A program made the position numbers and the translations under genes. Positions 1-64,000 of a DNA stretch of 64,000 nt are shown piece after piece (positions within the stretch are counted from its first letter, which is position 1; every line of letters begins with the position of its first letter). Origin of the DNA: Nemertoderma westbladi. Taxonomy: Eukaryota; Animalia; Xenacoelomorpha. The notes beneath the pieces are model-generated. The model made no database searches. It had not been told where the DNA came from and saw only the letters and a list, made by a program, of their open reading frames with translations. The stretch covers positions 52,953 to 116,952 of the forward strand of contig JAUCBJ010006506.1 of the NCBI GenBank assembly GCA_032718475.1, in the 5' to 3' direction.

Positions 1-3000
1 TACCAATGGATAGAGAGAGGTCAAACAATAGTTCGTATTAACATAAAAAATAAATAGGTACCAATGGATAGAGAGATCAAAAAATAAATAGGTACCAATG
101 GATAGAGAGAGGTCAAACAATAGTTCGTATTAACATAAAAAATAAATAGGTACCAATGGATAGAGAGAGGTCAAACAATAGTTCGTATTAACATAAAAAA
201 TAAATAGGTACCAATGGATAGAGAGATCAAAAATTAAATAGGTACCAATGGATAGAGAGAGGTCAAACAATAGTTCGTATTAACATAAAAAATAAATAGG
301 TACCAATGGATAGAGAGAGGTCAAACAATAGTTCGCATTAACCTAAAAATTAAATAGGTACCAATGGATAGAGAGATCAAACAATAGTTCGTATTAACAT
401 AAAAAATAAATAGGTACCAATGGATAGAGAGAGGTCAAACAATAGTTCGCATTAACATAAAAAATAAATAGGTACCAATGGATAGAGAGAGGTCAAACAA
501 TAGTTCGCATTAACCTAAAAATTAAATAGGTACCAATGGATAGAGAGATCAAACAATAGTTCGTATTAACATAAAAAATAAATAGGTACCAATGGATAGA
601 GAGAGGTCAAACAATAGTTCGTATTAACATAAAAAATAAATAGGTACCAATGGATAGAGAGAGGTCAAACAATAGTTCGCATTAACCTAAAAAATAAATA
701 GGTACCAATGGATAGAGAGAGGTCAAAAAATAGTTCGTATTAACATAAAAAATAAATAGGTACCAATGAATAGAGAGAGGTCAAACAATAGTTCGCATTA
801 ACATAAAAAATAAATAGGTACCAATGGATAGAGAGAGGTCAAACAATAGTTCGTATTAACATAAAAAATAAATAGGTACCAATGGATAGAGAGAGGTCAA
901 ACAATAGTTCGCATTAACCTAAAAAATAAATAGGTACCAATGGATAGAGAGAGGTCAAACAATAGTTCGCATTAACCTAAAAAATAAATAGGTACCAATG
1001 GATAGAGAGAGGTCAAACAATAGTTCGCATTAACCTAAAAATTAAATAGGTACCAATGGATAGAGAGATCAAACAATAGTTCGTATTAACATAAAAAATA
1101 AATAGGTACCAATGGATAGAGAGATCAAACAATAGTTCGTATTAACATAAAAAATAAATAGGTACCAATGGATAGAGAGATCAAACAATAAATAGGTACC
1201 AATGGATAGAGAGATCAAACAATAGTTCGTATTAACATAAAAAATAAATAGGTACCAATGGATAGAGAGAGGTCAAACAATAGTTCGCATTAACCTAAAA
1301 AATAAATAGGTACCAATGGATAGAGAGAGGTCAAACAATAGTTCGCATTAACCTAAAAAATAAATAGGTACCAATGGATAGAGAGAGGTCAAACAATAGT
1401 TCGCATTAACCTAAAAATTAAATAGGTACCAATGGATAGAGAGATCAAACAATAGTTCGTATTAACATAAAAAATAAATAGGTACCAATGGATAGAGAGA
1501 TCAAACAATAGTTCGTATTAACATAAAAAATAAATAGGTACCAATGGATACAGGAGGTAAAACAATAGTTCGTATTAACATAAAAAATAAATAGGTACCA
1601 ATGGATAGAGAGGTCAAACAATAGTTCGCATTAACCTAAAAAATAAATAGGTACCAATGGATAGAGAGGTCAAACAATAGTTCGCATTAACCTAAAAAAT
1701 AAATAGGTACCAATGGATAGAGAGGTCAAACAATAGTTCGTATTAACATAAAAAATAAATAGGTACCAATGGATAGAGAGAGGTCAAACAATAGTTCGTA
1801 TTAACATAAAAAATAAATAGGTACCAATGGATGGAGAGAGGTCAAACAATAGTTCGTATTAACCTAAAAAATAAATAGGTACCAATGGATAGAGAGAGGT
1901 CAAACAATAGTTCGCATTAACATAAAAAATAAATAGGTACCAATGGATAGAGAGAGGTCAAACAATAGTTCGCATTAACATAAAAAATAAATAGGTACCA
2001 ATGGATAGAGAGAGGTCAAACAATAGTTCGTATTAACATAAAAAATAAATAGGTAACAATGGATAGAGAGAGGTTAAACAATAGTTCGCATTAACATAAA
2101 AAATAAATAGGTACCAATGGATAGAGAGATCAAAAAATAAATAGGTACCAATGGATAGAGAGAGATCAAACAATAGTTCGCATTAACATAAAAAATAAAT
2201 AGGTACCAATGGATAGAGAGATCAAACAATAGTTCGCGTTAACATAAAAAATAAATAGTTACCAATGGATAGAGAGATCAAACAATAAATAGGTACCAAT
2301 GGATAGAGAGGTCAAACAATAGTTCGCATTAACCTAAAAAATAAATAGGTACCAATGGATAGAGAGATCAAACAATAAATAGGTACCAATGGATAGAGAG
2401 AGGTCAAACAATAGTTCGCATTAACATAAAAAATAAATAGGTACCAATGGATAGAGAGAGGTCAAACAATAGTTCGTATTAACATAAAAAATAAATAGGT
2501 ACCAATGGATAGAGAGATCAAACAATAAATAGGTACCAATGGATAGAGAGAGGTCAAACAATAGTTCGCATTAACATAAAAAATAAATAGGTACCAATGG
2601 ATAGAGAGATCAAACAATAAATAGGTACCAATGGATAGAGAGATCAAACAATAAATAGGTACCAATGGATAGAGAGAGGTCAAACAATAGTTCGCATTAA
2701 CATAAAAAATAAATAGGTACCAATGGATAGAGAGATCAAACAATAAATAGGTACCAATGGATAGAGAGATCAAACAATAAATAGGTACCAATGGATAGAG
2801 AGGTCAAACAATAGTTCGCATTAACCTAAAAAATAAATAGGTACCAATGGATAGAGAGATCAAACAATAAATAGGTACCAATGGATAGAGAGGTCAAACA
2901 ATAGTTCGCATTAACCTAAAAAATAAATAGGTACCAATGGATAGAGAGGTCAAACAATAGTTCGCATTAACCTAAAAAATAAATAGGTACCAATGGATAG

Positions 3001-6000
3001 AGAGGTCAAACAATAGTTCGTATTAACATAAAAAATAAATAGGTACCAATGGATAGAGAGATCAAACAATAAATAGGTACCAATGGATAGAGAGGTCAAA
3101 CAATAGTTCGCATTAACCTAAAAAATAAATAGGTACCAATGGATAGAGAGATCAAACAATAAATAGGTACCAATGGATAGAGAGAGGTCAAACAATAGTT
3201 CGCATTAACATAAAAAATAAATAGGTACCAATGGATAGAGAGATCAAAAAATAAATAGGTACCAATGGATAGAGAGGTCAAACAATAGTTCGCATTAACA
3301 TAAAAAATAAATAGGTACCAATGGATAGAGAGAGGTCAAACAATAGTTCGTATTAACATAAAAAATAAATAGGTACCAATTGATAGAGAGAGGTCAAACA
3401 ATAGTTCGTATTAACATAAAAAATAAATAGGTACCAATGGATAGAGAGAGGTCAAACAATAGTTCGTATTAACATAAAAAATAAATAGGTACCAATGGAT
3501 AGAGAGAGGTCAAACAATAGTTCGCATTAACATAAAAAATAAATAGGTACCAATGGATAGAGAGATCAAAAAATAAATAGGTACCAATGGATAGAGAGGT
3601 CAAACAATAGTTCGCATTAACATAAAAAATAAATAGGTACCAATGGATAGAGAGAGGTCAAACAATAGTTCGCATTAACATAAAAAATAAATAGGTACCA
3701 ATGGATAGAGAGATCAAAAAATAAATAGGTACCAATGGATAGAGAGAGGTCAAACAATAGTTCGCATTAACATAAAAAATAAATAGGTACCAATTGATAG
3801 AGAGAGGTCAAACAATAGTTCGTATTAACATAAAAAATAAATAGGTACCAATTGATAGAGAGAGGTCAAACAATAGTTCGTATTAACATAAAAAATAAAT
3901 AGGTACCAATGGATAGAGAGAGGTCAAACAATAGTTCGCATTAACATAAAAAATAAATAGGTACCAATGGATTGAGAGATCAAAAAATAAATAGGTACCA
4001 ATGGATAGAGAGGTCAAACAATAGTTCGCATTAACATAAAAAATAAATAGGTACCAATGGATAGAGAGAGGTCAAACAATAGTTCGCATTAACATAAAAA
4101 ATAAATAGGTACCAATGGATAGAGAGATCAAAAAATAAATAGGTACCAATGGATAGAGAGAGGTCAAACAATAGTTCGCATTAACATAAAAAATAAATAG
4201 GTACCAATTGATAGAGAGAGGTCAAACAATAGTTCGCATTAACCTAAAAAATAAATAGGTACCAATGGATAGAGAGAGGTCAAACAATAGTTCGCATTAA
4301 CATAAAAAATAAATAGGTACCAATGGATAGAGAGATCAAAAAATAAATAGGTACCAATGGATAGAGAGATCAAAAAATAAATAGGTACCAATGGATAGAG
4401 AGAGGTCAAACAATAGTTCGAATTAACATAAAAAATAAATAGGTACCAATGGATAGAGAGAGGTCAAACAATAGTTCGCATTAACATAAAAAATAAATAG
4501 GTACCAATGGATAGAGAGAGGTCAAACAATAGTTCGCATTAACATAAAAAATAAATAGGTACCAATGGAAAGAGAGAGATCAAACAATAGTTCGAATTAA
4601 CATAAAAAATAAATAGGTACCAATGGATAGAGAGAGGTCAAACAATAGTTCGCATTAACATAAAAAATAAATAGGTACCAATGGATAGAGAGAGATCAAA
4701 CAATAGTTCGAATTAACATAAAAAATAAATAGGTACCAATGGATAGAGAGAGGTCAAACAATAGTTCGCATTAACATAAAAAATAAATAGGTACCAATGG
4801 ATAGAGAGAGGTCAAACAATAGTTCGTATTAACATAAAAAATAAATAGGTACCAATGGATAGAGAGATCAAAAAATAAATAGGTACCAATGGATAGAGAG
4901 GTCAAACAATAGTTCGAATTAACATAAAAAATAAATAGGTACCAATGGATAGAGAGATCAAACAATAAATAGGTACCAATGGATAGAGAGGTCAAACAAT
5001 AGTTCGCATTAACCTAAAAAATAAATAGGTACCAATGGATAGAGAGATCAAACAATAAATAGGTACCAATGGATAGAGAGAGGTCAAACAATAGTTCGCA
5101 TTAACATAAAAAATAAATAGGTACCAATGGATAGAGAGATCAAAAAATAAATAGGTACCAATGGATAGAGAGGTCAAACAATAGTTCGCATTAACATAAA
5201 AAATAAATAGGTACCAATGGATAGAGAGAGGTCAAACAATAGTTCGTATTAACATAAAAAATAAATAGGTACCAATTGATAGAGAGAGGTCAAACAATAG
5301 TTCGTATTAACATAAAAAATAAATAGGTACCAATGGATAGAGAGAGGTCAAACAATAGTTCGTATTAACATAAAAAATAAATAGGTACCAATGGATAGAG
5401 AGAGGTCAAACAATAGTTCGCATTAACATAAAAAATAAATAGGTACCAATGGATAGAGAGATCAAAAAATAAATAGGTACCAATGGATAGAGAGGTCAAA
5501 CAATAGTTCGCATTAACATAAAAAATAAATAGGTACCAATGGATAGAGAGAGGTCAAACAATAGTTCGCATTAACATAAAAAATAAATAGGTACCAATGG
5601 ATAGAGAGATCAAAAAATAAATAGGTACCAATGGATAGAGAGAGGTCAAACAATAGTTCGCATTAACATAAAAAATAAATAGGTACCAATTGATAGAGAG
5701 AGGTCAAACAATAGTTCGTATTAACATAAAAAATAAATAGGTACCAATTGATAGAGAGAGGTCAAACAATAGTTCGTATTAACATAAAAAATAAATAGGT
5801 ACCAATGGATAGAGAGAGGTCAAACAATAGTTCGCATTAACATAAAAAATAAATAGGTACCAATGGATTGAGAGATCAAAAAATAAATAGGTACCAATGG
5901 ATAGAGAGGTCAAACAATAGTTCGCATTAACATAAAAAATAAATAGGTACCAATGGATAGAGAGAGGTCAAACAATAGTTCGCATTAACATAAAAAATAA

Positions 6001-9000
6001 ATAGGTACCAATGGATAGAGAGATCAAAAAATAAATAGGTACCAATGGATAGAGAGAGGTCAAACAATAGTTCGCATTAACATAAAAAATAAATAGGTAC
6101 CAATTGATAGAGAGAGGTCAAACAATAGTTCGCATTAACCTAAAAAATAAATAGGTACCAATGGATAGAGAGAGGTCAAACAATAGTTCGCATTAACATA
6201 AAAAATAAATAGGTACCAATGGATAGAGAGATCAAAAAATAAATAGGTACCAATGGATAGAGAGATCAAAAAATAAATAGGTACCAATGGATAGAGAGAG
6301 GTCAAACAATAGTTCGAATTAACATAAAAAATAAATAGGTACCAATGGATAGAGAGAGGTCAAACAATAGTTCGCATTAACATAAAAAATAAATAGGTAC
6401 CAATGGATAGAGAGAGGTCAAACAATAGTTCGCATTAACATAAAAAATAAATAGGTACCAATGGAAAGAGAGAGATCAAACAATAGTTCGAATTAACATA
6501 AAAAATAAATAGGTACCAATGGATAGAGAGAGGTCAAACAATAGTTCGCATTAACATAAAAAATAAATAGGTACCAATGGATAGAGAGAGATCAAACAAT
6601 AGTTCGAATTAACATAAAAAATAAATAGGTACCAATGGATAGAGAGAGGTCAAACAATAGTTCGCATTAACATAAAAAATAAATAGGTACCAATGGATAG
6701 AGAGAGGTCAAACAATAGTTCGTATTAACATAAAAAATAAATAGGTACCAATGGATAGAGAGATCAAAAAATAAATAGGTACCAATGGATAGAGAGGTCA
6801 AACAATAGTTCGAATTAACATAAAAAATAAATAGGTACCAATGGATAGAGAGAGGTCAAACAATAGTTCGCATTAACATAAAAAATAAATAGGTACCAAT
6901 GGATAGAGAGAGGTCAAACAATAGTTCGTATTAACATAAAAAATAAATAGGTACCAATGGATAGAGAGAGGTCAAACAATAGTTCGTATTAACATAAAAA
7001 ATAAATAGGTACCAATGGATAGAGAGGTCAAACAATAGTTCGAATTAACATAAAAAATAAATAGGTACCAATGGATAGAGAGAGGTCAAACAATAGTTCG
7101 TATTAACATAAAAAATAAATAGGTACCAATGGATAGAGAGAGGTCAAACAATAGTTCGTATTAACATAAAAAATAAATAGGTACCAATGGATAGAGAGAT
7201 CAAACAATAGTTCGCATTAACATAAAAAATAAATAGGTACCAATGGATAGAGAGATCAAACAATAGTTCGTATTAACATAAAAAATAAATAGGTACCAAT
7301 GGATAGAGAGAGGTCAAACAATAAATAGGTACCAATGGATAGAGAGGTCAAACAATAGTTCGTATTAACATAAAAAATAAATAGGTACCAATGGATAGAG
7401 AGATCAAACAATAGTTCGCATTAACATAAAAAATAAATAGGTACCAATGGATAGAGAGAGGTCAAACAATAGTTCGAATTAACATAAAAAATAAATAGGT
7501 ACCAATGGATAGAGAGATCAAAAAATAAATAGGTACCAATGGATAGAGAGATCAAAAAATAAATAGGTACCAATGGATAGAGAGAGGTCAAACAATAGTT
7601 CGCATTAACATAAAAAATAAATAGGTACCAATGGATAGAGAGAGGTCAAACAATAGTTCGTATTAACATAAAAAATAAATAGGTACCAATGGATAGAGAG
7701 AGGTCAAACAATAGTTCGTATTAACATAAAAAATAAATAGGTACCAATGGATAGAGAGAGGTCAAACAATAGTTCGTATTAACATAAAAAATAAATAGGT
7801 ACCAATGGATAGAGAGATCAAACAATAGTTCGCATTAACATAAAAAATAAATAGGTACCAATGGATAGAGAGATCAAACAATAGTTCGTATTAACATAAA
7901 AAATAAATAGGTACCAATGGATAGAGAGAGGTCAAACAATAAATAGGTACCAATGGATAGAGAGAGGTCAAACAATAGTTCGTATTAACCTAAAAAATAA
8001 ATAGGTACCAATGGATAGAGAGATCAAACAATAGTTCGTATTAACATAAAAAATAAATAGGTACCAATGGATAGAGAGAGGTCAAACAATAAATAGGTAC
8101 CAATGGATAGAGAGATCAAACAATAGTTCGTATTAACATAAAAAATAAATAGGTACCAATGGATAGAGAGAGGTCAAACAATAAATAGGTACCAATGGAT
8201 AGAGAGAGGTCAAACAATAGTTCGTATTAACATAAAAAATAAATAGGTACCAATGGATAGAGAGATCAAACAATAGTTCGCATTAACATAAAAAATAAAT
8301 AGGTACCAATGGATAGAGAGATCAAACAATAGTTCGTATTAACATAAAAAATAAATAGGTACCAATGGATAGAGAGAGGTCAAACAATAAATAGGTACCA
8401 ATAGATAGAGAGGTCAAACAATAGTTCGAATTAACATAAAAAATAAATAGGTACCAATGGATAGAGAGATCAAAAAATAAATAGGTACCAATGGATAGAG
8501 AGATCAAAAAATAAATAGGTACCAATGGATAGAGAGATCAAACAATAGTTCGTATTAACATAAAAAATAAATAGGTACCAATGGATAGAGAGAGGTCAAA
8601 CAATAGTTCGTATTAACATAAAAAATAAATAGGTACCAATGGATAGAGAGAGGTCAAACAATAGTTCGTATTAACATAAAAAATAAATAGGTACCAATGG
8701 ATAGAGAGAGGTCAAACAATAGTTCGTATTAACATAAAAAATAAATAGGTACCAATGGATAGAGAGAGGTCAAACAATAGTTCGTATTAACATAAAAAAT
8801 AAATAGGTACCAATGGATAGAGAGAGGTCAAACAATAGTTCGTATTAACATAAAAAATAAATAGGTACCAATGGATAGAGAGAGGTCAAACAATAGTTCG
8901 TATTAACATAAAAAATAAATAGGTACCAATGGATAGAGAGAGGTCAAACAATAGTTCGTATTAACATAAAAAATAAATAGGTACCAATGGATAGAGAGAG

Positions 9001-12000
9001 GTCAAACAATAGTTCGAATTAACATAAAAAATAAATAGGTACCAATGGATAGAGAGAGGTCAAACAATAGTTCGTATTAACATAAAAAATAAATAGGTAC
9101 CAATGGATAGAGAGAGGTCAAACAATAGTTCGCATTAACATAAAAAATAAATAGGTACCAATGGATAGAGAGAGGTCAAACAATAGTTCGTATTAACATA
9201 AAAAATAAATAGGTACCAATGGATAGAGAGAGGTCAAACAATAGTTCGTATTAACATAAAAAATAAATAGGTACCAATGGATAGAGAGAGGTCAAACAAT
9301 AGTTCGAATTAACATAAAAAATAAATAGGTACCAATGGATAGAGAGAGGTCAAACAATAGTTCGAATTAACATAAAAAATAAATAGGTACCAATGGATAG
9401 AGAGATCAAAAAATAAATAGGTACCAATGGATAGAGAGATCAAAAAATAAATAGGTACCAATGGATAGAGAGGTCAAACAATAGTTCGTATTAACATAAA
9501 AAATAAATAGGTACCAATGGATAGAGAGAGGTCAAACAATAGTTCGAATTAACATAAAAAATAAATAGGTACCAATGGATAGAGAGATCAAAAAATAAAT
9601 AGGTACCAATGGATAGAGAGATCAAAAAATAAATAGGTACCAATGGATAGAGAGAGGTCAAACAATAGTTCGAATTAACATAAAAAATAAATAGGTACCA
9701 ATGGATAGAGAGAGGTCAAACAATAGTTCGTATTAACATAAAAAATAAATAGGTACCAATGGATAGAGAGAGGTCAAACAATAGTTCGTATTAACATAAA
9801 AAATAAATAGGTACCAATGGATAGAGAGATCAAACAATAGTTCGTATTAACATAAAAAATAAATAGGTACCAATGGATAGAGAGAGGTCAAACAATAGTT
9901 CGTATTAACATAAAAAATAAATAGGTACCAATGGATAGAGAGATCAAACAATAGTTCGTATTAACATAAAAAATAAATAGGTACCAATGGATAGAGAGAG
10001 GTCAAACAATAGTTCGTATTAACATAAAAAATAAATAGGTACCAATGGATAGAGAGATCAAAAAATAAATAGGTACCAATGGATAGAGAGATCAAACAAT
10101 AGTTCGCATTAACATAAAAAATAAATAGGTACCAATGGATAGAGAGAGGTCAAACAATAGTTCGTATTAACATAAAAAAAAAATAGGTACCAATGGATAG
10201 AGAGATCAAACAATAGTTCGTATTAACATAAAAAATAAATAGGTACCAATGGATAGAGAGAGGTCAAACAATAGTTCGTATTAACATAAAAAATAAATAG
10301 GTACCAATGGATAGAGAGGTCAAACAATAGTTCGCATTAACATAAAAAATAAATAGGTACCAATGGATAGAGAGGTCAAACAATAGTTCGCATTAACATA
10401 AAAAATAAATAGGTACCAATGGATAGAGAGATCAAACAATAGTTCGTATTAACATAAAAAATAAATAGGTACCAATGGATAGAGAGAGGTCAAACAATAG
10501 TTCGTATTAACATAAAAAATAAATAGGTACCAATGGATAGAGAGAGGTCAAACAATAGTTCGTATTAACATAAAAAATAAATAGGTACCAATGGATAGAG
10601 AGAGATCAAACAATAGTTCGCATTAACATAAAAAATAAATAGGTACCAATGGATAGAGAGATCAAAAAATAAATAGGTACCAATGGATAGAGAGAGGTCA
10701 AACAATAGTTCGCATTAACATAAAAAATAAATAGGTACCAATGGATAGAGAGATCAAACAATAAATAGGTACCAATGGATAGAGAGAGGTCAAACAATAG
10801 TTCGCATTAACATAAAAAATAAATAGGTACCAATGGATAGAGAGATCAAAAAATAAATAGGTACCAATGGATAGAGAGATCAAAAAATAAATAGGTACCA
10901 ATGGATAGAGAGGGGTCAAACAATAGTTCGTATTAACATAAAAAATAAATAGGTACCAATGGATAGAGAGATCAAACAATAGTTCGAATTAACATAAAAA
11001 ATAAATAGGTACCAATGGATAGAGAGGTCAAACAATAGTTCGCATTAACATAAAAAATAAATAGGTACCAATGGATAGAGAGATCAAACAATAGTTCGAA
11101 TTAACATAAAAAATAAATAGGTACCAATGGATAGAGAGAGGTCAAACAATAGTTCGCATTAACATAAAAAATAAATAGGTACCAATGGATAGAGAGATCA
11201 AAAAATAAATAGGTACCAATGGATAGAGAGATCAAACAATAGTTCGAATTAACATAAAAAATAAATAGGTACCAATGGATAGAGAGAGGTCAAACAATAG
11301 TTCGCATTAACATAAAAAATAAATAGGTACCAATGGATAGAGAGATCAAACAATAGTTCGCATTAACATAAAAAATAAATAGGTACCAATGGATAGAGAG
11401 AGGTCAAACAATAGTTCGTATTAACATAAAAAATAAATAGGTACCAATGGATAGAGAGATCAAACAATAGTTCGCATTAACATAAAAAATAAATAGGTAC
11501 CAATGGATAGAGAGATCAAACAATAGTTCGCATTAACATAAAAAATAAATAGGTACCAATGGATAGAGAGATCAAACAATAGTTCGCATTAACATAAAAA
11601 ATAAATAGGTACCAATGGATAGAGAGAGGTCAAACAATAGTTCGTATTAACATAAAAAATAAATAGGTACCAATGGATAGAGAGGTCAAACAATAGTTCG
11701 CATTAACATAAAAAATAAATAGGTACCAATGGATAGAGAGATCAAACAATAGTTCGCATTAACATAAAAAATAAATAGGTACCAATGGATAGAGAGAGGT
11801 CAAACAATAGTTCGCATTAACATAAAAAATAAATAGGTACCAATGGATAGAGAGATCAAAAAATAAATAGGTACCAATGGATAGAGAGAGGTCAAACAAT
11901 AGTTCGTATTAACATAAAAAATAAATAGGTACCAATGGATAGAGAGAGGTCAAACAATAGTTCGTATTAACATAAAAAATAAATAGGTACCAATGGATAG

Positions 12001-15000
12001 AGAGAGGTCAAACAATAGTTCGTATTAACATAAAAAATAAATAGGTACCAATGGATAGAGAGAGGTCAAACAATAGTTCGTATTAACATAAAAAATAAAT
12101 AGGTACCAATGGATAGAGAGAGGTCAAACAATAGTTCGCATTAACATAAAAAATAAATAGGTACCAATGGATAGAGAGAGGTCAAACAATAGTTCGCATT
12201 AACATAAAAAATAAATAGGTACCAATGGATAGAGAGAGGTCAAACAATAGTTCGCATTAACATAAAAAATAAATAGGTACCAATGGATAGAGAGATCAAA
12301 AAATAAATAGGTACCAATGGATAGAGAGAGGTCAAACAATAGTTCGTATTAACATAAAAAATAAATAGGTACCAATGGATAGAGAGATCAAACAATAGTT
12401 CGTATTAACATAAAAAATAAATAGGTACCAATGGATAGAGAGAGGTCAAACAATAGTTCGCATTAACATAAAAAATAAATAGGTACCAATGGATAGAGAG
12501 ATCAAACAATAGTTCGTATTAACATAAAAAATAAATAGGTACCAATGGATAGAGAGAGGTCAAACAATAGTTCGTATTAACATAAAAAATAAATAGGTAC
12601 CAATGGATAGAGAGAGGTCAAACAATAGTTCGTATTAACATAAAAAATAAATAGGTACCAATGGATAGAGAGAGGTCAAACAATAGTTCGTATTAACATA
12701 AAAAATAAATAGGTACCAATGGATAGAGAGAGGTCAAACAATAGTTCGTATTAACATAAAAAATAAATAGGTACCAATGGATAGAGAGAGGTCAAACAAT
12801 AGTTCGCATTAACATAAAAAATAAATAGGTACCAATGGATAGAGAGAGGTCAAACAATAGTTCGCATTAACATAAAAAATAAATAGGTACCAATGGATAG
12901 AGAGAGGTCAAACAATAGTTCGCATTAACATAAAAAATAAATAGGTACCAATGGATAGAGAGAGGTCAAACAATAGTTCGCATTAACATAAAAGATAAAT
13001 AGGTACCAATGGATAGAGAGATCAAACAATAGTTCGTATTAACATAAAAAATAAATAGGTACCAATGGATAGAGAGAGGTCAAACAATAGTTCGTATTAA
13101 CATAAAAAATAAATAGGTACCAATTGATAGAGAGAGGTCAAACAATAGTTCGTATTAACATAAAAAATAAATAGGTACCAATGGATAGAGAGAGGTCAAA
13201 CAATAGTTCGTATTAACATAAAAAATAAATAGGTACCAATGGATAGAGAGAGGTCAAACAATAGTTCGTATTAACATAAAAAATAAATAGGTACCAATGG
13301 ATAGAGAGAGGTCAAACAATAGTTCGTATTAACATAAAAAATAAATAGGTACCAATGGATAGAGAGAGGTCAAACAATAGTTCGCATTAACATAAAAAAT
13401 AAATAGGTACCAATGGATAGAGAGAGGTCAAACAATAGTTCGCATTAACATAAAAAATAAATAGGTACCAATGGATAGAGAGAGGTCAAACAATAGTTCG
13501 CATTAACATAAAAAATAAATAGGTACCAATGGATAGAGAGAGGTCAAACAATAGTTCGCATTAACATAAAAAATAAATAGGTACCAATGGATAGAGAGAT
13601 CAAAAAATAAATAGGTACCAATGGATAGAGAGAGGTCAAACAATAAATAGGTACCAATGGATAGAGAGAGGTCAAACAATAGTTCGCATTAACATAAAAA
13701 ATAAATAGGTACCAATGGATAGAGAGAGGTCAAACAATAGTTCGTATTAACATAAAAAATAAATAGGTACCAATGGATAGAGAGAGGTCAAACAATAGTT
13801 CGCATTAACATAAAAAATAAATAGGTACCAATGGATAGAGAGAGGTCAAACAATAGTTCGTATTAACATAAAAAATAAATAGGTACCAATGGATAGAGAG
13901 AGGTCAAACAATAGTTCGTATTAACATAAAAAATAAATAGGTACCAATGGATAGAGAGAGGTCAAACAATAGTTCGTATTAACATAAAAAATAAATAGGT
14001 ACCAATTGATAGAGAGAGGTCAAACAATAGTTCGTATTAACATAAAAAATAAATAGGTACCAATGGATAGAGAGAGGTCAAACAATAGTTCGCATTAACA
14101 TAAAAAATAAATAGGTACCAATGGATAGAGAGATCAAACAATAGTTCGTATTAACATAAAAAATAAATAGGTACCAATGGATAGAGAGAGGTCAAACAAT
14201 AGTTCGTATTAACATAAAAAATAAATAGGTACCAATGGATAGATAGAGGTCAAACAATAGTTCGTATTAACATAAAAAATAAATAGGTACCAATGGATAG
14301 AGAGGTCAAACAATAGTTCGTATTAACATAAAAAATAAATAGGTACCAATGGATAGAGAGATCAAACAATAGTTCGTATTAACATAAAAAATAAATAGGT
14401 ACCAATGGATAGAGAGAGGTCAAACAATAGTTCGTATTAACATAAAAAATAAATAGGTACCAATTGATAGAGAGAGGTCAAACAATAGTTCGTATTAACA
14501 TAAAAAATAAATAGGTACCAATGGATAGAGAGATCAAACAATAAATAGGTACCAATGGATAGAGAGAGGTCAAACAATAGTTCGTATTAACATAAAAAAT
14601 AAATAGGTACCAATTGATAGAGAGAGGTCAAACAATAGTTCGTATTAACATAAAAAATAAATAGGTACCAATGGATAGAGAGAGGTCAAACAATAGTTCG
14701 CATTAACATAAAAAATAAATAGGTACCAATGGATAGAGAGGTCAAACAATAGTTCGTATTAACATAAAAAATAAATAGGTACCAATGGATAGAGAGATCA
14801 AACAATAAATAGGTACCAATGGATAGAGAGATCAAACAATAGTTCGCATTAACATAAAAAATAAATAGGTACCAATGGATAGAGAGAGGTCAAACAATAG
14901 TTCGTATTAACATAAAAAATAAATAGGTACCAATGGATAGAGAGAGGTCAAACAATAGTTCGTATTAACATAAAAAATAAATAGGTACCAATGGATAGAG

Positions 15001-18000
15001 AGGTCAAACAATAGTTCGTATTAACATAAAAAATAAATAGGTACCAATGGATAGAGAGGTCAAACAATAGTTCGTATTAACATAAAAAATAAATAGGTAC
15101 CAATGGATAGATAGAGGTCAAACAATAGTTCGTATTAACATAAAAAATAAATAGGTACCAATGGATAGAGAGGTCAAACAATAGTTCGTATTAACATAAA
15201 AAATAAATAGGTACCAATGGATAGAGAGATCAAACAATAGTTCGCATTAACATAAAAAATAAATAGGTACCAATGGATAGAGAGGTCAAACAATAGTTCG
15301 CATTAACATAAAAAATAAATAGGTACCAATGGATAGAGAGGTCAAACAATAGTTCGCATTAACCTAAAAAATAAATAGGTACCAATGGATAGAGAGGTCA
15401 AACAATAGTTCGCATTAACATAAAAAATAAATAGGTACCAATGGATAGAGAGAGGTCAAACAATAGTTCGTATTAACATAAAAAATAAATAGGTACCAAT
15501 GGATAGAGAGAGGTCAAACAATAGTTCGTATTAACATAAAAAATAAATAGGTACCAATGGATAGAGAGAGGTCAAACAATAGTTCGTATTAACATAAAAA
15601 ATAAATAGGTACCAATTGATAGAGAGGTCAAACAATAGTTCGTATTAACATAAAAAATAAATAGGTACCAATGGATAGAGAGATCAAACAATAAATAGGT
15701 ACCAATGGATAGAGAGATCAAACAATAGTTCGCATTAACATAAAAAATAAATAGGTACCAATGGATAGAGAGAGGTCAAACAATAGTTCGTATTAACATA
15801 AAAAATAAATAGGTACCAATGGATAGAGAGATCAAACAATAAATAGGTACCAATGGATAGAGAGATCAAACAATAGTTCGTATTAACATAAAAAATAAAT
15901 AGGTACCAATGGATAGAGAGAGGTCAAACAATAGTTCGCATTAACATAAAAAATAAATAGGTACCAATGGATAGAGAGAGGTCAAACAATAGTTCGTATT
16001 AACATAAAAAATAAATAGGTACCAATGGATAGAGAGAGGTCAAACAATAGTTCGTATTAACATAAAAAATAAATAGGTACCAATGGATAGAGAGAGGTCA
16101 AACAATAGTTCGTATTAACATAAAAAATAAATAGGTACCAATGGATAGAGAGGTCAAACAATAGTTCGTATTAACATAAAAAATAAATAGGTACCAATGG
16201 ATAGAGAGAGGTCAAACAATAGTTCGCATTAACATAAAAAATAAATAGGTACCAATGGATAGAGAGAGGTCAAACAATAGTTCGTATTAACATAAAAAAT
16301 AAATAGGTACCAATGGATAGAGAGAGGTCAAACAATAGTTCGTATTAACATAAAAAATAAATAGGTACCAATGGATAGAGAGATCAAACAATAGTTCGCA
16401 TTAACATAAAAAATAAATAGGTACCAATGGATAGAGAGAGGTCAAACAATAGTTCGTATTAACATAAAAAATAAATAGGTACCAATGGATAGAGAGAGGT
16501 CAAACAATAGTTCGTATTAACATAAAAAATAAATAGGTACCAATGGATAGAGAGAGGTCAAACAATAGTTCGTATTAACATAAAAAATAAATAGGTACCA
16601 ATGGATAGAGAGAGGTCAAACAATAAATAGGTACCAATGGATAGAGAGATCAAACAATAGTTCGTATTAACATAAAAAATAAATAGGTACCAATGGATAG
16701 AGAGAGGTCAAACAATAGTTCGTATTAACATAAAAAATAAATAGGTACCAATGGATAGAGAGAGGTCAAACAATAGTTCGTATTAACATAAAAAATAAAT
16801 AGGTACCAATGGATAGAGAGAGGTCAAACAATAGTTCGCATTAACATAAAAAATAAATAGGTACCAATGGATAGAGAGGTCAAACAATAGTTCGCATTAA
16901 CCTAAAAAATAAATAGGTACCAATGGATAGAGAGAGGTCAAACAATAGTTCGCATTAACATAAAAAATAAATAGGTACCAATGGATAGAGAGATCAAACA
17001 ATAGTTCGTATTAACATAAAAAATAAATAGGTACCAATGGATAGAGAGATCAAACAATAGTTCGCATTAACATAAAAAATAAATAGGTACCAATGGATAG
17101 AGAGAGGTCAAACAATAGTTCGCATTAACATAAAAAATAAATAGGTACCAATGGATAGAGAGAGGTCAAACAATAGTTCGTATTAACCTAAAAAATAAAT
17201 AGGTACCAATGGATAGAGAGAGGTCAAACAATAGTTCGCATTAACCTAAAAAATAAATAGGTACCAATGGATAGAGAGAGGTCAAACAATAGTTCGTATT
17301 AACATAAAAAATAAATAGGTACCAATGGATAGAGAGAGGTCAAACAATAGTTCGTATTAACATAAAAAATAAATAGGTACCAATGGATAGAGAGAGGTCA
17401 AACAATAGTTCGTATTAACATAAAAAATAAATAGGTACCAATGGATAGAGAGAGGTCAAACAATAGTTCGCATTAACATAAAAAATAAATAGGTACCAAT
17501 GGATAGAGAGATCAAAAATAAATAGGTACCAATGGATAGAGAGAGGTCAAACAATAGTTCGCATTAACATAAAAAATAAATAGGTACCAATGGATAGAGA
17601 GATCAAACAATAGTTCGTATTAACATAAAAAATAAATAGGTACCAATGGATAGAGAGATCAAACAATAGTTCGTATTAACATAAAAAATAAATAGGTACC
17701 AATGGATAGAGAGAGGTCAAACAATAGTTCGCATTAACATAAAAAATAAATAGGTACCAATGGATAGAGAGATCAAACAATAGTTCGTATTAACATAAAA
17801 AATAAATAGGTACCAATGGATAGAGAGAGGTCAAACAATAGTTCGTATTAACATAAAAAATAAATAGGTACCAATGGATAGAGAGATCAAACAATAGTTC
17901 GTATTAACATAAAAAATAAATAGGTACCAATGGATAGAGAGAGGTCGAACAATAGTTCGTATTAACATAAAAAATAAATAGGTACCAATGGATAGAGAGA

Positions 18001-21000
18001 GGTCAAACAATAGTTCGCATTAACATAAAAAATAAATAGGTACCAATGGATAGAGAGAGGTCAAACAATAGTTCGCATTAACATAAAAAATAAATAGGTA
18101 CCAATGGATAGAGAGGTCAAACAATAGTTCGCATTAACATAAAAAATAAATAGGTACCAATGGATAGAGAGAGGTCAAACAATAGTTCGTATTAACATAA
18201 AAAATAAATAGGTACCAATGGATAGAGAGAGGTCAAACAATAGTTCGTATTAACATAAAAAATAAATAGGTACCAATGGATAGAGAGGTCAAACAATAGT
18301 TCGCATTAACATAAAAAATAAATAGGTACCAATGGATAGAGAGAGGTCAAACAATAGTTCGTATTAACATAAAAAATAAATAGGTACCAATGGATAGAGA
18401 GAGGTCAAACAATAGTTCGCATTAACATAAAAAATAAATAGGTACCAATGGATAGAGAGAGGTCAAACAATAGTTCGCATTAACATAAAAAATAAATAGG
18501 TACCAATGGATAGAGAGAGGTCAAACAATAGTTCGTATTAACATAAAAAATAAATAGGTACCAATGGATAGAGAGGTCAAACAATAGTTCGCATTAACAT
18601 AAAAAATAAATAGGTACCAATGGATAGAGAGAGGTCAAACAATAGTTCGCATTAACATAAAAAATAAATAGGTACCAATGGATAGAGAGAGGTCAAACAA
18701 TAGTTCGCATTAACATAAAAAATAAATAGGTACCAATGGATAGAGAGATCAAAAAATAAATAGGTACCAATGGATAGAGAGATCAAACAATAGTTCGTAT
18801 TAACCTAAAAAATAAATAGGTACCAATGGATAGAGAGGTCAAACAATAGTTCGCATTAACATAAAAAATAAATAGGTACCAATGGATAGAGAGATCAAAA
18901 AATAAATAGGTACCAATGGATAGAGAGAGGTCAAACAATAGTTCGTATTAACATAAAAAATAAATAGGTACCAATGGATAGAGAGGTCAAACAATAGTTC
19001 GTATTAACATAAAAAATAAATAGGTACCAATGGATAGAGAGAGGTCAAACAATAGTTCGTATTAACATAAAAAATAAATAGGTACCAATGGATAGAGAGA
19101 GGTCAAACAATAGTTCGCATTAACATAAAAAATAAATAGGTACCAATGGATAGAGAGAGGTCAAACAATAGTTCGCATTAACATAAAAAATAAATAGGTA
19201 CCAATGGATAGAGAGAGGTCAAACAATAGTTCGTATTAACATAAAAAACAAATAGGTACCAATGGATAGAGAGATCAAACAATAGTTCGTATTAACATAA
19301 AAAATAAATTGGTACCAATGGATAGAGAGAGGTCAAACAATAGTTCGCATTAACATAAAAAATAAATAGGTAACAATGGATAGAGAGAGGTCAAACAATA
19401 GTTCGTATTAACATAAAAAATAAATAGGTACCAATGGATAGAGAGAGGTCAAACAATAGTTCGCATTAACATAAAAAATAAATAGGTACCAATGGATAGA
19501 GAGAGGTCAAACAATAGTTCGTATTAACATAAAAAATAAATAGGTACCAATGGATAGAGAGAGGTCAAACAATAGTTCGCCTTAACATAAAAAATAAATA
19601 GGTACCAATGGATAGAGAGATCAAAAAATAAATAGGTACCAATGGATAGAGAGAGGTCAAACAATAGTTCGCATTAACATAAAAAATAAATAGGTACCAA
19701 TGGATAGAGAGAGGTCAAACAATAGTTCGCATTAACATAAAAAATAAATAGGTACCAATGGATAGAGAGAGGTCAAACAATAGTTCGTATTAACATAAAA
19801 AATAAATAGGTACCAATGGATAGAGAGAGGTCAAACAATAGTTCGTATTAACATAAAAAATAAATAGGTACCAATGGATAGAGAGATCAAACAATAGTTC
19901 GCATTAACATAAAAAATAAATAGGTACCAATGGATAGAGAGATCAAAAAATAAATAGGTACCAATGGATAGAGAGGTCAAACAATAGTTCGCATTAACAT
20001 AAAAAATAAATAGGTACCAATGGATAGAGAGGTCAAACAATAGTTCGCATTAACATAAAAAATAAATAGGTACCAATGGATAGAGAGAGGTCAAACAATA
20101 GTTCGCATTAACATAAAAAATAAATAGGTACCAATGGATAGAGAGAGGTCAAACAATAGTTCGTATTAACATAAAAAATAAATAGGTACCAATGGATAGA
20201 GAGAGGTCAAACAATAGTTCGCATTAACATAAAAAATAAATAGGTACCAATGGATAGAGAGAGGTCAAACAATAGTTCGTATTAACATAAAAAATAAATA
20301 GGTACCAATGGATAGAGAGAGGTCAAACAATAGTTCGTATTAACATAAAAAATAAATAGGTACCAATTGATAGAGAGAGGTCAAACAATAGTTCGTATTA
20401 ACATAAAAAATAAATAGGTACCAATGGATAGAGAGAGGTCAAACAATAGTTCGCATTAACATAAAAAATAAATAGGTACCAATGGATAGAGAGAGGTCAA
20501 ACAATAGTTCGTATTAACCTAAAAAATAAATAGGTACCAATGGATAGAGAGATCAAACAATAAATAGGTACCAATGGATAGAGAGATCAAACAATAGTTC
20601 GCATTAACCTAAAAAATAAATAGGTACCAATGGATAGAGAGAGGTCAAACAATAGTTCGCATTAACCTAAAAAATAAATAGGTACCAATGGATAGAGAGA
20701 GGTCAAACAATAGTTCGCATTAACATAAAAAATAAATAGGTACCAATGGATAGAGAGAGGTCAAACAATAGTTCGTATTAACATAAAAAATAAATAGGTA
20801 CCAATTGATAGAGAGAGGTCAAACAATAGTTCGTATTAACATAAAAAATAAATAGGTACCAATGGATAGAGAGAGGTCAAACAATAGTTCGTATTAACAT
20901 AAAAAATAAATAGGTACCAATTGATAGAGAGAGGTCAAACAATAGTTCGTATTAACATAAAAAATAAATAGGTACCAATGGATAGAGAGAGGTCAAACAA

Positions 21001-24000
21001 TAGTTCGCATTAACATAAAAAATAAATAGGTACCAATGGATAGAGAGAGGTCAAACAATAAATAGGTACCAATGGATAGAGAGATCAAACAATAGTTCGC
21101 ATTAACATAAAAAATAAATAGGTACCAATGGATAGAGAGAGGTCAAACAATAGTTCGTATTAACATAAAAAATAAATAGGTACCAATGGATAGAGAGAGG
21201 TCAAACAATAGTTCGCATTAACATAAAAAATAAATAGGTACCAATGGATAGAGAGAGGTCAAACAATAGTTCGCATTAACATAAAAAATAAATAGGTACC
21301 AATGGATAGAGAGATCAAAAAATAAATAGGTACCAATGGATAGAGAGAGGTCAAAAAATAGTTCGTATTAACATAAAAAATAAATAGGTACCAATGGATA
21401 GAGAGAGGTCAAACAATAGTTCGCATTAACCTAAAAAATAAATAGGTACCAATGGATAGAGAGAGGTCAAACAATAGTTCGCATTAACATAAAAAATAAA
21501 TAGGTACCAATGGATAGAGAGAGGTCAAACAATAGTTCGCATTAACCTAAAAAATAAATAGGTACCAATGGATAGAGAGAGGTCAAACAATAGTTCGCAT
21601 TAACATAAAAAATAAATAGGTACCAATGGATAGAGAGATCAAACAATAAATAGGTACCAATGGATAGAGAGAGATCAAACAATAGTTCGCATTAACCTAA
21701 AAAATAAATAGGTACCAATGGATAGAGAGGTCAAACAATAGTTCGTATTAACCTAAAAAATAAATAGGTACCAATGGATAGAGAGAGGTCAAACAATAGT
21801 TCGCATTAACATAAAAAATAAATAGCTACCAATGGATAGAGAGATCAAAAAATAAATAGGTACCAATGGATAGAGAGAGGTCAAACAATAGTTCGCATTA
21901 ACCTAAAAAATAAATAGGTACCAATGGATAGAGAGGTCAAACAATAGTTCGCATTAACCTAAAAAATAAATAGGTACCAATGGATAGAGAGGTCAAACAA
22001 TAGTTCGCATTAACATAAAAAATAAATAGGTACCAATGGATAGAGAGAGGTCAAACAATAGTTCGCATTAACCTAAAAAATAAATAGGTACCAATGGATA
22101 GAGAGAGGTCAAACAATAGTTCGCATTAACCTAAAAAATAAATAGGTACCAATGGATAGAGAGATCAAAAAATAAATAGGTACCAATGGATAGAGAGATC
22201 AAACAATAGTTCGTATTAACCTAAAAAATAAATAGGTACCAATGGATAGAGAGAGGTCAAACAATAGTTCGCATTAACCTAAAAAATAAATAGGTACCAA
22301 TGGATAGAGAGAGGTCAAACAATAGTTCGCATTAACCTAAAAAATAAATAGGTACCAATGGATAGAGAGAGGTCAAACAATAGTTCGTATTAACATAAAA
22401 AATAAATAGGTACCAATGGATAGAGAGAGGTCAAACAATAGTTCGCATTAACATAAAAAATAAATAGGTACCAATGGATAGAGAGATCAAAAAATAAATA
22501 GGTACCAATGGATAGAGAGAGGTCAAACAATAGTTCGCATTAACATAAAAAATAAATAGGTACCAATGGATAGAGAGAGGTCAAACAATAGTTCGTATTA
22601 ACATAAAAAATAAATAGGTACCAATGGATAGAGAGATCAAACAATAGTTCGCATTAACATAAAAAATAAATAGGTACCAATGGATAGAGAGGGGTCAAAC
22701 AATAGTTCGCATTAACATAAAAAATAAATAGGTACCAATGGATAGAGAGAGGTCAAACAATAGTTCGTATTAACATAAAAAATAAATAGGTACCAATGGA
22801 TAGAGAGATCAAAAAATAAATAGGTACCAATGGATAGAGAGAGGTCAAACAATAGTTCGTATTAACATAAAAAATAAATAGGTACCAATGGATAGAGAGA
22901 GGTCAAACAATAGTTCGTATTAACATAAAAAATAAATAGGTACCAATGGATAGAGAGAGGTCAAACAATAAATAGGTACCAATGGATAGAGAGAGGTCAA
23001 ACAATAGTTCGTATTAATATAAAAAATAAATAGGTACCAATGGATAGAGAGAGGTCAAACAATAGTTCGTATTAACCTAAAAAATAAATAGGTACCAATG
23101 GATAGAGAGATCAAACAATAGTTCGCATTAACATAAAAAATAAATAGGTACCAATGGATAGAGAGGGGTCAAACAATAGTTCGTATTAACATAAAAAATA
23201 AATAGGTACCAATGGATAGAGAGAGGTCAAACAATAGTTCGTATTAACATAAAAAATAAATAGGTACCAATGGATAGAGAGAGGTCAAACAATAGTTCGT
23301 ATTAACATAAAAAATAAATAGGTACCAATGGATAGAGAGAGGTCAAACAATAGTTCGCATTAACATAAAAAATAAATAGGTACCAATGGATAGAGAGAGG
23401 TCAAACAATAGTTCGTATTAACATAAAAAATAAATAGGTACCAATGGATAGAGAGATCAAAAAATAAATAGGTACCAATGGATAGAGAGGTCAAACAATA
23501 GTTCGCATTAACATAAAAAATAAATAGGTACCAATGGATAGAGAGAGGTCAAACAATAGTTCGTATTAACATAAAAAATAAATAGGTACCAATGGATAGA
23601 GAGATCAAAAAATAAATAGGTACCAATGGATAGAGAGAGGTCAAACAATAGTTCGTATTAACATAAAAAATAAATAGGTACCAATGGATAGAGAGAGGTC
23701 AAACAATAGTTCGTATTAACATAAAAAATAAATAGGTACCAATGGATAGAGAGAGGTCAAACAATAGTTCGTATTAACATAAAAAATAAATAGGTACCAA
23801 TGGATAGAGAGAGGTCAAACAATAGTTCGTATTAACATAAAAAATAAATAGGTACCAATGGATAGAGAGAGGTCAAACAATAGTTCGTATTAACCTAAAA
23901 AATAAATAGGTACCAATGGATAGAGAGAGGTCAAACAATAGTTCGCATTAACATAAAAAATAAATAGGTACCAATGGATAGAGAGAGGTCAAACAATAGT

Positions 24001-27000
24001 TCGTATTAATATAAAAAATAAATAGGTACCAATGGATAGAGAGAGGTCAAACAATAGTTCGCATTAACCTAAAAAATAAATAGGTACCAATGGATAGAGA
24101 GGTCAAACAATAGTTCGTATTAACCTAAAAAATAAATAGGTACCAATGGATAGAGAGATCAAAAAATAAATAGGTACCAATGGATAGAGAGATCAAAAAA
24201 TAAATAGGTACCAATGGATAGAGAGATCAAAAAATAAATAGGTACCAATGGATAGAGAGAGATCAAACAATAGTTCGTATTAACATAAAAAATAAATAGG
24301 TACCAATGGATAGAGAGAGGTCAAACAATAGTTCGTATTAACATAAAAAATAAATAGGTACCAATGGATAGAGAGAGGTCAAACAATAGTTCGTATTAAC
24401 ATAAAAATTAAATAGGTACCAATGGATAGAGAGAGGTCAAACAATAGTTCGTATTAACATAAAAAATAAATAGGTACCAATGGATAGAGAGAGATCAAAC
24501 AATAGTTCGTATTAACATAAAAAATAAATAGGTACCAATGGATAGAGAGAGGTCAAACAATAGTTCGTATTAACATAAAAAATAAATAGGTACCAATGGA
24601 TAGAGAGAGGTCAAACAATAGTTCGTATTAACATAAAAAATAAATAGGTACCAATGGATAGAGAGAGGTCAAACAATAGTTCGTATTAACATAAAAAATA
24701 AATAGGTACCAATGGATAGAGAGAGATCAAACAATAGTTCGTATTAACATAAAAAATAAATAGGTACCAATGGATAGAGAGAGGTCAAACAATAGTTCGC
24801 ATTAACCTAAAAAATAAATAGGTACCAATGGATAGAGAGATCAAAAAATAAATAGGTACCAATGGATAGAGAGAGATCAAACAATAGTTCGTATTAACAT
24901 AAAAAATAAATAGGTACCAATGGATAGAGAGAGGTCAAACAATAGTTCGTATTAACATAAAAAATAAATAGGTACCAATGGATAGAGAGAGGTCAAACAA
25001 TAGTTCGTATTAACATAAAAATTAAATAGGTACCAATGGATAGAGAGAGGTCAAACAATAGTTCGTATTAACATAAAAAATAAATAGGTACCAATGGATA
25101 GAGAGAGATCAAACAATAGTTCGTATTAACATAAAAAATAAATAGGTACCAATGGATAGAGAGAGGTCAAACAATAGTTCGTATTAACATAAAAAATAAA
25201 TAGGTACCAATGGATAGAGAGAGGTCAAACAATAGTTCGTATTAACATAAAAAATAAATAGGTACCAATGGATAGAGAGAGGTCAAACAATAGTTCGTAT
25301 TAACATAAAAAATAAATAGGTACCAATGGATAGAGAGAGATCAAACAATAGTTCGTATTAACATAAAAAATAAATAGGTACCAATGGATAGAGAGAGGTC
25401 AAACAATAGTTCGTATTAACATAAAAAATAAATAGGTACCAATGGATAGAGAGAGGTCAAACAATAGTTCGTATTAACATAAAAAATAAATAGGTACCAA
25501 TGGATAGAGAGAGGTCAAACAATAGTTCGTATTAACATAAAAAATAAATAGGTACCAATGGATAGAGAGAGGTCAAACAATAGTTCGTATTAACATAAAA
25601 AATAAATAGGTACCAATGGATAGAGAGGTCAAACAATAGTTCGTATTAACCTAAAAAATAAATAGGTACCAATGGATAGAGAGAGGTCAAACAATAGTTC
25701 GTATTAACATAAAAAATAAATAGGTACCAATGGATAGAGAGATCAAAAAATAAATAGGTACCAATGGATAGAGAGAGGTCAAACAATAGTTCGCATTAAC
25801 ATAAAAAATAAATAGGTAACAATGGATAGAGAGAGGTCAAACAATAGTTCGTATTAACATAAAAAATAAATAGGTACCAATGGATAGAGAGAGGTCAAAC
25901 AATAGTTCGTATTAACATAAAAAATAAATAGGTACCAATGGATAGAGAGGTCAAACAATAGTTCGCATTAACATAAAAAATAAATAGGTACCAATGGATA
26001 GAGAGAGGTCAAACAATAGTTCGCATTAACATAAAAAATAAATAGGTACCAATGGATAGAAAGAGGTCAAACAATAGTTCGTATTAACATAAAAAATAAA
26101 TAGGTACCAATGGATAGAGAGGTCAAACAATAGTTCGCATTAACCTAAAAAATAAATAGGTACCAATGGATAGAGAGGTCAAACAATAGTTCGCATTAAC
26201 ATAAAAAATAAATAGGTACCAATGGATAGAGAGGTCAAACAATAGTTCGCATTAACCTAAAAAATAAATAGGTACCAATGGATAGAGAGGTCAAACAATA
26301 GTTCGCATTAACATAAAAAATAAATAGGTACCAATGGATAGAGAGGTCAAACAATAGTTCGCATTAACCTAAAAAATAAATAGGTACCAATGGATAGAGA
26401 GGTCAAACAATAGTTCGCATTAACCTAAAAAATAAATAGGTACCAATGGATAGAGAGGTCAAACAATAGTTCGCATTAACATAAAAAATAAATAGGTACC
26501 AATGGATAGAGAGAGGTCAAACAATATTTCGCATTAACCTAAAAAATAAATAGGTACCAATGGATAGAGAGGTCAAACAATAGTTCGCATTAACCTAAAA
26601 AATAAATAGGTACCAATGGATAGAGAGGTCAAACAATAGTTCGCATTAACATAAAAAATAAATAGGTACCAATGGATAGAGAGGTCAAACAATAGTTCGC
26701 ATTAACATAAAAAATAAATAGGTACCAATGGATAGAGAGGTCAAACAATAGTTCGCATTAACCTAAAAAATAAATAGGTACCAATGGATAGAGAGGTCAA
26801 ACAATAGTTCGCATTAACCTAAAAAATAAATAGGTACCAATGGATAGAGAGAGGTCAAACAATAGTTCGTATTAACATAAAAAATAAATAGGTACCAATG
26901 GATAGAGAGAGGTCAAACAATAGTTCGTATTAACATAAAAAATAAATAGGTACCAATGGATAGAGAGAGGTCAAACAATAGTTCGTATTAACATAAAAAA

Positions 27001-30000
27001 TAAATAGGTACCAATGGATAGAGAGAGGTCAAACAATAGTTCGCATTAACATAAAAAATAAATAGGTACCAATGGATAGAGAGAGGTCAAACAATAGTTC
27101 GTATTAACATAAAAAATAAATAGGTACCAATGGATAGAGAGAGGTCAAACAATAGTTCGTATTAACATAAAAAATAAATAGGTACCAATGGATAGAGAGA
27201 GGTCAAACAATAGTTCGTATTAACATAAAAAATAAATAGGTACCAATGGATAGAGAGAGGTCAAACAATAGTTCGCATTAACATAAAAAATAAATAGGTA
27301 CCAATGGATAGAGAGAGGTCAAACAATAGTTCGTATTAACCTAAAAAATAAATAGGTACCAATGGATAGAGAGAGGTCAAACAATAGTTCGTATTAACAT
27401 AAAAAATAAATAGGTACCAATGGATAGAGAGAGGTCAAACAATAGTTCGTATTAACATAAAAAATAAATAGGTACCAATGGATAGAGAGAGGTCAAACAA
27501 TAGTTCGTATTAACATAAAAAATAAATAGGTACCAATGGATAGAGAGATCAAACAATAGTTCGTATTAACATAAAAAATAAATAGGTACCAATGGATAGA
27601 GAGAGGTCAAACAATAGTTCGTATTAACATAAAAAATAAATAGGTACCAATGGATAGAGAGAGGTCAAACAATAGTTCGTATTAACATAAAAAATAAATA
27701 GGTACCAATGGATAGAGAGAGGTCAAACAATAGTTCGCATTAACATAAAAAATAAATAGGTACCAATGGATAGAGAGAGGTCAAACAATAGTTCGTATTA
27801 ACATAAAAAATAAATAGGTACCAATGGATAGAGAGAGGTCAAACAATAGTTCGTATTAACATAAAAAATAAATAGGTACCAATGGATAGAGAGAGGTCAA
27901 ACAATAGTTCGTATTAACATAAAAAATAAATAGGTACCAATGGATAGAGAGAGGTCAAACAATAGTTCGTATTAACATAAAAAATAAATAGGTACCAATG
28001 GATAGAGAGAGGTCAAACAATAGTTCGCATTAACATAAAAAATAAATAGGTACCAATGGATAGAGAGATCAAACAATAAATAGGTACCAATGGATAGAGA
28101 GAGGTCAAACAATAGTTCGTATTAACATAAAAAATAAATAGGTACCAATGGATAGAGAGAGGTCAAACAATAGTTCGTATTAACATAAAAAATAAATAGG
28201 TACCAATGGATAGAGAGAGGTCAAACAATAGTTCGTATTAACATAAAAAATAAATAGGTACCAATGGATAGAGAGAGGTCAAACAATAGTTCGTATTAAC
28301 ATAAAAAATAAATAGGTACCAATGGATAGAGAGAGGTCAAACAATAGTTCGTATTAACATAAAAAATAAATAGGTACCAATGGATAGATAGAGGTCAAAC
28401 AATAGTTCGTATTAACATAAAAAATAAATAGGTACCAATGGATAGAGAGAGGTCAAACAATAGTTCGCATTAACATAAAAAATAAATAGGTACCAATGGA
28501 TAGAGAGATCAAACAATAAATAGGTACCAATGGATAGAGAGGTCAAACAATAGTTCGCATTAACCTAAAAAATAAATAGGTACCAATGGATAGAGAGAGG
28601 TCAAACAATAAATAGGTACCAATGGATAGAGAGAGATCAAACAATAGTTCGCATTAACCTAAAAAATAAATAGGTACCAATGGATAGAGAGGTCAAACAA
28701 TAGTTCGCATTAACATAAAAAATAAATAGGTACCAATGGATAGAGAGGTCAAACAATAGTTCGTATTAACATAAAAAATAAATAGGTACCAATGGATAGA
28801 GAGATCAAACAATAAATAGGTACCAATGGATAGAGAGGTCAAACAATAGTTCGTATTAACATAAAAAATAAATAGGTAACAATGGATAGAGAGATCAAAA
28901 AATAAATAGGTACCAATGGATAGAGAGAGGTCAAACAATAGTTCGCATTAACCTAAAAAATAAATAGGTACCAATGGATAGAGAGAGGTCAAACAATAAA
29001 TAGGTACCAATGGATAGAGAGAGGTCAAACAATAGTTCGCATTAACCTAAAAAATAAATAGGTACCAATGGATAGAGAGATCAAACAATAAATAGGTACC
29101 AATGGATAGAGAGAGGTCAAACAATAGTTCGCATTAACCTAAAAAATAAATAGGTACCAATGGATAGAGAGAGGTCAAACAATAAATAGGTACCAATGGA
29201 TAGAGAGAGGTCAAACAATAGTTCGCATTAACCTAAAAAATAAATAGGTACCAATGGATAGAGAGAGGTCAAACAATAAATAGGTACCAATGGATAGAGA
29301 GAGGTCAAACAATAAATAGGTACCAATGGATAGAGAGGTCAAACAATAAATAGGTACCAATGGATAGAGAGAGGTCAAACAATAGTTCGCATTAACCTAA
29401 AAAATAAATAGGTACCAATGTATAGAGAGAGGTCAAACAATAAATAGGTACCAATGGATAGAGAGAGGTCAAACAATAAATAGGTACCAATGGATAGAGA
29501 GGTCAAACAATAAATAGGTACCAATGGATAGAGAGGTCAAACAATAGTTCGCATTAACCTAAAAAATAAATAGGTACCAATGGATAGAGAGGTCAAACAA
29601 TAAATAGGTACCAATGGATAGAGAGGTCAAACAATAGTTCGCATTAACCTAAAAAATAAATAGGTACCAATGGATAGAGAGGTCAAACAATAGTTCGCAT
29701 TAACATAAAAAATAAATAGGTACCAATGGATAGAGAGGTCAAACAATAGTTCGCATTAACCTAAAAAATAAATAGGTACCAATGGATAGAGAGGTCAAAC
29801 AATAGTTCGCATTAACCTAAAAAATAAATAGGTACCAATGGATAGAGAGGTCAAACAATAGTTCGCATTAACATAAAAAATAAATAGGTACCAATGGATA
29901 GAGAGGTCAAACAATAGTTCGTATTAACATAAAAAATAAATAGGTACCAATGGATAGAGAGAGGTCAAACAATAGTTCGTATTAACATAAAAAATAAATA

Positions 30001-33000
30001 GGTACCAATGGATAGAGAGAGGTCAAACAATAGTTCGCATTAACATAAAAAATAAATAGGTACCAATGGATAGAGAGAGGTCAAACAATAGTTCGTATTA
30101 ACCTAAAAAATAAATAGGTACCAATGGATAGAGAGAGGTCAAACAATAGTTCGTATTAACATAAAAAATAAATAGGTACCAATGGATAGAGAGAGGTCAA
30201 ACAATAGTTCGTATTAACATAAAAAATAAATAGGTACCAATGGATAGAGAGAGGTCAAACAATAGTTCGTATTAACATAAAAAATAAATAGGTACCAATG
30301 GATAGAGAGATCAAACAATAGTTCGTATTAACATAAAAAATAAATAGGTACCAATGGATAGAGAGAGGTCAAACAATAGTTCGTATTAACATAAAAAATA
30401 AATAGGTACCAATGGATAGAGAGAGGTCAAACAATAGTTCGTATTAACATAAAAAATAAATAGGTACCAATGGATAGAGAGAGGTCAAACAATAGTTCGC
30501 ATTAACATAAAAAATAAATAGGTACCAATGGATAGAGAGAGGTCAAACAATAGTTCGTATTAACATAAAAAATAAATAGGTACCAATGGATAGAGAGAGG
30601 TCAAACAATAGTTCGTATTAACATAAAAAATAAATAGGTACCAATGGATAGAGAGAGGTCAAACAATAGTTCGTATTAACATAAAAAATAAATAGGTACC
30701 AATGGATAGAGAGAGGTCAAACAATAGTTCGTATTAACATAAAAAATAAATAGGTACCAATGGATAGAGAGAGGTCAAACAATAGTTCGCATTAACATAA
30801 AAAATAAATAGGTACCAATGGATAGAGAGATCAAACAATAAATAGGTACCAATGGATAGAGAGAGGTCAAACAATAGTTCGTATTAACATAAAAAATAAA
30901 TAGGTACCAATGGATAGAGAGAGGTCAAACAATAGTTCGTATTAACATAAAAAATAAATAGGTACCAATGGATAGATAGAGGTCAAACAATAGTTCGTAT
31001 TAACATAAAAAATAAATAGGTACCAATGGATAGAGAGAGGTCAAACAATAGTTCGCATTAACATAAAAAATAAATAGGTACCAATGGATAGAGAGATCAA
31101 ACAATAAATAGGTACCAATGGATAGAGAGGTCAAACAATAGTTCGCATTAACCTAAAAAATAAATAGGTACCAATGGATAGAGAGAGGTCAAACAATAAA
31201 TAGGTACCAATGGATAGAGAGAGATCAAACAATAGTTCGCATTAACCTAAAAAATAAATAGGTACCAATGGATAGAGAGGTCAAACAATAGTTCGCATTA
31301 ACATAAAAAATAAATAGGTACCAATGGATAGAGAGGTCAAACAATAGTTCGTATTAACATAAAAAATAAATAGGTACCAATGGATAGAGAGATCAAACAA
31401 TAAATAGGTACCAATGGATAGAGAGGTCAAACAATAGTTCGTATTAACATAAAAAATAAATAGGTAACAATGGATAGAGAGATCAAAAAATAAATAGGTA
31501 CCAATGGATAGAGAGAGGTCAAACAATAGTTCGCATTAACCTAAAAAATAAATAGGTACCAATGGATAGAGAGAGGTCAAACAATAAATAGGTACCAATG
31601 GATAGAGAGAGGTCAAACAATAGTTCGCATTAACCTAAAAAATAAATAGGTACCAATGGATAGAGAGATCAAACAATAAATAGGTACCAATGGATAGAGA
31701 GAGGTCAAACAATAGTTCGCATTAACCTAAAAAATAAATAGGTACCAATGGATAGAGAGAGGTCAAACAATAAATAGGTACCAATGGATAGAGAGAGGTC
31801 AAACAATAGTTCGCATTAACCTAAAAAATAAATAGGTACCAATGGATAGAGAGAGGTCAAACAATAAATAGGTACCAATGGATAGAGAGAGGTCAAACAA
31901 TAAATAGGTACCAATGGATAGAGAGGTCAAACAATAAATAGGTACCAATGGATAGAGAGAGGTCAAACAATAGTTCGCATTAACCTAAAAAATAAATAGG
32001 TACCAATGTATAGAGAGAGGTCAAACAATAAATAGGTACCAATGGATAGAGAGAGGTCAAACAATAAATAGGTACCAATGGATAGAGAGGTCAAACAATA
32101 AATAGGTACCAATGGATAGAGAGGTCAAACAATAGTTCGCATTAACCTAAAAAATAAATAGGTACCAATGGATAGAGAGGTCAAACAATAAATAGGTACC
32201 AATGGATAGAGAGGTCAAACAATAGTTCGCATTAACCTAAAAAATAAATAGGTACCAATGGATAGAGAGAGGTCAAACAATAAATAGGTACCAATGGATA
32301 GAGAGGTCAAACAATAGTTCGCATTAACCTAAAAAATAAATAGGTACCAATGGATAGAGAGAGGTCAAACAATAAATAGGTACCAATGGATAGAGAGAGG
32401 TCAAACAATAAATAGGTACCAATGGATAGAGAGGTCAAACAATAAATAGGTACCAATGGATAGAGAGAGGTCAAACAATAGTTCGCATTAACCTAAAAAA
32501 TAAATAGGTACCAATGTATAGAGAGAGGTCAAACAATAAATAGGTACCAATGGATAGAGAGAGGTCAAACAATAAATAGGTACCAATGGATAGAGAGGTC
32601 AAACAATAAATAGGTACCAATGGATAGAGAGGTCAAACAATAGTTCGCATTAACCTAAAAAATAAATAGGTACCAATGGATAGAGAGGTCAAACAATAAA
32701 TAGGTACCAATGGATAGAGAGGTCAAACAATAGTTCGCATTAACCTAAAAAATAAATAGGTACCAATGGATAGAGAGGTCAAACAATAGTTCGCATTAAC
32801 ATAAAAAATAAATAGGTACCAATGGATAGAGAGGTCAAACAATAGTTCGCATTAACCTAAAAAATAAATAGGTACCAATGGATAGAGAGGTCAAACAATA
32901 GTTCGCATTAACCTAAAAAATAAATAGGTACCAATGGATAGAGAGGTCAAACAATAGTTCGTATTAACCTAAAAAATAAATAGGTACCAATGGATAGAGA

Positions 33001-34167
33001 GGTCAAACAATAGTTCGCATTAACATAAAAAATAAATAGGTACCAATGGATAGAGAGGTCAAACAATAGTTCGCATTAACCTAAAAAATAAATAGGTACC
33101 AATGGATAGAGAGAGGTCAAACAATAGTTCGTATTAACATAAAAAATAAATAGGTACCAATGGATAGAGAGAGGTCAAACAATAGTTCGTATTAACATAA
33201 AAAATAAATAGGTACCAATGGATAGAGAGAGGTCAAACAATAGTTCGTATTAACATAAAAAATAAATAGGTACCAATGGATAGAGAGAGGTCAAACAATA
33301 GTTCGCATTAACATAAAAAATAAATAGGTACCAATGGATAGAGAGAGGTCAAACAATAGTTCGTATTAACATAAAAAATAAATAGGTACCAATTGATAGA
33401 GAGAGGTCAAACAATAGTTCGTATTAACATAAAAAATAAATAGGTACCAATGGATAGAGAGAGGTCAAACAATAGTTCGTATTAACATAAAAAATAAATA
33501 GGTACCAATGGATAGAGAGAGGTCAAACAATAGTTCGTATTAACATAAAAAATAAATAGGTACCAATGGATAGAGAGAGGTCAAACAATAGTTCGTATTA
33601 ACATAAAAAATAAATAGGTACCAATTGATAGAGAGAGGTCAAACAATAGTTCGTATTAACATAAAAAATAAATAGGTACCAATGGATAGAGAGAGGTCAA
33701 ACAATAGTTCGTATTAACATAAAAAATAAATAGGTACCAATGGATAGAGAGAGGTCAAACAATAGTTCGTATTAACATAAAAAATAAATAGGTACCAATG
33801 GATAGAGAGAGGTCAAACAATAGTTCGTATTAACATAAAAAATAAATAGGTACCAATGGATAGAGAGAGGTCAAACAATAGTTCGCATTAACCTAAAAAA
33901 TAAATAGGTACCAATGGATAGAGAGAGGTCAAACAATAGTTCGTATTAACATAAAAAATAAATAGGTACCAATGGATAGAGAGAGGTCAAACAATAGTTC
34001 GTATTAACATAAAAAATAAATAGGTACCAATGGATAGAGAGAGGTCAAACAATAGTTCGTATTAACATAAAAAATAAATAGGTACCAATGGATAGAGAGA
34101 GGTCAAACAATAGTTCGTATTAACCTAAAAAATAAATAGGTACCAATGGATAGAGAGGTCAAACAAT
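1..34167. repeat. Intronic satellite A, 58/56-bp monomer with 34-36-bp deletion variants, roughly 600 copies, truncated by the window start
   Basis: Consensus + strand GGTCAAACAATAGTTCG(T/C)ATTAAC(A/C)TAAAAAATAAATAGGTACCAATGGATAGAGAGA. TACCAATGG recurs at 1, 59 and 93 (periods 58 and 34). Almost every unit carries a GGTACC. The array ends at about 34167. Confidence 0.99.
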
Positions 34168-34253
34168 TTAAATAGATACTAAACTGTGTAAAAAACAAAC
34201 AAACAAATATTTGAATAGCCTAAACAAAGATAGTCAATTAAGACTATACTTAC
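1..34253 (-). other. Intron 3 (phase 2) of the SLC1 gene, partial, >34 kb
   Basis: Donor AA|GTAAGT at 34253 on the minus strand. Only 34168-34253 is non-repetitive. The acceptor is not in the window. Confidence 0.85.
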
Positions 34254-34426
34254 TTGAGAACAACAAGGTTGAACTGGGTCACCATTTGTATAAACACTTG
34301 ACAATCTTTTTGAACACTACCAGCTGTAACTCCAACAGCTATACTGAATACCATACAACCGAGTAGATTCATATTGGAGGTGGTCCTCTGAACATATCCG
34401 GTAAACTCCCAGTCAGAGTCATTCAT
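34254..34426 (-). CDS. SLC1/EAAT-family transporter, coding exon 3 (173 nt; absent from the ORF track)
   Basis: Manual translation: ttctgcag|MNDSDWEFTGYVQRTTSNMNLLGCMVFSIAVGVTAGSVQKDCQVFIQMVTQFNLVVL+AA|gtaagt. This resembles the EAAT 'MNVLGLIVFSIVFG...FF..LNE..M' region and joins exon 2 in phase 0. Confidence 0.9.
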
Positions 34427-34513
34427 CTGCAGAATAAATCCTTAAGTTTAAAAAAAAAGGTTAATTATTGAATAAAGAAAGTCGCACTCACACAAGATTG
34501 CTAAGATAGAGAG

Positions 34514-37500
34514 ATATTGATGGAACGTTCAGAACTATCTAATTTATATTGCGGGAACGTTCAAAACTATCTCATTTATATTGAAGGAACGTTCAGAAAT
34601 ATCTAATTTATATTGAAAGAACGTTCAGAACTATCTAATTTATTGTGAAGGAACGTTCCGTGCAAACCTGTTTATATTGAAGGAACGTTCCGTGCTAACC
34701 TGTTTATATTGCAGGAACGTTCAAAACTATCTAATTTATATTGAAGGAACGTTCAGAACTATCTAATTTATATTGAAAGAACGTTCAGAACTATCTAATT
34801 TATTGTGAAGGAACGTTCCGTGCAAACCTGTTTATATTGAAGGAACGTTCCGTGCTAACCTGTTTATATTGCAGGAACGTTCAAAACTATCTAATTTATA
34901 TTGAAGGAACGTTCAGAACTATCTAATTTATATTGAAAGGACGTTCAGAACTATCTAATTTATTGTGAAGGAACGTTCCGTGCAAACCTGTTTATATTGA
35001 AGGAACGTTCAAAATTATCTAATTTATATTGAAGGAACTTTCAGAACTATCTAAATTATATTGAAGGAACGTTCAAAACTATCTGATTTATATTGAAGGA
35101 ACGTTCAGAACTATCTAATTTATATTTCAGGAACGTTCAAAACTATCTAATTTATATTGAAGGAACGTTCAGAACTATCTAATTTATATTGAAGGAACGT
35201 TCAGAACTATCTAATTTATATTTCAGGAACGTTCAAAACTATCTAATTTATATTGAAGGAACGTTCAGAACTATCTAATTTATATTGAAGGAACGTTCCG
35301 CGCAAACCTGTTTATATTGAAGGAACGTTCCGTACTAACCTGTTTATATTGTAGGAACGTTCAAAATTATCTAATTTATATTGAAGGAACTTTCAGAACT
35401 ATCTAAATTATATTGAAGGAACGTTCAAAACTATCTGATTTATATTGAAGGAACGTTCAGAACTATCTAATTGATATTGAAGGAACGTTCAGAACTATCT
35501 AATTGATATTGAAGGAACGTCAGAATTATCTAATTTATTGTGAAGGAACGTTCCGTGCTAACCTGTTTATATTGAAGGAACGTTCCGTGCTAACCTGTTT
35601 ATATTGCAGGAACGTTCAAATCTGTCTAATGTATATTGCAGGAACGTTCAAAACTATCTAATTTATATTGAAGGAACTTTCAGAACTATCTAAATTATAT
35701 TGAAGGAACGTTCAAAACTATCTGATTTATATTGAAGGAACGTTCAGAACTATCTAATTGATATTGAAGGAACGTCAGAATTATCTAATTTATTGTGAAG
35801 GAACGTTCCGTGCTAACCTGTTTATATTGAAGGAACGTTCCGTGCTAACCTGTTTATATTGCAGGAACGTTCAAATCTGTCTAATGTATATTGCAGGAAC
35901 GTTCAAAACTATCTAATTTATATTGAAGGAACGTTTAAAACTATCTAATTTATATTGAAGGAACGTTCAGAACTATCTAATTTATATTTCAGGAACGTTC
36001 AAAACTATCTAATTTATATTGAAGGAACGTTCAGAACTATCTAATTTATATTGAAGGAACGTTCAGAACTATCTAATTTATATTGAAGGAACGTTCAGAA
36101 CTATCTAATTTATATTGCAGGAACGCTCAAAACTATCTAATTTATATTGAAGGAACGTTCAAAAGTATCTAATTTATATTGAAGGAACGTTCAGAATTAT
36201 CTAATTTATATTGAATGAACATTCCGTGCTAACCTGTTTATATTGAAGGAACGTTCCGTGCTAACCTGTTTATATTGAAGGAACGTTCCGTGCTAACCTG
36301 TTTATATTGCAGGAACGTTCAAATCTGTCTAATTTATACTGCAGGAACGTTCAAAACTATCTAATTTATATTGCAGGAACTTTCAAAACTATCTAATTTA
36401 TATTGAAGGAACGTTCAGAACTATCTAATTTATATTGAAGGAACGTTCAGAACTATCTAATTTATATTTCAGGAACGTTCAAAACTATCTAATTTATATT
36501 GAAGGAACGTTCAGAACTATCTAATTTATATTGAAGGAACGTTCAGAACTATCTAATTTATATTGCAGGAACGCTCAAAACTATCTAATTTATATTGAAG
36601 GAACGTTCAAAAGTATCTAATTTATATTGAAAGAACGTTCAGAATTATCTAATTTATATAAGTGTAATTTATATTGAATGAACATTCCGTGCTTACCTGT
36701 TTATATTGAAGAACGTTCCGTGCTAACCTGTTTATATTGCAGGAACGTTCAAAACTATATAATATATATTGAAGGAACGTTCAGAACTATCTAATTTATA
36801 TTGAAGGAACGTTCAGAACTATCTAATTTATATTGAAGGAACGTTCAGAACTATCTAATTTATATTGAAGGAACGTTCAGAATAATCTAATTTATTGTGA
36901 AGGAACGTTCCGTGCTAACCTGTTTATATTGCAGGAACGTTCAAAACTATCTAATTTATATTAAAGGAACGTTCAGAATTATCTAATTTATTGTGAAGGG
37001 ACGTTCCGTGCTAACCTGTTTATATTGCAGGAACGTTCAAAACTATCTAATTTATATTAAAGGAACGTTCAGAATTATCTAATTTATTGTGAAGGGACGT
37101 TCCGTGCTAACCTGTTTATATTGAAGGAACGTTCCGTGCTAACCTGTTTATATTGCAGGAACGTTCAAAACTATCTAATTTATATTGAAGGAACGTTCAG
37201 AATTATCTAATTTATTGAGAAGGAGCGTTCCGTGCTAACCTGTTTATATTGCAGGAACGTTCAAAACTATCTAATTTATATTAAAGGAACGTTCAGAATT
37301 ATCTAATTTATTGTGAAGGGACGTTCCGTGCTAACCTGTTTATATTGCAGGAACGTTCAAAACTATCTAATTTATATTAAAGGAACGTTCAGAATTATCT
37401 AATTTATTGTGAAGGGACGTTCCGTGCTAACCTGTTTATATTGAAGGAACGTTCCGTGCTAACCTGTTTATATTTCAGGAACGTTCATAACTTTCTAATT

Positions 37501-37646
37501 TATATTGAAGGAACGTTCAGAATTATCGAATTTAATGTGAAGGAACGTTCCGTTCTAACCTGTTTATATTGAAGAAACGTTCCAGGCTAACCTGTTTATA
37601 TTGAAGGAACGTTCCAGGCTAACCTGTTTATATTGAAGGAACGTTC
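34514..37646. repeat. Intronic satellite B, 32-bp monomer, about 95-100 copies, overlapping the exon-2 donor
   Basis: Two monomer types: GAAGGAACGTTCAGAACTATCTAATTTATATT and GAAGGAACGTTCCGTGCTAACCTGTTTATATT. The terminal copy overlaps the last 23 nt of exon 2. Confidence 0.98.
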
Positions 37647-37947
37647 TGGTGCTGCCGGTCATGGCACCGATTATATTATCTGGGCACAGGTTGTAGAGAA
37701 GATCAAAGAAGCTATGGACACTAGTCCCTTCTCGCTCGGCAGGGTCCTCTTCAATTTTTACGCCGGATATGGGCAGAGTAACGCCGGGGTTTATTGCTAA
37801 AGCGATCCCGAGTCCACTAGATACCGCGAGCACCGTGGTACCTATGTAGAAGAGGATAACCCTGAGACCAATGGATCCGGTCACACTGGGGTCTAGATTG
37901 GCGACACCGGAAACAAGGCTGCCCATCACAAATGGGAGAATCACCAG
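37624..37947 (-). CDS. SLC1/EAAT-family transporter, coding exon 2 (324 nt)
   Basis: ttacag|LVILPFVMGSLVSGVANLD...GLRVILFYIGTTVLAVSSGLGIALAINPG...SFFDLLYNLCPDNIIGA...FLQYKQ|gttagc. Matches the EAAT motifs 'LVLPLIISSLVTG', 'YYxxTT', 'IHPG' and 'FLDLIRNxFPxNL'. 108 codons, phase 0 at both ends. Confidence 0.95.
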
Positions 37948-40900
37948 CTGTAACGAAGTAAGAACCAATGATTGGGAAAGGTCACCAGCAGTAAAGGAAG
38001 CAAGTAAGATGCAATGATAGGGAAAGGTCAACAGCTGTAAGTAAGTGAGTAAGATACAATGATAGGGAAAGGTCAACTCAACAGCTGTAAGGAAGCAAGT
38101 AAGATGCAATGATAGGGAAAGGTCAACAGCTGTAAGTAAGTGAGTAGGATACAATGATAGGGAAAGGTCAACTCAACAGCTGTAAATAAGTAAGTAAGAT
38201 GCAATGATAGGGAAAGGTCACCAGCTGTAAGGAAGCAAGCAAAATACAATGGTAGGGAAAGGTCACCAGCTGTAAGGAAGCAAGTAAGATACAATGATAG
38301 GGAAAGGTCACCAGCTGTAAGGAAGTAAGTAAGATACAATGATAGGGAAAGGTCAACTCAACAGCTGTAAGGAAGCAAGTAAGATGCAATGATAGGGAAA
38401 GGTCAACAGCTGTAAGTAAGTGAGTAGGATACAATGATAGGGAAAGGTCAACTCAACAGCTGTAAATAAGTAAGTAAGATGCAATGATAGGGAAAGGTCA
38501 CCAGCTGTAAGGAAGCAAGCAAAATACAATGGTAGGGAAAGGTCACCAGCTGTAAGGAAGCAAGTAAGATACAATGATAGGGAAAGGTCACCAGCTGTAA
38601 GGAAGTAAGTAAGATACAATGATAGGGAAAGGTCACCAGCAGTAAAGGAAGCAAGTAAAATACAATGATAGGGAAAGGTCACCAGCAGTAAAGGAAGCAA
38701 GTAAAATACAATGATAGGGAAAGGTCACCAGCAGTAAAGGAAGCAAGTAAAATACAATGATAGGGAAAGGTCACCAGCAGTAAAGGAAGCAAGTAAAATA
38801 CAATGATAGGGAAAGGTCACCAGCAGTAAAGGAAGCAAGTAAAATACAATGATAGGGAAAGGTCACCAGCAGTAAAGGAAGCAAGTAAAATACAATGATA
38901 AGGAAAGGTCACCAGCTGTAAGGAAGTAAGTAAAATACAATGATAAGGAAAGGTCAACAGCTGTAAGGAAATAAGTAAGAACCAATGATTGGGAAAGGTC
39001 AACAGCTGTAAGGAAGTAAGTAAGATACAATGATAGGGAAAGGTCACCAGTTGTAAGGAAGCAAGTAAAATACAATGATAAGGAAAGGTCACCAGCTGTT
39101 AGGAAGTAAGTAAAATACAATGATGAGGAAAGGTCAACAGCTGTAAGGAAATAAGTAAGAACCAATGATTGGGAAAGGTCAACAGCTGTAAGGAAGTAAG
39201 TAAGATACAATGATAGGGAAAGGTCACCAGCAGTAAAGGAAGCAAGTAAAATACAATGATAGGGAGAGGTCACCAGCAGTAAAGGAAGCAAGTAAAATAC
39301 AATGATAGGGAAAGGTCACCAGCAGTAAAGGAAGCAAGTAAAATACAATGATAGGGAAAGGTCACCAGCAGTAAAGGAAGCAAGTAAAATACAATGATAA
39401 GGAAAGGTCACCAGCTGTAAGGAAGTAAGTAAAATACAATGATGAGGAAAGGTCAACAGCTGTAAGGAAATAAGTAAGAACCAATGATTGGGAAAGGTCA
39501 ACAGCTGTAAGGAAGTAAGTAAGATACAATGATAGGGAAAGGTCACCAGTTGTAAGGAAGCAAGTAAGATACAATGATAGGGAAAGGTCACCAGTTGTAA
39601 GGAAGTAAGTAAAATACAATGATGAGGAAAGGTCAACAGCTGTAAGGAAATAAGTAAGAACCAATGATTGGGAAAGGTCAACAGCTGTAAGGAAATAAGT
39701 AAGAACCAATGATTGGGAAAGGTCAACAGCTGTAAGGAAGTAAGTAAGATACAATGATAAGGAAAGGTCACCAGCTGTAAGGAAGTAAGTAAAATACAAT
39801 GATGAGGAAAGGTCAACAGCTGTAAGGAAATAAGTAAGAACCAATGATTGGGAAAGGTCAACAGCTGTAAGGAAGTAAGTAAGAACCAATGATTGGGAAA
39901 GGTCAACAGCTGTAAGGAAGTAAGTAAGATACAATGATAGGGAAAGGTCACCAGTTGTAAGGGAGCAAGTAAAATACAATGATAAGGAAAGGTCAACAGC
40001 TGTAAGGAAGTAAGTAAAATACAATGATAGGGAAAGGTCACCAGCAGTAAAGGAAGCAAGTAAAATACAATGATAGGGAAAGGTCACCAGCAGTAAAGGA
40101 AGCAAGTAAAATACAATGATAGGGAAAGGTCACCAGCAGTAAGGAAATAAGTAAGAACCAATGATTGGGAAAGGTCAACAGCTGTAAGGAAGTAAGTAAG
40201 ATACAATAATAGGGAAAGGTCACCAGCTGTAAGGAAGTAAGTAAGATACAATGATAGGGAAAGGTCACCAGCTGTAAGGAAGTAAGTAAGATACAATGAT
40301 AGGGAAAGGTCACCAGTTGTAAAGGAAGCAAGTAAAATACAATGATAGGGAAAGGTCACCAGCTGTAAGGAAGTAAGTAAAATACAATGATAGGGAAAGG
40401 TCACCAGCAGTAAGGAAGTAAGTAAAATACAATGATAGGGAAAGGTCAACAGCTGTAAGGAAGTAAGTAAAATACAATGATAAGGAAAGGTCAACAGCTG
40501 TAAGGAAGTAAGTAAGATACAATGATAGGGAAAGGTCACCAGCAGTAAAGGAAGCAAGTAAAATACAATGATAAGGAAAGGTCACCAGCAGTAAGGAAGT
40601 AAGTAAGATACAATGATGAGGAAAGGTCAACAGCTGTAAGGAAATAAGTAAGAACCAATGATTGGGAAAGGTCAACAGCTGTAAGGAAGTAAGTAAGATA
40701 CAATGATAGGGAAAGGTCACCAGTTGTAAGGAAGCAAGTAAAATACAATGATGAGGAAAGGTCACCAGCAGTAAGGAAATAAGTAAGAACCAATGATTGG
40801 GAAAGGTCAACAGCTGTAAGGAAGTAAGTAAGATACAATGATAGGGAAAGGTCACCAGCTGTAAGGAAGTAAGTAAGATACAATGATGAGGAAAGGTCAA

Positions 40901-43900
40901 CAGCTGTAAGGAAATAAGTAAGAACCAATGATTGGGAAAGGTCAACAGCTGTAAGGAAGTAAGTAAGATACAATGATAGGGAAAGGTCACCAGCTGTAAG
41001 GAAGTAAGTAAGATACAATGATGAGGAAAGGTCAACAGCTGTAAGGAAATAAGTAAGAACCAATGATTGGGAAAGGTCAACAGCTGTAAGGAAGTAAGTA
41101 AGATACAATGATAGGGAAAGGTCACCAGCAGTAAAGGAAGCAAGTAAAATACAATGATAGGGAAAGGTCACCAGCAGTAAAGGAAGCAAGTAAAATACAA
41201 TGATAGGGAAAGGTCACCAGCAGTAAGGAAATAATTAAGAACCAATGATTGGGAAAGGTCAACAGCTGTAAGGAAGTAAGTAAGATACAATGATAGGGAA
41301 AGGTCACCAGTTGTAAAGGAAGCAAGTAAAATACAATGACAGGGAAAGGTCACCAGCAGTAAAGGAAGCAAGTAAAATACAATGATAGGGAAAGGTCACC
41401 AGCAGTAAAGGAAGCAAGTAAAATACAATGATAGGGAAAGGTCACCAGCAGTAAAGGAAGCAAGTAAAATACAATGATAGGGAAAGGTCACCAGCAGTAA
41501 AGGAAGCAAGTAAAATACAATGATAGGGAAAGGTCACCAGCAGTAAAGGAAGCAAGTAAAATACAATGATAGGGAAAGGTCACCAGCAGTAAAGGAAGCA
41601 AGTAAAATACAATGACAGGGAAAGGTCACCAGCAGTAAGGAAGTAAGTAAAATACAATGATAGGGAAAGGTCACCAGCTGTAAGGAAGTAAGTAAGATAC
41701 AATGATAGGGAAAGGTCACCAGCAGTAAAGGAAGCAAGTAAAATACAATGACAGGGAAAGGTCACCAGCAGTAAAGGAAGCAAGTAAAATACAATGATAG
41801 GGAAAGGTCACCAGCAGTAAAGGAAGCAAGTAAAATACAATGATAGGGAAAGGTCACCAGCAGTAAAGGAAGCAAGTAAAATACAATGATAAGGAAAGGT
41901 CACCAGCTGTAAGGAAGTAAGTAAGATACAATGATAGGGAAAGGTCACCAGCTGTAAGGAAGTAAGTAAGATACAATGATAGGGAAAGGTCACCAGCAGT
42001 AAAGGAAGCAAGTAAAATACAATGATAGGGAAAGGTCACCAGCAGTAAAGGAAGCAAGTAAAATACAATGATAGGGAAAGGTCACCAGCAGTAAGGAAGT
42101 AAGTAAAATACAATGATAGGGAAAGGTCACCAGCAGTAAAGGAAGCAAGTAAAATACAATGATAGGGAAAGGTCACCAGCTGTAAGGAAGTAAGTAAAAT
42201 ACAATGATAGGGAAAGGTCACCAGCAGTAAAGGAAGCAAGTAAAATACAATGATAGGGAAAGGTCACCAGCTGTAAGGAAGTAAGTAAAATACAATGATA
42301 GGGAAAGGTCACCAGCAGTAAGGAAGTAAGTAAAATACAATGATAGGGAAAGGTCACCAGCTGTAAGGAAGTAAGTAAGATACAATGATAGGGAAAGGTC
42401 ACCAGCAGTAAAGGAAGCAAGTAAAATACAATGATAGGGAAAGGTCACCAGCAGTAAAGGAAGCAAGTAAAATACAATGATAGGGAAAGGTCACCAGCTG
42501 TAAGGAAGTAAGTAAGATACAATGATAGGGAAAGGTCACCAGCAGTAAAGGAAGCAAGTAAAATACAATGATAGGGAAAGGTCACCAGCTGTAAGGAAGT
42601 AAGTAAGATACAATGATAGGGAAAGGTCACCAGCAGTAAAGGAAGCAAGTAAAATACAATGATAGGGAAAGGTCACCAGCAGTAAAGGAAGCAAGTAAAA
42701 TACAATGATAGGGAAAGGTCACCAGCTGTAAGGAAGTAAGTAAGATACAATGATAGGGAAAGGTCACCAGCTGTAAGGAAGTAAGTAAAATACAATGATA
42801 GGGAAAGGTCACCAGCTGTAAGGAAGTAAGTAAAATACAATGATAGGGAAAGGTCACCAGCAGTAAAGGAAGCAAGTAAAATACAATGATAGGGAAAGGT
42901 CACCAGCAGTAAGGAAGTAAGTAAAATACAATGATAGGGAAAGGTCACCAGCAGTAAAGGAAGCAAGTAAAATACAATGATAGGGAAAGGTCACCAGCAG
43001 TAAAGGAAGCAAGTAAAATACAATGATAGGGAAAGGTCACCAGCTGTAAGGAAGTAAGTAAGATACAATGATAGGGAAAGGTCACCAGCAGTAAAGGAAG
43101 CAAGTAAAATACAATGACAGGGAAAGGTCACCAGCAGTAAAGGAAGCAAGTAAAATACAATGAGGGGGAAAGGTCACCAGCTGTAAGGAAGCAAGTAAAA
43201 TACAATGATAGGGAAAGGTCACCAGCAGTAAGGAAGTAAGTAAAATACAATGATAGGGAAAGGTCACCAGCAGTAAGGAAGTAAGTAAAATACAATGATA
43301 GGGAAAGGTCACCAGCTGTAAGGAAGTAAGTAAAATACAATGATAGGGAAAGGTCACCAGCAGTAAGGAAGTAAGTAAAATACAATGATAGGGAAAGGTC
43401 ACCAGCTGTAAGGAAGTAAGTAAGATACAATGATAGGGAAAGGTCACCAGCTGTAAGGAAGTAAGTAAAATACAATGATAGGGAAAGGTCACCAGCTGTA
43501 AGGAAGTAAGTAAAATACAATGATAGGGAAAGGTCACCAGCAGTAAAGGAAGCAAGTAAAATACAATGACAGGGAAAGGTCACCAGCAGTAAAAGAAGCA
43601 AGTAAAATACAATGATAGGGAAAGGTCACCAGCAGTAAGGAAGTAAGTAAAATACAATGATAGGGAAAGGTCACCAGCAGTAAAGGAAGCAAGTAAAATA
43701 CAATGACAGGGAAAGGTCACCAGCAGTAAAGGAAGCAAGTAAAATACAATGACAGGGAAAGGTCACCAGCAGTAAAGGAAGCAAGTAAAATACAATGATA
43801 GGGAAAGGTCACCAGCAGTAAGGAAGTAAGTAAAATACAATGATAGGGAAAGGTCACCGGCAGTAAGGAAGTAAGTAAAATACAATGATAGGGAAAGGTC

Positions 43901-46900
43901 ACCAGCAGTAAGGAAGTAAGTAAAATACAATGATAGGGAAAGGTCACCAGCTGTAAGGAAGTAAGTAAGATACAATGATAGGGAAAGGTCACCAGCTGTA
44001 AGGAAGTAAGTAAAATACAATGATAGGGAAAGGTCACCAGCTGTAAGGAAGTAAGTAAAATACAATGATAGGGAAAGGTCACCAGCAGTAAAGGAAGCAA
44101 GTAAAATACAATGATAGGGAAAGGTCACCAGCAGTAAGGAAGTAAGTAAAATACAATGATAGGGAAAGGTCACCAGCAGTAAGGAAGTAAGTAAAATACA
44201 ATGATAGGGAAAGGTCACCAGCTGTAAGGAAGTAAGTAAGATACAATGATAGGGAAAGGTCAACAGCTGTAAATAAGTAAGTAAAATACAATGATAGGGA
44301 AAGGTCACCAGCTGTAAGGAAGTAAGTAAAATACAATGATAGGGAAAGGTCACCAGCAGTAAGGAAGTAAGTAAAATACAATGATAGGGAAAGGTCACCA
44401 GCTGTAAGGAAGTAAGTAAGATACAATGATAGGGAAAGGTCACCAGCAGTAAAGGAAGCAAGTAAAATACAATGATAGGGAAAGGTCACCAGCAGTAAAG
44501 GAAGCAAGTAAAATACAATGATAGGGAAAGGTCACCAGCTGTAAGGAAGTAAGTATGATACAATGATAGGGAAAGGTCACCAGCAGTAAAGGAAGCAAGT
44601 AAAATACAATGACAGGGAAAGGTCACCAGCAGTAAAGGAAGCAAGTAAAATACAATGATAGGGAAAGGTCACCAGCAGTAAAGGAAGCAAGTAAAATACA
44701 ATGACAGGGAAAGGTCACCAGCAGTAAAGGAAGCAAGTAAGATACAATGATAGGGAAAGGTCACCAGCTGTAAGGAAGTAAGTAAGATACAATGATAGGG
44801 AAAGGTCACCAGCAGTAAAGGAAGCAAGTAAAATACAATGACAGGGAAAGGTCACCAGCAGTAAAGGAAGCAAGTAAAATACAATGACAGGGAAAGGTCA
44901 CCAGCAGTAAAGGAAGCAAGTAAAATACAATGATAGGGAAAGGTCACCAGCAGTAAAGGAAGCAAGTAAAATACAATGATAGGGAAAGGTCACCAGCAGT
45001 AAAGGAAGCAAGTAAAATACAATGATAGGGAAAGGTCACCAGCTGTAAGGAAGCAAGTAAAATACAATGATAGGGAAAGGTCACCAGCTGTAAGGAAATA
45101 AGTAAGAACCAATGATTGGGAAAGGTCAACAGCTGTAAGGAAGTAAGTAAGATACAATGATAGGGAAAGGTCACCAGCAGTAAAGGAAGCAAGTAAAATA
45201 CAATGATAGGGAAAGGTCACCAGCTGTAAGGAAGTAAGTAAGATACAATGATAGGGAAAGGTCACCAGCAGTAAAGGAAGCAAGTAAAATACAATGACAG
45301 GGAAAGGTCACCAGCAGTAAAGGAAGCAAGTAAAATACAATGATAGGGAAAGGTCACCAGCAGTAAAGGAAGCAAGTAAAATACAATGATAGGGAAAGGT
45401 CACCAGCTGTAAGGAAGTAAGTAAAATACAATGATAGGGAAAGGTCACCAGCAGTAAAGGAAGCAAGTAAAATACAATGATAGGGAAAGGTCACCAGCAG
45501 TAAAGGAAGCAAGTAAAATACAATGATAGGGAAAGGTCACCAGCTGTAAGGAAGTAAGTAAGATACAATGATAGGGAAAGGTCACCAGTTGTAAGGAAGC
45601 AAGTAAAATACAATGATAAGGAAAGGTCACCAGCTGTAAGGAAGTAAGTAAAATACAATGATAGGGAAAGGCCACCAGCAGTAAAGGAAGCAAGTAAAAT
45701 ACAATGATAGGGAAAGGTCACCAGCAGTAAAGGAAGCAAGTAAAATACAATGATAGGGAAAGGTCACCAGCTGTAAGGAAGTAAGTAAGATACAATGATA
45801 GGGAAAGGTCACCAGCAGTAAAGGAAGCAAGTAAAATACAATGATAAGGAAAGGTCACCAGCAGTAAAGGAAGCAAGTAAAATACAATGATAGGGAAAGG
45901 TCACCAGCAGTAAAGGAAGCAAGTAAAATACAATGATAGGGAAAGGTCACCAGCTGTAAGGAAGTAAGTAAGATACAATGATAGGGAAAGGTCACCAGCA
46001 GTAAAGGAAGCAAGTAAAATACAATGATAAGGAAAGGTCACCAGCAGTAAAGGAAGCAAGTAAAATACAATGATAAGGAAAGGTCACCAGCAGTAAAGGA
46101 AGCAAGTAAAATACAATGATAGGGAAAGGTCACCAGCTGTAAGGAAGTAAGTAAGATACAATGATAGGGAAAGGTCACCAGCAGTAAAGGAAGCAAGTAA
46201 AATACAATGATAGGGAAAGGTCACCAGCAGTAAAGGAAGCAAGTAAAATACAATGATAGGGAAAGGTAAACAGCTGTAAGGAAGTAAGTAAAATACAATG
46301 ATAGGGAAAGGTCACCAGCAGTAAAGGAAGCAAGTAAAATACAATGATAGGGAAAGGTCACCAGCTGTAAGGAAGTAAGTAAGATACAATGATAGGGAAA
46401 GGTCACCAGCTGTAAGGAAGTAAGTAAGATACAATGATAGGGAAAGGTCACCAGCTGTAAGGAAGCAAGTAAAATACAATGATAAGGAAAGGTCACCAGC
46501 AGTAAAGGAAGCAAGTAAAATACAATGATAGGGAAAGGTCACCAGCTGTAAGGAAGTAAGTAAGATACAATGATAGGGAAAGGTCACCAGCAGTAAAGGA
46601 AGCAAGTAAAATACAATGATAGGGAAAGGTCACCAGCAGTAAAGGAAGCAAGTAAAATACAATGATAGGGAAAGGTCACCAGCTGTAAGGAAGTAAGTAA
46701 GATACAATGATAGGGAAAGGTCACCAGCAGTAAAGGAAGCAAGTAAAATACAATGATAGGGAAAGGTCACCAGCTGTAAGGAAGCAAGTAAAATACAATG
46801 ATAGGGAAAGGTCACCAGCAGTAAGGAAGTAAGTAAAATACAATGATAGGGAAAGGTCACCAGCTGTAAGGAAGTAAGTAAGATACAATGATAGGGAAAG

Positions 46901-49900
46901 GTCACCAGCAGTAAAGGAAGCAAGTAAAATACAATGATAGGGAAAGGTCACCAGCAGTAAGGAAGTAAGTAAAATACAATGATAGGGAAAGGTCACCAGC
47001 AGTAAGGAAGTAAGTAAGATACAATGATAGGGAAAGGTCACCTGCTGTAAGGAAGTAAGTAAGATACAATGATGAGGAAAGGTCAACAGCTGTAAGGAAA
47101 TAAGTAAGAACCAATGATTGGGAAAGGTCAACAGCTGTAAGGAAGTAAGTAAGATACAATGAGGGAAAGGTCACCAGCTGTAAGGAAGTAAGTAAAATAC
47201 AATGATAAGGAAAGGTCACCAGCAGTAAAGGAAGCAAGTAAAATACAATGATAGGGAGAGGTCAACAGCTGTAAGGAAATAAGTAAGAACCAATGATTGG
47301 GAAAGGTCAACAGCTGTAAGGAAGTAAGTAAGATACAATGATAGGGAAAGGTCACCAGTTGTAAAGGAAGCAAGTAAAATACAATGATAAGGAAAGGTCA
47401 ACAGCTGTAAGGAAATAAGTAAGAACCAATGATTGGGAAAGGTCAACAGCTGTAAGGAAGTAAGTAAGATACAATGATAGGGAAAGGTCACCAGTTGTAA
47501 AGGAAGCAAGTAAAATACAATGACAGGGAAAGGTCACCAGCAGTAAAGGAAGTAAGTAAGATACAATGAGGGAAAGGTCACCAGCTGTAAGGAAGTAAGT
47601 AAGATACAATGATGAGGAAAGGTCAACAGCTGTAAGGAAATAAGTAAGATACAATGAGGGAAAGGTCACCAGCTGTAAGGAAGTAAGTAAAATACAATGA
47701 TGAGGAAAGGTCAACAGCTGTAAGGAAATAAGTAAGAACCAATGATTGGGAAAGGTCAACAGCTGTAAGGAAGTAAGTAAGATACAATGAGGGAAAGGTC
47801 ACCAGCTGTAAGGAAGTAAGTAAAATACAATGATGAGGAAAGGTCAACAGCTGTAAGGAAATAAGTAAGAACCAATGATTGGGAAAGGTCAACAGCTGTA
47901 AGGAAGTAAGTAAGATACAATGACAGGGAAAGGTCACCAGCAGTAAAGGAAGCAAGTAAAATACAATGACAGGGAAAGGTCACCAGCAGTAAAGGAAGCA
48001 AGTAAAATACAATGATAGGGAAAGGTCACCAGCAGTAAGGAAGTAAGTAAAATACAATGATAGGGAAAGGTCACCAGCTGTAAGGAAGTAAGTAAGATAC
48101 AATGATAGGGAAAGGTCACCAGCTGTAAGGAAGTAAGTAAAATACAATGATAGGGAAAGGTCACCAGCAGTAAAGGAAGCAAGTAAAATACAATGATAGG
48201 GAAAGGTCACCAGCAGTAAAGGAAGCAAGTAAAATACAATGATAGGGAAAGGTCACCAGCAGTAAAGGAAGCAAGTAAGATACAATGAGGGAAAGGTCAC
48301 CAGCTGTAAGGAAGTAAGTAAGATACAATGATAGGGAAAGGTCACCAGCTGTAAGGAAGTAAGTAAGATACAATGATGAGGAAAGGTCAACAGCTGTAAG
48401 GAAATAAGTAAGAACCAATGATTGGGAAAGGTCAACAGCTGTAAGGAAGTAAGTAAGATACAATGATAGGGAAAGGTCACCAGTTGTAAGGAAGCAAGTA
48501 AAATACAATGATGAGGAAAGGTCAACAGCTGTAAGGAAATAAGTAAGAACCAATGATTGGGAAAGGTCAACAGCTGTAAGGAAGTAAGTAAGATACAAGG
48601 ATACGGAAAGGTCACCAGTTGTAAGGAAGTAAGTAAGATACAATGAGGGAAAGGTCACCAGCAGTAAAGGAAGCAAGTAAAATACAATGATAGGGAAAGG
48701 TCACCAGCAGTAAAGGAAGCAAGTAAAATACAATGATAAGGAAAGGTCACCAGTTGTAAGGAAGTAAGTAAAATACAATGATAAGGAAAGGTCACCAGCA
48801 GTAAAGGAAGCAAGTAAGATACAATGAGGGAAAGGTCACCAGCTGTAAGGAAGTAAGTAAGATGCAATGATAGGGAAAGGTCACCAGCTGTAAGGAAGCA
48901 AGAAAAATACAATGATAAGGAAAGGTCACCAGCAGTAAGGAAGTAAGTAAGATACAATGATAGGGAAAGGTCACCAGCAGTAAAGGAAGCAAGTAAGATG
49001 CAATGATAGGGAAAGGTCACCAGCTGTAAGGAAGCAAGAAAAATACAATGATAAGGAAAGGTCAACAGCTGTAAGGAAGTAAGTAAGATACAAGGATAGG
49101 GAAAGGTCACCAGCAGTAAAGGAAGCAAGTAAGATGCAATGATAGGGAAAGGTCACCAGCTGTAAGGAAGCAAGAAAAATACAATGATAAGGAAAGGTCA
49201 ACAGCTGTAAGGAAGTAAGTAAGATACAAGGATAGGGAAAGGTCACCAGCAGTAAAGGAAGCAAGTAAGATGCAATGATAGGGAAAGGTCACCAGCTGTA
49301 AGGAAGCAAGAAAAATACAATGATAAGGAAAGGTCAACAGCTGTAAGGAAGTAAGTAAGATACAATGATAGGGAAAGGTCACCAGCTGTAAGGAAGTAAG
49401 TAAAATACAATGATGAGGAAAGGTCAACAGCTGTAAGGAAATAAGTAAGAACCAATGATTGGGAAAGGTCTACAGCTGTAAGGAAATAAGTAAGAACCAA
49501 TGATTGGGAAAGGTCAACAGCTGTAAGGAAATAAGTAAGAACCAATGATTGGGAAAGGTCAACAGCTGTAAGGAAGTAAGTAAGATACAATGATAGGGAA
49601 AGGTCAACAGCTGTAAGGAAATAAGTAAGAACCAATGATTGGGAAAGGTCAACAGCTGTAAGGAAGTAAGTAAAATACAATGATTGGGAAAGGTCACCAG
49701 CTGTAAGGAAGTAAGTAAGATACAAGGATAGGGAATGGTCACCAGCTGTAAGGAAGTAAGTAAGATACAAGGATAAGGAAAGGTCACCAGCTGTAAGGAA
49801 GTAAGTAAAATACAATGATAGGGAAAGGTCACCAGCAGTAAAGGAAGCAAGTAAAATACAATGATAGGGAAAGGTCACCAGCAGTAAAGGAAGCAAGTAA

Positions 49901-51081
49901 GATACAATGAGGGAAAGGTCACCAGCTGTAAGGAAGTAAGTAAGATACAATGAGGGAAAGGTCACCAGCTGTAAGGAAGTAAGTAAGATACAAGGATAGG
50001 GAAAGGTCACCAGCAGTAAAGGAAGCAAGTAAGATGCAATGATAGGGAAAGGTCACCAGCTGTAAGGAAGTAAGTAAGATACAATGATAGGGAAAGGTCA
50101 CCAGCTGTAAGGAAGTAAGTAAAATACAATGATGAGGAAAGGTCAACAGCTGTAAGGAAGTAAGTAAAATACAATGATAGGGAAAGGTCACCAGCTGTAA
50201 GGAAGTAAGTAAAATACAATGATAGGGAAAGGTCACCAGCAGTAAGGAAGTAAGAAAAATACAATGATAAGGAAAGGTCAACAGCTGTAAGGAAGTAAGT
50301 AAGATACAATGATAGGGAAAGGTCACCAGCTGTAAGGAAGTAAGTAAAATACAATGATAGGGAAAGGTCACCAGCTGTAAGGAAGTAAGTAAAATACAAT
50401 GATGAGGAAAGGTCAACAGCTGTAAGGAAGTAAGTAAAATACAATGATAGGGAAAGGTCACCAGCTGTAAGGAAGCAAGAAAAATACAATGATAAGGAAA
50501 GGTCAACAGCTGTAAGGAAGTAAGTAAGATACAATGATAGGGAAAGGTCACCAGCTGTAAGGAAGTAAGTAAAATACAATGATAGGGAAAGGTCACCAGC
50601 TGTAAGGAAGTAAGTAAAATACAATGATGAGGAAAGGTCAACAGCTGTAAGGAAGTAAGTAAAATACAATGATAGGGAAAGGTCACCAGCTGTAAGGAAG
50701 CAAGAAAAATACAATGATAAGGAAAGGTCAACAGCTGTAAGGAAGTAAGTAAGATACAATGATAGGGAAAGGTCACCAGCTGTAAGGAAGTAAGTAAAAT
50801 ACAATGATAGGGAAAGGTCACCAGCTGTAAGGAAGTAAGTAAAATACAATGATGAGGAAAGGTCAACAGCTGTAAGGAAGTAAGTAAAATACAATGATAG
50901 GGAAAGGTCACCAGCTGTAAGGAAGTAAGTAAAATACAATGATGAGGAAAGGTCAACAGCTGTAAGGAAGTAAGTAAGAACCAATGATTGGGAAAGGTCA
51001 ACAGCTGTAAGGAAGTAAGTAAGATACAATGATAGGGAAAGGTCACCAGTTGTAAGGAAGCAAGTAAGATACAATGATAGG
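37941..51081. repeat. Intronic satellite C, 45/46-bp monomer, about 290 copies, overlapping the exon-2 acceptor
   Basis: Consensus + strand GGAAAGGTCACCAGCTGTAAGGAAGTAAGTAAGATACAATGATAG (45 bp) and a 46-bp variant with CAGCAGTAAAGGAAGC. One degenerate copy follows at about 51095-51137. Confidence 0.99.
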
Positions 51082-51285
51082 CATATTTATCGCCCTGTAA
51101 GTAAGGTGAAGTACAATGTATGTGAAGGGTCATCAGCCCACCCCATTTATTAGACAAGACCGGTCATATGGCAACGACAATAAGTTGTTGTGATTAGTAA
51201 TTAGTGACTATTTATCGCCTATATTGGCTTTTATGGTATTATATTATCATTTACACTACTGCCTGACAAATAGTAAAATTCTCAC

Positions 51286-51513
51286 CTGAAGTAGTCTAAG
51301 TATAAGAACGCCAGGTAAGGCGATGACATAAATAGTTGAAATAGAAAGGTTGAAGGGTCGCAAAATGAGTCCAATCACAGTACCAATTACGCAAAACAAA
51401 AGAATTAGTATGACTAGTAGATTAGAACGCAATAATCGCCGTAAACAACTCTTAGTACATCTCCCTCCACAGAATCTCGGTTCTGAGACCGCCAAAACCG
51501 CTTCCTTCTCCAT
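51286..51513 (-). CDS. SLC1/EAAT-family transporter, first coding exon (228 nt)
   Basis: ATG at 51513. MEKEAV...SNLLVILILLFCVIGTVIGLILRPFNLS...IALPGVLILRLLQ|gtgag resembles EAAT TM1 and 'FPGELLMRMLQ'. It joins exon 2 as RLLQ|LVILP. Confidence 0.93.
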
Positions 51514-52874
51514 CACGACAATATATCAATCAATTAATATAAAATATTTGGTAAATCCATGTATTAGTGAACTGAAAGACAATTATAATAAATTAGTGAT
51601 CAAAATATTCAGACAATTTGAACTATTCATAGAAAACTAATACTAATTCCAATTCAAGAAATAGATATGGTTTATTCTTTATACAACCACTGACACAGCT
51701 GTACATTTTGCCAACATGTAGGCCTACGGCCTACACAATACGAACTGCACTGAACGCACATACAGTAGTCTTATTGGATAGTCGAATCATTTACAACAAT
51801 ATGCGATGCAAACAGCAGTACCGAAGCATTGTAACGCAACTTGCTACTTAGTGCCAGCAATCAACTCGACCCACAAATAAACCCTGGATTTATTTCCCTT
51901 CCGGTTATATGGTTAACTTTCAACGCTAATCAAAAATAGCGCAACTTTATTCTCCCTTGGACTTCCACAACACACACAGTCATCTATAGCAGGGCCTGTT
52001 GTACTTATAACTCAGTATCGAAGATTAAATATACTCTTTTACTGCCATGGCTGATCGGCTGATAACAAAGTCCCAGAGTTTCTCTCCCGGACTATCAGTT
52101 GCCCGTACATATCGTCCCGACTGACTTTTATTCCCGGACACTTCGACTCGGACTTTAGTCTTTCCTGACCCTTTCACGGACTTTCTCGCACGCATTCTAT
52201 ACACACACACGTGTATAGACGAAGTCTAACACGAAGATATGCATGATAGGCATGCGATGATATTGTCTTAGGAAATACAGGTTTGATCATCGATGCAGAA
52301 TAATATTACAGTATCAACGAATTTCAACATACTGTAGTAAATATAATTGTGTGTGTTCTGAAGAAATTAAAGAATACATATAGACAAAAAATAAAATGAT
52401 CAATAACACAACAATAACGCAAACAGTATCGGTGCCGACGACACACAATATTAAAGCAGAATGGTGTATAACACTGTATAAGAGTAAAATTAGTCACCAT
52501 GTAAATCTTAGACTGAATAACACGAGGCCTTTCAATTAACTAATGATCTTTTGTTATTGGACGCACCTTGATAACATGACAATATGAAGGCCTTGATATG
52601 CCAGGATGGGATTTGTCTTGGCCTTTGTTACCATTTGTAAATGTAAAGATAGACCAGCAACCAAGTGCATAATGGTACAAGGTAGAACCATATTTGTTAG
52701 GACGTGCTATTCATTCATTTCGTCGACCCATTCTGTACGTTTAAGTGGCAATTAGTAAATGGTAGTTGAAAGTTTAATAATGCGAAACTTACAAAACTAA
52801 CTACAATAGGCAAATGGATTTTATTACTTGTTTAGTTATGGAATACAATGTAATTAATGGGGGCCGTACAATGT

Positions 52875-54965
52875 AAAGGGTTTACTGTGGAAGATCACCC
52901 ATGGCTGTGAACAGGCATTCCTTTAGGAAACAGAGTGGAAGGGTTTACTGTGGAAGATCACCCCATGGCTGTGAACAGGCATTCCTTTAGGAAACAGGGT
53001 GAAAGGGTTTACTGTGGAAGATCACCCATGGTGGTTAACAGGCATTCCTTGAGGAAACAAAGTAGAAGGGTTTACTGTGGAAGATCACCCATGGTGGTGA
53101 ACAGGCATTCCTTTAGGAAACAGAGTGGAAGGGTTTACTGTGGAAGATCACCCATGGTGTTGAACAGGCATTCCTTTAGGAAAAAGAGTGTAAGTGTTTA
53201 CTGTGGAAGATCACCCATGGTGGTGAACAGGCATTCCTTTAGGAAACAGAGTGAAAGGGTTTGCTGTGGAAGATCACCCATGGTGGTGAACAGACATTCC
53301 TTTAGGAAACAGAGTGGATGGGTTTATTGTGGAAGATCACCCATGGTGGTGAACAGGCATTCTTTTAGCAAACAGAGTGAAAGGGTTTACTGTGGAAGAT
53401 CACCCATGGCTGTGAACAGGCATTCCTTTAGGAAACAGAGTGAAAGGGTTTACTGTGGAAGATCACCCATGGTGGTTAACAGGCATTCCTTTAGGAAACA
53501 AAATAGAAGGGTTTACTGTGGAAGATCACCCATGGTGGTGAACAGGCATTCCTTTAGGAAACAGAGTGGAAGGGTTTACTGTGGAAGATCACCCATGGTG
53601 TTGAACAGGCATTCCTTTAGGAAAAAGAGTGTAAGTGTTTACTGTGGAAGATCACCCATGGTGGTGAACAGGCATTCCTTTAGGAAACAGAGTGGAAGGG
53701 TTTACTGTGGAAGATCACCCATGGTGGTGAACAGGCATTCTTTTAGGAAACAGAGTGGAAGGGTTTACTGTGGAAGATCACCCATGGTGGTGAACAGGCA
53801 TTCCTTTAGGAAACATAGTGAAAGGGTTTACTGTGGAAGATCACCCATGGTGGTGAACAGACATTCCTTTAGGAAACAGAGTGGATGGGTTTATTGTGGA
53901 AGATCACCCATGGTGGTGAACAGGCATTCTTTTAGCAAACAGAGTGAAAGGGTTTACTGTGGAAGATCACCCATGGTGGTGAACAGGCATTCCTTTAGGA
54001 AACAGAGTGAAAGGGTTTACTGTGGAAGATCACCCATGGTGGTGAACAGGCATTCTTTTAGCAAACAGAGTGAAAGGGTTTACTGTGGAAGATCACCCAT
54101 GGTGGTGAACAGGCATTCTTTTAGCAAACAGAGTGAAAGGGTTTACTGTGGAAGATCATCCATGGTGGTGAACAGGCATTCCTTTAGGAAACAGAGTGAA
54201 AGGGTTTACTGTGGAAGATCACCCATGGTGGTGAACAGACATTCCTTTAGGAAACAGAGTGGATGGGTTTATTGTGGAAGATCACCCATGGTGGTGAACA
54301 GGCATTCTTTTAGCAAACAGAGTGAAAGGGTTTACTGTGGAAGATCACCCATGGCTGTGATCAGGCATTCCTTTAGGAAACAGAGTGAAAGGGTTTACTG
54401 TGGAAGATCACCCATGGTGGTTAACAGGCATTCCTTTAGGAAACAAAATAGAAGGGTTTACTGTGGAAGATCACCCATGGTGGTGAACAGGCATTCCTTT
54501 AGGAAACAGAGTGGAAGGGTTTACTGTGGAAGATCACCCATGGTGGTGAACAGGCATACCTTTAGCAAACAGAGTGAAAGGGTTTACTGTGGAAGATCAC
54601 CCATGGCTGTGAACAGGCATTCCTTTAGGAAACAGAGTGAAAGGGTTTACGGTGGAAGATCACCCATGGTTAGGAAACCGAGTGGAAGGGTTTACTGTGG
54701 AAGATCACCCATGGTGGTGAACAGGCATTCCTTTAGGAAACAGAGTGGAAGGGTTTACTGTGGAAGATCACCCATGGTGGTGAACAGGCATACCTTTAGC
54801 AAACAGAGTGAAAGGGTTTACTGTGGAAGATCACCCATGGCTGTGAACAGGCATTCCTTTAGGAAACAGAGTGAAAGGGTTTACTGTGGAAGTTCACCCA
54901 TGGTTAGGAAACCGAGTGGAAGGGTTTACTGTGGAAGATCACCCATGGTGGTGAACAGGCATTCC
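52875..54965. repeat. Satellite D, 63-bp monomer, about 33 copies
   Basis: Unit AGGGTTTACTGTGGAAGATCACCCATGGTGGTGAACAGGCATTCCTTTAGGAAACAGAGTG(G/A)A. It produces the 680-aa repetitive ORF. A 441-bp (7-unit) block is duplicated, with marker AAAAAGAGTGTAAGTG at about 53181 and 53622. Confidence 0.98.
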
Positions 54966-55018
54966 CTGGCTGACTAGGCCTAAACGTTTCTCCCATTTAA
55001 AATTGATATTTGTCACAG

Positions 55019-55132
55019 TGGCGATAAGTTACCGGGGCGATAAAGACCGGGGGGCGATATGTACCCATGGGGCGCTAAAGGTCCATTAAGGCGATAAGTT
55101 CCCAAGGGGCGATAAGGCCCAGGGGCGATAAA
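55019..55132 (+). repeat. Cluster of seven GGCGATAA-like motifs at 16-19-bp spacing
   Basis: Copies at about 55020, 55036, 55053, 55071, 55090, 55108 and 55124, with variable linkers. Confidence 0.85.
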
Positions 55133-55854
55133 GGTTGAGATGTAGTCCGAGGCGTTCAAAGATTGCAAGAATTATTGTTTATCTGTAGACCATAATTTTA
55201 TTATATTTAATAAATAAGTTATCTCATCACGTTCTTTCTCTACGATTCATTCTTCCATTATCTGATTATTAGCCGAATAGACCAGAAGGTACACCGCACC
55301 AACTTACACACATATTCTCCTTTATCAGGTTTATGGCAACAGATTAATAAATTCCAGAAATTATTATTAATTTTTTACAAACAAAACTGAAATTTAAGTA
55401 ATATTTTGATGATTTTGTTACGAATATGTAAGTTTCTATCTCGTTGGGTTCCTGTTACCTATTTGGTCTATCTAGTTTGACCTAGAAGTCACAATTTTTA
55501 TTTTCGCTCTCAATTCGAAATTGTTCCAGTTACACCGCAGTTATTCCTGAACCTTAAAGATATTCGTTGGTACCGTTAGGTACCAACGGGATTTGCGCCC
55601 AGTTTCCCCCTTTTCCCACTTTATAACGTAAGTGTTTTATGTGTTTTAAGGTAGATTGTGTTTTTTTACTTGCTAGTATTTTTTGATACCTAACCAAAAA
55701 ACAAACACTCAAAAACAATGTTCAAAAATGGTCACACAATCTATACCAGTGCCCATTTTTAAATCAAATAATCATTTTCACTATGGCAACTTTTTAGAGT
55801 TGTATAACAAAATATATATATTATACACTACACTGGAACATAAATAAAACAAAA

Positions 55855-57099
55855 AAGAACATACAGTTGTACATACATGTTTAAGAACATACAGTTGTAC
55901 GTACATGTTTAAGAACATACAGTTGTACGTACATGTTTAAGAACATACAGTTGTACATACATGTTTAAGAACATACAGTTGTACATACATGTTTAAGAAC
56001 ATACAGTTGTACATACATGTTTAAGAATATACAGTTGTACATACATGTTTAAGAACATACAGTTGTACATACATGTTTAAGAATATACAGTTGTACATAC
56101 ATGTTTAAGAACATACAGTTGTACATACATATTTAAGAACATACAGTTGTACATACATGTTTAAGAATATACAGTTGTACATACATGTTTAAGAACATAC
56201 AGTTGTACATACATGTTTAAGAACATACAGTTGTACATACATGTTTAAGAACATACAGTTGTACATACATGTTTAAGAATATACAGTTGTACATACATGT
56301 TTAAGAACATACAGTTGTACATACATGTTTAAGAACATACAGCTGTACATACATGTTTAAGAACATACAGTTGTACGTACATGTTTAAGAACATACAGTT
56401 GTACATACATGTTTAAGAATATACAGTTGTACATACATGTTTAAGAACATACAGTTGTACGTACATGTTTAAGAACATACAGTTGTACATACATGTTTAA
56501 GAATATACAGTTGTACATACATGTTTAAGAACATACAGTTGTACATACATGTTTAAGAACATACAGTTGTACATACATGTTTAAGAATATACAGTTGTAC
56601 ATACATGTTTAAGAACATACAGTTGTACATACATGTTTAAGAATATACAGTTGTACATACATGTTTAAGAACATACAGTTGTACGTACATGTTTAAGAAC
56701 ATACAGTTGTACGTACATGTTTAAGAACATACAGTTGTACATACATGTTTAAGAACATACAGTTGTACGTACATGTTTAAGAACATACAGTTGTACATAC
56801 ATGTTTAAGAATATACAGTTGTACATACATGTTTAAGAACATACAGTTGTACATACATGTTTAAGAACATACAGTTGTACATACATGTTTAAGAATATAC
56901 AGTTGTACATACATGTTTAAGAACATACAGTTGTACATACATGTTTAAGAATATACAGTTGTACATACATGTTTAAGAACATACAGTTGTACGTACATGT
57001 TTAAGAACATACAGTTGTACGTACATGTTTAAGAACATACAGTTGTACATACATGTTTAAGAACATACAGTTGTACGTACATGTTTAAGAACATACAGT
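55855..57099. repeat. Satellite E, 28-bp monomer, about 44 copies
   Basis: Unit AAGAA(C/T)ATACAGTTGTAC(A/G)TACATGTTT. ATACAGTTGT occurs at 55861 and 55889. Confidence 0.98.
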
Positions 57100-58080
57100 A
57101 TATCTAGTTATTTTACAAATTTAAAAATAGCCAGTAATTATACAAAGTTATTAAATTAATTTTTTTATTATGTTTGGTAGCAAAGCGTAGTGATATAAAT
57201 ATATAAGTTTTAATTTTTTTTAGTTTTAATTTAGTTTCTAAATTAAAAAAAAATAAAAGTATAAAATATTATCAATTTAATTTACTTTAACCAATATTCA
57301 TTTATATGTATTCAGAAATTTATATAAAAAAAATTTTATTTTTAATTTAGTAGCTTCTTTAAAATAAAATAAAAAAAAACTAGCTATATGTTCTAGAACA
57401 TTATATTTTTTATTTTATATATATGTTCTAGAATATTGTATGATAATTATATTTTGTTCTAGAACTCTACAATATTACTATGGTAACAAAGATTTATGTT
57501 ATAAAAATGTAATGCTATACGGAACTTTTACCCTTTTTTTATAAGCTAGTATTTTTTGAAATTTTAAAAATAATATATATTTTTTTTATTAATTTTGTTC
57601 GAGAACAAAATTAATTAAGTTTAATTATTTATTAATTAAATTATTAATTAAGTTTTTTGTTGTTATCAAAGCTAGTTTTTCTTACCTTTTTAAAATGTTC
57701 TAGAACATATCGTCTATTCATTTTTGTTAAAAGTAATGTTCAAGAACAAATATTTGTTGTTGTAGAACATTTTATATACATTTGTTATTTTTTGTGTTTT
57801 TTTATTTGATTAGTGTTAAAAACAATTACTAACAACTACAAATTTTCATTGTAGCTAGTGATTTTTATTAAATATAAATATGTGATACGTGATACAAAGA
57901 TAGGCCTAACATACAATACCGGTACAAATTAAAAAAATTAACAAATTAGCTAGTTTTTTGTTTTTTATGTTCTAGAACAAAAAATATTTGTTCTAGAATA
58001 AACTTTTTATATTAAATGAATAGATAATTAGAATATTTTTAAAAAATGTAACAAAAACTAGCTAGTATAAAAAATTTATA
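57100..58080. other. Very AT-rich tract with recurrent GTTCTAGAAC and AGCTAG motifs
   Basis: TTCnnGAA at about 57390, 57425, 57456, 57597, 57697, 57738, 57969 and 57990. A 13-bp-arm inverted repeat spans 57588-57615. Confidence 0.75.
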
Positions 58081-58099
58081 CAATGGCGGGGGGTAAAAA

Positions 58100-58151
58100 C
58101 CCAAAACACAGTAGTTGCCCAAAACACAGTAGTTGCCCAAAACACAGTAGT
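58100..58151. repeat. 18-bp tandem repeat, about 3 copies
   Basis: CCCAAAACACAGTAGTTG twice plus a partial third copy. Confidence 0.9.
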
Positions 58152-58616
58152 ACAGCAGTACCTCGACAACTTTTATTTCTGCTGGCCTGGCCGGGTTTTT
58201 AATTTATTAACTATTTCGATACAACATGCCGTTAGGAAACGCATTTTTAACAATATTTAACCATCTCTGTTGGCTTTATTTTTTATCCTTTGAATGTAAT
58301 CTACATATTATGAGAACCGCCTTCATCTGCAGATTCAGAATATGAAAACCAATTAAAATTTCATCAACAAAATGCCATCAATATTATCCAAATACTAAAC
58401 GGTGTAAATTTTGAGACGCTGAATTTCGGGTCTACATCCCAAGAAATGATGTAATAGTTTCACCAACAAAGCAAATTTAATAAAATTATAAACAACCGCT
58501 TTATCAATAGAGAGGTAATTTGTGAACATCGTGATAAAAAATATAAATTATTTATAAAAACATAATATTTTTATTTTAATCGAGTTTTAGTTTATTTTTT
58601 ATTGATTATTACAATA

Positions 58617-60323
58617 ATGTCGAGTCCGACGTTATTAGAAATGTTCAACCCTCGATCATTCAAAGAAGGAGAACTCTATACCGGGATCGAAAGTGTGGAG
58701 GAGGTAGATACGCCGATCGAACAGTTGCCGTTCAACAACGTCGGGTCACCGGAGCCGGAGGAATGGCTACCTCCGTCCATGGCGAAAGTCGAGGACGAAT
58801 TACTCGTCTCAACTACGATGCAATACCACGCGAGACTTTCGCAAGAAAGACAGAAGAAAGCTGAGATTATGAAAGAGATGAATGAAGAAAGGAAAACAAT
58901 TTGCGGACTTCAAGTTCAAGTGAATTCTATGAAAGAAAATATTCCAATAATGGAGGAAAAAGTGAATAACATTGAGAAGGAACGATACACATTGGCGGAA
59001 CAACTTCGACTAAACGTGGCGAATACCAATAAATACACGGCAGAGACTGAGGAACTTAGGGTTATCATTAAACGTCAGTCAGATGAGTTTTCAGCTGCTG
59101 ATATGAAAGCGGGATGTTTGAAGTTGGAACTGAATAATATAAAAGAAAAATCACTTGGAAAAGAGGCAATGATAGATCGCTTGACAAATGAGATCGACCT
59201 CAAATTGAAAGAATATTCGACGAAGGAAGATCTAACGCACTCTGAGAAAGACGAAAATATCCGACTGTCTGCGAAACTGGAGTCACTGGCGGACACATTG
59301 TCGGATGCCCAGAGTGATGTTAGCGTAAACAGCCAGAGTCTAGAGGAGGCACAGCGTGATAATAAACATAAGGAAGTTCAGTTGGAAGCGGTGTCTAAAG
59401 ATTCCCAAAGAAGGTTGTCGGCTATTAAAGAACGAAGTTCAATGTTAGCATCACAGCTGCATCAAACTGAAACATCTGTGAGAGAAGCTGAAAAAATGAA
59501 GCTTAATCTCGCTAATGAGGTTAAATTACGACGAGCTGAGAATAATACGATTAAAGATAATCTCAACAATGTTAACCTGAAGTTAGAACATGCGCAACGT
59601 GATAAGAATGAGTTGGAAACTATGCGAGATGTAGTTCAACAAGAAATAGACGAAGCAAACAAACACATATCAACAACAAAAGAAGAAATGGAAAGGACCA
59701 AAATTCAGACAAAAGAAATGGAGATTCGTATCTCAACTCTGAAAGAAGTTTCTGAAGAAGTTAGTCAGAGGTTGGCGGCTAATCAATCTCATATGAGTGA
59801 GTTCATTGGCGAACGCGATAAATTGTTGGAAAATCTCTGTGATTTAGAGAAAAAAAATAATTTGCTCCAAAAAGATGCAGAAAAGCTTCGAAAGAGAAAT
59901 AAACTATTGGAAGATGAGATGCGAGATAGTCAGAGGGTGAGGCAGACTTTGGATAATTTAATTCAAAATTTGAAGGCAACTGGTGATAATTTGAAAGTTA
60001 ATATTGCAGAGGACCCAATGCTGACCCTAAGTGAGTTAGATATAGACATCGACGATGGAATACCTCGAGTTATAGCGAATCCGGCCTTAGCGAAGCGAAT
60101 GGCAGAACTAGAAAGGAAAAGGAACGCGTTGAAACACGAGATCGAAAACGAAAAATTAAATGTCGATAAAATGAAGTTGAATGATGAATCAATGGAATTG
60201 AAACTTGAAAATCAGATTGAAGAAGGTTCTGATCTCAACATAGAGGTAGAGAAATCGAGGCATAAGTATAAGAACGCCATGAGGGAGTTGAGATCAGTGC
60301 AAGAGCAGACATCTAAGGTGTAA
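58617..60323 (+). CDS. Uncharacterised long coiled-coil protein (about 568 aa, uninterrupted ORF)
   Basis: Non-repetitive 1.7-kb ORF from the ATG at 58617, between AT-rich flanks. E/K/L/Q-rich and nearly free of Pro through the middle. Family not recognised. Confidence 0.85.
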   Translation: MSSPTLLEMFNPRSFKEGELYTGIESVEEVDTPIEQLPFNNVGSPEPEEWLPPSMAKVEDELLVSTTMQYHARLSQERQKKAEIMKEMNEERKTICGLQVQVNSMKENIPIMEEKVNNIEKERYTLAEQLRLNVANTNKYTAETEELRVIIKRQSDEFSAADMKAGCLKLELNNIKEKSLGKEAMIDRLTNEIDLKLKEYSTKEDLTHSEKDENIRLSAKLESLADTLSDAQSDVSVNSQSLEEAQRDNKHKEVQLEAVSKDSQRRLSAIKERSSMLASQLHQTETSVREAEKMKLNLANEVKLRRAENNTIKDNLNNVNLKLEHAQRDKNELETMRDVVQQEIDEANKHISTTKEEMERTKIQTKEMEIRISTLKEVSEEVSQRLAANQSHMSEFIGERDKLLENLCDLEKKNNLLQKDAEKLRKRNKLLEDEMRDSQRVRQTLDNLIQNLKATGDNLKVNIAEDPMLTLSELDIDIDDGIPRVIANPALAKRMAELERKRNALKHEIENEKLNVDKMKLNDESMELKLENQIEEGSDLNIEVEKSRHKYKNAMRELRSVQEQTSKV

Positions 60324-61836
60324 TCACTGATAATTAGTACCAAAATTAACCACCAAGAAAACGGGTAAACTTACCGTGTTCTGTGTTATTTGTACTTTCA
60401 TATTACCTGAACAAGAAATGCAAGAATATTTATGCAGAGAAATATATATTATGTTAACTTTTGTTTGCGTTGTGAAAGCAAATGCCATAACGAGATTGTG
60501 ACAATGACAAGGTAATTGATTTATCTTGTAAAATGTATGTTGTGTGCCGTGTATGTTATATAATGGGGAATTGGGAATTAATATTTGTAATTTAATAATG
60601 TTAATTTATTACATAATAATAGTAAATTTGTTAATATATTTTTGAAAAAAAGCTATATGAAAGCGAAAATAAAAATCCTGGCTCACCCAGGAAGGAGGAG
60701 GGAGGTGAAACTATCTCTGTTTCACATTTCATGCAATCTCATTAAGATTAGTGGAAATATTTGGGGGAGGGGGGGGGGGGCTACGACACTATATTCCAGG
60801 AGATGTAAAGATGAACATACAGACCGCCGCGTTGTGAACTAATTTATCAACCTTGTTCATGTATTGTGTACCACTCATAACGGACATAATATTATAAATA
60901 TTTTATTGTTACAAATAAAATGGAAACAAACAAACATTACAAATTATTAGTCAGATATAAGAAAACTACTTCACCTTGACAAAACTTAAATAATTACTTG
61001 TTGAAGGTTAAATATAAATACTCCAACTATGTTTTTTTGAGTATGAGGAATGCAGTAATTCATTAAACGAATATAATATTCACATAATCATAGCACATGA
61101 TGAATTAATTTATTTCAAAATACATAGAAAAATAATTATATAAATTAGTTGTAGGTTAATTCTTCTTCAGCGGCGAGGTAAATACTAACTACATTCACTA
61201 TAACTTTCGCATTTTCAAATATAATATTATTCTGCCAATAATATCGACAAGCTGCAAATATTGCTAATATCATGAATATGAATATCATGAAAACGCGCCA
61301 ATTGATTTAAAAAAAAGCAACGAATTAATTATTTTAATGGATTATGGAAAACGTTTGTTTAAGGATAAGAGTTTATGAATAAGTTGAAATGAAGGAGATG
61401 TGAAAAATAATATGACGATGTGTGTGTGCTATATAGTTTTAAGTGTTTATATGTGCCAGGGGTGTGGTGAGATACGCGGTAACACTATCGAGTCGGGAGG
61501 CCTTCGTGAAGGACAAAGTAAGCAAGTTTATCATACGGGTTCCAATGTTACAACCGTGGCCTAGTCGCCCTCTGACGGGAGACTGAAGAACTGGTTTTAT
61601 AATTTTAGAATTTTTTAGAACAGATTTTATTTCAGAATTTCGACAGACCAACAGACAACGGTTGAAACAGCCGGACCCCTATGCTAAGCTCGCTTAATCC
61701 GTCGCTCGCTCCACACTCAACGTGTACCAACTCAGAGGCACTTAGGAAGAGAAATTAAAACAAACCCGACCAAAGTGCCACCAATCTGCCGCAATACAGA
61801 TAATAAACAACTTCACTCTAAAGAAACGAACCCCTA

Positions 61837-62399
61837 AAGGGGGGAGCCCCGACCAAAGCGGACGCGTCAAGATTATAAAATAGGTTGCATGGGTTCCTAT
61901 GGGAGCAGCCCCAACCAACGCGTCACGCGGATACGTCAAAATAATTTTAGGTCTCACACCTATTTTGCGGACGAGTCAAAATTATAGAAAGTATTGAAGT
62001 CTATGAGAGGAGCCCCAATCCACGCGGACGCGTCACGCGTCAACGCCAATATCGTATATTAATATGTACAGTATTCAGTATTAATATAACTGTACTTTAA
62101 TTAATTATAATACTGAGTTAATGATATATTGTTGGATCAGAGTAAAACGCGGATCCGGATTCTACATTTAACATTGTCCCTACGGAAGTCGATTTTTTTA
62201 TATTTTTATTTGTATAAAGATATTGTATTGAAGGAGAAGGTATGGGAGACTACAGAAGCCTTATCATGCTTAAATCTTTATAATTATTGTTATAATATTT
62301 TAATTATAAGTTAATTATAAGTTACGAAATTAATATTTAAAATTCCAGCCCTCCCTCTTATTGCTTTCGAGGCGTCCGCGTTGGTTGGGGCTCCCCCTT
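61837..62399. mobile_element. Putative MITE (about 560 bp) with ~30-bp terminal inverted repeats and a possible TA target duplication
   Basis: Left end TA|AAGGGGGGAGCCCCGACCAAAGCGGACGC. Right end GCGTCCGCGTTGGTTGGGGCTCCCCCTT|TA. Internal direct copies of the terminal motif at about 61900-61930 and 62008-62042. AT-rich, apparently non-coding interior. Confidence 0.65.
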
Positions 62400-63105
62400 T
62401 AGCGTAGTTGCATGAATAATTATTTAACTAAAAACCAATTGAAATTTATTTATTTATCTTATAAATTAAATTATTAAAAGAGGAATTAGAAAGTGTTTGT
62501 CTTACTTATAAGATAAGGCCAATATTCGCCTCGCTTAGTGATATGATTGATTGAATTGCCAAGCAGAAACAGGTAATGTAATATTAATTAAGTTTGGATT
62601 ACATTAATTTATATTCTATCTAATTATAATTTACTAAAACGAGAATATCTTTTTTCCATTGTTTGATGTAACTATAGTGTTGTTTCGTCGAGTGACATAA
62701 AGGAACTATCAAGTTCGATTATATTGGAGAAAGAATTAATAAAAAACCATGAATTATTGAGAATATTTGGGACATTTTGAACAATATTATTAATTATAAA
62801 TTAAAACATAGATTATTTGGTCGAATAAAACCAGAAAACAGAAATATTTCAAGGGTCTTAGTGGAATTTTTTCATAAGAGATAAACTTTTTACGATATCG
62901 AGACATTTTGAAAAAAAATACTAAATATATTTTGTATTTGTGGCACTTTGAACGAACGAGCGATGTTCTTATCGCGAGAATAAAGGTATTAATTATTATC
63001 AATTAAAGATAAAATGAGGTTAACTTTTCATGCAACTACCCTATTGGGGCAGAAGAAACTCAATGAGCACCAGATAACACGAGGTACTCCCGCAGGAGAA
63101 CCGAT

Positions 63106-64000
63106 TCACTCCAAACCTTGTATGAGCAACCGAAGTTCTCTATGTACGACCGCCTGCTTACCGGAAGCCGGAAGGGCGTCCAGGGTTGTCCGGACGTCCC
63201 CTAGAACCCGGAATATCTCGCGACACTTCCGAGCGCGGTTCTCCCGCGATAAATCGACCCCGATGGCGGGCGCGGCCGCGCCAATGTTCTCGCGCACTAC
63301 GCCCCCGAAAGTCCGCACGATGAAGCGGAGACACGCGGCCCCGCAGCTCGAGTACTGCTCGTACCTACTCGCGAGCAGTCGTTGGACCTGCGACAACGCC
63401 AAGGCCGCCATGTCGAGGTCCCAAACCGACCGGTTGCTCGTCGCCGCGTTGAGGACGTCCACGATGACCGCGAGGTCGTCCCGTCGGATCGCGGTGTCGA
63501 GGCCCCCCTTGGGGTCCCCGGCCGTCCAGACGGCTCGCACCGTCGAGAGGCCCTTCAGTCGCCCCGAGAGCACCTGGACCACGGTGTCGTTACCCCGGAG
63601 AAGCAGGGTGCGAGCCTCGTCGGAGGTTGGGGCACTCTGGGACGGCTCCTGGGTGGGAAGGAAGTCCGAGGCGACTACAGGTAGGGAAGGGTTGCTAGGA
63701 CGACCGGTGGGGTTGCTAGGACGACTGACGGGGTTGCTCTGGTAACCAGCCGGTCTATCTGCGCTGTGATTGGTCGCGGGGCCGTTACTAGGAGTCCAGT
63801 GGTCGCCGGCAGCTCGCGAGGCTGTCGGTACACAGCGGGCCGCTCTGTTGTCTCCGGTTGGCGGCCGGACGGACAGTCTGTCCCGCTCCCGTCGCGCGTT
63901 CAGCTCAGACGGACTGACTTTTCCACCCGCTCCTCTCCCTGGATTGGCTGGGCGCGGCTTTTCCGGCTCCGATGTAATTCTATTCTTTTCATTGGCAGTG
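63106..64000 (-). CDS. KATNB1: Katanin p80 subunit B1, C-terminal part (Pro/Ser-rich linker plus con80 domain), 5' partial
   Basis: SDFLP...RGNDTVVQVLSGRLKGLSTVRAVWTAGD...DLAVIVDVLN...WDLD...LLASRYEQY...IGVDLSRENRARKC follows the katanin p80 C-terminal motifs (TVRAVW, DLSVVVDLLN, GVDISREER). Checked by hand: the frame has no stop up to the window end. Confidence 0.92.
   Translation of the reverse strand, partial: TANEKNRITSEPEKPRPANPGRGAGGKVSPSELNARRERDRLSVRPPTGDNRAARCVPTASRAAGDHWTPSNGPATNHSADRPAGYQSNPVSRPSNPTGRPSNPSLPVVASDFLPTQEPSQSAPTSDEARTLLLRGNDTVVQVLSGRLKGLSTVRAVWTAGDPKGGLDTAIRRDDLAVIVDVLNAATSNRSVWDLDMAALALSQVQRLLASRYEQYSSCGAACLRFIVRTFGGVVRENIGAAAPAIGVDLSRENRARKCREIFRVLGDVRTTLDALPASGKQAVVHRELRLLIQGLE

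Follow-up and report, generated by a model that had tools for sequence, protein, structure and literature searches.

Tandem repeats that overlap splice junctions have been reported from two groups of genes. In amphioxus, repeats named mirages occur in Adh3, where the units measure 10-72 bp, in the globin genes BflGb6 and BflGb9, in PGBD5 and in troponin C, and normal mRNA has been reported (PMC3087553, PMC3902484). In humans, junction-spanning VNTRs have been studied in five genes: F7 (IVS7, 37 bp, 5-9 copies), 6-16 (intron 2, 25 pseudo-sites), CBS (IVS13, 15-20), LMNB2 (100 bp, 10-15) and PDGFA (intron 4, 81 bp, 16-18). Experiments on F7 showed that 5'-3' scanning selects the donor lying furthest upstream, whereas 6-16 and CBS are spliced in part to the pseudo-donors that follow (PMC1557585). 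A preliminary description of the locus analyzed here, which stated that no account of such a process was known, had overlooked both.

The window, a 64,000-nucleotide stretch of Nemertoderma westbladi DNA, carries on its minus strand an SLC1/EAAT-like gene with three visible exons, 241 open codons, GT-AG introns and matching phases. The first visible coding exon (exon 1, 51286..51513) comprises 76 codons from a predicted ATG up to a phase-0 GT donor. It is followed by exon 2 (37624..37947; 324 nt, phase 0/0) and exon 3 (34254..34426; 173 nt, phase 0/2), which terminates at 34254 in phase 2. As modelled in the preliminary description, the predicted junctions 51286/37947 and 37624/34426 have canonical GT-AG sites and preserve the reading frame. 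Exon 1 matches Pfam only weakly; the family assignment comes from exons 2 and 3. Exon 2 matches the Pfam SDF profile (PF00375) with E = 1.7e-15 and 57.4 bits (cut-off 27.9) and the EAAT3 chain with E = 1.1e-16; exon 3 matches SDF under the cut-off (E = 0.011) and the EAAT1/ASCT2 chains at E = 0.07-0.7, and it was also aligned with homologues. A HMMER protein search returned 716 relatives, the best about 41% identical, and an ESM Atlas search returned SDF clusters only; word-indexed protein searches with exon 2 and with a katanin ORF as queries gave no match. The host is thus likely, judging from these similarities, to be an animal amino-acid-transporter gene. The end of exon 3 corresponds to about position 170 of the 387 of the SDF profile, and exon 4 and the transport domain lie beyond the window; the claim that "all three introns" are repeat-filled therefore holds for the three visible introns, not for the gene's full set.

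Tandem units supply 97-99.7% of these introns, in arrays detected by TRF at 1-34167, 34514-37646 and 37941-51081. As first reported, the arrays are genuinely present in this sequence, and the proposal is supported that amplified junction-spanning units account for almost all of the growth of once short introns to their present 13.3 kb, 3.2 kb and 34.3 kb or more, the third junction being a predicted one. Intron 1 (37948..51285, minus strand; 13,338 nt) is 98.5% array. Its repeat, satellite C (37941..51081, minus strand), consists of 289 units of 45/46 nt (TRF period 45 nt), in each of which about 32 nt of acceptor precede 7 nt from the start of exon 2 and then 6 nt loosely resembling the next exon bases. 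At the splice dinucleotide 155 of the 289 units read AG, 120 TG and 14 AA. The 7-nt exon overlap is as originally noted, but the copy at the true exon-2 acceptor, 41 nt long, has diverged from the unit and is not identical to it. Intron 2 (34427..37623, minus strand; 3,197 nt) is 97% array. Satellite B (34514..37646, minus strand; 98 full 32-nt units, TRF period 32 nt) was correctly recognized as the final 23 nt of exon 2 with the donor: the unit adds 9 intron nt to those 23, and the first one spans the exon-2 donor. A GT donor is present in 27 of the 98 units, counting the true donor, and 67 units are of a donor-less type in which 7-8 positions around the junction differ. Elsewhere in the window, just upstream, lie two further arrays, with units of 63 and 28 nt, for neither of which a junction was identified.

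Intron 3 (1..34253, minus strand) has its 3' end beyond the window, so that 34,253 nt is a minimum length. Satellite A (1..34167, minus strand; 642 units, mostly of 56/58 nt, TRF period 58 nt) stays in register up to base 1. The unit consists of a pyrimidine tract, AG and 21 nt that appear to be the start of exon 4; AG is found in 86 of the 642 units and AT in 437, and 119 units are short 34/36-mers without the junction. The form with AG and ATG that was initially given as the monomer is a minority (71 matches), and the assignment of the unit to an exon-4 junction comes from protein homology. Read as peptide, the unit gives L-M/I-R-T-I-V followed by TG, the residues that homologues carry next: in 54 homologues these columns hold hydrophobic residues, with W at the TG column in 31. 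Among 58 offsets on the transcript strand this reading ranks first, and upon shuffling an equally good match was reached by 166 of 100,000 units (2,762 of 100,000 when the TG condition is dropped). Array A is thus likely, from this resemblance, to derive from the exon-4 junction. Were it instead an ordinary intronic minisatellite unconnected to that junction, only two junction-spanning arrays would be left; this would suit the position of exon 4 beyond the window, the low peptide score (3.0 or 6.9 bits, where the homologues in the sample have a median of 14.5) and the absence of AG from 87% of units, but phase, residue pattern and a TG in the column of the conserved W agree with the junction, and we consider such an origin very unlikely.

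Outside the arrays the introns retain 204, 87 and 86 nt. These lengths agree with the roughly 200, 90 and 86 nt first given as unique sequence, but the uniqueness is incomplete: intron 1 holds an older degenerate C unit (51095..51135, minus strand; score reached by 0 of 500 shuffles), and most of the 86 nt of intron 3 is weakly similar to the A unit (a score equalled in 22 of 500 shuffles).

The match of the B and C units to their own junctions is not a chance resemblance, and that of the A unit to its predicted junction is probably not one either. The overlap itself is less demanding: if duplications fell at random in such short introns, all three arrays would straddle a junction with a probability of 0.045-0.097 or 0.058-0.123. 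The three overlaps thus fit geometry (p ~0.05-0.12), in a window that was chosen post hoc and that also holds the 63- and 28-nt arrays. The "systematic process" suggested at first is not borne out, and the caveat attached to it, that units in very short introns often overlap a junction anyway, is the better explanation.

Several other origins were considered and rejected. A single source for the arrays is not indicated, as a comparison among A, B, C, D and E showed similarity between the two B types only; against the remainder of the window none of A-E gave a match at E < 0.3. The exons do not appear to be built from satellites: the start of exon 2 is conserved coding sequence, and the exon bodies showed no similarity to the unit sequences (227-450 of 500 shuffles as good). 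The open frame of the 63-nt array, tried as a Pfam domain, gave repeat artefacts and 0 significant stretches. Birth of introns 1 and 2 by the tandem-duplication model of Rogers was set aside, as the opposite intron ends are unique; because they keep this unique end, both introns appear older than their arrays.

The reading we regard as probable is that the introns hold three expanded, junction-spanning minisatellites of the mirage type, with the exon-adjacent site probably still in use. A stretch of 32-58 nt across a splice junction would likely have been duplicated head-to-tail in each short intron, perhaps through slippage or unequal crossing-over at short homologies; the start of array A is marked by 8 nt that intron 3 shares with the exon-like portion of the A unit. 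Unequal exchange would then likely have enlarged the arrays to 3 kb, 13 kb and 34 kb or more. As the units are a fifth to half the length of the original 100-240-nt introns, junction overlap would be mostly geometry in a minisatellite-prone region of the genome. Exact block duplications of up to 1.9 kb inside the arrays show past turnover on the one haplotype represented. Intact, ancestral-type units are richer at the array ends, with 40, 23, 2 and 21 per 160 units along A and 51, 33, 25 and 45 per 72 units along C, in agreement with the mirage edge effect reported in PMC3087553.

How such a gene would be spliced depends on the decoys. Intron 1 holds 154 decoy acceptors, intron 2 has 26 decoy donors, and 86 copies with AG lie in the visible part of intron 3; in each array the most frequent unit is one whose AG or GT has been lost. 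The picture of a spliceosome choosing one site among hundreds of near copies was overstated on both counts. By analogy with the described genes, this one is likely still spliced normally, and first-donor scanning together with exon definition could select the correct sites. Use of 153 of the 154 acceptors, or of any of the 26 donors, would shift the frame or bring in a stop, so that mis-spliced products would presumably be removed. The sole exception is the intact decoy nearest the true acceptor, at 38034; its use would add the 87 nt between the two (37948..38034, minus strand) as an in-frame, stop-free insert of 29 codons. The C unit adjoining the true acceptor is splice-dead, leaving 85 AG-free nt of those 87. 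The choice of the last among 155 AGs is less well explained than the choice of the first donor, and by analogy the reported pseudo-donor use in 6-16 and CBS would count against a clean first-donor choice. The arrays are most likely tolerated by-products and not a splicing device.

The possibility that intact copies act as recursive-splicing (ratchet) points, removing the long introns stepwise, deserves mention, as AG is directly followed by GT in all 86 intact A and 27 intact B units and 88 C units read AG, three bases, GT. The motif is expected anyway, however, because exon 2 ends in CAG and the predicted exon 4 starts with GT; regenerated donors would be weak, and 7.3 kb of A is without any such site. 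We consider this reading extremely unlikely.

That the prevailing unit is splice-dead in each array, a feature missed in the preliminary description and new here, with about half to most copies dead, may reflect selection against decoys or drift. Under drift, the chance of this outcome in all three arrays is roughly 0.002-0.006, a post hoc estimate that becomes 0.07-0.08 when array A is excluded; drift within tolerated mirages explains it only awkwardly. The origin could be the same but with a selective filter, in which growth over many kilobases follows only once a unit lacking AG or GT arises and takes over. Several features suit such a filter. In full-length A units only 2 of the first 44 positions vary by more than 2%, one of them the G of AG (83.5% T), and the junction is deleted by a second route in the 119 short units. 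A run of 136 consecutive A units (8067..15329, minus strand; 7,263 nt) contains zero AG on the transcript strand, a dead C unit sits beside the true acceptor, the longest array has the highest dead fraction, and a substitution in the second CBS repeat is reported to prevent alternate splicing. On the other side, C keeps 154 intact acceptors, the first two decoy donors of B, at 37592 and 37560, are intact, and intact units persist at array ends, where purging should peak and where turnover explains the pattern without selection. Moreover, only three arrays with non-independent units are at hand, the ancestral state of A is itself a reconstruction, and the test is post hoc. We regard the filter as possible but doubtful.

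The freedom of a decaying or silent SLC1 copy from splicing constraint, or an inflation of array lengths in assembly, would account for three big expansions within a single gene, for nearest library proteins of such modest identity, for the exact 1.9-kb and 1.4-kb blocks in A, which could be assembly duplicates, and for an array that continues past the window edge. Yet the reading frame is open over three exons with canonical sites and matching phases, the distinct unit variants of A stand in ordered patterns (58 variants by one split), and the window contains zero N. This explanation appears unlikely, and tolerated mirages remain the preferred one.

A broader generalization, that mirages can scale to satellite-sized arrays (>97% of the intron) and that growth to 10-34+ kb is gated by splicing fidelity through a unit without AG or GT, is tentative and on present evidence rather improbable. 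If true, introns could become giant along a separate path, through junction duplication, and the history of selection against decoy splice sites could be read from each array. The arrays are big enough to measure whether splice dinucleotides vanish faster than other positions. Should an excess of AG/GT loss hold genome-wide, selection on splicing shapes satellite evolution; if not, the locus is an extreme but ordinary mirage cluster. Its 154 near-identical decoy acceptors, spread over 13 kb upstream of the real one, form an acceptor-side counterpart of the F7 donor model. The value of the case lies in scale and testability, the kind of repeat being already known.

Compared with described systems, the locus stands closest to mirages: both have head-to-tail units across an intron-exon boundary, on the donor or acceptor side (PMC3087553, PMC3902484), and here the periods are minisatellite-sized (32, 45 and 58 nt) and the boundary is crossed by B and C. 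More than one array per gene is possible in mirages, as in PGBD5, and edge units are reported to escape homogenization, much as the array ends here are richer in intact units and the exon-adjacent C unit has diverged. AG or GT is kept in "many, but not all" mirage units, and likewise here in 155/289, 27/98 and 86/642 units; a difference is that splice-dead units dominate here. Normal splicing was checked in amphioxus; the present gene is known from its genomic sequence. The human VNTRs resemble satellite B, their first unit covering the exon end and donor, but each gene is described with a single donor-side array of less than 2 kb (PMC1557585), unlike the three arrays, two of them acceptor-side, in one gene here. 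In the Drosophila Y fertility genes kl-3 and kl-5 tandem repeats make up a comparable >97-99% of introns, which extend over megabases and consist of simple satellites such as (AATAT)n, with no junction origin described in the portion of the source consulted (PMC6508621); here 3-34+ kb consist of locus-born units of 32-58 nt, with introns 1 and 2 at 13 and 3 kb. The Rogers model likewise invokes duplications over splice signals (cited in PMC3087553), but yields a new intron from a duplicated exonic AG/GT, whereas in introns 1 and 2 the opposite end is still unique. Among the mostly open-access papers listed in a literature search for very large junction-spanning arrays or genome-wide tests, none showed arrays of this size. 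Against mirage copy numbers of 2-7, and 2-26 across the published cases consulted, the arrays here hold 98, 289 and at least 642 units and fill 97-99.7% of their introns; this scale is new, and the arrays are an unusually large case of a repeat class that already has a name.

Three exons of a minus-strand gene were recognized. Exon 2 (37947-37624) matches Pfam SDF (E = 1.7e-15) and EAAT3 chains (E = 1.1e-16), exon 3 (34426-34254) gives a weak match to the next part of the SDF profile, and exon 1 (51513-51286) opens with a putative start codon. Together they supply 241 open codons, with GT-AG introns of phases 0, 0 and 2, and among 716 library relatives the closest shares 41% identity with the encoded protein. 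Judged from sequence, the gene is an SLC1 (glutamate/neutral amino-acid transporter) gene, probably of an animal. Since it runs beyond base 1, its three introns are the visible ones and not the full set; the preliminary description, which had all three introns of one gene filled with arrays, holds for these three, and other introns lie outside the window.

Tandem Repeats Finder (TRF), run across the window, identified satellite C (37941-51081, 45 nt) in intron 1, satellite B (34514-37646, 32 nt) in intron 2 and satellite A (1-34167, 58 nt) in intron 3. They occupy 98.5% of intron 1 (13,338 nt), 97.3% of intron 2 (3,197 nt) and 99.7% of visible intron 3 (at least 34,253 nt), in agreement with earlier estimates of 13, 3 and >34 kb. 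Unit anatomy bore out the proposed overlaps with the exon-2 acceptor and donor: in the C unit ~32 nt of acceptor sequence run into the opening 7 nt of exon 2, a diverged 41-nt end unit forms the true acceptor, and the first B unit joins the final 23 nt of exon 2 to 9 intron nt. In the A unit a T-rich tract leads to AG, followed by 21 nt that read L-M/I-R-T-I-V, then TG, in the phase required by exon 3. The unique start of intron 3 (34169-34238, minus strand) for the most part weakly resembles a decayed A unit (22/500 shuffles), so by its sequence this intron may be repeat-derived almost to its donor.

To place the A peptide, 65 of 150 listed relatives (280-700 aa) were aligned, 11 that were gapped where exon 3 ends were left out, and the following columns were scored in the remaining 54. 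The eighth column is W in 31/54 homologues. Among 58 offsets on the transcript strand the A reading scores best; one offset on the opposite strand scores slightly higher. An AG-preceded peptide equally good, with TG at the W column, arose in 166/100,000 shuffled units, or 2,762/100,000 when TG was not demanded. The peptide score is low (3.0 or 6.9 bits vs. the homologues' own median of 14.5). From the shuffle test, the residue pattern and this score, satellite A likely represents the acceptor junction of exon 4, which itself lies outside the window. The exon-like 21 nt (e.g. 33872-33892, minus strand) terminate precisely with the TG that falls in the conserved W column. Several homologue models break at this point: P0023 derails, P0035 ends, and P0040, P0060 and P0130 skip ahead to a later motif. 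Vertebrate SLC1 genes carry an intron at the same codon. Exon 4 may consist of these 21 nt alone, as a micro-exon, or intron 3 may have shifted or be of more recent origin, or the agreement may be a coincidence arising through the 8-nt homology at the start of A.

Copies are numerous, as the image of one site among hundreds of near copies implied, but many lack the splice dinucleotide. The 289 C units carry AG (155), TG (120) or AA (14); 27 of 98 full B units keep a donor, the true one among them, and 67 belong to a type whose 7-8 differences all fall in a 12-position stretch that surrounds and follows the junction; the 642 A units have AG (86), AT (437) or a deleted junction (119), with one AG-free run of 136 units (7,263 nt). 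Use of a decoy, a copy with intact AG or GT, would shift the frame or meet a stop for 153/154 acceptors and 26/26 donors, the sole exception being the nearest acceptor, 87 nt upstream of the true one. Selection against decoys might have shaped the arrays, with dinucleotide loss gating expansion. The most frequent unit is splice-dead (without AG or GT) in all three arrays, for which a post hoc estimate assuming uniform mutation gives a rough chance of 0.002-0.006 (0.07-0.08 without A), and the G of AG is one of two among the first 44 positions of full-length A units that vary >2%. However, intact units cluster at the ends of A (40/23/2/21 per 160) and C (51/33/25/45 per 72), and B retains GT in its first two decoy donors; we consider such gating rather improbable. 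Whether splice-dinucleotide loss gates expansion is nonetheless a testable point raised by these arrays.

Junction overlap had been proposed to be a systematic process. With original introns of ~236, 96 and 123 nt, units of 45, 32 and 58 nt and random placement of duplications, all three arrays straddle a junction with probability 0.097, or 0.045 counting splice-viable duplications only. The supposedly unique stretch of intron 1 holds an old degenerate C copy, and removing that copy gives 0.123 and 0.058. Such values fit random placement and lend no support to a systematic process, and the weight of three-of-three overlap is limited by choice of the window after the fact. Two further arrays lie upstream (63 nt, 52875-54965; 28 nt, 55855-57099), with no junction identified. 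What is unusual is the ease of array formation and growth here; array position requires no special mechanism.

The 63-nt array has ~33 units, and one plus-strand frame runs 688 codons (52911-54977) without a stop despite unit variation, its 45-nt units preserving frame; Pfam matches of this frame were repeat artefacts. The 28-nt array has 44.5 units and no exon identified nearby. At 55020-55134 a GGCGATAA-like motif forms short, degenerate, GC-rich repeats, and the motif recurs in unique intron 1 near 51087-51095 and 51212-51220. A plus-strand ORF of 568 codons (58617-60323), coiled-coil-like by eye, matched no Pfam family, and a GC-rich (62%) unbroken minus-strand ORF (63106-64000) with a katanin con80 domain (E = 7.2e-35) extends off the window.

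Slippage or unequal exchange between short homologies likely gave rise to the arrays; A starts where 8 nt of intron 3 match the exon-like part of its unit. Growth was likely by unequal exchange, visible as exact block duplications of up to 1,936 nt. Those in A, of 1,936 and 1,433 nt (3022-6853 and 28249-32269), could be recent exchanges or, in part, assembly duplicates. All splicing behavior of the host gene is what we infer: correct splicing would likely proceed through first-donor scanning, demonstrated for F7 (PMC1557585), and through exon definition, with frameshifted products being removed, both well established.

Although we had known of no description of such amplification as a systematic process, boundary-spanning tandem repeats are on record. 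In amphioxus Adh3, globins, troponin C and PGBD5 they are named mirages, and the portions available describe AG/GT kept in many but not all units and normal mRNA (PMC3087553, PMC3902484). The available part of a human report lists F7, 6-16, CBS, LMNB2 and PDGFA (PMC1557585), and that of a human catalogue of splicing-associated repeats holds nothing closer (PMC10078293). Drosophila Y introns, in the excerpt available, contain megabases of simple satellite (PMC6508621). A literature search covering mostly non-subscription papers, judged by its listings, returned no array of this size. The present arrays are genuine and make up a very large set of mirages, a known repeat class: as in the amphioxus examples so far as those excerpts go, the unit crosses the exon-intron boundary in B and C, and likely in A, and AG/GT is kept in part of the units, whereas the human cases, as excerpted, have 5-26 copies vs. 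98 (B), 289 (C) and 642 (A) units here.

Follow-up and report, generated by a model that had tools for sequence, protein, structure and literature searches.

A putative branch-point core probably accounts for the resemblance between two junction-derived intronic satellites in an SLC1 gene of Nemertoderma westbladi

The stretch of DNA analysed here (the window; 64,000 nt of a Nemertoderma westbladi contig) contains a minus-strand gene for an amino-acid transporter of the SLC1/EAAT family. Satellites fill the introns of this gene (Table 1): three consecutive introns are occupied by arrays of 13 kb (satellite C, intron 1), 3 kb (satellite B, intron 2) and more than 34 kb (satellite A, intron 3). 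The unique, non-array parts of these introns are short (204, 87 and 86 nt). The reading frame is continuous across exons 1–3, with the junction between exons 1 and 2 placed by frame and not from RNA. A single contig from run X4 contains exon 3 exactly, joined directly to the end of exon 2 and to the start of exon 4. This spliced evidence is limited to that contig, whose run is labelled ‘DNA?’ (no listed run is recorded as RNA); it gives the exon 2–3 and exon 3–4 joins directly and cannot reveal minor isoforms. DNA runs X1–X3 yielded no contigs over 34108–34530, and are uninformative on the arrays in other individuals. Protein relatives of exon 2 are 30–48% identical among the 150 listed, the nearest in the top rows being at about 40%. 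Other homologue searches found none for exon 2 or for a 568-aa ORF, and in one case a bird katanin at 39%; the eight metagenome loci read as intronless, bacterial-type SDF genes.

Table 1. Exons, satellite arrays and putative branch-point cores of the SLC1/EAAT gene, in order of transcription; positions are those of the window.
Feature	Position	Strand	Details	Evidence or remark
Coding exon 1	51286..51513	-	76 codons; donor GTGAGA	ORF, in frame with exons 2–3
Diverged C monomer	51095..51133	-	In array register; 13-nt patch between it and the array	
Satellite C	37941..51081	-	About 284 units of 45–46 nt	
Core of terminal C copy	37977..37984	-	TGACCTTT; putative branch A 37982 (−35); acceptor AG 37949–37948	
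Exon 2	37624..37947	-	324 nt; Pfam SDF PF00375; donor GTTAGC at 37623	3′ end joined to exon 3 in X4 contig
Satellite B	34514..37646	-	About 97 units of 32 nt	
Core of intron 2	34456..34463	-	TAACCTTT; putative branch A 34461 (−35)	Acceptor not amplified
Exon 3	34254..34426	-	173 nt; donor GTAAGT; phase 2	X4 contig covers it with 0 other letters
Core of first A unit	34154..34161	-	TGACCTCT; putative branch A 34159; AG 34126–34125	
Satellite A	1..34167	-	At least 639 units of 58/56 nt, plus 36/34-nt short forms	Runs past window edge

The units of A and C each combine the 3′ end of an intron with the start of the next exon. A satellite C unit consists of the 3′ end of intron 1 and 7 nt from the start of exon 2, and a satellite A unit of the 3′ end of intron 3 and 21 nt from the start of exon 4; in the X4 contig, the overhang that carries the beginning of exon 4 opens with the same 21 nt. 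The working acceptor of intron 3 and exon 4 itself lie outside the window, and the copy at 34125–34167 is a 56-nt form. Satellite B spans a donor instead, with units made of the last 23 nt of exon 2 and 9 nt of intron 2, and the donor in use is that of its first copy. Many units have lost their splice dinucleotide: an intact AG is found in 152/284 units of C and 86/639 units of A (70 A copies have the AG together with the exact 21 exon 4 nucleotides), and an intact donor dinucleotide in 27/97 units of B. An in-frame acceptor lies 87 nt upstream of exon 2. That the C unit might, past the 7 nt, be a decayed copy of exon 2 found no support (4134 and 4962 of 5000 shuffles).

An earlier note on this DNA had reported that A and C, from different introns, share a motif of about 32 nt upstream of the AG. 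Both of the strings it quoted exist in the window (A, 352 occurrences, the last at 34075; C, 24 occurrences, the first at 38972), they align at 25 of 32 positions with one gap, and they belong to introns 3 and 1, respectively, of the minus-strand SLC1 gene. The match itself is real, but the C string represents a minority variant: 25/285 C copies reach 25/32 against the top A monomer, with a mean of 21.6/32 across the 285. Its CATTGGT element is present in only 24/280 C units, most of which carry another form. The score is reached by 70/400 and 10/400 shuffles for the two commonest C monomers, and by 0/400 for the quoted variant. The C copy that serves as the working acceptor belongs to this very type (23/30 aligned columns), so the choice of variant was not arbitrary. 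With variant choice built into the shuffled control, the score was reached in 24/3000 shuffles (1/250 in a smaller run) before correction for 10 array pairs; by simple arithmetic this becomes about 0.08–0.16 once 10–20 array comparisons are counted. The motif is not purely intronic: it begins with TTG in A, which matches exon 4 as well, and with TGA in C, which matches exon 2 as well.

The excess of matches is concentrated in the first 8 nt of the motif, and the A–C remainder beyond this core is not clearly above shuffles. Without these 8 nt, the best-of-variants remainder is reached by 65/1500 shuffles and the quoted variant, in which CATTGGT is exact between A and C, by 34/4000; with core and AG held fixed, the remainder is reached by 498/5000 shuffles for introns 1 and 3 (C and A) and by 617/5000 for introns 2 and 3. 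In an ungapped comparison of the last 37 nt with A, intron 2 has 21 matches and the terminal C copy 17. The longest exact string common to A and C is 10 nt, equal to that of C with E and to that of A with B on opposite strands.

The informative part of the match is thus the core, TRACCTYT, which begins 37 nt before the intron end and occupies the same register in each of the gene’s three introns. Its first base falls at −37 in intron 2 and in both the terminal C copy and the 56-nt A unit, and at −39 in the 58-nt A unit; this places the putative branch A at −35 in all three introns (−37 in the 58-nt A unit). The pattern was drawn up from A and C, with intron 2 of the same gene as its one independent test; there it is the sole TRACCTYT in 20,446 non-array bases, and a core at exactly −37 arises in 1/20000 shuffles, and one within −39 to −35 in 12/20000.

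On sequence grounds, the core is likely an ordinary U2 branch point. It resembles U2-type branch points (YTNAY; CTRAY-like) in that a TRAC stands about 35 nt from the end of the intron, with pyrimidines after it (PMC2483917, PMC10638238). TTAAC in intron 2 and TTGAC in A fit the YTNAY consensus; the terminal C copy reads GTGAC, with a G in place of the pyrimidine at branch −3. For comparison, ctgacc is given as the commonest human branch-point hexamer, and 31.5 nt as the mean mammalian distance from branch point to AG (PMC2483917). The difference from U2-type branch points is that 3/3 introns here have eight positions and the spacing in common. An identical −35 in three introns is tighter than is usual in mammals, constrained spacing being described mainly for intron-poor yeasts and protists (PMC10638238). 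The putative branch points are followed by pyrimidines and lie a few tens of nucleotides before the AG. No other AG is expected between a branch A and its acceptor. None occurs in intron 1 or intron 3, and one is present in intron 2, as an AAG at −16 that follows the putative branch A and precedes the AG in use.

This AAG would sit comfortably with an account in which chance and composition explain everything, the −37 register included, so that the core has no role as a branch point and TG(A) is merely the exon-matching end of the unit. The corrected shuffle figure and the matches of TTG and TGA to the exons point the same way, and we nevertheless regard the account as unlikely, since the intron 2 core is in exact register (1/20000) with no satellite or exon overlap to account for it. 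Intron 2 also bears on the proposal that the whole 32 nt forms an extended, lineage-specific 3′ splice signal. Occurrence at two acceptors in similar register agrees with that proposal, and its 8-nt core recurs at intron 2; the rest fails there, as intron 2, the only other acceptor in the window, lacks CATTGGT (and the CATTGG part of it), and most C units carry another form. A 32-nt signal is therefore highly improbable.

The possibility that the two intron ends share ancestry through an introner-like element was examined at both splice boundaries. Introners are recognised by similarity near both boundaries in at least four introns, with terminal inverted repeats in some families only (bioRxiv 10.1101/2022.06.06.494994). 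Introns 1 and 3 resemble introners in having a similar stretch that ends near the acceptor, and differ from them in their 5′ ends, the unique parts of which are unrelated (score reached by 1326/2000 shuffles), as the earlier note had seen; on this ground the introner test fails. Nor were terminal inverted repeats detected in introns 1, 2 and 3, for which 615, 138 and 1999 of 2000 shuffles, respectively, reach the score. More broadly, a dispersed mobile element, either introner-like or a short interspersed repeat, might have supplied the 3′ end of both introns. The whole-unit match is above shuffles and the start of the motif coincides with the unit junctions, both of which speak for such an element. 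The unrelated 5′ parts and the lack of terminal inverted repeats speak against it, as does the search for a third copy: in the non-array DNA and arrays B, D and E of the window, this found only the diverged C monomer. Arrays B, D and E have no same-strand similarity to A or C, and the core is absent from them. The motif had 0 exact matches in viral contigs, which is weak evidence because the organism’s own DNA is absent from that collection. As each satellite is a many-fold copy of the end of its own intron, starting at a likely branch point, a new mobile element is improbable, and we consider this origin very unlikely.

A further alternative is old local copying, in which a template switch copied about 30 nt from the end of one of introns 1 and 3 to that of the other before the arrays formed, followed by drift to about 75% identity. 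Its premise, that the two ends lay less than about 1 kb apart before the arrays grew, is compatible with the shortness of the unique intron parts, and the residual CATTGGT match (65/1500 shuffles) and the A-like type of the working C copy would also follow from it. The 13-nt patch at the C edge has 11 nt in common with a site about 120 nt upstream, which suggests that templated patches occur here. The diverged C monomer beyond this patch is recognisably C (its score against a common C monomer is reached by 9/5000 shuffles), but it is no nearer to A (635/5000) and carries CATTGTA, as the majority of C does. CATTGGT is confined to a small minority of C units, there is no exact tract above 10 nt, and intron 2 matches A equally well; local copying is accordingly an improbable source of the resemblance.

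The earlier suggestion that the motif bounds the amplification holds in a descriptive sense: in A as in C, the stretch that matches the exon comes to an end at the putative branch A or beside it. This could be read as a trace of an RNA-templated origin, in which reverse transcription of a lariat–exon intermediate stops at the branch and the resulting units integrate and amplify, since in both arrays the intron-specific part begins at the putative branch A or at the base that follows it. In that intermediate the donor has been cut, yet satellite B spans it, and a DNA route is therefore required in any case. The first A copy also has the same 8-nt string, matching the exon, directly ahead of it, as slippage predicts. 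There is very little probability in the RNA route.

The reading that we consider probable is that A and C arose separately, each as a tandem amplification of its own intron–exon junction. The informative part of their resemblance would be a likely U2 branch-point core, and the rest of it is likely due to pyrimidine-rich sequence, chance and choice of variant. Arrays may have started by slippage or unequal exchange between a 7–8-nt repeat common to the intron and the exon start, and may have grown by unequal crossing-over. A working acceptor would need a last copy that has kept its branch point, its pyrimidine tract and its AG; because only units that retain all three signals would leave a working acceptor, the short units that survive would be those beginning close to the branch point. 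The motif would then filter the units that persist and would not be a mobile seed, with the spliceosome presumably picking the copy that adjoins the real exon. A bolder version, which we think rather unlikely, is a lineage whose branch point (TRACCTYT, A at −35) is strong and fixed in position, with giant introns built from branch-point-cut junction units, and selection for copies without the dinucleotide.

Since the match is mostly splice signal, which no repeat spanning an acceptor can lack, a new mobile element is unnecessary. The locus itself puts splice-site choice to an extreme test in nature: exon 2, of 324 nt, has about 150 intact but surplus acceptors on one side and 26 surplus donors on the other. 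Should the −35 spacing and the bounding of units by the branch point prove true genome-wide, this would show selection on splicing shaping the growth of intragenic satellites.

Minisatellites across splice junctions with splicing intact have already been published (PMC3087553, PMC3902484, PMC1557585); a literature search of titles and abstract openings, mostly open-access, returned no junction satellites that are bounded by a branch point or are this large. On the donor side, the 37-bp VNTR in IVS7 of human F7 begins with a unit that extends across the donor, and splicing uses only the donor lying furthest upstream (PMC1557585). It is a model for satellite B, where the first donor is likewise used, and, being confined to donors, has no bearing on the A–C match. 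Another known junction duplication has a unit of intron end plus exon start, like A and C, with the distal site used and a normal mRNA; it comprises one extra copy, compared with hundreds here. The closest parallel is found in amphioxus, where ‘mirages’ are known in Adh3, the globins BflGb6 and BflGb9, troponin C and PGBD5. These are described as minisatellite-like tandem copies of exon–intron boundaries, at both donors and acceptors, in which AG or GT is kept in many units but not all and splicing is normal; clusters contain 2–7 units of 10–160 bp (PMC3087553, PMC3902484). The units of A, B and C likewise span exon–intron boundaries of their host gene, and many, though not all, keep AG or GT. 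Satellites B, C and A probably represent very large mirages of the amphioxus type, differing in scale, with about 97, about 284 and at least 639 units, respectively, in three consecutive introns.

Five tandem arrays (satellites A to E) make up most of the window, and the exons of a minus-strand gene sit between arrays A, B and C. Among solved structures, the best match of exon 2 is excitatory amino acid transporter 3. Junction satellites fill all three introns of this SLC1/EAAT gene that are visible in the window.

Features of the window (positions in the window)
Feature	Position	Strand	Remarks
Satellite A	1-34167		58-nt unit
Exon 3	34426-34254	minus	in frame; GT donor; ends phase 2
Satellite B	34514-37646		32-nt unit
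Exon 2	37947-37624	minus	in frame; GT donor; Pfam SDF PF00375 match
Satellite C	37941-51081		45-nt unit
Exon 1	51513-51286	minus	shares single frame with exons 2-3; GT donor
Satellite D	52875-54965		63-nt unit
Short cluster of GGCGATAA-containing repeats	55020-55134		16-18 nt
Satellite E	55855-57099		28-nt unit, ~44 copies
568-aa uninterrupted ORF	58617-60323	plus	Glu/Lys/Leu-rich, coiled-coil-like by eye; no Pfam match, no homologue among 7995 candidates scored
Katanin p80 gene, 3' part	63106-64000	minus	PF13925 con80; 39% to bird KTNB1; frame open up to window end

A spliced contig of 3113 nt, assembled from sequencing run X4, covers 34252-34429 without any differing letter, with a loose end on either side. 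One loose end corresponds to the end of exon 2, so splicing uses the donor of the first B copy; the other opens with 21 nt of new sequence identical to the post-AG part of A, and AG followed by exactly these 21 nt of exon 4 start occurs in 70 A copies. By hand translation, the peptide across the exon 3-4 join is K-L-M-R-T-I-V-W-L-L-P, which matches a segment of the homologues: of 150 examined, 26 had the pattern, and in 25 of these the segment stood at a fixed distance. The loose ends and this match establish the anatomy of the units: A consists of the intron 3 end and exon 4 start, C of the intron 1 end and 7 nt of exon 2, and B of the exon 2 end and its donor. Exons 2, 3 and 4 are directly joined in this one contig of a single run, labelled ‘DNA?’, on which the splice evidence rests; its spliced form and a word share of 0.23 suggest that the run is RNA. 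Arithmetically, the 1720 contig letters on the exon 2 side could be made up of exon 2 and an unspliced exon 1 that begins near 52684, in unique DNA. This is consistent with the predicted exon 1-2 join, and is no proof of it.

The ~32-nt motif upstream of the acceptor AG, which an earlier note had aligned between A and C at 25 of 32 positions, is present in both arrays. The C string used is a minority variant: 25 of 285 C copies reach this identity, and the mean is 21.6. Its score was reached by 0/400 circular dinucleotide shuffles, those of the two commonest C monomers by 70/400 and 10/400; across the nine other array pairs the count ranged from 58 to 385 out of 400. With variant choice built into the null (30 C variants, representing 248/280 units, and the top three A variants), the figure is 24/3000. 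The working C copy, adjoining exon 2, belongs to the A-like variants (23/30 columns match); if each sequence is cut where the motif starts, 1/5000 shuffles reach its match to A. On these sequence comparisons, the match is real and modestly above chance, a partial confirmation of the earlier note's observation.

The first letters of the motif overlap the exon-matching unit ends, TTG in A and TGA in C; without TGA and AG, 85/5000 (58-nt A) and 443/5000 (56-nt A) shuffles reach the match to the working C copy, and 212-2267 of 3000 that to the two commonest C monomers. Intron 2, with its single-copy acceptor, serves as the decisive control. TAACCTTT starts there at -37 from the intron end, matching the register of TGACCTTT in the working C copy and of TGACCTCT in the 56-nt A unit. 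The 20,446 non-array bases contain the shared core, TRACCTYT, a single time, in intron 2; shuffling the intron 2 end places it exactly at -37 in 1/20000 cases and within -39 to -35 in 12/20000. As the pattern was derived from A and C, intron 2 constitutes one independent test. With core and AG fixed, 498/5000 shuffles reach the A-C match and 617/5000 the match of A to intron 2; ungapped identities across 37 nt are 17 and 21, respectively. The part after the core is reached by 269-323 of 4000 shuffles for the working C copy, 34-36 of 4000 for the earlier variant and 65/1500 for the best of variants. What is left is a small CATTGGT match, which does not settle the question.

With its TRAC, the pyrimidines that come next and A at -35, the core fits a putative U2 branch point: the human consensus is given as YTNAY (PMC10638238), and PMC2483917 lists ctgacc as the commonest human branch-point hexamer and a mean mammalian branch point-AG distance of 31.5 nt. 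Counting against this reading are AAG at -16 in intron 2 and G at branch -3 in the working C copy. The putative branch A stands at the same distance in all three introns, a closer agreement than expected; this may be lineage-specific, and three introns of one gene are too few to establish it. The extended 3' splice signal suggested in the earlier note is supported for an 8-nt branch-point-like core, not for the full 32 nt.

CATTGG in A may have a local source. After Trp-x-x-Pro, homologues have I/V/L and then Gly (25/26 each), and the next exon 4 base read is A; the next codons of exon 4 are therefore likely to be Ile-Gly, and would look like CATTGG. One frame of A reads S-I-G-T-Y-L-F. For C, sequence comparison did not support a local exonic origin from exon 2.

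A 7-8 nt repeat common to intron and exon start could have given rise to the arrays through slippage or unequal exchange; the same 8 nt precede the first A copy and end its exon-matching part. A duplicated acceptor would work only if the last copy retains branch point, tract and AG, so that the shortest tolerated units would begin near the branch point. The 9 intronic nt that follow the exon part in B are likened to these short acceptor units, under the same filter. Such a filter would explain how the motif bounds both A and C units without being mobile. Of the suggestion that the motif seeds or bounds amplification, the bounding is borne out: both units are bounded there, with both junctions within one base of the putative branch A, tighter than the filter alone would require.

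All three junction arrays contain many copies that have lost the splice dinucleotide (intact in 86/639 A, 152/284 C and 27/97 B), which suggests selection against spare splice sites. Among the columns of the 58-nt A units, variation is greatest at the G of AG, where 88% differ, and three columns vary at 5% or more; AG is deleted in 119 short A units. Within 37948-38034, the nearest spare C acceptor is dead; use of the next intact one, 87 nt upstream, would add 29 in-frame codons without a stop. Within 51082-51133, a diverged C monomer lies one period upstream of array C, separated from it by a 13-nt replacement patch that shares 11 nt with a site ~120 nt further upstream (~51205-51215), resembling a templated insertion. 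Satellite D has a 670-aa repeat ORF on the plus strand, probably a by-product of its 21-codon unit, and a looser TRAYCTYY in 33 units on the minus strand.

The mobile-element option raised in the earlier note is not supported; an introner requires similarity at both intron ends, and introns 1 and 3 lack it. Array size, the fixed -35 spacing and the numerous splice-dead copies merit a genome-wide look. The arrays work like the mirages of amphioxus, minisatellites with tandem exon-intron boundary copies that leave splicing undisturbed (PMC3087553, PMC3902484); the two fully testable mirage features are both found here. CBS 844ins68 (PMC2630376) offers an acceptor-side likeness and the F7 VNTR (PMC1557585) a donor-side one, and human exon-intron boundary repeats are surveyed in PMC2812944. 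The present arrays are far larger than the mirage clusters in the relevant passages of PMC3087553 and PMC3902484.
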